A DNA stretch of 64,000 bases, taken from the NCBI RefSeq assembly GCF_000497125.1, contig NC_090598.1, positions 1-64,000 of the forward strand, given 5' to 3'. Source of the DNA: Spironucleus salmonicida (taxonomy: Eukaryota). A model generated the notes under the pieces. The model was not told the DNA's origin. It saw only the letters and a program-made list of their open reading frames with translations, and ran no database searches. Below, in pieces: positions 1 to 64,000 of the stretch (its first letter is position 1; the number at the start of each line of letters is the position of its first letter). A program made the translations under genes and the position numbers.

Positions 1-68
1 TATTACTATATTACTATATTACTATATTACTATATTACTATATTACTATATTTATTACTATATTATAA
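1..68. repeat. (TATTACTA)n 8-bp minisatellite, truncated by the window start
   Basis: Six perfect TATTACTA units at 1-48, then degenerate copies. Confidence 0.85.
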
Positions 69-186
69 TAATTTATTCATTTATATATATAAATGAATAA
101 ATAGTTAACTATGAACTAAGTATCATCAAGGCAACTACCATTACCTAGCCATGTTAATTGGAAATTACTAAATTATAAAGCTTCAC

Positions 187-3100
187 TCAAAAAAAATATA
201 TTTTTACCAAAACTTTATTCTTCTTGTTATCTTTTATTTTGGTACTAAGTATAATTACTTTCGATTCCACAAATAACTTTAGCAACTATTTACTGTCTAA
301 CTTGTTTGGGCTTAAAAATTAACGTTACCTAAAATGTTCACGCTAGCCATAAGTAATCTATTCACATTCGTATTAAAATCCAAAGTAAACAACTTTATCG
401 ACGGTAACTTTCTGAAGCAGCTTCGAAATTTAATCAAAGTATATACAGAACTTTTATTAAAATATCTACTACCTCGTATTCTCTTACTAATTGCAAAATT
501 GTGTTAATAAGCTAAAATATTTCCACTCATCCTCGCGAAAACTCTAAAAACTAGGTGAGTTAAGTCGGAAAATAGAAATCAAATGGATATTGCTATTTTT
601 TAAGAATAAGGTACCATTTTCATATTAATAAATTATACTACCAAAAGTTTACAGTTATTCAAGTAAATCATTATAAGTTATCGTAAATTAAAAATTTTTG
701 GCTTAATACTAGCACTTAATATTAACGTCTGCTTTGAATGATAAACTTATGTCAGTATACATGACAAGATTACGTACATCTGCGGAAAAATTCTATTAGT
801 TATTTAAGGCTTACACAGCTGCTAGGTTTGCATCCATCAAAATTTATGCACTCAATACTTCTTCTTTCTACTGTATCGTGTCAGGATTGTTTTCTACATA
901 TAAATACTGATAATCATTTTCACCTTATGCAAATACGAGACGAAGCTACAATTTCTCTAAAAATTTGTATATATCAACACTGGCAGTGAAAAATACACTA
1001 ATAATTTCGTCATTGCATATGTTAAAGCCTAGCATATGATATAACTGGCTTAATTGATAGATAATTCTTTATTTATCTTATATGAATAAAACTGACAGCC
1101 GAATCTATTTATCATTCGTTTATGCTTTCATTGTAGTACTACCCAATTCAAATTAAGTTGTGCCTTATGGTTAGAATTAAATATCAAAATTAATGCATTT
1201 CTAAAATTATTCCATTGTATCTAATTTATCTTTAGCAGTCTAGTCTAACTCTTGTTTTATTTAAATAAAATTAGATCCATAATCCTAAAACACATTGAAT
1301 GGAATATTGATTTTTAAAAATTCAATAAAACTTTCGGTATAGCAACCTTAGCGGCAACTTATTTTATAAAATGAGTGTTTTACAATCTTTTATATTTCTG
1401 ATTGTAAAATTTCAGCATGTTTGACATTTTTGTCTTTTTCCGTTTATTACTGCACCTTTACTAAATCTTCAGCTTTTTACAAATTATATTACCAATTTTA
1501 AGATTTATAGTTAACGTCTAATATCAGGTGTGCTCCTTTCTTATCAAGTCCAACCTGCAATACATTATTAAGCGTGAACGCTTTAACCTTTTCGGCCAAC
1601 ACTTCGGGGATATGGTGACCGCACTCTATCGGAAGCACTTGGCAGCCATCTATTGTCTCCAAACCGAGGTCAGGGTACCCGTGGAACGTGACGATGAAGT
1701 CAAATATTTTGTGTCTTGCTTTGTCCAAACTATCCGTAAAGCACATCTTCTTGTCGAAAGGGATCACGATAATTAGCATATGGCCTGTTTATTTTTCTTT
1801 TAATTCTTCCTATGCTTTGCACTGATTCTCCTGCGATATAGTTTTTATCGGGTATACCTGCATTAACAACATCTTAATACGATCCCATATTCTACTCCAT
1901 CTAGACTTCTGTGGCGGTGGATTCTCTTTTTTAGTGGTACTTTCAGTATAGGTTGTGCTGCCAACATCAGCCTGAGCTCCACCATCCTACTCCACAATGG
2001 CTTCTTTGGCGGAGGGTTCTTCCTTTTTGGTGGTACTTTCTGGTTAGACTGGTAGCCTCTAACGCAGCAACTGAAAAGTTTCTTTCGCAGCTGCTACCGA
2101 ATCATCCAGTACCTATTCATATATAGAAATAGTTGGGTCTTTATTAAAATTTTAGAACGCATAGTCAAAGGTGGGGTTTAGGAACATAAAATTATGCGGC
2201 ACGGGTGTTCTTTCCAGCAAATTAAAAACATCCTCGCTTTTCGCTGCAGTAATACTTCCACCATGCAAGTATTAGACGTAGATATTTCCATTGTCCACTT
2301 AGCTCATAATCAGGGAAATATTATTAATTAGGGTTGCCGACTGCCAGGTAAGCTTCGCCATGAACAGAATAACATGCATAAATTCAAGCAACACGCTTCT
2401 CTTGAAAAATTTAGACAGTTATTATAGCGTAGCTTAAGCCGCTGCTTCATCTATCTCTGAGGTTGAATATTACTCTATGAATGTAAGCATGAGCTGATAG
2501 TTCAAAACGGAGACCACCTCGTAGTTCAGAGTCGACGATGCAATGCAGCTGATATTATAATTCTGATTATCCTGTAGTAATTCAAAATGAGCATCTCCTT
2601 TTGTGAGCTAAAATTTAGAGTCCTTCTTGGTACCTTTGTGTATGATAATATTATTACAGGTTTATGTGAGGCTATCAAACTGATACATAGTATGTTCTGT
2701 TCTTTCATCTTTACCATCTAGACAAAAACTGACTACATGCCTGCTGGTTGCATTGAAATTTAATATTTTTTAGTTATACTGAAACCATATAGACGGGCAT
2801 ACCGATGAGCACATGAACTGCATCTCAACCGACTTCTCCGTCATCATCGAGTACAGTAGCGATACCAAAATTGGTGTTTCTTCAGCAAACGTCTTGACTG
2901 TGTCTGCTATAGCAACTACAGAATCATTATAACTTTTGTCATCCACTACCATCCGACGCTACTCGTACTGCAAGCTAGACAGCAATGACGCGTGAGGCTG
3001 AACATATCCTAATATTTAAGTATTAATATATTTTTCACCTACTCTGCTTGTTAAAATATTGTAGCAAAATTAATTAACTGTAAGGAAATTGATGACGGTG

Positions 3101-5517
3101 AGGTCTGTGCCAACCATTATAACAGTAATAAAGTCAAAATTAGGTATCTTGTATTTAGGCGTGTATATTACCGTCATCTGTGGTAGGGTCTTAATCATAT
3201 CTTAAAGCTCTTCATGGAGAGCCTAATTCTCTTTCAACATAAAATATTCAGATATTAAAGATTAGACTGAAGAAGACCAAAACTATGTTAGCATACCCTA
3301 CCAACTTTTAGAAGGAGCAACTCTACCAGTAGTTTTTTCTTCTTTTTTATCATTAGGTAAATTGCCATTAGGTTAGCTCGGTTAAATGTATTTAAATGCA
3401 ATAACTGAAAATGCTTTCCAAAACGCTGTTTCTACCCCTCTGGGGTTGAACAACGATAGTATCAATTTGTAGAAATTCGTTTCAAAATCCTAATAGTATT
3501 GTCCTCGATTCCTGTAAGACACCATTCCCGAAAAGAATATTTTCCTAAAATCTGTTTTGTTCCTAATATTCAGTATCTACGGTGAGTGAACGACTAACTC
3601 GTCAAGAAGGTCGTCAGCAGCAATCTCAAGGCGAAGGTACTCCATCGCTATGAGAATGTATTCTGATTTTCCTAGTATGTTATTAAGAGATTTAAAATAT
3701 TCCACTATAATTCCTTAGTTGGCGTGTATAGTATTGAATATCTAATCTGCATTTTGTGATTAAACACTGGTTATAATGTTTTCAAGAGTTTAGTACAAGT
3801 ATATATCTTTATTTTACACTAGATCGGACATATTAATTTTGTCCAGTTCAGTTTTTGCTGATTCCAGAAGCTCTTTAATCAGAAGCTGTGAAATGACATT
3901 GATAGCTAAATGATATTTTTTGTTTTTGACATCTCCTAATTTGTCTATCTCTTAAAATTCTTGAATAGAAAGTCTGTCCTAAATCTTCTTATATTACTCC
4001 TTACCTAACTTTATCAGCTTCTCTTCATAATGTGTGAACAAAAACTGACACAACTTCACGCATTTCGAAAATTTATCCTTCTATGACTGCAAGCACTCAT
4101 CTACCAAAATGATAGGGTGTTTCAAATCTAAATCCATTTTCATTTCTGCTAAAACCAATTCTTATTCAATTTCAATTTTATTCGTTTTATCATCTAAAAT
4201 GAAAAACTAGGTAAGTTTTAATTTACTAAATTGTTAATATATCGAATTATTGTATTTTAACTCTGTAATTAATGATATGCTAGAAGCTATTTTATCAATA
4301 AAAATCCTCATCTTGTAGTAAATATATGATATTTCGTCTAAGCTTTCCAACTGAAAGGTATGGAAGTTACAAACATCAGCTAGCACTGTCTCCTTGAGGT
4401 TCGTTAAATTCTGCAACTCAAATGTATTTTTATATTGATCATCTAGCTACTGATGAAATGAGTGTGTTCTGTATTTATATAGAGGCTATATTTTAACAGT
4501 ATCCATATTAAACAATATTGGAACATTCCCCATCAGGAGGTGGAAAAAATACTGCGTGTATAGAGCTACGCTTTTCCCAGATTTGGAACTCTGGCTTATG
4601 ACAGCATTCGTAAGAGTGTCGTTAAGATCATTTTTAACCAACGAGAATAATGCAAAATACTCCGCCTTGAAGAGGTAGGACACGTGGCAGAGCTGCTGGA
4701 ACATGAACAAACTGATCCCAGTCCCGATGAAATGGATGGGTAGTTGGAACAGATTCATAACTTTAAATTTATCTGGTAATACTTGTTCGTTATAAACAAT
4801 ATTGGACAATTCAAATATTTTTCTTAAAATAGAATGCTTAAGATCCTATGCTGATGCAACTTCAGCTTTCTAAAAAATTTGAACAAATCTGTCAGTATAT
4901 AACTGATATGCAGAAAATCCAAAAACTAATGGCAATATTAACGGGTACTCTTCTGTAGTCTAATATTAGATTGCAGCTAACTAGGTCAGTATTAAATTTT
5001 CATGAAAAGCACACTTGTTTATACCTTCTGGTTTTAGAATCGTCAATGTGTCGAAGCTATCATAAAATGAAATATACTGTAAATCGTACTAATTGATCTC
5101 TGCTAGATAAAGATCTAAATCTGGTGTTAAATTTTCCCCTTCATGGTCTTTATATACCTTAATTGATTTAGTCTTCAGTCCCATTTGGGCAGCTACAATT
5201 CCAATGTTATTCCAGAAGTAAAGATCCTCATACGCAAAAAATTTATGTTTTTATACTAGCTATATAGTACAGTTTGGTATAATTTTTTTTAACTTTTTGT
5301 ACAGTAGTACTATTTATACAGCGCAAAGTTGATCCACAGTACTAATATTGGCGCGTAGAATATATTTCTATTCACTATCAAGCTAGATAGATTAACTAAT
5401 TTCATTATCTCTTATCGTAAACTTAATCTATAAAATAGTGTTACTAACTATTACATTTTAATCATCATCAACTGAAAATGGAATAGCTTCAAACTCGATA
5501 GATAAATCTGCAGTCAT
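187..5517 (-). CDS. Large hypothetical protein, 1776 aa (code 6)
   Basis: ATG at 5517 (MTADLSIEFEAIPF...) follows a pyrimidine-rich leader. I found no in-frame TGA until 189-187 (TGAGTGA). This frame joins track ORFs 4486-4809, 4234-4416, 2770-2952 and 1498-1779. No domain recognised. Confidence 0.85.
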
Positions 5518-5862
5518 TTAAGAAGGAAATAGGAAAGATGTAAAATATAATATATCAATATTATACATTAATGTAATATTATACTATGAATAAAAAACTC
5601 TACTTGCATTTATAATACATAATTTAATACATATTATAATTAATGAATGTTAAGCGTTTTACGAACTAAAAAGTATAAAATGAACTCGTGTAACTTTTCC
5701 ATCTGCCTTTAAGCACTAGTATGGAATTAATAATATACAATACTACTTAATTATTACGCATTATTAGTAAGTGTAGGAATTTCCTAAAAATACATTAGCT
5801 CATCCGCTATGCATGATCCCACGCATCCCTATCGTTACTAGATGCAATAAGTAGCATCTTCT

Positions 5863-8800
5863 GCTGACCTAGCTGCCCTCTAGTAAAACTCATCCTACGA
5901 GGCATCGTTACCATCTAACATTAATCCATCCCTATGCTTCTGTCTTAATAAACATACCGAGTGAGACTGCAGACTATCATTTTTGATAGATTATGCATCA
6001 TGCGGGTATTAAAGATAGAATACATGCAGTCTTCGGCATAGCCTGTGCTTGCATTACTAGTGAGAATAGCCTTCCTAGTGCTACTTTGTACCTGGGCTCA
6101 TAAGTGAATATATATTAGTAAGCATAGTAGTATATTATATAAATACAATAGTATATACTAAATATCCTTATAGGCACCACTCCCAATGCATACATACTAC
6201 TAAACTCCATTTAAGTTATTACTATATATACTATAGTATTGCATTGTCATCAATCACTATCCCAGTACCACTCACGCCTGCCTTGGTGCTGTCTATGGAA
6301 CTACTTGGGGTACCAGTACTAGTGGTACCCAGTTCAGTAGCAGCCAGCTATGCCAAATATGAAGGTTAAGCCATTATACACTATGCCAACAGCATCGACT
6401 CAGGCTCGTAGCACCAAAATGTGGAAGGCCTAAGCTAGCATAAGGTCAGTCCTGTTCTTAATAAATTACGGTATTGCTACCTCGCTGGGTCCTGAACACC
6501 AGCTAGCGCTATCTCGTCACCCTGATAGCCACACTCTCGCTGACCTCGCTTTGGCAAAACTCATCCTGCGAGTCGTCGTTACCATTTAAAACTCATCCAT
6601 CCCTATGCTTCTGTCTTAAGCAGCATACCGGGTGAGACTGCAGAGTATCATGTTTGATAGATTATGCATCATGCGGGTATTAAAGATAAAATACAAGCAG
6701 TCTTCGGCATAGCCTGTGCTTGTACTCTACAGGTAAGAATACCCTTCCTAGTGTACTGTGCACCTGGGCTCATAAGTGAATATATATTAGTAAGCATAGT
6801 AGTATATTCTATAAATACAATAGTATATACTAAATATCCTTACAAGCACCACTCCCAATGCATCTATACTACTAAACTCCATTTAAGCTATTACTATATA
6901 TACTATAGTATTGCATACTCATCAAGCACTATGCCAGTACCACTCACGCCTGCCTTAGCACTATCTATGGAAATACTTGGGGTAGCAGTACTAGTGGTGC
7001 CCACTTCAGTAGCAGATAGTTATTAAAGATAGAATATACAAACAGTCTTCGGCATAGCCTGTGCTTGTACTCTACAGGTAAGAATACCCTTCCTAGTGCT
7101 ACTTTGTACCTGGGCTCATAAGTGAATATGTATTAGTAAGCATAGTAGTATATTATATAAGTACAATAGTATATACTAAATATCCTTATAGGCACCACTC
7201 CCAATGCATATATACTACTAAACTCCAATTAAGATATTACTATATATACTATAGTATTGCATACTCATCAAGCACTATGCCAGTACCACTCACGCCTGCC
7301 TTAGCACTATCTATGGAAATACTTGGGGTACCAGTACTAGTGGTACCCAGTTCAGTAGCAGCCAGCTATGCCAAATATGAAGGTTAAGCCATTATACACT
7401 ATGCCAACAGCATCGACTCAGGCTCGTAGCACCAAAATGTGGAAGGCCTAAGCTAGCATAAGGTCAGTCCTGTTCTTAATAAATTATGATATTGCTACCT
7501 CGCTGGGTCCTGACCACCAGCTAGCGCTATCTCGTCACCCTGATAGCCACACTCTCGCTGACCTCGCTTTGGCAAAACTCATCCTGCGAGTCGTCGTTAC
7601 CATTTAAAACTCATCCATCCCTATGCTTCTGTCTTAAGCAGCATACCGGGTGAGACTGCAGAGTATCATGTTTGATAGATTATGCATCATGCGGGTATTA
7701 AAGATAAAATACAAGCAGTCTTCGGCATAGCCTGTGCTTGTACTCTACAGGTAAGAATACCCTTCCTAGTGTACTGTGCACCTGGGCTCATAAGTGAATA
7801 TGTATTAGTAAGCATAGTAGTATATTATATAAGTACAATAGTATATACTAAATATCCTTATAGGCACCACTCCCAATGCATATATACTACTAAACTCCAA
7901 TTAAGATATTACTATATATACTATAGTATTGCATTGTCATCAATCACTATGCCAGTACCACTCACGCCTGCCTTGGTGCTGTCTATGGAACTACTTGGGG
8001 TACCAGTACTAGTGGTACCCACTTCAGTAGCAGGCAGGTACTACACATAGAATATACAAGCAGTCTTCGGCATAGCCTGTGCTTGTACTCTACAGGTAAG
8101 AATACCCTTCCTAGTGTACTGTGCACCTGGGCTCATAAGTGAATATATATTAGTAAGCATAGTAGTATATTATATAAGTACAATAGTAATATACTAAATA
8201 TCCTTACAAGCACCACTCCCAATGCATATATACTACTAAACTCCAATTAAGATATTCCTATATATACTATAGTATTGTATACTCATCAAGCACTATCCCA
8301 GTACCACTCACGCCTGCCTTGGTGCTATCTATGGAACTACTTGGGGTCCAGTACTAGTGGTGCCCACTTCAGTAGCAGATAGTTATTAAAGATAGAATAT
8401 ACAAACAGTCTTCGGCATAGCCTGTGCTTGTACTCTACAGGTAAGAATACCCTTCCTAGTGTACTGTGCACCTGGGCTCATAAGTGAATATATATTAGTA
8501 AGCATAGTAGTATATTATATAAATACAATAGTATATACTAAATATCCTTACAAGCACCACTCCCAATGCATATATACTACTAAACTCCAATTAAGATATT
8601 ACTATATATACTATAGTATTGCATTGTCATCAAGCACTATCCCAGTACCACTCACGCCTGCCTTGGTGCTGTCTATGGAACTACTTGGGGTAGCAGTACT
8701 AGTGGTACCCACTTCAGTAGCAGGCAGGTACTACACATAGAATATACAAGCAGTCTTCGGCATAGCCTGTGCTTGTACTCTACAGGTAAGAATACCCTTC

Positions 8801-11800
8801 CTAGTGTACTGTGCACCTGGGCTCATAAGTGAATATATATTAGTAAGCATAGTAGTATATTATATAAATACAATAGTATATACTAAATATCCTTATAGGC
8901 ACCACTCCCAATGCATACATACTACTAAACTCCAATTAAGATATTACTATATATACTATAGTATTGCATTGTCATCAAGCACTACGGCAGTACCACTCAC
9001 GCCTGCCTTGGTGCTATCTATGGAACTACTTGGGGTCCAGTACTAGTGGTGCCCACTTCAGTAGCAGATAGTTATTAAAGATAGAATACAAACAGTCTTC
9101 GGCATAGCCTGTGCTTGTACTCTACAGGTAAGAATACCCTTCCTAGTGTACTGTGCACCTGGGCTCATAAGTGAATATATATTAGTAAGCATAGTAGTAT
9201 ATTATATAAATACAATAGTATATACTAAATATCCTTATAGGCACCACTCCCAATGCATACATACTACTAAACTCCATTTAAGTTATTACTATATATACTA
9301 TAGTATTGCATACTCATCAAGCACTACGCCAGTACCACTCATGCCTGCCTTGGTGCTATCTATGGAACTACTTGGGGTACCAGTACTGGTGGTACCCAGT
9401 TCAGTAGCAGCCAGCTATGCCAAATATGAAGGTTAAGCCATTATACACTATGCCAACAGCATCGACTCAGGCTCGTAGCACCAAAATGTGGAAGGCCTAA
9501 GCTAGCATAAGGTCAGTCCTGTTCTTAATAAATTATGATATTGCTACCTCGCTGGGTCCTGACCACCAGCTAGCGCTATCTCGTCACCCTGATAGCCACA
9601 CTCTCGCTGACCTCGCTTTGGCAAAACTCATCCTGCGAGTCGTCGTTACCATTTAAAACTCATCTATCCCTAGGCTTCTGTCTTAAGCAGCATACCGGGT
9701 GAGACTGCAGAGTATCATGTTTGATAGATTATGCATCATGCGGGTATTAAAGATAAAATACAAGCAGTCTTCGGCATAGCCTGTGCTTGCATTACTAGTG
9801 AGAATACCCTTCCTAGTGTACTGTGCACCTGGGCTCATAAGTGAATATATATTAGTAAGCATAGTAGTATATTCTATAAATACAATAGTATATACTAAAT
9901 ATCCTTACAAGCACCACTCCCAATGCATATATACTACTAAACTCCATTTAAGCTATTACTATATATACTATAGTATTGCATACTCATCAAGCACTATCCC
10001 AGTACCACTCACGCCTGCCTTGGTGCTATCTATGGAACTACTTGGGGTCCAGTACTAGTGGTGCCCACTTCAGTAGCAGATAGTTATTAAAGATAAAATA
10101 CAAGCAGTCTTCGGCATAGCCTGTGCTTGCATTACTAGTGAGAATAGCCTTCTTAGTGTACTTTGCACCTGGGCTCATAAGTGAATATATATTAGTAAGC
10201 ATAGTAGTATATTCTATAAATACAATAGTATATACTAAATATCCTTACAAGCACCACTCCCAATGCATATATACTACTAAACTCCATTTAAGCTATTACT
10301 ATATATACTATAGTATTGCATAATCATCAAGCACTATCCCAGTACCACTCCTGCCTACCTTAGCACTATCTATGGAAATACTTGGGGTACCAGTACTAGT
10401 GGTACCCAGTTCAGTAGCAGCCAGCTATGCCAAATATGAAGGTTAAGCCATTATACACTATGCCAACAGCATCGACTCAGGCTCGTAGCACCAAAATGTG
10501 GAAGGCCTAAGCTAGCATAAGGTCAGTCCTGTTCTTAATAAATTATGATATTGCTACCTCGCTGGGTCCTGACCACCAGCTAGCGCTATCTCGTCACCCT
10601 GATAGCCACACTCTCGCTGACCTCGCTTTGGCAAAACTCATCCTGCGAGTCGTCGTTACCATTTAAAACTCATCCATCCCTATGCTTCTGTCTTAAGCAG
10701 CATACCGGGTGAGACTGCAGAGTATCATGTTTGATAGATTATGCATCATGCGGGTATTAAAGATAAAATACAAGCAGTCTTCGGCATAGCCTGTGCTTGT
10801 ACTCTACAGGTAAGAATACCCTTCCTAGTGTACTGTGCACCTGGGCTCATAAGTGAATATGTATTAGTAAGCATAGTAGTATATTATATAAATACAATAG
10901 TATATACTAAATATCCTTACAAGCACCACTCCCAATGCATATATACTACTAAACTCCATTTAAGATATTACTATATATACTATAGTATTGTATACTCATC
11001 AAGCACTATCCCAGTACCACTCACGCCTGCCTTGGTGCTGTCTATGGAACTACTTGGGGTAGCAGTACTAGTGGTACCCACTTCAGTAGCAGGCAGGTAC
11101 TACACATAGAATATACAAACAGTCTTCGGCATAGCCTGTGCTTGTACTCTACAGGTAAGAATACCCTTCCTAGGCTACTGTGCACCTGGGCTCATAAGTG
11201 AATATATATTATTAAGGGTAGTAGTATATTCTATAAATACAATAGTATATACTAAATATCCTTATAGGCACCACTCCCAATGCATACATACTACTAAACT
11301 CCATTTAAGTTATTACTATATATACTATAGTATTGCATTGTCATCAATCACTATGCCAGTACCACTCACGCCTGCCTTGGTGCTGTCTATGGAACTACTT
11401 GGGGTCCAGTACTAGTGGTGCCCACTTCAGTAGCAGATAGTTATTAAAGATAGAATATACAAACAGTCTTCGGCATAGCCTGTGCTTGCATTACTAGTGA
11501 GAATAGCCTTCCTAGTGTACTGTGCACCTGGGCTCATAAGTGAATATATATTAGTAAGCATAGTAGTATATTATATAAATACAATAGTATATACTAAATA
11601 TCCTTATAGGCACCCACTCCCAATGCATATATACTACTAAACTCCAATTAAGATATTCCTATATATACTATAGTATTGCATTGTCATCAATCACTATCCC
11701 AGTACCACTCACGCCTGCCTTGGTGCTGTCTATGGAACTACTTGGGGTAGCAGTACTAGTGGTGCCCACTTCAGTAGCAGATAGTTATTAAAGATAGAAT

Positions 11801-14800
11801 ATACAAACAGTCTTCGGCATAGCCTGTGCTTGCATTACTAGTGAGAATAGCCTTCCTAGTGTACTGTGCACCTGGGCTCATAAGTGAATATATATTAGTA
11901 AGCATAGTAGTATATTATATAAATACAATAGTATATACTAAATATCCTTACAAGCACCACTCCCAATGCATACATACTACTAAACTCCATTTAAGTTATT
12001 ACTATATATACTATAGTATTGCATTGTCATCAAGCACTATCCCAGTACCACTCACGCCTGCCTTGGTGCTGTCTATGGAACTACTTGGGGTACCAGTACT
12101 AGTGGTACCCACTTCAGTAGCAGGCAGGTACTACACATAGAATATACAAACAGTCTTCGGCATAGCCTGTGCTTGTACTCTACAGGTAAGAATACCCTTC
12201 CTAGTGCTACTGTGTACCTGGGCTCATAAGTGAATATGTATTAGTAAGCATAGTAGTATATTATATAAATACAATAGTATATACTAAATATCCTTATAGG
12301 CACCACTCCCAATGCATACATACTACTAAACTCCATTTAAGTTATTACTATATATACTATAGTATTGCATTGTCATCAAGCACTACGGCAGTACCACTCA
12401 CGCCTACCTTAGCACTATCTATGGAAATACTTGGGGTACCAGTACTAGTGGTACCCAGTTCAGTAGCAGCCAGCTATGCCAAATATGAAGGTTAAGCCAT
12501 TATACACTATGCCAACAGCATCGACTCAGGCTCGTAGCACCAAAATGTGGAAGGCCTAAGCTAGCATAAGGTCAGTCCTGTTCTTAATAAATTACGGTAT
12601 TGCTACCTCGCTGGGTCCTGAACACCAGCTAGCGCTATCTCGTCACCCTGATAGCCACACTCTCGCTGACCTCGCTTTGGCAAAACTCATCCTGCGAGTC
12701 GTCGTTACCATTTAAAACTCATCCATCCCTATGCTTCTGTCTTAAGCAGCATACCGGGTGAGACTGCAGAGTATCATGTTTGATAGATTATGCATCATGC
12801 GGGTATTAAAGATAAAATACAAGCAGTCTTCGGCATAGCCTGTGCTTGCATTACTAGTGAGAATACCCTTCCTAGTGTACTGTGCACCTGGGCTCATAAG
12901 TGAATATATATTAGTAAGCATAGTAGTATATTCTATAAATACAATAGTATATACTAAATATCCTTACAAGCACCACTCCCAATGCATCTATACTACTAAA
13001 CTCCATTTAAGCTATTACTATATATACTATAGTATTGCATTGTCATCAATCACTATCCCAGTACCACTCACGCCTGCCTTAGCACTATCTATGGAAATAC
13101 TTGGGGTACCAGTACTAGTGGTACCCAGTTCAGTAGCAGCCAGCTATGCCAAATATGAAGGTTAAGCCATTATACACTATGCCAACAGCATCGACTCAGG
13201 CTCGTAGCACCAAAATGTGGAAGGCCTAAGCTAGCATAAGGTCAGTCCTGTTCTTAATAAATTATGATATTGCTACCTCGCTGGGTCCTGACCACCAGCT
13301 AGCGCTATCTCGTCACCCTGATAGCCACACTCTCGCTGACCTCGCTTTGGCAAAACTCATCCTGCGAGTCGTCGTTACCATTTAAAATTCATCCATCCCT
13401 ATGCTTCTGTCTTAAGCAGCATACCGGGTGAGACTGCAGAGTATCATGTTTGATAGATTATGCATCATGCGGGTATTAAAGATAAAATACAAGCAGTCTT
13501 CGGCATAGCCTGTGCTTGCATTACTAGTGAGAATACCCTTCCTAGTGTACTGTGCACCTGGGCTCATAAGTGAATATATATTAGTAAGTATAGTAGTATA
13601 TTATATAAATACAATAGTAATATACTAAATATCCTTACAAGCACCACTCCCAATGCATATATACTACTAAACTCCAATTAAGTTATTACTATATATACTA
13701 TAGTATTGCATACTCATCAAGCACTATCCCAGTACCACTCACGCCTACCTTAGCACTATCTATGGAAATACTTGGGGTCCAGTACTAGTGGTGCCCACTT
13801 CAGTAGCAGATAGTTATTAAAGATAGAATACAAACAGTCTTCGGCATAGCCTGTGCTTGTACTCTACAGGTAAGAATACCCTTCCTAGTGTACTGTGCAC
13901 CTGGGCTCATAAGTGAATATGTATTAGTAAGCATAGTAGTATATTATATAAGTACAATAGTAATATACTAAATATCCTTACAAGCACCACTCCCAATGCA
14001 TATATACTACTAAACTCCAATTAAGATATTACTATATATACTATAGTATTGCATTGTCATCAAGCACTATGCCAGTACCACTCATGCCTACCTTAGCACT
14101 ATCTATGGAAATACTTGGGGTACCAGTACTAGTGGTACCCAGTTCAGTAGCAGCCAGCTATGCCAAATATGAAGGTTAAGCCATTATACACTATGCCAAC
14201 AGCATCGACTCAGGCTCGTAGCACCAAAATGTGGAAGGCCTAAGCTAGCATAAGGTCAGTCCTGTTCTTAATAAATTACGGTATTGCTACCTCGCTGGGT
14301 CCTGAACACCAGCTAGCGCTATCTCGTCACCCTGATAGCCACACTCTCGCTGACCTCGCTTTGGCAAAACTCATCCTGCGAGTCGTCGTTACCATTTAAA
14401 ACTCATCCATCCCTATGCTTCTGTCTTAAGCAGCATACCGGGTGAGACTGCAGAGTATCATGTTTGATAGATTATGCATCATGCGGGTATTAAAGATAAA
14501 ATACAAGCAGTCTTCGGCATAGCCTGTGCTTGCATTACTAGTGAGAATACCCTTCCTAGTGTACTGTGCACCTGGGCTCATAAGTGAATATATATTAGTA
14601 AGTATAGTAGTATATTCTATAAGTACAATAGTATATACTAAATATCCTTACAAGCACCACTCCCAATGCATATATACTACTAAACTCCATTTAAGTTATT
14701 ACTATATATACTATAGTATTGCATTGTCATCAAGCACTACGGCAGTACCACTCACGCCTGCCTTGGTGCTATCTATGGAACTACTTGGGGTCCAGTACTA

Positions 14801-17800
14801 GTGGTGCCCAGTTCAGTAGCAGCCAGCTATGCCAAATATGAAGGTTAAGCCATTATACACTATGCCAACAGCATCGACTCAGGCTCGTAGCACCAAAATG
14901 TGGAAGGCCTAAGCTAGCATAAGGTCAGTCCTGTTCTTAATAAATTATGATATTGCTACCTCGCTGGGTCCTGACCACCAGCTAGCGCTATCTCGTCACC
15001 CTGATAGCCACACTCTCGCTGACCTCGCTTTGGCAAAACTCATCCTGCGAGTCGTCGTTACCATTTAAAACTCATCCATCCCTATGCTTCTGTCTTAAGC
15101 AGCATACCGGGTGAGACTGCAGAGTATCATGTTTGATAGATTATGCATCATGCGGGTATTAAAGATAAAATACAAGCAGTCTTCGGCATAGCCTGTGCTT
15201 GCATTACTAGTGAGAATACCCTTCTTAGTGTACTTTGCACCTGGGCTCATAAGTGAATATATATTAGTAAGCATAGTAGTATATTCTATAAATACAATAG
15301 TATATACTAAATATCCTTACAAGCACCACTCCCAATGCATATATACTACTAAACTCCAATTAAGATATTCCTATATATACTATAGTATTGTATACTCATC
15401 AAGCACTATCCCAGTACCACTCACGCCTGCCTTGGTGCTATCTATGGAACTACTTGGGGTCCAGTACTAGTGGTGCCCACTTCAGTAGCAGATAGTTATT
15501 AAAGATAGAATATACAAACAGTCTTCGGCATAGCCTGTGCTTGTACTCTACAGGTAAGAATACCCTTCCTAGTGTACTGTGCACCTGGGCTCATAAGTGA
15601 ATATATATTAGTAAGCATAGTAGTATATTATATAAATACAATAGTATATACTAAATATCCTTATAGGCACCACTCCCAATGCATACATACTACTAAACTC
15701 CATTTAAGTTATTACTATATATACTATAGTATTGCATTGTCATCAAGCACTACGGCAGTACCACTCACGCCTACCTTAGCACTATCTATGGAAATACTTG
15801 GGGTACCAGTACTAGTGGTACCCAGTTCAGTAGCAGCCAGCTATGCCAAATATGAAGGTTAAGCCATTATACACTATGCCAACAGCATCGACTCAGGCTC
15901 GTAGCACCAAAATGTGGAAGGCCTAAGCTAGCATAAGGTCAGTCCTGTTCTTAATAAATTATGATATTGCTACCTCGCTGGGTCCTGACCACCAGCTAGC
16001 GCTATCTCGTCACCCTGATAGCCACACTCTCGCTGACCTCGCTTTGGCAAAACTCATCCTGCGAGTCGTCGTTACCATTTAAAACTCATCCATCCCTATG
16101 CTTCTGTCTTAAGCAGCATACCGGGTGAGACTGCAGAGTATCATGTTTGATAGATTATGCATCATGCGGGTATTAAAGATAAAATACAAGCAGTCTTCGG
16201 CATAGCCTGTGCTTGCATTACTAGTGAGAATAGCCTTCCTAGTGTACTGTGCACCTGGGCTCATAAGTGAATATGTATTAGTAAGCATAGTAGTATATTA
16301 TATAAGTACAATAGTATATACTAAATATCCTTACAAGCACCACTCCCAATGCATATATACTACTAAACTCCAATTAAGATATTACTATATATACTATAGT
16401 ATTGCATACTCATCAAGCACTATGCCAGTACCACTCACGCCTGCCTTGGTGCTATCTATGGAACTACTTGGGGTCCAGTACTAGTGGTGCCCACTTCAGT
16501 AGCAGATAGTTATTAAAGATAGAATACAAACAGTCTTCGGCATAGCCTGTGCTTGTACTCTACAGGTAAGAATACCCTTCCTAGTGCTACTTTGTACCTG
16601 GGCTCATAAGTGAATATGTATTAGTAAGCATAGTAGTATATTATATAAGTACAATAGTATATACTAAATATCCTTACAAGCACCACTCCCAATGCATATA
16701 TACTACTAAACTCCAATTAAGATATTACTATATATACTATAGTATTGCATTGTCATCAATCACTATGCCAGTACCACTCACGCCTGCCTTAGCACTATCT
16801 ATGGAAATACTTGGGGTAGCAGTACTAGTGGTACCCACTTCAGTAGCAGATAGTTATTAAAGATAGAATACAAACAGTCTTCGGCATAGCCTGTGCTTGC
16901 ATTACTAGTGAGAATACCCTTCCTAGTGTACTGTGCACCTGGGCTCATAAGTGAATATATATTAGTAAGCATAGTAGTATATTCTATAAATACAATAGTA
17001 TATACTAAATATCCTTACAAGCACCACTCCCAATGCATATATACTACTAAACTCCAATTAAGATATTCCTATATATACTATAGTATTGTATACTCATCAA
17101 GCACTATCCCAGTACCACTCACGCCTGCCTTGGTGCTATCTATGGAACTACTTGGGGTCCAGTACTAGTGGTGCCCACTTCAGTAGCAGATAGTTATTAA
17201 AGATAGAATATACAAACAGTCTTCGGCATAGCCTGTGCTTGTACTCTACAGGTAAGAATACCCTTCCTAGTGTACTGTGCACCTGGGCTCATAAGTGAAT
17301 ATATATTAGTAAGCATAGTAGTATATTATATAAATACAATAGTATATACTAAATATCCTTATAGGCACCCACTCCCAATGCATATATACTACTAAACTCC
17401 AATTAAGATATTCCTATATATACTATAGTATTGCATTGTCATCAATCACTATCCCAGTACCACTCACGCCTGCCTTGGTGCTGTCTATGGAACTACTTGG
17501 GGTAGCAGTACTAGTGGTGCCCACTTCAGTAGCAGATAGTTATTAAAGATAGAATACAAACAGTCTTCGGCATAGCCTGTGCTTGTACTCTACAGGTAAG
17601 AATACCCTTCCTAGTGTACTGTGCACCTGGGCTCATAAGTGAATATGTATTAGTAAGCATAGTAGTATATTATATAAATACAATAGTAATATACTAAATA
17701 TCCTTATAGGCACCACTCCCAATGCATACATACTACTAAACTCCATTTAAGTTATTACTATATATACTATAGTATTGCATTGTCATCAAGCACTATGCCA

Positions 17801-20800
17801 GTACCACTCATGCCTACCTTAGCACTATCTATGGAAATACTTGGGGTACCAGTACTAGTGGTACCCAGTTCAGTAGCAGCCAGCTATGCCAAATATGAAG
17901 GTTAAGCCATTATACACTATGCCAACAGCATCGACTCAGGCTCGTAGCACCAAAATGTGGAAGGCCTAAGCTAGCATAAGGTCAGTCCTGTTCTTAATAA
18001 ATTATGATATTGCTACCTCGCTGGGTCCTGACCACCAGCTAGCGCTATCTCGTCACCCTGATAGCCACACTCTCGCTGACCTCGCTTTGGCAAAACTCAT
18101 CCTGCGAGTCGTCGTTACCATTTAAAACTCATCCATCCCTATGCTTCTGTCTTAAGCAGCATACCGGGTGAGACTGCAGAGTATCATGTTTGATAGATTA
18201 TGCATCATGCGGGTATTAAAGATAAAATACAAGCAGTCTTCGGCATAGCCTGTGCTTGTACTCTACAGGTAAGAATACCCTTCTTAGTGCTACTGTGCAC
18301 CTGGGCTCATAAGTGAATATGTATTAGTAAGCATAGTAGTATATTATATAAGTACAATAGTATATACTAAATATCCTTATAGGCACCCACTCCCAATGCA
18401 TATATACTACTAAACTCCAATTAAGATATTCCTATATATACTATAGTATTGCATTGTCATCAATCACTATCCCAGTACCACTCACGCCTGCCTTGGTGCT
18501 GTCTATGGAACTACTTGGGGTCCAGTACTAGTGGTGCCCACTTCAGTAGCAGATAGTTATTAAAGATAGAATACAAACAGTCTTCGGCATAGCCTGTGCT
18601 TGTACTCTACAGGTAAGAATACCCTTCCTAGTGTACTGTGCACCTGGGCTCATAAGTGAATATATATTAGTAAGCATAGTAGTATATTATATAAATACAA
18701 TAGTATATACTAAATATCCTTACAAGCACCACTCCCAATGCATCTATACTACTAAACTCCATTTAAGATATTCCTATATATACTATAGTATTGTATACTC
18801 ATCAAGCACTATCCCAGTACCACTCACGCCTGCCTTGGTGCTGTCTATGGAACTACTTGGGGTAGCAGTACTAGTGGTGCCCACTTCAGTAGCAGATAGT
18901 TATTAAAGATAGAATACAAACAGTCTTCGGCATAGCCTGTGCTTGTACTCTACAGGTAAGAATACCCTTCTTAGTGCTACTGTGCACCTGGGCTCATAAG
19001 TGAATATATATTAGTAAGCATAGTAGTATATTATATAAATACAATAGTATATACTAAATATCCTTATAGGCACCCACTCCCAATGCATATATACTACTAA
19101 ACTCCAATTAAGATATTCCTATATATACTATAGTATTGTATACTCATCAAGCACTATCCCAGTACCACTCACGCCTGCCTTGGTGCTATCTATGGAACTA
19201 CTTGGGGTCCAGTACTAGTGGTGCCCACTTCAGTAGCAGATAGTTATTAAAGATAGAATACAAACAGTCTTCGGCATAGCCTGTGCTTGTACTCTACAGG
19301 TAAGAATACCCTTCCTAGTGTACTTTGTACCTGGGCTCATAAGTGAATATATATTAGTAAGCATAGTAGTATATTATATAAGTACAATAGTAATATACTA
19401 AATATCCTTACAAGCACCACTCCCAATGCATATATACTACTAAACTCCAATTAAGATATTCCTATATATACTATAGTATTGCATTGTCATCAAGCACTAC
19501 GGCAGTACCACTCACGCCTACCTTAGCACTATCTATGGAAATACTTGGGGTACCAGTACTAGTGGTACCCAGTTCAGTAGCAGCCAGCTATGCCAAATAT
19601 GAAGGTTAAGCCATTATACACTATGCCAACAGCATCGACTCAGGCTCGTAGCACCAAAATGTGGAAGGCCTAAGCTAGCATAAGGTCAGTCCTGTTCTTA
19701 ATAAATTATGATATTGCTACCTCGCTGGGTCCTGACCACCAGCTAGCGCTATCTCGTCACCCTGATAGCCACACTCTCGCTGACCTCGCTTTGGCAAAAC
19801 TCATCCTGCGAGTCGTCGTTACCATTTAAAACTCATCCATCCCTATGCTTCTGTCTTAAGCAGCATACCGGGTGAGACTGCAGAGTATCATGTTTGATAG
19901 ATTATGCATCATGCGGGTATTAAAGATAAAATACAAGCAGTCTTCGGCATAGCCTGTGCTTGTACTCTACAGGTAAGAATACCCTTCCTAGTGTACTGTG
20001 CACCTGGGCTCATAAGTGAATATGTATTAGTAAGCATAGTAGTATATTATATAAGTACAATAGTAATATACTAAATATCCTTATAGGCACCCACTCCCAA
20101 TGCATATATACTACTAAACTCCAATTAAGATATTACTATATATACTATAGTATTGTATACTCATCAAGCACTATCCCAGTACCACTCACGCCTGCCTTGG
20201 TGCTGTCTATGGAACTACTTGGGGTACCAGTACTAGTGGTACCCACTTTAGTAGCAGGCAGGTACTACACATAGAATATACAAACAGTCTTCGGCATAGC
20301 CTGTGCTTGTACTCTACAGGTAAGAATACCCTTCCTAGTGTACTGTGTACCTGGGCTCATAAGTGAATATGTATTAGTAAGCATAGTAGTATATTATATA
20401 AATACAATAGTATATACTAAATATCCTTATAGGCACCACTCCCAATGCATACATACTACTAAACTCCATTTAAGTTATTACTATATATACTATAGTATTG
20501 CATTGTCATCAAGCACTACGGCAGTACCACTCACGCCTACCTTAGCACTATCTATGGAAATACTTGGGGTACCAGTACTAGTGGTACCCAGTTCAGTAGC
20601 AGCCAGCTATGCCAAATATGAAGGTTAAGCCATTATACACTATGCCAACAGCATCGACTCAGGCTCGTAGCACCAAAATGTGGAAGGCCTAAGCTAGCAT
20701 AAGGTCAGTCCTGTTCTTAATAAATTATGATATTGCTACCTCGCTGGGTCCTGACCACCAGCTAGCGCTATCTCGTCACCCTGATAGCCACACTCTCGCT

Positions 20801-23800
20801 GACCTCGCTTTGGCAAAACTCATCCTGCGAGTCGTCGTTACCATTTAAAACTCATCCATCCCTATGCTTCTGTCTTAAGCAGCATACCGGGTGAGACTGC
20901 AGAGTATCATGTTTGATAGATTATGCATCATGCGGGTATTAAAGATAAAATACAAGCAGTCTTCGGCATAGCCTGTGCTTGTACTCTACAGGTAAGAATA
21001 CCCTTCTTAGTGCTACTGTGCACCTGGGCTCATAAGTGAATATGTATTAGTAAGCATAGTAGTATATTATATAAGTACAATAGTATATACTAAATATCCT
21101 TACAAGCACCACTCCCAATGCATATATACTACTAAACTCCAATTAAGATATTACTATATATACTATAGTATTGCATACTCATCAAGCACTATGCCAGTAC
21201 CACTCACGCCTACCTTAGCACTATCTATGGAAATACTTGGGGTAGCAGTACTAGTGGTACCCACTTCAGTAGCAGATAGTTATTAAAGATAGAATATACA
21301 AACAGTCTTCGGCATAGCCTGTGCTTGTACTCTACAGGTAAGAATACCCTTCCTAGTGTACTGTGCACCTGGGCTCATAAGTGAATATATATTAGTAAGC
21401 ATAGTAGTATATTCTATAAATACAATAGTATATACTAAATATCCTTACAAGCACCACTCCCAATGCATATATACTACTAAACTCCAATTAAGATATTACT
21501 ATATATACTATAGTATTGCATACTCATCAAGCACTATGCCAGTACCACTCACGCCTACCTTAGCACTATCTATGGAAATACTTGGGGTAGCAGTACTAGT
21601 GGTACCCACTTCAGTAGCAGATAGTTATTAAAGATAGAATATACAAACAGTCTTCGGCATAGCCTGTGCTTGTACTCTACAGGTAAGAATACCCTTCCTA
21701 GTGCTACTTTGTACCTGGGCTCATAAGTGAATATGTATTAGTAAGCATAGTAGTATATTATATAAGTACAATAGTATATACTAAATATCCTTATAGGCAC
21801 CACTCCCAATGCATATATACTACTAAACTCCAATTAAGATATTACTATATATACTATAGTATTGCATTGTCATCAATCACTATGCCAGTACCACTCACGC
21901 CTGCCTTGGTGCTGTCTATGGAACTACTTGGGGTCCAGTACTAGTGGTGCCCACTTCAGTAGCAGATAGTTATTAAAGATAGAATATACAAACAGTCTTC
22001 GGCATAGCCTGTGCTTGTACTCTACAGGTAAGAATACCCTTCCTAGTGTACTGTGCACCTGGGCTCATAAGTGAATATGTATTAGTAAGCATAGTAGTAT
22101 ATTATATAAATACAATAGTATATACTAAATATCCTTATAGGCACCACTCCCAATGCATACATACTACTAAACTCCATTTAAGTTATTACTATATATACTA
22201 TAGTATTGCATTGTCATCAATCACTATGCCAGTACCACTCACGCCTGTCTTGGTGCTGTCTATGGAACTACTTGGGGTACCAGTACTAGTGGTACCCACT
22301 TCAGTAGCAGGCAGGTACTACACATAGAATATACAAACAGTCTTCGGCATAGCCTGTGCTTGTACTCTACAGGTAAGAATACCCTTCCTAGTGCTACTGT
22401 GTACCTGGGCTCATAAGTGAATATGTATTAGTAAGCATAGTAGTATATTATATAAATACAATAGTATATACTAAATATCCTTATAGGCACCACTCCCAAT
22501 GCATACATACTACTAAACTCCATTTAAGTTATTACTATATATACTATAGTATTGCATACTCATCAAGCACTATGCCAGTACCACTCACGCCTGCCTTAGC
22601 ACTATCTATGGAAATACTTGGGGTAGCAGTACTAGTGGTGCCCACTTCAGTAGCAGATAGTTATTAAAGATAGAATATACAAACAGTCTTCGGCATAGCC
22701 TGTGCTTGTACTCTACAGGTAAGAATACCCTTCCTAGTGCTACTGTGTACCTGGGCTCATAAGTGAATATATATTAGTAAGCATAGTAGTATATTATATA
22801 AATACAATAGTAATATACTAAATATCCTTACAAGCACCACTCCCAATGCATATATACTACTAAACTCCAATTAAGATATTACTATATATACTATAGTATT
22901 GCATACTCATCAAGCACTATGCCAGTACCACTCACGCCTGCCTTGGTGCTGTCTATGGAACTACTTGGGGTACCAGTACTAGTGGTACCCACTTCAGTAG
23001 CAGCCAGCTATGCCAAATATGAAGGTTAAGCCATTATACACTATGCCAACAGCATCGACTCAGGCTCGTAGCACCAAAATGTGGAAGGCCTAAGCTAGCA
23101 TAAGGTCAGTCCTGTTCTTAATAAATTACGGTATTGCTACCTCGCTGGGTCCTGAACACCAGCTAGCGCTATCTCGTCACCCTGATAGCCACACTCTCGC
23201 TGACCTCGCTTTGGCAAAACTCATCCTGCGAGTCGTCGTTACCATTTAAAACTCATCCATCCCTATGCTTCTGTCTTAAGCAGCATACCGGGTGAGACTG
23301 CAGAGTATCATGTTTGATAGATTATGCATCATGCGGGTATTAAAGATAAAATACAAGCAGTCTTCGGCATAGCCTGTGCTTGCATTACTAGTGAGAATAC
23401 CCTTCCTAGTGTACTGTGCACCTGGGCTCATAAGTGAATATATATTAGTAAGTATAGTAGTATATTCTATAAGTACAATAGTATATACTAAATATCCTTA
23501 CAAGCACCACTCCCAATGCATATATACTACTAAACTCCATTTAAGTTATTACTATATATACTATAGTATTGCATTGTCATCAAGCACTACGGCAGTACCA
23601 CTCACGCCTACCTTAGCACTATCTATGGAAATACTTGGGGTCCAGTACTAGTGGTGCCCAGTTCAGTAGCAGCCAGCTATGCCAAATATGAAGGTTAAGC
23701 CATTATACACTATGCCAACAGCATCGACTCAGGCTCGTAGCACCAAAATGTGGAAGGCCTAAGCTAGCATAAGGTCAGTCCTGTTCTTAATAAATTATGA

Positions 23801-26800
23801 TATTGCTACCTCGCTGGGTCCTGACCACCAGCTAGCGCTATCTCGTCACCCTGATAGCCACACTCTCGCTGACCTCGCTTTGGCAAAACTCATCCTGCGA
23901 GTCGTCGTTACCATTTAAAACTCATCCATCCCTATGCTTCTGTCTTAAGCAGCATACCGGGTGAGACTGCAGAGTATCATGTTTGATAGATTATGCATCA
24001 TGCGGGTATTAAAGATAAAATACAAGCAGTCTTCGGCATAGCCTGTGCTTGTACTCTACAGGTAAGAATACCCTTCTTAGTGCTACTGTGCACCTGGGCT
24101 CATAAGTGAATATATATTAGTAAGCATAGTAGTATATTATATAAATACAATAGTATATACTAAATATCCTTACAAGCACCACTCCCAATGCATACATACT
24201 ACTAAACTCCATTTAAGTTATTACTATATATACTATAGTATTGCATTGTCATCAATCACTATGCCAGTACCACTCACGCCTGCCTTGGTGCTGTCTATGG
24301 AACTACTTGGGGTCCAGTACTAGTGGTGCCCACTTCAGTAGCAGATAGTTATTAAAGATAGAATATACAAACAGTCTTCGGCATAGCCTGTGCTTGTACT
24401 CTACAGGTAAGAATACCCTTCCTAGTGTACTGTGCACCTGGGCTCATAAGTGAATATATATTAGTAAGCATAGTAGTATATTATATAAATACAATAGTAT
24501 ATACTAAATATCCTTATAGGCACCCACTCCCAATGCATATATACTACTAAACTCCAATTAAGATATTCCTATATATACTATAGTATTGTATACTCATCAA
24601 GCACTATCCCAGTACCACTCACGCCTGCCTTGGTGCTATCTATGGAACTACTTGGGGTCCAGTACTAGTGGTGCCCACTTCAGTAGCAGATAGTTATTAA
24701 AGATAGAATACAAACAGTCTTCGGCATAGCCTGTGCTTGTACTCTACAGGTGAGAATACCCTTCCTAGTGTACTGTGCACCTGGGCTCATAAGTGAATAT
24801 GTATTAGTAAGCATAGTAGTATATTATATAAGTACAATAGTAATATACTAAATATCCTTATAGGCACCCACTCCCAATGCATATATACTACTAAACTCCA
24901 ATTAAGATATTACTATATATACTATAGTATTGTATACTCATCAAGCACTATCCCAGTACCACTCACGCCTGCCTTGGTGCTGTCTATGGAACTACTTGGG
25001 GTACCAGTACTAGTGGTACCCACTTTAGTAGCAGGCAGCTATGCCAAATATGAAGGTTAAGCCATTATACACTATGCCAACAGCATCGACTCAGGCTCGT
25101 AGCACCAAAATGTGGAAGGCCTAAGCTAGCATAAGGTCAGTCCTGTTCTTAATAAATTACGGTATTGCTACCTCGCTGGGTCCTGAACACCAGCTAGCGC
25201 TATCTCGTCACCCTGATAGCCACACTCTCGCTGACCTCGCTTTGGCAAAACTCATCCTGCGAGTCGTCGTTACCATTTAAAACTCATCCATCCCTATGCT
25301 TCTGTCTTAAGCAGCATACCGGGTGAGACTGCAGAGTATCATGTTTGATAGATTATGCATCATGCGGGTATTAAAGATAAAATACAAGCAGTCTTCGGCA
25401 TAGCCTGTGCTTGTACTCTACAGGTAAGAATACCCTTCCTAGTGTACTGTGCACCTGGGCTCATAAGTGAATATATATTAGTAAGCATAGTAGTATATTC
25501 TATAAATACAATAGTATATACTAAATATCCTTACAAGCACCACTCCCAATGCATCTATACTACTAAACTCCATTTAAGCTATTACTATATATACTATAGT
25601 ATTGCATTGTCATCAATCACTATCCCAGTACCACTCACGCCTGCCTTAGCACTATCTATGGAAATACTTGGGGTACCAGTACTAGTGGTACCCAGTTCAG
25701 TAGCAGCCAGCTATGCCAAATATGAAGGTTAAGCCATTATACACTATGCCAACAGCATCGACTCAGGCTCGTAGCACCAAAATGTGGAAGGCCTAAGCTA
25801 GCATAAGGTCAGTCCTGTTCTTAATAAATTACGGTATTGCTACCTCGCTGGGTCCTGAACACCAGCTAGCGCTATCTCGTCACCCTGATAGCCACACTCT
25901 CGCTGACCTCGCTTTGGCAAAACTCATCCTGCGAGTCGTCGTTACCATTTAAAACTCATCCATCCTTATGCTTCTGTCTTAAGCAGCATACCGGGTGAGA
26001 CTGCAGAGTATCATGTTTGATAGATTATGCATCATGCGGGTATTAAAGATAAAATACAAGCAGTCTTCGGCATAGCCTGTGCTTGTACTCTACAGGTAAG
26101 AATACCCTTCCTAGTGCTACTTTGTACCTGGGCTCATAAGTGAATATGTATTAGTAAGCATAGTAGTATATTATATAAGTACAATAGTATATACTAAATA
26201 TCCTTATAGGCACCACTCCCAATGCATATATACTACTAAACTCCAATTAAGATATTACTATATATACTATAGTATTGCATACTCATCAAGCACTATCCCA
26301 GTACCACTCACGCCTGCCTTGGTGCTATCTATGGAACTACTTGGGGTCCAGTACTAGTGGTGCCCACTTCAGTAGCAGATAGTTATTAAAGATAGAATAC
26401 AAACAGTCTTCGGCATAGCCTGTGCTTGTACTCTACAGGTAAGAATACCCTTCCTAGTGCTACTTTGTACCTGGGCTCATAAGTGAATATGTATTAGTAA
26501 GCATAGTAGTATATTATATAAGTACAATAGTATATACTAAATATCCTTATAGGCACCACTCCCAATGCATATATACTACTAAACTCCAATTAAGATATTA
26601 CTATATATACTATAGTATTGCATACTCATCAAGCACTATGCCAGTACCACTCACGCCTGCCTTAGCACTATCTATGGAAATACTTGGGGTAGCAGTACTA
26701 GTGGTGCCCACTTCAGTAGCAGATAGTTATTAAAGATAAAATACAAGCAGTCTTCGGCATAGCCTGTGCTTGCATTACTAGTGAGAATAGCCTTCCTAGT

Positions 26801-29800
26801 GCTACTTTGTACCTGGGCTCATAAGTGAATATGTATTAGTAAGCATAGTAGTATATTATATAAGTACAATAGTATATACTAAATATCCTTATAGGCACCA
26901 CTCCCAATGCATATATACTACTAAACTCCAATTAAGATATTACTATATATACTATAGTATTGCATACTCATCAAGCACTATGCCAGTACCACTCACGCCT
27001 GCCTTAGCACTATCTATGGAACTACTTGGGGTCCAGTACTAGTGGTGCCCACTTCAGTAGCAGATAGTTATTAAAGATAGAATACAAACAGTCTTCGGCA
27101 TAGCCTGTGCTTGTACTCTACAGGTAAGAATACCCTTCCTAGTGCTACTTTGTACCTGGGCTCATAAGTGAATATGTATTAGTAAGCATAGTAGTATATT
27201 ATATAAGTACAATAGTATATACTAAATATCCTTATAGGCACCACTCCCAATGCATATATACTACTAAACTCCAATTAAGATATTACTATATATACTATAG
27301 TATTGCATACTCATCAAGCACTATGCCAGTACCACTCACGCCTGCCTTAGCACTATCTATGGAAATACTTGGGGTAGCAGTACTAGTGGTGCCCACTTCA
27401 GTAGCAGATAGTTATTAAAGATAAAATACAAGCAGTCTTCGGCATAGCCTGTGCTTGCATTACTAGTGAGAATAGCCTTCCTAGTGCTACTTTGTACCTG
27501 GGCTCATAAGTGAATATATATTAGTAAGCATAGTAGTATATTCTATAAATACAATAGTATATACTAAATATCCTTACAAGCACCACTCCCAATGCATATA
27601 TACTACTAAACTCCAATTAAGATATTCCTATATATACTATAGTATTGCATACTCATCAAGCACTATCCCAGTACCACTCACGCCTGCCTTGGTGCTGTCT
27701 ATGGAACTACTTGGGGTCCAGTACTAGTGGTGCCCACTTCAGTAGCAGATAGTTATTAAAGATAAAATACAAGCAGTCTTCGGCATAGCCTGTGCTTGCA
27801 TTACTAGTGAGAATAGCCTTCCTAGTGCTACTTTGTACCTGGGCTCATAAGTGAATATGTATTAGTAAGCATAGTAGTATATTATATAAGTACAATAGTA
27901 TATACTAAATATCCTTATAGGCACCACTCCCAATGCATATATACTACTAAACTCCAATTAAGATATTACTATATATACTATAGTATTGCATACTCATCAA
28001 GCACTATGCCAGTACCACTCACGCCTGCCTTAGCACTATCTATGGAACTACTTGGGGTCCAGTACTAGTGGTGCCCACTTCAGTAGCAGATAGTTATTAA
28101 AGATAGAATACAAACAGTCTTCGGCATAGCCTGTGCTTGTACTCTACAGGTAAGAATACCCTTCCTAGTGCTACTTTGTACCTGGGCTCATAAGTGAATA
28201 TGTATTAGTAAGCATAGTAGTATATTATATAAGTACAATAGTATATACTAAATATCCTTATAGGCACCACTCCCAATGCATATATACTACTAAACTCCAA
28301 TTAAGATATTACTATATATACTATAGTATTGCATACTCATCAAGCACTATGCCAGTACCACTCACGCCTGCCTTAGCACTATCTATGGAAATACTTGGGG
28401 TAGCAGTACTAGTGGTGCCCACTTCAGTAGCAGATAGTTATTAAAGATAAAATACAAGCAGTCTTCGGCATAGCCTGTGCTTGCATTACTAGTGAGAATA
28501 GCCTTCCTAGTGCTACTTTGTACCTGGGCTCATAAGTGAATATATATTAGTAAGCATAGTAGTATATTCTATAAATACAATAGTATATACTAAATATCCT
28601 TACAAGCACCACTCCCAATGCATATATACTACTAAACTCCAATTAAGATATTCCTATATATACTATAGTATTGCATACTCATCAAGCACTATCCCAGTAC
28701 CACTCACGCCTGCCTTGGTGCTGTCTATGGAACTACTTGGGGTAGCAGTACTAGTGGTGCCCACTTCAGTAGCAGATAGTTATTAAAGATAGAATACAAA
28801 CAGTCTTCGGCATAGCCTGTGCTTGTACTCTACAGGTAAGAATACCCTTCCTAGTGCTACTTTGTACCTGGGCTCATAAGTGAATATGTATTAGTAAGCA
28901 TAGTAGTATATTATATAAATACAATAGTATATACTAAATATCCTTACAAGCACCACTCCCAATGCATATATACTACTAAACTCCAATTAAGATATTACTA
29001 TATATACTATAGTATTGCATTGTCATCAATCACTATCCCAGTACCACTCACGCCTGCCTTGGTGCTATCTATGGAACTACTTGGGGTCCAGTACTAGTGG
29101 TGCCCACTTCAGTAGCAGATAGTTATTAAAGATAGAATATACAAACAGTCTTCGGCATAGCCTGTGCTTGTACTCTACAGGTAAGAATACCCTTCCTAGT
29201 GTACTGTGCACCTGGGCTCATAAGTGAATATATATTAGTAAGCATAGTAGTATATTATATAAATACAATAGTATATACTAAATATCCTTATAGGCACCCA
29301 CTCCCAATGCATATATACTACTAAACTCCAATTAAGATATTCCTATATATACTATAGTATTGTATACTCATCAAGCACTATCCCAGTACCACTCACGCCT
29401 GCCTTGGTGCTATCTATGGAACTACTTGGGGTCCAGTACTAGTGGTGCCCACTTCAGTAGCAGATAGTTATTAAAGATAGAATACAAACAGTCTTCGGCA
29501 TAGCCTGTGCTTGTACTCTACAGGTAAGAATACCCTTCCTAGTGCTACTTTGTACCTGGGCTCATAAGTGAATATGTATTAGTAAGCATAGTAGTATATT
29601 ATATAAGTACAATAGTAATATACTAAATATCCTTACAAGCACCACTCCCAATGCATATATACTACTAAACTCCAATTAAGATATTACTATATATACTATA
29701 GTATTGCATACTCATCAAGCACTATGCCAGTACCACTCACGCCTGCCTTGGTGCTGTCTATGGAACTACTTGGGGTACCAGTACTAGTGGTACCCACTTC

Positions 29801-32800
29801 AGTAGCAGCCAGCTATGCCAAATATGAAGGTTAAGCCATTATACACTATGCCAACAGCATCGACTCAGGCTCGTAGCACCAAAATGTGGAAGGCCTAAGC
29901 TAGCATAAGGTCAGTCCTGTTCTTAATAAATTACGGTATTGCTACCTCGCTGGGTCCTGAACACCAGCTAGCGCTATCTCGTCACCCTGATAGCCACACT
30001 CTCGCTGACCTCGCTTTGGCAAAACTCATCCTGCGAGTCGTCGTTACCATTTAAAACTCATCCATCCCTATGCTTCTGTCTTAAGCAGCATACCGGGTGA
30101 GACTGCAGAGTATCATGTTTGATAGATTATGCATCATGCGGGTATTAAAGATAAAATACAAGCAGTCTTCGGCATAGCCTGTGCTTGCATTACTAGTGAG
30201 AATACCCTTCCTAGTGTACTGTGCACCTGGGCTCATAAGTGAATATATATTAGTAAGTATAGTAGTATATTCTATAAGTACAATAGTATATACTAAATAT
30301 CCTTACAAGCACCACTCCCAATGCATATATACTACTAAACTCCATTTAAGTTATTACTATATATACTATAGTATTGCATTGTCATCAAGCACTACGGCAG
30401 TACCACTCACGCCTACCTTAGCACTATCTATGGAAATACTTGGGGTACCAGTACTAGTGGTACCCAGTTCAGTAGCAGCCAGCTATGCCAAATATGAAGG
30501 TTAAGCCATTATACACTATGCCAACAGCATCGACTCAGGCTCGTAGCACCAAAATGTGGAAGGCCTAAGCTAGCATAAGGTCAGTCCTGTTCTTAATAAA
30601 TTACGGTATTGCTACCTCGCTGGGTCCTGAACACCAGCTAGCGCTATCTCGTCACCCTGATAGCCACACTCTCGCTGACCTCGCTTTGGCAAAACTCATC
30701 CTGCGAGTCGTCGTTACCATTTAAAACTCATCCATCCCTATGCTTCTGTCTTAAGCAGCATACCGGGTGAGACTGCAGAGTATCATGTTTGATAGATTAT
30801 GCATCATGCGGGTATTAAAGATAAAATACAAGCAGTCTTCGGCATAGCCTGTGCTTGCATTACTAGTGAGAATAGCCTTCTTAGTGTACTTTGCACCTGG
30901 GCTCATAAGTGAATATATATTAGTAAGCATAGTAGTATATTATATAAATACAATAGTAATATACTAAATATCCTTACAAGCACCACTCCCAATGCATATA
31001 TACTACTAAACTCCAATTAAGATATTACTATATATACTATAGTATTGCATTGTCATCAAGCACTATGCCAGTACCACTCATGCCTACCTTAGCACTATCT
31101 ATGGAAATACTTGGGGTACCAGTACTAGTGGTACCCAGTTCAGTAGCAGCCAGCTATGCCAAATATGAAGGTTAAGCCATTATACACTATGCCAACAGCA
31201 TCGACTCAGGCTCGTAGCACCAAAATGTGGAAGGCCTAAGCTAGCATAAGGTCAGTCCTGTTCTTAATAAATTACGGTATTGCTACCTCGCTGGGTCCTG
31301 AACACCAGCTAGCGCTATCTCGTCACCCTGATAGCCACACTCTCGCTGACCTCGCTTTGGCAAAACTCATCCTGCGAGTCGTCGTTACCATTTAAAACTC
31401 ATCCATCCCTATGCTTCTGTCTTAAGCAGCATACCGGGTGAGACTGCAGAGTATCATGTTTGATAGATTATGCATCATGCGGGTATTAAAGATAAAATAC
31501 AAGCAGTCTTCGGCATAGCCTGTGCTTGCATTACTAGTGAGAATAGCCTTCTTAGTGTACTTTGCACCTGGGCTCATAAGTGAATATATATTAGTAAGCA
31601 TAGTAGTATATTATATAAATACAATAGTATATACTAAATATCCTTACAAGCACCACTCCCAATGCATATATACTACTAAACTCCAATTAAGATATTACTA
31701 TATATACTATAGTATTGCATTGTCATCAATCACTATCCCAGTACCACTCACGCCTGCCTTGGTGCTATCTATGGAACTACTTGGGGTCCAGTACTAGTGG
31801 TGCCCACTTCAGTAGCAGATAGTTATTAAAGATAGAATACAAACAGTCTTCGGCATAGCCTGTGCTTGTACTCTACAGGTAAGAATACCCTTCCTAGTGT
31901 ACTGTGCACCTGGGCTCATAAGTGAATATGTATTAGTAAGCATAGTAGTATATTATATAAATACAATAGTATATACTAAATATCCTTACAAGCACCACTC
32001 CCAATGCATATATACTACTAAACTCCAATTAAGATATTACTATATATACTATAGTATTGCATACTCATCAAGCACTATGCCAGTACCACTCACGCCTGCC
32101 TTAGCACTATCTATGGAAATACTTGGGGTAGCAGTACTAGTGGTACCCACTTCAGTAGCAGATAGTTATTAAAGATAGAATACAAACAGTCTTCGGCATA
32201 GCCTGTGCTTGCATTACTAGTGAGAATACCCTTCTTAGTGTACTGTGCACCTGGGCTCATAAGTGAATATGTATTAGTAAGCATAGTAGTATATTATATA
32301 AATACAATAGTATATACTAAATATCCTTACAAGCACCACTCCCAATGCATATATACTACTAAACTCCAATTAAGATATTACTATATATACTATAGTATTG
32401 CATTGTCATCAATCACTATGCCAGTACCACTCACGCCTGCCTTGGTGCTGTCTATGGAACTACTTGGGGTCCAGTACTAGTGGTGCCCACTTCAGTAGCA
32501 GATAGTTATTAAAGATAGAATACAAACAGTCTTCGGCATAGCCTGTGCTTGTACTCTACAGGTAAGAATACCCTTCCTAGTGCTACTTTGTACCTGGGCT
32601 CATAAGTGAATATGTATTAGTAAGCATAGTAGTATATTATATAAGTACAATAGTAATATACTAAATATCCTTACAAGCACCACTCCCAATGCATATATAC
32701 TACTAAACTCCAATTAAGATATTACTATATATACTATAGTATTGTATACTCATCAAGCACTATCCCAGTACCACTCACGCCTGCCTTGGTGCTGTCTATG

Positions 32801-34036
32801 GAACTACTTGGGGTACCAGTACTAGTGGTACCCAGTTCAGTAGCAGCCAGCTATGCCAAATATGAAGGTTAAGCCATTATACACTATGCCAACAGCATCG
32901 ACTCAGGCTCGTAGCACCAAAATGTGGAAGGCCTAAGCTAGCATAAGGTCAGTCCTGTTCTTAATAAATTACGGTATTGCTACCTCGCTGGGTCCTGAAC
33001 ACCAGCTAGCGCTATCTCGTCACCCTGATAGCCACACTCTCGCTGACCTCGCTTTGGCAAAACTCATCCTGCGAGTCGTCGTTACCATTTAAAACTCATC
33101 CATCCCTATGCTTCTGTCTTAAGCAGCATACCGGGTGAGACTGCAGAGTATCATGTTTGATAGATTATGCATCATGCGGGTATTAAAGATAAAATACATG
33201 CAGTCTTCGGCATAGCCTGTGCTTGCATTACTAGTGAGAATACCCTTCCTAGTGTACTTTGTACCTGGGCTCATAAGTGAATATATATTAGTAAGCATAG
33301 TAGTATATTATATAAATACAATAGTATATACTAAATATCCTTACAAGCACCACTCCCAATGCATATATACTACTAAACTCCAATTAAGATATTACTATAT
33401 ATACTATAGTATTGCATTGTCATCAATCACTATCCCAGTACCACTCACGCCTGCCTTGGTGCTATCTATGGAACTACTTGGGGTCCAGTACTAGTGGTGC
33501 CCACTTCAGTAGCAGATAGTTATTAAAGATAGAATACAAACAGTCTTCGGCATAGCCTGTGCTTGTACTCTACAGGTAAGAATACCCTTCCTAGTGTACT
33601 GTGCACCTGGGCTCATAAGTGAATATATATTAGTAAGCATAGTAGTATATTATATAAATACAATAGTATATACTAAATATCCTTACAAGCACCACTCCCA
33701 ATGCATATATACTACTAAACTCCAATTAAGATATTACTATATATACTATAGTATTGCATACTCATCAAGCACTATGCCAGTACCACTCATGCCTACCTTA
33801 GCACTATCTATGGAAATACTTGGGGTACCAGTACTAGTGGTACCCAGTTCAGTAGCAGCCAGCTATGCCAAATATGAAGGTTAAGCCATTATACACTATG
33901 CCAACAGCATCGACTCAGGCTCGTAGCACCAAAATGTGGAAGGCCTAAGCTAGCATAAGGTCAGTCCTGTTCTTAATAAATTACGGTATTGCTACCTCGC
34001 TGGGTCCTGAACACCAGCTAGCGCTATCTCGTCACC
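5863..34036. repeat. 28-kb two-module tandem array (A ~336-345 bp x ~62; B ~334 bp x 21)
   Basis: A runs from tattaaagata...cagtcttcggcatagcc to ttcagtagcag. B runs from ccagctatgccaaatatgaagg to attatgcatcatgcggg. B starts at ~6344, 7362, 9411, 10421, 12470, 13140, 14154, 14823, 15837, 17880, 19584, 20603, 23004, 23673, 25036, 25707, 29809, 30479, 31150, 32847 and 33859. Confidence 0.97.
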
Positions 34037-37000
34037 GGCTAAAGCAAACATTAGAAAGCCAGCGGATACCTTTATTTCCAAACTTCCCAGCTAATTTATT
34101 CTTACAGGCGTGCTAAGTGCCTACCGGCAGAAGCATACTCCCCATCTAGTATATCTGCTTCGCTAAGTTCTACCCATATATTAAATATATATGATATTTA
34201 TATGTGAAAGGTAATGTAGAATTACTGCTAGTATTACTACTATAAGAACTTACTACCACCATTGTACCGAAAGTGTTATTTAATAGCAGAATACACTAAG
34301 TCCAATATTGTGCTTCCATGCCCAAGAATGTAGGACCCAATATCAAAACTTATTGGCAACCGAGGCATCGTCTTGTACTTAACGAAATAAGAGTTTGCAA
34401 TACATTTGATGCCTAAAACCTCCCAGTAATGCTGTAGCGAAATAGAACGATTAGCTCTATACGCAAGTTTTCATATCCATCGAACCCATCAGAAGCTAAA
34501 CTATAGTATGCTCGCTCTGGGTATGATATCCATATGCAATTTTAATCTCTTGTTTTTGACTTTCTGATTAACTTTCCCTTCTCCGTCGCTGTATTAGATT
34601 GCTTTTTCGAACACAGTATCTTTGTGTTTTGATATTATTATAACTATATATATTCATACTAAATACTATTATAAATAGTTCAGGGTAGCAATATACTCCC
34701 TAACCTCGTTATATACAAATTCGTCTAATAGAATATATTCCGATATGTTTCTATTGGGGTATAGTATAATGCGGCAGATGGGGATCCTACCGTGATATTA
34801 AAGGTAGCTCTTCGTTCGTGCTTTAATCTTACCCTAGCTCTTGCTAGCTAGCAACTAGCTGCTTGAGGACGCTAGCTAACTAACTTACCGAACTTAGTAT
34901 TTCACTAGTGCGTGCTAGCCTAGTATATCTATTATCATATATATCCTCTGGGCATAACCAATATAGGCTCAGTGCTAAAGTGTAAATAGTATATATTCTG
35001 CATTCTCTAAATTATATTATATATTTATGCATTATATTCTATACAACTATCTCATATTCGAGTCAACCGTAGTTTATCTGTGCATGCCCCACTGTTAGCA
35101 TGAACCGGAGGCAGCAGCTCAGGCATCCTGATATGCATCAAAATAACAGTGCTCGCCTGAAGATCGCTGGGAGAGCAGCATATTAGTTTAGGTGGGGGTG
35201 TGGGGTTAGCTCTTAATTCTGCTCAATGTGAAAGGCCTCCAGTCCAATGTATCAGTTCCATGCCAACTATCAGGTGCACCTGCTGCCTGATTGGTGTGAG
35301 TCAGTGCTGGTATGCGGATGATGGGAGCACTTACTGCATTAGGACACCAGGTGGTCTTTAACGGTTTACCGATTCTATAATATGTGGTTGAGCACCAGCC
35401 TGAGTGCCGATGAACTGCAGGCTGGTGCGGAATGAAGATTGTGGGTTGAGTGTTATAATTCTGTTTCAAATACTATTCTTACAAGTAGATTTTAAAAAGA
35501 TACATGATATGTTATATTCAGTGGGATGAAGTATGAGTTTCCATATCTTTTATCTGTATGTGGGTGTGTTATATTTTTATGAAGCAGTAGCAAAGGTAAA
35601 TACGAGTATTATATAGTAGCTTGCATCTCGACCCCACAAGGTAGATTAATTTAAATCAACTTAATTAGAGATAGTATGTTCTTTGAAGCAAAGTAATTTA
35701 ACTAGCCTAAGTTGAGTTTCTCATATGATACTAGGAACTATTGGTGGTAAATACCAATCAGCTAAGATCAGAAATATGTTTAAAAATAAACTGTTAAAAT
35801 AATTTAACAACAAAAATACTTGATTTAACTTACTGTCTTTTACATGTCTATGCAATGCAGTATGACATATATATCAATTTACTGAAAATACATCATACGC
35901 ATCAAATTGGTGGCCGGTACATGCACCAAACCATGGATCTATTGATGTGGCAGTAAACTACTTCGAATGAAATTTTGTCTGCTGTAATATATGCTATTGA
36001 ATAAGCATATTACTGAAAGACGCTTAGTGGCAATGTAAAATTATCTAGCAGCCTACAATTCTTCATAAGAAAGTACTGGCATTGCTTATTAATAATAAAT
36101 AAATTGCATATATGTATAGTTTCAAATATAACAGAATTATAGAGCAACGGCCGACTCGAGACATGATAACCTGGTTTTGTTGTATTTGAAAGTTGGTAGT
36201 CCATAGATTTTAATTGTCATCGGTAATTATATTAACAATACCTAGTAGTAAGTAGTGCATTCCATCCAAATTATTTTACATCTACGATTTTGAAAAAATA
36301 TTTTATGTTCTCAACGCTAATCGTAAAATAATTTATGTTTTATTGAAAATAGAAAAGGCTAAACCATGAGGATGGTATGGGCTTCTTACTACTTACCCAG
36401 TCCCATATTTGTTTTATAGAATACCCATGTATGGTTAAATTGACTCTCGGCGAATGTAAAGCATTTTATTATGGATTCCTTCATATTCATGAATAATAAA
36501 TAATCATAATTGCAATCTATCGTCCTACCGGAAATAGGTTTATTACTAAGCAAAGAGCAGTTATATTCATACCTCCTTGTCATGATATATAGTATTTTCA
36601 TTCTTCATATGTCAGCAAACATGTGACAAAAAATAAATATTTCCCATATTATTAACCATGAGGAGTATAGTTACACTATAAACGTAAATAATGATATTTG
36701 TCCTAAAACTATATATTTGACATAGTTTGCAGCTTGTTAAGTTTCCAATCACCTATACCAAATATTTAATTTATTAATGTTGATGAGCTCGTCTTGATCT
36801 AATTACAGTATGTGTTCGATTTCATCCAGGTGCAGTATCTTCTAGTATTTTGTCATAGTTGTCGTTTTGTACTGAAGTTTCAATCTTCGTATTGTTCACC
36901 TGGAATAGTTTCACCTTGCATGTAAATAACTATGTCAGTTTGTTGTTTTAGCTCAATGTTATTTTGCTAATTAATACCAAAATTACAACTGTTGTTAAAA

Positions 37001-38575
37001 CAGAAACTCAGTCATCGCATGCAATAAATTATCATAAAGATGGGAATATGCTCTAACCCTAATTGGATGTATACGTAAATAAGATACTCTTAAATCAAAT
37101 CCTATTCAGCATAATCAGACTTAATGCATGCTACGTAAAACCTTATAATAATTTATCGGTGAAATATAATATCATCAAACGAACCACAATACTCACATAT
37201 AAAATAAAACTACATGCTAAATTAGAACTGATGTAAATAATCTGATACTTATTATAGAATTCTATACTACCATACATAGTGTACCGGTACTAGATATAAA
37301 CTATAAGTTAAACTAGTTTCATCTAATTTTACAAGTTATCAAAACTCCAAACTATACAATTTACTTATTCATCCTCTATATGTTTATCTTATAACTATTT
37401 ATAAAATATTAAAACTTGGCTAAACCAATAAATATATATGAATAAGTGTCCCGATAACAACTAAAAAATATTATACCATGTGTAAATCCTTAAACATTGA
37501 ATCTACTAATTGGAGTTCCTAATATTAGGATATAAATCTATTAATTATTTTAATGACGGTTTCCGTGTCTAATGTTTGGTAATTTAATACCTATTTTATT
37601 TGAATCAGAATTGTGGCATCAAAAATATGACTAAGTATTATGATTATCTACTTGTGAACACTTATAAAATTATTAATATTTATATGGCTTACTTCATTGT
37701 CTGATTTCCTAGTCGATATCTCCATATAAAAACCCTATCATTAATATTAAATTTGAATTTACTTTTCTAAAACTGAAACTGGATAATATATTTCAACAAA
37801 TAATAAAATTAAGGTCATATAATTTTGAGTGTTTCCTTTCATAAATAAAATATCAATTGTGCTACAGAATACATATTATTTGGGTATTTTCATAAAAATA
37901 AAACTTGAATATTTAAAACATTTACAATACCAAGAATAATAAATCTTAACATTGGATGCTGATATAGTAAGATATCTTAACTTTTTATGCTATGATGTAA
38001 TTTTGATAACATAATAACATATTAAAGGTGGAATTATTAACTGTAATAAAATATGTAGCGCAGAATATATAAATATAAAATGATTTATAGGTATTCATAT
38101 AAAATTAAATTACATCATTAATATATGATTGTTATTATAATTATATTATCTAATAATTATTATCAATATTCATTAATAGAAACGTAATTGACCCTAATTT
38201 GAGGTGAAAATTAAATAGTTATAATATAGTACTATGGTTACTATTTAAATTAGCTGCCCTTAAGAATTTTACTCAAGCATTAAGCCCACACATATTTTAT
38301 GGATAATTGTAATAATCGCATACTAGTGTACCATTGTATCTTATGCAAATTTAAGAAGATTGATGTCAGACAATTGAATCTAAAAAGTAGTTTACCAATT
38401 GTTTTTATCAACTACTGCTTTATAATATACTATAAATTTATTTCAGGTATGATATATAATAACAACTTTCGTTTTACTTTTTTGGTACTTATACAAAAAA
38501 TATCGTTTTAAATATTTATTTATATTGTTTACTAATAATATTAATATTTTAAATACGAAAAATATTGAAAGCTGA

Positions 38576-41500
38576 TCATTTTTTCTTAGTCTTTGGCGAG
38601 CAATATTCTACCTTTTTTGAACCAGCTTATTCTACTCTAATCTTAGCTTATTCTTGTTTAATTTTTTCTTGTTCTATAACTCGTATTTCAGCCTTTAATT
38701 TCTACGCTTCTTCCTCTTTTTACTTTTCAAACTCAGTTTCAGCTAATCTGAGCTACTCTTATCTCTATTTTTCTTCTGCTTAATCTTACTCAAACATATC
38801 ATCCATATCATCTCCCAATTCGCCCATAACAAGGTCCCCTACGGCTTCCCATTTTTCGATCATTGAATTATTAACACAATCAAATCCTTCGAAAATTATC
38901 AATTATGAAGATTCTCCTAGTTCTTTAAATTAGTTTAAAATTAAATATTCTCCTCGCCACTTAAGAATACCAGCATTAGCTTGCAAAACAATTGCCTTTT
39001 CAATAGTTTCTGGTTAATCTCTCAGCAAATTGCAGAGTTTTTATGAATAAAGAGCATCTAGGGCAGCTTTTTAAAATTTTGAATTTTCATCGAATCCTAC
39101 AAATACAGGATCTAGTGAATCTAGAGGTTTCTACTTTAACCTGTGAACAAATTTAATTAGTAAATCTAGCATTTAACAGCTTTCAAATTATATTATTTTA
39201 GATAATGCATATTTGAAATTCTTCTCGATATACTAGGGGCCATATTATTTCAATACAATAAAAGCAGAATTGCTAATAATTTGCATACTTATATCAATGA
39301 ATGAATCGCCAAATCTATTATCTGAGTAATCAACAACATAATCTTTCTTTTACGTAATAAATTATACAATCTCTAATGATGTATACGGTAGAATATGCAT
39401 TACAGTGCTGCCTCTTGGAATATATTTTCCACATATAATTGCATCTCGCCACACAACAGAATATTTCTCAGTTCTAAATTTCTCCTTCACACGATTAAAG
39501 TTCTTCTCCAGCATATCTTTAACTAAACAGTTTTAGAAATCTTTACTTCCTGCATTTCCAATTGATTTTGTGATTTCATCTAAATCCTTTCCATTGATAA
39601 AAGTTTAACCACATTTTTTAAAGAGTGCTTTATAAACATCTTTACTATAATAAAATTTAGCAATGTATATATAAATATCTTAAATTTTCAAGTTTGACTA
39701 CAACATAGAAATGGCTGTTTACTCTGAAATATTACGCTAGTATAATTATGAAATAATATCGTTTTTATTGTTTTAAATACAGTAATTTATTTAATTTGAG
39801 TCCATCTATGTGCATGGAAAACGATCTGCAAAAATAAAATAGTAAGCAGAATCTTTGGGGATAGAAACTGAATTTGGAAATTATTTTTCTAGGTTAAACA
39901 TAACCGCAAATTAAATTGGCTGTGTTTAAGCGCGTAAAATAACTTCTTATTAAGAAATAACATAAGACACATCATTTTATAGATATATTTTTCCTTCTTT
40001 TTCTATCAAAATTCTTATATTATCTATATTATTTGCTTAAATTGCATAGAATAAGCCTGTGAACCCATTATAAATTTTACTCTTTGGGTCTGAGAATCGC
40101 TGATCAGGAAGACCAATAAAGCGTTCTAGGCCAGTTATTTTTTCTGTTGCACAACTAATATAATAGTTGGTTTATTCATCAGATTATTATTTTATATGTT
40201 TAGGATAGTCTATTTTTGTTTTTGTATCTGATATCCTCATAACATGTTATTTTTGAGTATATTCTAACTATTTTTTCTCTTCTTCTGCTAATAAAATAAT
40301 AAATTAATCCTCTCCAATCGTTTACTTAAGTGTCTTTTAATCTCTTTCTAACAAAAAAAATTTACTGTCTCTAGTTTATTATTCATTAAATTTATTAGAT
40401 TGCACAACATATCTATGAAATGCAATAGAACCATTAATTTTTTCTACTATTTTTTAATATAACACGGTCTACTAATTTTGTTCTAGCAAATTAAGTAGCT
40501 TTTATTCAGAAGTACATGAGATCCAGAGTCTTACTATAGTCTCATTATAAATATTGTTTTCTAATAAATAATTGATGAAAAAGTTATTCGATTCAATTTC
40601 TTTCCTCAAATTTACCTATTAAGTATCATAAAGTTTTTCTATAATTTCAAATTTATTTAATAACACTAATAGTTTAAAACCTGTTGTTCCACGCTCTAGT
40701 TATAAAGTTTCGTAAAAAGTTTCAAACTAGAGCATAAAATTATGTTCTAATTTATAAAGATAAAATATTCTTTCAGAATTTTATTTAGTAATAGCATAAA
40801 ATAATGCCGAAAATCCATAGTAAATATTTTTTCCATTAGACTTACGCTAATCAGAAGTATTCTTATACTTGACTAATGTATAATCAAAATTACCATTATT
40901 TTAAGCTTGTTCGAACCATATTGATTATTGGTGAGTATTAAAGTCAAATGAAATTGTTAATTTCTTATTTGGATTAATGTAGTCAAAAAATAACTGTTCA
41001 AGTTGCTCTTGAGAATCTTTTGAATAATACTAGCAAAATTTCTTGTCAAAATTAGAGTTTAGTAGTTTCTATGCAATATATTTATCCAAAATATATTTTG
41101 TTTAATCCTTGGATACTTAATTAATCAATATTTAATTAAACGGTTGTGTTAATGCAGAAATAATTATCTGTTATTTTTGAGAATTTTATAGCAAAAACTC
41201 TAGCTATTTTTGCTTATTGTGAGTTACACAGGCATACAATATTTACTAAACCATAAAAATATTATCTTGCTCATATTCAAAAAATTTTTTGCTAAAATTG
41301 TAATCTTAGCATATAGATAAGGCACAAAATGAATTTTCATAATCAAGTTATTTTGCTTTATAATACGATTCAATAAGCTAAAGATGAGGTGAATTGATTA
41401 ATTTTGCAAAATGAAGTGCTTAAAATCCTTCAGGTACAAATAAAAATTTCTAATTTTCATAAATAATTATATTCTATTAAATAGGTTTATTCCATTATTT

Positions 41501-43966
41501 TTCTAGTAAAAATTTGATATTATCTAATTTAGTATTTAAAATTGCATAGAATATTCCAATAAAACCATTGTAGATTTATTATGAAAAATTCGTTGTTCTA
41601 GTCTCAATTAATAATATCTCTTTCTAACTTACTGATTTTAACTATTGATATTTGCAAATATCAAAAAATATCTCTTAAACATTGAACTAGCAAATATCTG
41701 GTAATTAAAATTGATCTTGCTTAAGAATATATGCATTAATTATATAATCAGTTTCTTATATTATAAGTTCTGAATTAAAGGAATCTTCTTCTTTCATATT
41801 AAAATATACAAAAACTGAGTTTGTTAATCTATTTAAAATTTATTAATTATATATATTATACTGCTTGATTTATGCCGGCAGTAACCCATCTTATTTAGAA
41901 ATAAGCTGCTACAATAATTCATTATTTTGATTTTGACCACTAATAAAATCTTCTAATGCTTTCATATCTTACTACAATAGACAGTAGAAATGAATATTCA
42001 TGGAATCAAATAGTTACCCTTTTAATTAAGGAATTACAGATTAACTATCTGCTTCAGGTTATAGCCTTCCACCTAAATCAGATACTTTAAGTCCTTTTTC
42101 GAATAATATATCAAAATCTTTGAATCTTACAACTGTCTTCATCTAAGATCTAAGATTAAGAAGATTTTTATATTGCAAGTGATTATAGTACTCTATATAA
42201 TGATAACCAGTAAATCCCATAATAATAGTCTATGTTGTTAATCGCTTATCAAACAATGTACCATATTTTTTCAAATCTTACTCAGATACAGTGCCTTCAA
42301 TACAATTATCAAAAAAAATTGAAATCTCAACATTTTAAACAAAGTTATTTTATTTTGTGGAGAAAACTTCTCCAATCCATACCCCAAAAACTTATTAGAA
42401 CTTAGTAAATTTTGGCTGATACAATTATGTTACTTGAATAAATTTGTCATACTAGTCCCCTACCACAACATTATTAGAGAAACCATATACTAGCAATGTC
42501 TCTTAAGATTAATTCCATTTTTCCTTTTATAAAATATCTCTACAATATTAAGAAATTTCATCTTTTGCAAAAAGATTATATTATAATAATTTAGTTGTCG
42601 TTCTAAGATTGTTAGATTGAAGGCTAGCTTTAATATTACTAGAGTATTCTGTTTTACCAGGTTTCCATATTTTCTAAAAATCAATATAACCGGCATAGTC
42701 TAAAGGATAAATATTTTGAGCAGGTTGTACAGCCTATTCAATGAAATAAGAAATTAAGTGGTATTATTGAAATAGAACAGCAATATGCAAGCAGGTTGCT
42801 TTTTCTGGGACGATTACCCATTATCCTGAAGGAATTTGGGTATAAAAACAATTAGTTGTACTGAATTTTTCATGCTTAATAAGAAATTTTAGAGCATCTA
42901 GATTATTAAAAATAATAGCTAAATGTATGCCACAAACGGACATATTTCTTAAGCCGCTGTTAGCTTTAGCCAACAGTTAAAATTAAGTGGAGTCACCTTC
43001 TGTAATTGATTTTTAATATTTATTAAAACCACCTAATTTTTTAATATTATTTTATTCTAATAAGTTAAAGCTCGTTTAGCTGGGTATAAAAAATCCATAG
43101 TTTTAAAATAGGTCGTCTTTGACTAAATCATTTATTATCTAAGTATCAATTATAAAATCATGCATTTATTCTTCTTAATGATTTGAAATTAAATCTTCAT
43201 CTATGAAATTATCTGATTCATCATTCTAGACATTGTTCTAATTGGTTTATTAACATTATATTAGATCATAAGAAATCTCCTTAGAGTCATAGACATTATA
43301 AATCTCGCTCTCATATTAGCTATTAGCTTACAATTTCTAAATAAGAAAATTGATCCTTATGTTTTGTGAAACACAATCAAAATCTTCTAGAATTAATCTC
43401 AAGTTAACGCTAGAATTAAAACCTTAAATGGACTCAAAATAAGAAATATTTTCCTATATAAATGCAGTTTCAAAAGCTACATCATTGATAAATTCCACAT
43501 TCTTAAATAATTGCTTACAAAATTCAGTATTTGTAGTGATAGAAAATATTTAATCTTCTACTGAAAATTCATTCAAGTGCGATAAAAGTGTAATATTTGA
43601 ATTTAAAATATAGACTTGAATTATAGAAACATGTTCAAATATTTAATTATCTTATACGTAAGAAAATATCTGCTTATCCTACAGATTAGAAATGTCAAAA
43701 ATATTTTTAATTGCTTGTTATTATGAATTTCTCAATTACGAGTTGTAATATTAGTCTTCTGTTATCTTACCATTGATAAAATCCTATATTATTTGAAGAA
43801 ATGAAAATTTAAACTCTGCATCTGTTAAAATATCTTATTATATTGTGTATGATCTGAATAGATTAGTTAACTAAAATCTAAATTTTATATCGGATTCAAA
43901 TTTGGAAACTATATCAAGAAATATTGCTCTTTTGCAAGTAGCAATCTCGTGTGCCGTTACTTGCAT
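38576..43966 (-). CDS. Large ankyrin-repeat protein with a charged/coiled-coil C-terminus, ~1796 aa
   Basis: ATG 43966 and TGA 38578-38576 are in frame; the interior was spot-checked only. Ankyrin-like motifs: CGIHLAIIFNNLDALKFLIKHE (~42900), GFSALFYAITKQN (~40800) and GFTGLFYAIQANNIDNIRILIEKEG (~40050). E/K/Q-rich tail. Confidence 0.8.
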
Positions 43967-44020
43967 TTTTAATGAAAAGTATAATATAATAAATATCATA
44001 ACTAATAAAAAAGAAAATGA

Positions 44021-45247
44021 TCACATTCCACCACATTAAACCTATTATCCTCCTTGGTGATCTTCGTCATGGCCGTCACCATACTCATTTTAACCTTTGG
44101 TATCTGTTTCATTCTTAGTTCTATGGTTAGGGTCTAAATAAACTAATTCACAAGACTTAACACCATCATGCTTCAAATCGGCACATGCACCAATACGCTA
44201 ACGGGACTCCGCAGTTCCAATAACATTCATAATAAGCTATCTGACTTCGTTTGTAACAGACTTGGGGAACTTTACCTCAAATTTAATGAAAAGGTTGCCG
44301 TGCTCATAAATTCTGCCTTTTACTGGCATACCAAGATTTTTGCAGCAAAGCGTTTACCCATGGTTGATACACTCTCCAGGAGAACGGTAAATTGTAACAT
44401 CAGTACCATTAACGTGTTTCACAGTAAACGAGGTGCCACATATAGCTTCATCCAAAGTAATAACCTTAGTCATAAAAAGATCAGCTTCTTTTCTTTCAAA
44501 TGTTTTGTGTTTCTTTTGCTTAAAGACAATAACAAAGTCTCCTTATTAAACATCAGGCTGCCAATTACCCTCAGAGTACATAATCTGCTGATATCCATCA
44601 AAAGTACCGGGATCTACTCTAATTTATAAAGTGGTCTTTTCGTTTGACACTCTCTCCCCTTTACAAGTCTTGCAAATTTTACTAGGGTCACTTATCACTT
44701 TCCCTTTTCCTGAACACTTAGGACATATAACTTATTACTACATAATCATATTGCCTTATCTCATAGTTTACATAACAGCTCCTTGACCTTAGCATTAACT
44801 ACATTTACCAGCAGTAGCACCATCAACGCCTCCCTTGCCATCACAACCTTTGCATTTACAGGATCTTGATACTGGAACAGAAATATCAGCTCCCATAAAA
44901 GCCTACTCTAAAGTTATTTCCATCTCTTACCCCATAGCTTTAGCCTATTTTGGACCTTGTTGACGCTAGCGACCACCACCCATGCCAAACATATCGAACA
45001 TAGACCCAAAGCCTCCACCCTACTCAGCTTGCTTCATACCATCTAATCCATACTGATCATAGAGCTAACGTTTCTCCTCATCCTTTAAGATTTCATAGGC
45101 ATTATTAATTTCCTAAAATTTATCTTTATTTTCAGGAACATTGGGATTATGAACCTAAGCTAATCTGAAATAAGCTTTTTTAATTGCATTTGGCTAAGCA
45201 TCAGGTGCTACACCTAAAAGGTCATAGAGCTTAGTATCTCGTACCAT
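44021..45247 (-). CDS. dnaJ: Class A DnaJ/Hsp40 (Ydj1/DNAJA-like), 408 aa
   Basis: J-domain MVRDTKLYDLLGV...[25 protein letters not shown], a G/F region, four zinc motifs (CKGCDGKG, CSQCQGQG, CPKCSGKG, CKTCKGER), a C-terminal domain (GNLFIKFEVKFP) and a CaaX-type end CGGM*. Confidence 0.96.
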
Positions 45248-45370
45248 ACAAAGGAAGGGAAATTTATTTGACTAAATTCTAATTTTTATCAATAATAATA
45301 TTATATTATATTTAAGCACTATTTTGATAAATTGACTATAATTAAACTCAAAAAACTAATGTATTCGCGT

Positions 45371-46399
45371 TCACTGGCCAACAACCTATCCGACAACATT
45401 CTCAATTAGTAAACTAACGCCATAAAACCTATCTTGCTGGCTATACTTTTTTCTAATATATTTTGCCTTGGGGCTCAAAGCAAGGCTCTTCAGCGTTACA
45501 CTGACCTCCGATAAAATCGCTTTCACGTCGGCCTCGCCGTACCCGCTATAGCCTTCCAGCTCCTCTCCCCAACTGGGTTTTCTCGTCAGCCGTCTGGCCA
45601 TAGCCACGCAGCCGGCAGCTATTTGGCTGGCCTTGAACTGCCTCACCATATTCGAATTTAGCATGCAAAGTTCGCCCAAATAGAACGCAATGTAGCGGTC
45701 TCTGGCCTTCATGTTCGCAATCTTTGCATATCTCCTCAAAAACGTCAATGGAGTAGGGGCGGCCAAATCGAACTCTAAGATATGCAGGATGGTCTCCTCT
45801 GCCTGCATAATGGCTGCTCTTGCGCACGCTGGACACGGCCCTAGTTTTTGTAAGTTCTAGAGAGTTTCAGGGCTACATGGCTCCTATCCGTCAAAAACCG
45901 CGTGTGCTCGCACCTCCTGAAGGTTATGGATGTGTTGGGCAGCATATAGACATGAATCGCAGTTTACATAACGGATTTATGGCTCTTGCGTGATGATTTC
46001 GACGTAATGGCGTAGCGAAGGGATATAAGATTGCTCGTATTTGGATGCTATCAAAAGGCAGGCTATGGATATTAATTTGAAGTCGTACTGTAGCATTGGA
46101 ACACGTGCTGCCAATGTGTCTAATATCGAAACAAAATGGAAAAATGACTCGTTCGCTAGGGCGAATTTAGAATGAGCGCGTGAAGTCCAGTCTATCAACA
46201 GAGCTCGTTCAGTATCATCATATGATGACTGATTTGCAAGAAAATTTTCTGGAAGGCGATATTTATTTTCAGAAAACAAAAGATAAGCATAAATTTCCTT
46301 TACATACTATGCACATGCCTATATATCATCCATGTCCTCACGATCTACTGGCAAAACATCCTCAGGGTTGCTTGCTAAAAATTTCTCTAGGGTATCCAT
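45371..46399 (-). CDS. Mitotic (B-type) cyclin, 342 aa
   Basis: ACAQYVKEIYAYL, ERALLIDW, LISIACLLIASKYEQ, EETILHILEFDLAAPTPLTFLRRY, ASQIAAGC and IRKKYS are cyclin-box and cyclin-C motifs. The two track ORFs are one frame under code 6. Ends CAG TGA (AGTGA). Confidence 0.95.
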
Positions 46400-46480
46400 A
46401 ATTTTGAAATTTGAAGCGAATTATATTCCACACTATTATATATTATATACAATAGTGTTCCCATCTCACTATAATGTTAG

Positions 46481-47032
46481 ATGATGTACTGGATTTAATT
46501 TGACGAAAGAATTTATTACACAATGCCCTTAAGAGTTTTTAAATGGTTTTAATAGTACGATACGTCTTATCATGAATAAGCTATACTAGAAAAATTAACT
46601 AAACGTACTAATTAAGCTGTTTAAAATAAGCACATAAAAATTTTAGATATCTAATTAAATGCTAGGTAAGTTGGTCTTAAAGCTCAGTTAATTAGATCTA
46701 AGTTTATAATTACTTATGAAAAATAAAAGTGTGCTTTATAACTAAAATTATAAAATCTATAAACGTAGGCGGCTTAAAGATATACATATAATATTCATTT
46801 AAAATAGATGATTCTACATTAATATTTCTAAAAAATCCAATCTCAAATTTAAAATGTTGATTATAATAGAGGGATACGAGATTCATTATACTAAGCTAAA
46901 CTTATATTTAAATAATAATAAGCATCTAATAATAGGGAGTAATTAAAACTCTATAAAATACTATAGTTTAATAGGTTCAATACTCATTTGTCTGCTGTAT
47001 AAACAAAACATAACATGATTTTGTTTGCCTGA
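46481..47032 (+). CDS. Hypothetical protein, 183 aa
   Basis: MMYWIQFDERIYYTMPLRVFKW... is open to TGA 47030-47032 under code 6. Divergent from the cyclin gene. Confidence 0.65.
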
Positions 47033-47088
47033 ATTTCTTTATTATTAAATATATATCTATATACGATGAACTTTTTCCCGCTCAAAAT

Positions 47089-48045
47089 ATGTAATGTTAA
47101 CCATCGCGCCTGCTTTCTTAAATTCAGGAGCCAGACCGCAGTCGAATTAAGAAGATTTTCTCAGATTTTGAAGTATAAATAGTGAAAAATAGAAAATTAT
47201 AGAAAATGTTATTAATCTAAAAGGAAAAATACAATGAGAAAATTAAGCATCTAGATTCGGAAAATTAAATATTAAAATTACAAATCAGTAAGTAACTATA
47301 AGATACATAAAATATGTATACCTAAACTTATGAGACATACTTACAAATTGAAAATTCAGCATAGACAGGAGAAACAGGAATAATTGATTAACAATAAAAT
47401 TAAAATCAAGTTTAATAAAAATTATCAGACCACTAGTTAAATCTTTTATCCTTTCAAGACGAAATAAATAGGTCATTGCCAGATTTTAGTTGCTTAGAAT
47501 ACAGTCTATAAATATCATTAGGTTAAACTAAAAATATAGAAAGAAAAAATGAAATTAGTGACATATAAAAAGAACTCAACCAGCCCAAATATATTATTCA
47601 TCCTGCTATACGAAGAGAAAAGATACCATTTAAATAATCTAATGAATTCGATGAAAACTATGAAGAAGCTGATATTTCGGTTTTGAGTGTTCTCAAAGGT
47701 AGAGGTAGATCACTAGTTAGAACTAACAAACCTTCATCAAACTTGCATCTATCTAATGATGATAATCCTTCAATGAATATAGTTCCATCAGAAGCTGAAT
47801 AAATAGTGGGATCTGTTATTTTAGCAGAGTAATAGCGGGTGTAATATTAGAAAAAAGCATAATAAGCAAAAGAGCTAACAGAGAGCATATAAAATTATAT
47901 GTGGGATGATAAAGAAATATAATAAATGAAGATTAAGAAACCTATTCTTATAAATAAGAAGTTCGACCTAGCTGATACAGGGATAAATTTGCATGTATCT
48001 AATGCAAAATTATGTTTAGAATAAGACTATGATTTCTTTAAGTGA
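47089..48045 (+). CDS. Hypothetical, partly coiled-coil protein, 318 aa
   Basis: ATG follows a tcccgctc motif. Open frame ends AAG TGA (AGTGA). Confidence 0.8.
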
Positions 48046-48490
48046 ATTTATTATATCAAATAATTTATGTATTTTGAATTCACATTACTTTTTCTATAAA
48101 CTGTATTTCATATTTTACATAGATCATTCTATATTAACAAGTCACCCTGTTTATGCATTCTTTTATTAAACTGTATCAATTTATTTTAAATAGTTAAAAT
48201 ATTAAACTTTACTGTAATAACACCACTGATAATACTAAATTTTATAATGATATTCTCTTAAAATCTCATAAAGTTTACATTTGTATGTTGCCTACAGAAT
48301 TAATTTATTTCATTATAATATTAGTAATAGATAGATATTCTAACTTATAAAATAACATATCGTTAATATATATAGCATATATAGCATATATATCATATAG
48401 TAGTTAATCAATTATTTATTCTACTAATATCTAAATTATATCTGAACATGATTATTATAATAGTAATAAACAATTATAATAAAACTCAGA

Positions 48491-50515
48491 ATGAATCATG
48501 ATATATAAAATTTGTATTACGTTGTTGAAGAGATGACAGATAAATTGTTCGGATAAAAATTATAGAATAAATTTGTAATTTTAACTGTTGTGAAATAATA
48601 AATCAATAGACTGTATAAGAAAAACTTTAACTATGATTTTTTAATTTAAAGATCAAAAAAATTTAACATGTAAATGACCAAATTTGATTACGAAATAGCA
48701 GATCTTTTTCATATTAAATTTACTGGCCAATTTTCAGGAGTAAAATTTTTAACTTAGTTATCAAATATAAATTTGTTTCAAGCAGTGAAAGAATTTTCAA
48801 GCTCAGATGAGGAATCTAACTAATAAGATACGTATTGTGCACTTAAAGCTAAACGACAGGCTATTCGTGCCATATCTTATATCCCTAATTAAGATGAAAT
48901 ATTTTCACATATTGCATTTCTTATAGACCCTGAAACAAATCTTTTAGTTAAGTATCATTAAACAATGATAGAAGATGTTTTATTTGCAGTATAATAAGTA
49001 GATTAAACTGCATAAAATATTGATTAGTTATTTTTTTATGATAATCAGCTGAATATACCTGATTAATTTGAAGACTTAACAATTTAGCCATCTTCTACGA
49101 CCTTAGACCAAATAAAAAATATTGCTAAAACAACAGCAAATATTTAAATCTCAGACTAATAAATTTATTAAAGACATCATTTTTAAACCTTAATATTTCA
49201 TTTAACCAAATGTCGTCAAATGTTAGAAACCAAACTACAATTATGGCCGTTTAAGTTTTCTTATAGTTTTTTATTTGCAGAAGCATTAGATAAGAATATT
49301 TTTTCCTGTGATGATTGGGAACTAAAAAAATAAGAGAAAATGAAAAAATAATCGTATCTTAATTGGTATATGAATACTATCGCTAATTAAATGTTCAAAG
49401 AATTTGATGTAAAATTTGATGATTTCGAAAAATTTCTGAATTTCATCAATAATTTATTTAACTAAATTCCAAGCATTTAATTTGAAACAATTTTAAATTA
49501 AACCGGGCAGTTCAAATTAAATGATATTATTAATAAAACCAAGAATAATTTAATTGTGCGAAATTAACTATACCAAGAGATAGACTTTTACTCATTAGGT
49601 TAATTTGTTGGCTATTAAAATGTTATAGATTTCTAATAAACTATAAAAGATAGATTTGTAGGTCATATCAAAAAAGAATATATAGCATTTCCGTTTACAT
49701 TCTTATATAAATTAGCATTTAAACTAAACGATTTGCATTTCAAACTTAGTGATAAATTTAGTACAATAAAGTAAAAAATAACATAAGAAGTAAACAAAGA
49801 GATAGCAAAACATAAATAAATTATACGCAATAATCGTACAACAATAATTTAAATAACAGAATTGTAAAGTAAAGTTAAAAAGTCAAGTACTGTTACTGCA
49901 GTTGTTGTATATCTTCATATTTTTTGTTAAATTAACTTTGATACTGTTAGAACTGAATTTACTAAGATAAATGACTTTATACAAATATTGTCTAAATGCT
50001 AGGGAAAAGAATTTTAGTAAAAACTTCTACGAAATTATAATATACAAATCCTTTTAATACTATAGTTAAGTCAGGAAAAATTTTACCATTGGTAAGAGTT
50101 AGTAAAACCTGGAAATCTAAAAATAACCAGAAATGCATTATAAAATATGTTTAAAGGAGCTTAATTTGCATCTGAACAACAAAATATTTAAATTCTTATA
50201 TAATTACATTTTGAGCTTGAATCAATAGGCAAAACAGAAATATGTAATATTATTGCATCAATTTTTGATTTATAAGTAGATTAAATCTAATCTCCAGTTT
50301 TTTTTATGTTTGAGATATTTCTATGTTTCATCAAATAAAATCTAAAATTAAAATATCTCTTTAATTCAGCTCTGGTAGATTAAACATCAGTAACTGGTCT
50401 TGAAAAACTATAGAAAACAAGTTAACCTAAATATTTATAATACTCATTAGGATTTACAAAGACTAAACGCGATATTCTTATGGAGTCACTAGCTCGATCA
50501 TTCTAAATAAAGTGA
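48491..50515 (+). CDS. Hypothetical helical protein, 674 aa
   Basis: MNHDIQNLYYVVEEMTDKLFG... is in frame with the terminal AAG TGA at 50513-50515; interior spot-checked only. Confidence 0.78.
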
Positions 50516-50550
50516 TATATTTATTATATTTCAATATACATATTATTAAC

Positions 50551-50573
50551 TTCCGCTCATTTCATCTCTTAAA
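50551..50573 (+). promoter_or_regulatory. C-rich (T/C)CCGC(TC) upstream motif
   Basis: ttccgctc lies ~15 nt before ATG 50574. Related motifs occur before 47089 (tcccgctc), 61383 (ttccgc, minus strand) and 46399 (ttcgcttc). Confidence 0.5.
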
Positions 50574-51389
50574 ATGTCAATACTTGATTATCCTACTTGT
50601 GCTAAGCACATGAGTCGCTTTGTAAAATCACCAAGAATATAAGAAGCAGGAATTGAGCTTCATAGAAAAGAGGTTTTAGACGTTCATGAAGCTAACCATC
50701 GTCAGTAACTTACCCATGCTAATCTATAAAAATCTGAACTTATTCTTAATATTGACTGCAACAAACAGTAACTTCAGAGTAGGATATAAGATCTCCCAAA
50801 TTATCCTTAACAGCTTCCACTCTTTATGGCCGATGCAAAATTCTTAAGTGAGACTAAGGAAATCTAAGAGGAAGTTATTGCAAAATTCATCGAAAAACGC
50901 GAACGTGAATTATTGGAATAATTAAAGGAAAAATACAACATTCCAGCAGTTGCACCTGCTGATGGAGCTGCTGACGAATTGCTGTCATCTGCTGTCATCG
51001 CCAAAGACCCTTTGACACACGATGCTGCTCTTTTATTAAACTCAGAATCTGCTACCAGGTAGAAATTCATTGAATTTTAGTCTAGTTTTGTAGCTGGTTT
51101 GAAAAATGGAAATCTCAAAACAACTTCACTCACATCCAGATCTATGGCAGCCTCAAAAATTATTATGACAAACGAATAATATGAAGAGGAAAATGCTAAA
51201 ATGGAGACTGAAATTGCAGAATTAAAAATTACAAGAGCAGAATAAGAATCTAGAGTTAAATTATTAGAAGAAAAACTTGAAGAGGAAAAACTTAGACTTA
51301 AAAAAGCATAAAAGTATTGTAAAGAAGTGTAGTTGCGTGTAGAAAGAACTAAGAATGATATCAAAAGAGTTGTTTCTTAAAACAAGTGA
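50574..51389 (+). CDS. Hypothetical protein with a C-terminal coiled coil, 271 aa
   Basis: ATG follows ttccgctc. E/K-rich heptads at the C-terminus. Ends AAG TGA. Confidence 0.85.
51385..51389 (+). terminator. AGTGA polyadenylation-type signal fused with the stop codon (example site)
   Basis: 9 of 19 complete CDSs end in AG-TGA (45371, 48045, 50515, 51389, 56588, 57799, 59436, 60529, 63215). The fused signal is described for Spironucleus salmonicida. Confidence 0.7.
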
Positions 51390-51404
51390 ACTTTGAAATA
51401 TTAC

Positions 51405-52964
51405 TCACAAAAACGTTTCTACTTCCCAAAATTCTCTTATTGCTTCCCAAACTGCATTTTCAGTATTTTCCTCTCTAAGTCGAGCCCATCTATCTCTTAT
51501 TGCTCCAACACAATCTATAACCATAAACTATTTTTTCTCTTGACTTTTCCGAAGACCACGCCCCATTTATTGAACAAATACACGCTCAGATTGTGTTTTA
51601 CGTCCTAAAACCACACAATCAACTTCAGGTAAATCAAAACCTTCCGTTGCCATCGCAACAGTCGCTATAACGCTATTTTTAGTAGTTTTAAAATCGTTGA
51701 TAATCAGTTACTAATTTTTTGTTTTATAATGAAGGGATTTCGCCTCACAGAATGGTTAAAATGAGTTAAAATAATCAACAAAATCATCACATTAATTTAC
51801 TGTTGATAGGAAAACGATAGTATGGCTGCAAATCCCAAATTAAGCAAAAAATACAGCTAAAATTTGTGCAATTTGTGGTGCTTGAAAATTTAAGTCCAGC
51901 TAAATTTATCTTAAAAATAAAGCTAAATTTTTACTTTAATAACTCTCTTTTATACTTTAATACGAAAGGGATTAATTAGTTGTTTTTTGTAACTTATAAC
52001 CAGGAAATGATACTATTTCTAAATATTTAACTTTTGGGAAAAGATTTAATCTCTTGGCAACAAACCACGGTAAATTGCAGTAAAGTTGATTATTAAATTA
52101 ATTTACAATTTTAGATCCATCTAGATCTGTTAAATGCGTTAATGTAGCAGTGAAACCAGCTACGAATTCACAAGACTATTTAAGGCGTTAAAAAACTTGC
52201 AAAAATGTTGGTGCTAAAATATGATGTGCCTCATCAATTATGAGGTGTGAGAGATTATCTAAAAATAAATTTGGAAGCTTGTGTACAGATTAAAATGTGG
52301 AAAATACAATTTATTAATTGTTGTAGTTTTCTCCATCAAAATCCAATGTACATATATTAAATAATAAATTGAAAACTTTTTATGCCTATTATTTGATAAA
52401 CAATGAATTAACTAAAAATAAAACCTTTGAGCTCTATTTAAACGAATGTTTAACAAGAAATGCTGCCAACACAGTCTTACCAAATCCTGTAGCGAGTACA
52501 AATACACCATTTACAGGATACTATACGGCATGGTTATATATCGACTACTGTAGTTCAGTTAGTTTAAATTATGATGAAGTGATTTAGTGGTCTAGATTCT
52601 AAAAATCATTGTCTTGTAATGTTCTTAATTTAGGTGAATTTATAACTTGAGTGACTATTTCTGAAAATGATGGCAGCAAATGATACTTTGTTAAAGTGTA
52701 CTAGTTAAGAACATAGTCAATTTATGTTTCGGTAAATAACATTTCTAAAAGAATAATTTTATAATGATATTTTGATTCGTTAAATCTTTAAATACGTTCA
52801 GCATTATCTAGCTTAAATGGATCAATTATAGTATCTATCAATTATACATCTTCATTTTAAAGATACCTTGTTGCCCTGCTTAAAAATAGTTTTGCATTTT
52901 CTATTGTAGATTATTTTATGAGCATCATGAATTATTCTTAACTCATGGGCAAGCTAATATTCAT
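51405..52964 (-). CDS. SF2 DEAH helicase, ResIII / RadD / Irc3-like, 519 aa
   Basis: Motif I VLATGFGKT, motif II IIDEAHH, motif III GFTAT, motifs V-VI ATEGFDLPEVDCVVLGRKTQSERVFVQQMGRGLRK. Confidence 0.9.
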
Positions 52965-53594
52965 TTTTCATACTTTTAAAATTACTAAATAATATATATT
53001 TTTACTTTTAAAAGAAATATTTAATGATTTTTTAATTATGTTTATAGATGGTATAAGCAGATATTAACTAGAGACATGTCTGTATTCTACTCTAATCATC
53101 AGTCAAACTGTTGTTCCTATACTTAATATAACAATCATATTGAATATGTTTTACATTTTTCTATTTAATTGAAGAAATTTTCCTTAAGTTTTAACTACAA
53201 ATATTTAAGGTAATTGAAGTAAGATAAATAGTTTTTCATTTATATTCAATGTAATTTTGGTATGGATTGCAAAATAGTAGATATGATAAATAGTCATAAA
53301 ATAAATTTTTAAGGTCAATTATATTTATTTATTATTCGATCTTAATACTTTCCAATAATTTACTGTTAGCATTGTTTAAAATATTATTTATAACAAACGT
53401 AAAAATATTTATAAGAAGACATTAAATTACAAATTCATTAAATATGTTATAACAATAGCTGCAAAAGATAGAGTATTAAACATTAAATGAATTAATAATA
53501 ATAAACTATATTAATATATATGTATATTAAAACTAATAATTAATCATACATAAGTATATATTTTTCATATATATAATTGATATTTTGCAAATAA

Positions 53595-56588
53595 ATGTCT
53601 ATCTCTGATCGTTTAAAATTAATGACCTAATAATATGGCACAAACTCAGCTATGATGTTATCAAAATAGCCTAGTTCATTAGATGAAGATGATAATGGTG
53701 TTGAGGTGATAAATCCATTATAAGATTATATGATGACAGCTACAAAATTAATCAGTGATAAAGAATATGTAAATAGAAGTTTGACAGAGAAAAAAAACTT
53801 ATTGTAAGCATAAGTAGATTAAAAACAATCAGAGAACGAGTAATAATCTAATGCATTGTGGTCTAAAATTTCGGCTTTGAAGTATCATTTCGAAATTATG
53901 GAAGACGAACATTCTAAGGCCATGACTGATTATGAAAATTAGAAAGCATATTTGTTATAAGAAATAAATAATAAGAAAAGCTAAATAGTTTAGGTCAAAA
54001 GTTAGTAAATAGAGCCAGAACTTTTTATCTGGGCGCAGTCTCTTGAAGATAAGTTGAAATGAAATATTATATTCAAAATTATATTAATATTCAAAATGAT
54101 TAAATAACCAAAGCCAAAATTATTATAAAAATCTGTGCTATCTTTAGAATAATCATTGATCCACACATCTAAAAATATTGATGAGATGGAAATAATGACT
54201 GTTAAAGACCATATCATTGATTTAACAAATGATCTCTCTCTTAAACATTTGTAGTCATAAGTTCCATAGTATGAGCAAACTTAGAATGTATAAAATCAGT
54301 CTCTTTATGTTGAAAATTTCAAGATTTTAGAAGAGTCACTTAGATTTAAAACAGGAGCAAATTAAGAAATTTCGTCTATCAAAAAATAACTGAAACTGTT
54401 AGAAAGAGAGTTTGAGAGCCAGATAAAACTTAATTAATTGTCTAGCGATGCTACCAATAACTAAGTTAAGAATATATTTATGGATATTATAAATATTATG
54501 GAACATTTACAGAAATGTGAAAAATTAATCAAACAAAGAGACAAAAGATATATATAATCAACATACAAGTAGTCTGTTGATCTTAGAATTATAAAACGTG
54601 TACTTTAAAAGTCTGGTTTATTTGCTGAATATATAAGTGGAAATAAAGAGAAATATATTGATAAATCTAAGCTTAGAACTTAATCTGGTTATCAAAATTC
54701 TGAAGTTGATGAACTGAAAGTAAAAGTCAAGTAATTCTCTGTTTAAGTTTTTACTTTATAAGAATAGGTTAAGTTCATTAGAGATAGCTTAGGATAAAAA
54801 TCGGAAATAATGAAGGATCTATTTCAATAAAAACTCAGGGAATAATACAATGAACTTACGGATTAAATCAATATCAACCAAAGATCGTAAGAAGAATTTT
54901 TAACTTTTTATAATTAAAAAGTAGAGCAATAATAAGAATTTTTAAATGAGTTATAAAGTAAGTAATAGTCGTCATATTTGTAAGAATAAACATAGAGATA
55001 AGAAATTACAGAACTTCTAAAAAATATTTAATAAAAATGTGAGTTAGATTTGAAATAGGTAAAATCAGCTTAAAAAGAGTAAGAATAATCTTTATTTGCA
55101 AATAAAACGTACATCTAAGAATTATAAGTTGAAAAATAATAATAATCAAATAGTATAACTAAATTGCAAAAATAAGCTGATACTTTATTTAGAATGAATA
55201 AGGATTATATAGATGATTTTAATAATTTTGTCTAAACTTCTTAAATACATTAACTATAAATAAAAATTGAAAGCTACTAGGATGCGCTAGAAAAATATGA
55301 GATAAAAATGTAATTGATTTAAGCATAAAATGATCACTTAATAAAGCAACACAACTAATAGACAGACAAAATTAACTAATTTTAAATTGAGAATAAATAA
55401 TTATAATTTGATTAATAATAAGTATTAAATAAGTAAATTTTATAATATAGTGATATGGTTTAGTAATTAAATTCAACAAAAGATAGTTTTTCAATTGATA
55501 ATTTTAATCAAATGATCTCTACACGAGTATAAAGCGATATCTTACCATATTAGCATAACGTAGAAGCAGTTAAATAACAATTAATTTCCTAGAAGGAATA
55601 AAGCAACTTATATGACAAAAAATTAATCAATTTAACTAGTGATATTTAATCAATTAATGATGAAATTACCAATCTTAAAAATTTTTCTATCTCTGAAAAT
55701 GAGATTATAGGAGAGAGCAGTCGATTTGACTTTAAAGATATTAAAGAAATAAAGTAACATTAACGATTATAGTCTAGTGTAATTTAAAGTTAAAGAAAAA
55801 TGATTGATGATATTTAAACTAATAACTAACATCAGAAATAAGCATTTTAAACATAGGTTAATTCTGTATAGGTAGTTATACAATCTGCTAAGAGATAAAT
55901 TAAGAACGAGATTAAAGATCTTATTATACTTAAAGAAGATATAACAAAAAAGTATAAGGATATTAAAAAGATAGAAATTTAAGCTGAAAAAAGTGAATAA
56001 GATATATCTGGTTTAGTTTTAGATATAGAACGTTGCAAAATAAAGATTGACGATTTATAAAAGAAAGAAACAATACTAGACGGAGCTCTTGTGAACACAA
56101 ATTATACAATATAAAATTTTGTAGAGACAACTACAGAAATGTAAAATATATAGCTAAATGAATTTAGAGCTATTCTAATAAATTAATCATCATAACTGCA
56201 AAACCTAACTGAATCATCGTCATTATTGAAAAATGAGCTATCAAAATGCATTTCATAAATAGAAGATATTTAATTTTTTACTAATTAAGCATTTGCTTAA
56301 GTTTAAAATACTTCCAGCGCGGATGAAAGAATAACTGAGGCTATGCAAATTTACGAAGACACAATTAAAAAATAAAATAAGTAAATTAACAAAATTTAGC
56401 TCCAGATTTAACATTAATTAGATCTGAATACAAATTCTTAATAATCATTTTAAGAACTCTAGACTAAAATAAACTCACTTGCTCTAAATATTCAAATTAC
56501 TGAAAAAATACCTCAATTGATAAGTAATTTTGGATTTCTATAAAAATAATTTGAGCGCATTTAAAAAGAACTTACTCTGAACAAGTGA
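53595..56588 (+). CDS. Long Q/E/K-rich coiled-coil protein, 997 aa
   Basis: ATG 53595 is in frame with AAG TGA 56586-56588; interior spot-checked only. Very high TAA/TAG (Gln) content with a heptad-like composition. Confidence 0.82.
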
Positions 56589-56594
56589 AACTGT

Positions 56595-57563
56595 TCAATC
56601 TACAACTTTCAAGAAGCTTAAATTTTACAAGAAGGATGCCTTTTTGCTCAAACTAACCTATGGTGCACATATATCATCATTAATTTAAAAATCTAAATCA
56701 GTGGATTTAAATGACTTAATTGATGACTAGTGTGAGATTATTTCTTCTTTTATAGGCTTCTTTGCTCTCAAAATTAACGACTTACTTTTATCGGATAAAA
56801 TTGGTGAATACTCTGACGATATTTCAATTGGTCTAATGGGATTAAACTGTTAATTCATTTAAAGTTATGTTATATTTTAAAGCAATTTTGGTTTTTGAAG
56901 TTAAATATTTTTAGAATCAACTAACTCCTATAGTGTTGATTAATTACTTAGATTAGATAATTATGTGGATTTACTAGTGTTACGATTTGATTCTGTATTT
57001 TTATAATATTTAGATAAATTTTTGCTTTCAGTACATAACATATCATTTTTCAAAGCTTAGTACAACTAGTCTTGCTAATCTTGTAACAGTAATTATACTT
57101 TTTCAAGTATGTGTGTTTGCTCTATATCAATATCTAATTAATTTGTAAAATCTTAACATTCTAGATCTTTATAATATTACCCCTTTATGACTTGGATACA
57201 TTCCAATGATGGTTATTACGCCCATTTCCCATAACCTTAATACCTTATTATGTTTGCAATACGCATTAAAGGGTATAATCTATAGCCTAAATCATCAATT
57301 CTTGCTTCTTATAAATTTGGTGGGATTCTATTAACAGGAATTATCTAAAAATTATTTGAATGGATTTAAAGGTATTTTAAACGCTTATTCCTAGATAAGT
57401 TTGGAAAATTAGTTAGTTGGTTATGATTTAAAAGCAAAACTTACAAATTTTAGAATGGTTTTGTATTAATCTTCTCCAATCTGCATTCCTAAGCATCTAT
57501 AAACTCAATTTTAAGTTAATCCTCATATTTAATTTCAGTAAGACTATCAATTAGTGTGGTCAT
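56595..57563 (-). CDS. Leucine-rich-repeat protein, 322 aa
   Basis: N-terminal LRRs LQVLLLNHNQLTNFPNL and LKYLQIHSNNFQII. Open to TGA 56597-56595. Confidence 0.8.
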
Positions 57564-57652
57564 CTCATTTTTATACTAAATTTTTATTTAATTTTTAGGT
57601 TTCATTTTTAGTTGTTATCATATTATTTGCTATAATAACTAAATAACCACAA

Positions 57653-57799
57653 ATGAATTATTAGTAAGACGAGTTGCATGCAAAAAATCAATTTTTAAAA
57701 TATCTATCTATAGAAATTTAGCTTGAGAATACACTAATCATAAATTAAATCATTTAAATAGAAAATGAAATTGTAGCTCTTAACCAAACTTAATAGTGA
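57653..57799 (+). CDS. Small hypothetical protein, 48 aa
   Basis: MNYQQDELHAKNQFLKYLSIEIQLENTLIINQIIQIENEIVALNQTQQ*, ending in the AGTGA signature. Confidence 0.45.
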
Positions 57800-57811
57800 A
57801 ATAATTTTAAA

Positions 57812-58198
57812 TCACATTTAATTTAATTCAGTATCACAATAATTAATAAAAGCAATGAGGTCTTACTGCACAACTGGAACCTCGTACTAACCATCCCCTA
57901 TAACATACTCATCAAGTTCATCATGATTTTGCATGAAAATCAAATTCATTACTTCTATTAAGTTCTAATCTGTTATTTCATCTATTTTAAATTATGTAAA
58001 TAAAGTTTCAGTTTCTTAATCTGCAAAATCAAGAATTATTCTTTTATAATCATTAAATATGTTGACTCTTTTTGGCTATAATGGAAAAAATCCCTAGTAA
58101 ATTGAATACGAGAGAATAATGAATTTTTCAGTGACTTAGATGAAGAAAAATTACTAATTTTGAATCCTTTCGGCTAAAGATATAATTTTATTATCCAT
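57812..58198 (-). CDS. Hypothetical protein, 128 aa
   Basis: MDNKIISLAERIQN... is open to TGA 57814-57812. Confidence 0.7.
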
Positions 58199-58249
58199 TT
58201 AAAAATTACTTGTTATTAAATACATGATAATTATACTAAAATTATTAAA

Positions 58250-58924
58250 TCAGAAAATTCTCCAACCTCTATTATATCTTGCACTCATGGTCGAGCCACC
58301 ATTTTTCTTAATTGAACTTTATTGGCTACTATACTTTTAAGGCCCTGGTGAGCAATGTTCCTCTTTAATATAGAATTTTCCTCTAATAGAAAACTGAGGA
58401 TTTTATTAGCTAATTACTTATTTATTAGGATTATAATCACCTGCTGCAATGATACCTGTTGTGGATGCACCATTGTATAGGTCTCCGTGTTTTCCCCGCA
58501 TTGAAAATGACTCAGAATCACGATATATTTGCTTAGGATCATACTTATTAGGTCCCGGTGTTTATTCTTATTTTATTGTATATTTTCCACTAAAGCTATA
58601 AGATGGAGCAGTATTTAAAGCTCTACCATGTGCTGGGAACGCAGTATGAGCGCCAGGGCCTGGAATTTAGTTCTTATATTCAGGTACATAATTATATGTC
58701 GAAGTTCTACCTCTATGTGAAAAAGATGGTGACTACTTATCAGTTATCATATGAGTAGGATTATAAGAACCTGGGCAAATTTAATTTTAATAAGATCTTA
58801 AAATCGCATGTCTAGAAGAAATCGAAAAGTCAGGTGCGTGATTTTTTGTAAATGTACTGTTCGGAGTGTATTATGCGGGCGATGGAACAAGTATATCCGC
58901 AATAATTACGTCAGTTGCCGACAT
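58250..58924 (-). CDS. SHIPPO-repeat / ODF3-like (PGPGxY) axonemal protein, 224 aa
   Basis: Repeats VPSPAQY, CPGSY, IPGPGAH, TPGPNKY and SPGPQKY, mostly followed by a P-x-F/Y-S...R/K-type motif. Confidence 0.88.
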
Positions 58925-58995
58925 TTTTGTAATCAATATTTGTATTGTATCATAATATCAAATTAATTTGTTACAGTAAACAACAAATGGTTTTA

Positions 58996-59244
58996 TCAGT
59001 CGCTACTTATTTCAAAATCTTCACCAAATTTTAACAATTAAACATACTTAATATCCTATAATCTAATATATTCTCGCTTGCTCAAAAATTTTATAGATTT
59101 ATTATCAAAATAATATATTGATTTTGATTATATTGAATCTTTAGATAGATAATTATAATCCCTACTTGTTAAAGAGGTTTTGTTTCTGCCATAAGATGTA
59201 ATACTTGGAGTATACGTGCTTAAATAATCCTGATGACCTTCCAT
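58996..59244 (-). CDS. Hypothetical protein, 82 aa
   Basis: MEGHQDYLSTYTPSITSYGR... is open to TGA 58998-58996. Confidence 0.55.
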
Positions 59245-59435
59245 TTTGTAATTTTTATTAATTATAAAATATTTTAATTATTATAAGGATATATTATTAT
59301 CAAATTACATTATGATTTAATTATTATCTATATAATTAGGACTATAAAAACGAGAAAACATAATTACAGTAGGAAATATTTATTATCCGGAATATTTTTA
59401 TTATATATTTATCTAGAAAACTATAATTTGCAATC

Positions 59436-59735
59436 TCACTTAAACAAACCGTTTGACATTCTCTCACATCTTATACATTTTAAATTTTTTTGCTTATATA
59501 ATTCTAACTGGCAATCTTTACATACCTAACAATTACAAGATATCAACAAAATCGTAATAAAAGATCCGCAATTTTTGCATCTACTTTATTTTTAAAATCC
59601 ACCTTATTATAAATGTTAAAACTTGCAATCTTAACCAAATTTACAAAACCCCTATTCAAAGTATTATTTGCAATAATTATTAGGTAGTTTTTCTTTCGAT
59701 TCGACCATGCTAGATCTCTTAAATTATAATTTCAT
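59436..59735 (-). CDS. CWC24: Minimal Cwc24/RNF113-like CCCH + RING protein, 99 aa
   Basis: CCCH finger CKQYFEQGFCKFGQDCKFQH, then RING CKNC-x10-CNC-x2-CKDC-x11-CIRC, then NGLFK* (the RNF113 tail is NGVF). AGTGA stop. Confidence 0.75.
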
Positions 59736-59741
59736 TCTAAT

Positions 59742-60359
59742 TCATTGCTACTTTTATATATATTATTCTAATTATTCGATTCTTTTACTTTTGATGGCTA
59801 ATGATTATAGATCATAATATATATCCTTTTTAGCCTATTAAATTGCTAACTGGCAATGATATTTGCAATTTTCTGCATATTATTCTCTGATAATATTGCT
59901 AAGTCCATTCTTATGCTAAGCCACATATTTGTTAAAACTTGACTAGAACATAGAAATATTTATAGGGTTAATGTAAGTTTTTTGCAATATTTCCATTAGT
60001 TCAGCATGTTACACCTACTTTTAATCTGTAATAATACAGTGAGACTTGTTAAATTCAACTAACTAAGCAATATTTACACTAACTAGTTCTTATTCACATT
60101 CAAATATAAACTAAAATTAAATATTACTTAAGTGTAAAAGTTATGACCCTTTTGGAACACATACTGTAATTACAGAGAACGCAGCATTTAATTGATCAAC
60201 CCACAATAATGGTTAATCAATTATATATGATCTTAAATTGCTAATTAAAAACATTTTTTATTCTTACTCATTAAGATCCGCCAAATATATAGATGATCTT
60301 TAAATCCTTTAGTTAAAATCGAGATCATTTTATGCAACAAAATATGGCAATTGATTCAT
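59742..60359 (-). CDS. Hypothetical protein, 205 aa
   Basis: MNQLPYFVAQNDLDFN... is open to TGA 59744-59742, 6 nt before the in-frame ATG of the CCCH-RING gene. Confidence 0.72.
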
Positions 60360-60528
60360 CAATATCTATTTATATTTTATATATAATAATCACTGTTTTA
60401 AAAATTATTATTTTTTCGATTATTTAATTTATACTTAAAATACAGTATAGAAAATCCTCAACTAAACTCCAAATCCATTAATATGACTCCAAACTGAGCA
60501 GATTTTCTATAATTAACAATACTACTTT

Positions 60529-61383
60529 TCACTCTAAAGAAAACACCTATAATTTGGTTTTTCTCTCTCTATTTTTAATACCTATATAGTCCTTACGCTC
60601 TTAATTTATTTTATTCTAAATAACAGTTTTACCGTAAAATATTTCATCGTTTTCTTTGCAAATCTACATCCGATTGAGAGGTTTTGGAAAGAACTTATTA
60701 GCCAGTTATATTTTTGGGTTTGGTTTTCGTAAGTTTTCAAGAGTAATCTCTGGAATCCTAATCTATTTAATTTTCGTTAATTTTTCCTTCCTTTCAATTG
60801 CCTGTAGGCGAAGTTTTTCTAACTATTTTTCTCTTTCTATCAACTGATTTAAGCGTTTATTTTAAAGTTAATGAATATTATTTTCAGCATCTAAACGCTC
60901 CCATTCTGCAATCTCTTGTTCCCGTTAAAATCCTTATTTTTTAAGCTAAGCTGCACGAATCTTGTTTAATTTCATTAATTCCGAAATTTGGATTTAATGA
61001 GTTTAATGAAATGATTTCAGTTAGATTTATTGGATTGTTGAAGGTTTTATGGAATTATTTTAAACATTTTAATCTGGTTAAAATTAGATTTATTAGTTTG
61101 GATGAATATATGGAACAGGAGATTTAAGGCCTATTGAGTCATGAGTAGTGATATCTTATTAGTCTTAATCAGAGAAAGTCTAATAACTAGTAAACTATGG
61201 CTCAATTTATTATAACACTTGTGTGCTGGGCATATTAATTTCACTTTATTTCGATGATTAATGATATTCTTCAATAGTAGGACATGTTGTTGATCCAATA
61301 TTTAGCAATTACTTATCAGGGAGTTATTAACAATACTGTTTTAAGTGATCTTCATTTACGCAGCCATTATTTACACTTTCCAT
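60529..61383 (-). CDS. Hypothetical protein with a central coiled coil, 284 aa
   Basis: ATG follows ttccgc. Open frame ends GAG TGA (AGTGA). Confidence 0.8.
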
Positions 61384-62528
61384 TTAATGCGGAATAGAAT
61401 AAATTAATAATTATATAATAAGAAAGATTATATTCGTTTATAGTAATATTTTTATACAATATTAGTATAGTTAAAAAATTAATTCATTGTTATATTAAGA
61501 TATAATATAAACCTTATAGATATTTTTATTAAGAAAAAGCAAAAATATATTAAAAACAGAGTAAAACAACATAAAATTATTTTGAAATTTTATATTCCTA
61601 ACTTCATTGTATATAATGTTGTTTATATAACTTTGTGTCAGTAAATAATTTCAATTACCATTTGCTCTTACGTACTAGAATATTTTTATGTAACTGCTAT
61701 AAATAGTTAATCTTACCCAACTTGGTGAGTGAAATATGGCACATAAGATATGAAATAATTAATTTTAATAATTACATTCAAGTATACGATAAATCGATGA
61801 AATATAATAATTTATTCTATTGATTTACATACTATTTGTCAATAATACATCTTGATTCACGATTACGTTTCTCTATTTATTATCACTTTATTAAGTTCTC
61901 GTAGATAGTAAAAATAAAAAATATATATTAACTAAATATCAAAATTATCTATTATCATTATTCATATTAACATTTTACTATCAATACGTAAACAATTCTT
62001 CGTATAATTATTGACAACAGTATAATATTTAAATTTTACGTATTAAGTAAAATAATATAGTTAAATTTAATATATTCTTTGCTATTGAAGGTAAATAAAT
62101 AATAACAATTATATTAAAAATTAATGTTTAACTAGTGCTATAAAATAATAACATAATATAAAATTAACGTTTCTAAAACTAAAAAGTTAGTAATACTATC
62201 CGTTTACTTCATTGTGATTTATTAATTACACATCCTTTATTGTCACAAAATTTTAATTAATGTTAAACTCTTAAATTTATACAATCAATATAGAAAATAT
62301 TATGATTAATTTTGCGAATCTAGTAAATTTTATAAGAATGGGAAATACTACTCTCACTAACCAGTCTAATTTTATAAATAATCAGCGATATAATGGATTA
62401 TTTATTTCCTTTAATATAAGATTTTATAAAATTTTCAGAGTTGATAAGCTAACATTTAGGATTATATCAAAGATACATTATTATTTAATACAATTATTAA
62501 ATATTTTCTTTTCAAAACCACTCCAAAA

Positions 62529-63215
62529 ATGACTCTTGTTGATCTTGCTGAAATTGATTGTCGTACGGATGATGTCAAGCTCCAATTAGTTAAATTAATT
62601 GAATCCACAATTTAACTTACATCTGTTAAATCATAGCTTCCATTGGCCTCACTTCTTCCTTATTTAGTAACTTTAGATGACACTGCAGAGTTTCTATCAA
62701 CATTTAACTATATACCTCTAGATTTTGCAATGATACGGATTAGACTTCTATCTAGCTATTATAACACCTTCTATACATTTATAAAAGACGTTTAGTTAGC
62801 TCTTGATCACTACGAAAAGATAAGAGAACCATATGGTCTACCAAACATTCAACAATAGGCAAAAGACTAAATTACTTAAGGAATAACAAATCTTCCTTTC
62901 ACATAGTTTCTTCATTAACCATTTGATTTCTAACTTCTTCTAGAAAATGAACCTATTGAATCAATCAAAACACTTTAAATCAACGAGGTGGCTTTATTTT
63001 TCAACCTTTTATAAGATTTTGATTCTGATCAAATTACAAAAATAGAATAAGTCTGTACTTAATTAAAAGTAGTGGAAAACGATCAAGTCTAGTTATCAAA
63101 ATCTGTACCTAGATTGAGTAGAAAAGTTATAGAACTTACTAAATCTATTGCTGTACCAGGTTAAATTGAGACAGCCAAAAGGAGAATTAAAATTGCTGAT
63201 GAATTAAGTAAGTGA
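62529..63215 (+). CDS. Divergent bromodomain protein with a possible ET domain, 228 aa
   Basis: YIPLDFAMIRIRLLSSYYNTFYTFIKDVQLALDHY resembles the bromodomain PMDLxTIxxRLxxxYY...FxxDVxL motif. The C-terminal EVALFFNLLQDFDSDQITKIEQV is loosely ET-like. Ends AAG TGA. Confidence 0.7.
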
Positions 63216-63280
63216 GAATATTGTTACATTAATAAATAATATATAAATACATATTCTCAATAAATTATACCACTCCTTAA

Positions 63281-64000
63281 ATGAAGGAAAGTAGTATAGT
63301 AATAAATAATCATGCGGTTGATATTATCAGCTATAATTATAATAATGAGGATGAAGAAGAACCATTTTTAAAAGTAACAATAGGTTTATATGTTTTTGAT
63401 GCAGTTTTTGGCAAATACGAAGATGAAAGTTATTATATTAAGGCTTTAATTTTTGCTTCTGTATAGAAAATTTATGTTCTTTATCATATTAAGAACTTAA
63501 ACGGTAATATTTTGGGTCTTCTTAACAAGTCTACTACGAAAGTAGTATTAAACCAAGATATATTCGAAAGTGTAATAAAGTTTTACTAAGTTTAAGATAT
63601 AAACGCAACTTATATCGATGAAGAAGTTAAGATTAAATGTTAAATTGACGATTAAATAGTATTTAATTCTTTATATTATGATAATTTTATTATTGACTAA
63701 CATATTTTTTCTAGAGCTATGGCAGTTGTTTCTCTACAAACTAAATAAAGATTGTAATAGTCAGATGAAGACACATAGAGATTTGATCAAAATAAAATCC
63801 TAAAAACATAAAATGGTTAGTAACCTGCTTAAATATCTAAATTGAATATAGTGCAGAATTCTACTAAAGACATTAATAATTAATAATAGGATATTAAATA
63901 AATTTTAATAAGCTCAGGAATGAATGGAGGATTTATATTTAATTGTAAAAAATTTACTTTGGCTAATGTCCTGCTTATATTTAAAAATTTTGAGATTCTT
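63281..64000 (+). CDS. Hypothetical protein, 3' truncated by the window end
   Basis: The track ORF MKESSIVINN... continues through TAG/TAA with no TGA to position 64000. Confidence 0.75.

Follow-up and report, generated by a model that had tools for sequence, protein, structure and literature searches.

The window, a 64,000-nucleotide stretch of DNA from Spironucleus salmonicida, is the left end of contig C3. It carries a tandem array of two repeat units, A and B, located between a gene that reads towards the telomere and a conserved inner flank. The features are as follows.

1..52, + strand: (TATTACTA)n tract at the left contig end; the canonical (CCTA)n telomere is not reached here
187..5568, - strand: telomere-facing ORF of 1,793 aa (code 6), from a family restricted to this species and present at nearly all ends; itself a patchwork of paralogues
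5569..5884, no strand: conserved spacer, the presumed promoter of the ORF, part of a 541-bp segment identical to the C8 left end
5885..6005, + strand: diverged copy (about 90%) of the 3' part of B, with which every array starts
6006..33858, + strand: 62 A units (about 343 bp) with 20 whole B units interspersed; 28 variable blocks, the A cores differing pairwise at 17.6 columns on average
6344..6670, + strand: first B unit, 327 bp
26693..28743, + strand: exact tandem duplication of 1,025 bp comprising three A units (26693-27717 = 27719-28743)
33859..34047, + strand: terminal 5' half of B, merging into the inner flank
34031..35600, no strand: inner flank, common to 8 other modules with 87-97% identity over 0.5-1.57 kb

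The full array (5885/6006-34047, + strand) contains 62 A units and 21 B starts, 20 of which are whole. It consists of head-to-tail, non-coding units of variable copy number. Each A unit is composed of a 313-318 bp core and a linker of 27 or 29 bp, and the units follow an irregular AnB order in which BB never occurs. Taken over all arrays, the A core lengths span all three classes modulo 3 (80/108/111). A contains an imperfect hairpin (GGGTACCA...TGGTACCC), the two arms of which have covarying alleles, and five stretches of 9-15 bp each that are near-invariant among 299 units. The B units are almost uniform within the window array (2.0 differences, two main haplotypes); genome-wide, B is as diverse as A (17.5 of 330) and is mosaic at other ends, and the spacer is mosaic as well. 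Each B has two NheI sites, giving 42 across the array, which renders NheI optical maps uninformative on array length. Telomere-like words, a common but not universal trait of subtelomeric compound satellites, are not a feature of this one: TAGG/CCTA does not occur in A, and CCTA occurs twice in B. The genes flanking the array are long and without introns when read in code 6 (TAA and TAG encoding Gln), and the best relative of a DnaJ near the array is from Hexamita inflata (65%); the host is a hexamitid diplomonad.

Of the 18 end regions of the nine largest contigs, 15 carry the repeat, as do two small contigs; the 22 arrays located in this way all have the same polarity and range from 1 to 75 A units. 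We placed 300 A anchors in the end regions and on the two small contigs, compared to 306 genome-wide with a slightly different pattern. Occurring at many ends in a single polarity and being practically missing elsewhere, the array is a subtelomeric satellite. The order of the module is telomere, telomere-facing gene, fixed spacer, A/B array and inner flank, the last of which comes in two types. The outer edge is a (CCTA)n telomere wherever the assembly extends that far, and the 8-mer tract of the left end of the window is also found at the right ends of C1 and C2. The first A anchor is 461-463 bp from the gene ATG in 14 of the 22 modules, and 18 of the 22 arrays end in the 5' part of B. Modules are also stacked in tandem, as exemplified by four at the left end of C1. 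Large arrays are restricted to one end on C3, C4, C5, C6 and C9, and several ends bear arrays of just 1-2 units. No array was seen in the stretches examined at C4 left (20 kb), C6 right (20 kb) and C9 right (576-606 kb), nor any large array within those examined on C2, C7 and C8. A convincing ORF was not found in the inner flank (34031..35600).

Proteins of the telomere-facing family have 1,500-1,870 residues, and their genes all read towards the telomere; the C3 right copy is split in two. The ORF in the window contains the motifs SQSSKSGKS and ILVDE, which we take to be Walker-A-like and Walker-B-like, respectively. S-S-x-S-G-K is invariant, and DE nearly invariant, in 22 family sequences. 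Searches of Pfam with the protein and the 22 aligned members, and of PDB sequences, gave no DEAD, Helicase_C or other relevant match, and by sequence the family thus appears to lack RecQ/SF2 helicase domains. Two structure models have mean pLDDT values of 51.5 and 50.2 and are unreliable at the Walker-like motifs. Foldseek with one low-confidence model gave no match at E 0.001 and weak APOBEC-fold rows at E 0.15-0.7, and the matches of a wide fold search with a low-confidence model were all helical hairpins, with Z reaching 7.5 at most across 52-53 residues. No relatives outside the species were found, as all 19 of 19 matches (lengths 986-3138) are labelled S. salmonicida; a homologue search of 1.84 billion entries returned 8 representatives, with P0144 placed in G000. 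In having, at most ends, a gene that reads to the telomere with an array upstream of it, the module has the layout of TLH and Y' elements.

Alignment of the 62 A units of the window gives 51 variable columns, which merge into 28 blocks with the second allele in at least 3 copies, or into 35 sites if split more finely. The original prediction had described the units as combinations of alleles at ~24 sites; this is a slight undercount, but the multi-site mosaic itself is present in the sequence as described, and the allele pairs that it quoted are all found in the alignment tables, drawn from a shared set. The A cores are distinct in 58 of 62 cases, with 5 identical pairs. All four gametes are seen for 481 of 595 site pairs (25/51 pairs within 15 bp and 39/60 pairs at 16-30 bp), in agreement with the proposed reassortment between sites ~10-30 bp apart; even two sites separated by 3 bp have all four (counts 37/17/4/4). 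The Hudson-Kaplan minimum is at least 19 breakpoints over 34 intervals. Linkage, measured as r2, decreases through.230/.110/.071/.056/.037/.028/.019 across bins from 1-15 to 181-320 bp (1/n =.016), declining to 300 bp without a plateau. The permutation p value is 0.0005 for this decay and likewise for a PHI-like statistic, and both the four-gamete and the PHI-type checks of the aligned copies came out in favour of recombination. Similarity between units is flat along the array, with 16-19 differences at every lag, and sites on opposite sides of a unit border show linkage close to 1/n past 120 bp, indicating that multi-unit blocks are uncommon. An allele G close to the A end is followed by B in 18 of 18 cases (p = 7e-13), and three B sites are perfectly linked (20/20).

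Polishing over near-identical copies could have stitched false mosaics. This worry is fair for assemblies built like the published one of S. salmonicida, which was made from long reads of low accuracy polished with Quiver and Pilon (PMC9509377), and NheI optical maps, with two sites per B, would be blind to array length. Read-derived contigs of runs X1 and X3 (one sample, possibly that of the window) were aligned to positions 5000-6690; they give 776 (X1) and 527 (X3) pieces on this 1.7 kb and carry the same alleles. We relied on per-site contig counts and did not take summed depth as copy number. The other allele at 6193 is carried by 21/20 contigs (X1/X3), above the maxima of 9 for 3 units and 12 for 5 units, and that at 6254 by 23/15 contigs, above maxima of 8 and 13, respectively. 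The excess is small at 6137 and 6210 (8/13 and 8/7 contigs versus 5-12 and 5-6). The read-derived contigs thus appear to carry more than a few local haplotypes, the prediction having named a small number of haplotypes in the reads as what would refute it: at single sites, 15-23 contigs exceed the at most 8-13 local variants expected from 3-5 haplotypes. The linkage of allele G to B, the perfectly linked B sites and the small number of error-like singletons also argue against an artefact, and averaging would not give array-specific allele frequencies or identical whole units 4.8 kb apart. We consider a polishing origin of the mosaic very unlikely; the phase of whole units is that of the assembly alone. 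Two other measures were discarded: the X1 word share (0.68) is matched by 3-5 units and is non-discriminating, and the total contig count (776) was set aside since the assembly's own flank and B graphs yield 667 pieces. Run X9, which has another organism label, gave 2 pieces (151 bases, 95-99%), too few to be of use.

The genome-wide alignment consists of 299 A units, one shortened unit at C9 left having been left out of 300. Only 3 window alleles (two singletons and one doubleton) are without counterpart in the other 237 units, and some spots carry 4-5 alleles genome-wide; the window thus contains part of a genome-wide allele pool, and a fixed, private template set is not supported. At least 5 extant units are needed to cover all of them. 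Private changes are rare, as claimed, but not abnormally so, since the singleton columns are close to the neutral expectation (7 versus 9.7 in the window, 14 versus 14.4 over 299 units). Two of the three examples put forward as private do not hold: the variant at 10321 occurs in 24/299 units and those at 11171-11220 in 29-54/299, being common at other ends, whereas that at 22247 is unique among the 299. A 14-bp patch likewise has intermediate forms at other ends. Tajima's D, inflated by multi-column alleles, is +1.95 in the window, reflecting a surplus of middle-frequency alleles. The Fst of the window array is 0.03 to the 75-unit array at C5 right and 0.16-0.55 to others. Short arrays elsewhere (4-6 A units) have 31-55 variable columns in five of six cases and only 1 in the sixth, and the arrays at C7R, C23, C4R and C9L are much more uniform than that of the window.

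The exchange process was modeled by crude simulations, limited to A units, a constant copy number, one uniform rate and 10-40 replicates, and in these tract length trades off with pool size. In equilibrium forward simulations, tracts of 30 or 100 bp erased linkage past 15-30 bp, and in none of the 40 runs at each pool size (62, 140 or 300 units) did they attain the r2 seen at 16-80 bp or as many as 13 near-identical pairs. The neutral model bracketed the data (r2 decay, four-gamete share, distinct units and near-identical pairs) with tracts of 200-400 bp for N=62, 400-800 bp for N=140 and 800-1,600 bp for N=300. Among the founder models (10 replicates each), the best had 300-bp tracts, 3-5 founders and 4-8 overwrites per site, with SS of 0.18-0.68 at 300 bp versus 0.55-0.96 at 100 bp; those with 30 bp were mostly poor, and the one that fitted r2 (SS 0.49) gave 28 variable columns. 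Founder-only models produced 0-3 rare columns compared to 8 observed, and five of these eight represent alleles that occur at other ends.

Copying of stretches several hundred bases long has taken place both within the array and between ends. An exact 839-bp block recurs 6.8 kb away in the array, where B-free exact blocks measure 295-508 bp, the longest exact matches being evidence biased towards long events. The gene and spacer contain four exact patches (541, 482, 440 and 420 bp), each of which recurs at a different end, and the nearest paralogue of this neighbouring region switches every 300-900 bp. A tract length of about 300 bp, within a range of 100-1,600 bp, fits these data and the models. 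Crossover and long conversion cannot be separated by the data.

The original prediction had instead invoked very frequent gene conversion with short tracts, taken here as tens of bases, among 2-3 founder templates. Four gametes at close spacing, down to 3 bp, and the weak linkage across unit borders are what such a process would leave, and few founders could suffice: three random units from other ends have a mean of 41 variable columns, and three founders with 100-bp tracts gave 60 distinct units and 13 near pairs. However, two founders gave only 22-30 variable columns versus 51 and could not supply the sites with three alleles, founder-only runs fall short of the rare columns, the 30/100-bp equilibrium runs failed throughout, r2 continues to fall to 300 bp, and exact blocks of 300-1,025 bp are present. 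As the breakpoints of long events accumulate, tight shuffling does not require short tracts. We thus regard this explanation as unlikely. Recombination among copies stands on the four-gamete share and r2 decay, and a small local founder set is plausible, but a set of two is not; short tracts are not supported as the main process, the founder fit being best at 300 bp, acceptable at 100 bp and poor at 30 bp; and the conversion need not be very frequent, since 2-8 overwrites per site are enough in founder models and one genome gives no per-generation rate. The 3-bp four-gamete sites, together with the flat similarity and weak cross-border linkage, leave room for a short-patch component, hinting at some short-patch conversion or patchy mismatch repair. 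A different origin would be the repeated creation of the same alleles by template-switch mutation at short palindromes, without exchange between copies. The hairpin in A with its covarying arms and the multi-base alleles are suggestive of such events, but a search of both strands of A, B and the flanks for the source of 10 multi-base allele words found no template exceeding 8-9 bases, the 14-bp patch has its intermediates at other ends, and homoplasy does not yield distance-dependent linkage. Largely refuted by the linkage decay, template switching could account for one or two sites at most and is exceedingly improbable as the source of the mosaic.

We conclude that the array is probably a non-coding compound subtelomeric satellite, part of the module, in which a short seed was expanded and reshuffled by ordinary in-register exchange. 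The start in B3' and the end in B5' suggest that arrays arose from a single B3'-A-B5' stretch through two nested duplications (671-bp AB and 343-bp A). The window array would have grown from a seed on the order of 3-6 A and 1-2 B units, through several rounds of in-register homologous exchange in which tracts measured some 300 bp (100-1,600) and breakpoints could fall at any position of the unit; candidate routes are unequal sister exchange, break-induced replication and long-tract conversion. Rare alleles would have been imported by occasional tracts from other ends, and the about 300 copies may represent one slowly mixed pool near mutation-drift balance. Such a short seed would explain the intermediate allele frequencies and the few new mutations; the Tajima's D of +1.95 is not an equilibrium value and counts against the equilibrium part of this reading. 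We take the distinct identity of units to be a by-product. The barcode-like character that had been predicted is real in that the units are nearly unique, but nothing points to a barcode function.

By analogy with other chromosome ends, the likeliest role of the array, proposed tentatively, is that of a heterochromatic boundary or silencing element that precedes the telomere-facing gene and also serves as a substrate for recombination. It is quite improbable that the variety of units is itself selected, for a centromere-type or protein-binding satellite, an RNA repertoire or a device against collapse. Large arrays at one end only on five contigs, the positive Tajima's D, the near-invariant stretches in A, and the length of A, at about two nucleosome lengths (the rule for satellite units), are compatible with selection. 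Neutral simulations, however, yield the same pattern, the fold signal is absent, several ends have arrays of 1-2 units, no large array was seen on C2, C7 and C8 in the stretches examined, and the C7R, C23, C4R and C9L arrays are far more uniform. The arrays have a centromere-like, one-per-chromosome distribution only in part. There is an outside chance that the module represents an independent, non-fungal counterpart of the telomere-linked Y'/TLH elements, with a lineage-specific NTPase-like gene that promotes either the maintenance of ends or its own spread. The array upstream would then set the degree of silencing through its length (1-75 units), and the largest arrays would possibly be centromeres of telocentric chromosomes. 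If so, the mosaic units would be a built-in recorder of recombination between ends and between the two diplomonad nuclei.

Non-coding subtelomeric arrays of variable length, such as Plasmodium TARE/rep20 and the Trypanosoma brucei 50/70-bp repeats, are located upstream of telomere-linked parasite genes. The Spironucleus units are longer than these, and the linked gene is no known antigen. Other parallels come from three reports. In Magnaporthe oryzae, the TLH array is 181 bp upstream of the gene, TLH genes were found only in fungi, and yeast X-STR plus Y' is likewise arranged (PMC1635262). The Spironucleus module resembles TLH/HAR-CDEF in its telomere-reading gene at most ends with a compound multi-unit array upstream, in the short fixed distance between gene and array (181 bp there, about 440-460 bp here), in an array that borders inner sequence, with some ends having a common inner region, and in an imperfect palindrome within one unit (PMC1635262). 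It differs in its units of about 330-345 bp, in arrays of up to 28-36 kb, in the lack of telomere words in A, in a gene without RecQ, DEAD or Helicase_C match, and in modules that are also tandem-stacked. The Sultan and Spacer elements of Chlamydomonas reinhardtii are similarly species-specific, present at most ends, of fixed polarity and next to a conserved flank, and copies within an end are more alike than between ends; their authors propose unequal sister exchange and break-induced replication (PMC8287924). Unlike Sultan, which abuts the telomere and has one unit type, the Spironucleus array has two alternating units and is separated from the telomere by a 5-kb gene, and its alleles are widely common to different ends (Fst 0.01-0.66). 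The pseudo-VSP arrays of Giardia muris are also polarised tandem arrays at diplomonad ends with recombination or segmental conversion, but these are surface-antigen pseudogene donors, whereas A and B have no coding signature or expression site (PMC7641422). The layout works like TLH/HAR-CDEF, and the dynamics like Sultan arrays.

The ends of S. salmonicida chromosomes have been reported as gene-poor, GC-richer and more variable, with conversion suggested; the array is not described in the main text of that report, on which point its supplements may bear (PMC9509377). No mention of it was found in the available text of PMC3916229, PMC1805757 and PMC7641422. The array is apparently undescribed within the literature searched, which included few subscription papers, and within the same limits this is a first account of how the chromosomes of this fish parasite typically end. 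The shuffling process is the ordinary one for subtelomeric repeats. For a group in which recombination is poorly known, the array provides direct sequence evidence that homologous exchange occurs both inside and among chromosome ends, and it gives a rough size for the tracts. As most units are distinguishable, they are practical markers for exchange rates in serial clones and for strain typing. The telomere-linked gene family is an item of real interest.

Other identities for the array were considered. Searches of the array for tRNA and Rfam families gave no match, and the fold signal on the + strand has z values of -0.37 (A) and -1.47 (B); the array has neither the Rfam family nor the stable fold of a tandem RNA gene array. 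Pieces from run X5, guessed to be RNA, fall on the ORF, A and B, with no cover at 5513-5740, and speak neither for nor against transcription. A coding function of A was rejected: one + frame is open for 123 codons (standard code) with 31/90 synonymous changes, the other frames have 17-25/~90, and indel alleles cause frameshifts. The synonymous share is 19-34% in A frames and 23-29% in B frames, and no longer host gene containing the unit was found; A may be descended from an old gene. Antigenic variation by cassette conversion of the vls, pilS or VSG kind, in which coding cassettes feed an expression site, was dismissed in view of the frameshifting alleles, the lack of a clear synonymous bias and the lack of a host gene. 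Giardia GilM/GilT are telomeric non-LTR retrotransposons with a reverse transcriptase ORF; an element of this type was rejected here, as the linked ORF has no RT match and the inner flank no convincing ORF.

Within the array at 6006-33858, A units (about 343 bp) are joined by linkers of two types, ATAG-type (n = 35) and GCAGG-type (n = 6), the latter being commoner at other chromosome ends than in the window. An imperfect hairpin, GGGTACCA...TGGTACCC, lies close to the end of A (6309-6332 and all A units), and the alleles of its two arms covary. One A allele, with G near the end of the unit, precedes the 327-bp B unit in 18/18 cases. An A unit and the following B start (33513-33884, plus strand) remain open for 123 codons, also under the standard code, with numerous A-ending codons; this frame may be what is left of a former gene. 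Sequencing run X9, which bears another organism label, contained two 151-base pieces matching the window (6080-6192 and 6490-6640; 95-99%), and their allele combination is present at eight other ends and absent from the window's array.

The array is flanked by the following genes:

187-5568, minus strand, telomere-facing gene, member of a 1,500-1,870 aa protein family
38576-43999, minus strand, 1,807-aa ankyrin-repeat protein
44021-45247, minus strand, DnaJ
45371-46400, minus strand, cyclin
51405-52967, minus strand, 520-aa ResIII/DEAD/Helicase_C protein
58250-58957, minus strand, SHIPPO-repeat protein

The ankyrin-repeat, DnaJ, cyclin and SHIPPO-repeat genes are ordinary genes inward of the module. 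The telomere-facing family is species-restricted, contains P-loop-like words and has copies at nearly all chromosome ends of the assembly (G000). At the right end of C3 (L015-L016), the copy is broken into frames of 1,050 aa and 804 aa. P0144-type proteins form a second subfamily (26-30% identity), whose copies are both subtelomeric and internal, some being inverted pairs on C6.

Modules are stacked head-to-tail at the left ends of C1 (four; G000:C1:3149-47539) and C6 (two; C6:3486-42406), resembling tandem Y' elements. Where (CCTA)n is missing from an end or its vicinity (window 1-52; G000 C1R, C2R, C2L, C4L, C6R, C9L and C4R), there is either (TATTACTA)n or a long AT tract of the (TATAA) type, several kb in length; these sequences may represent a second class of repeat, terminal or interstitial.
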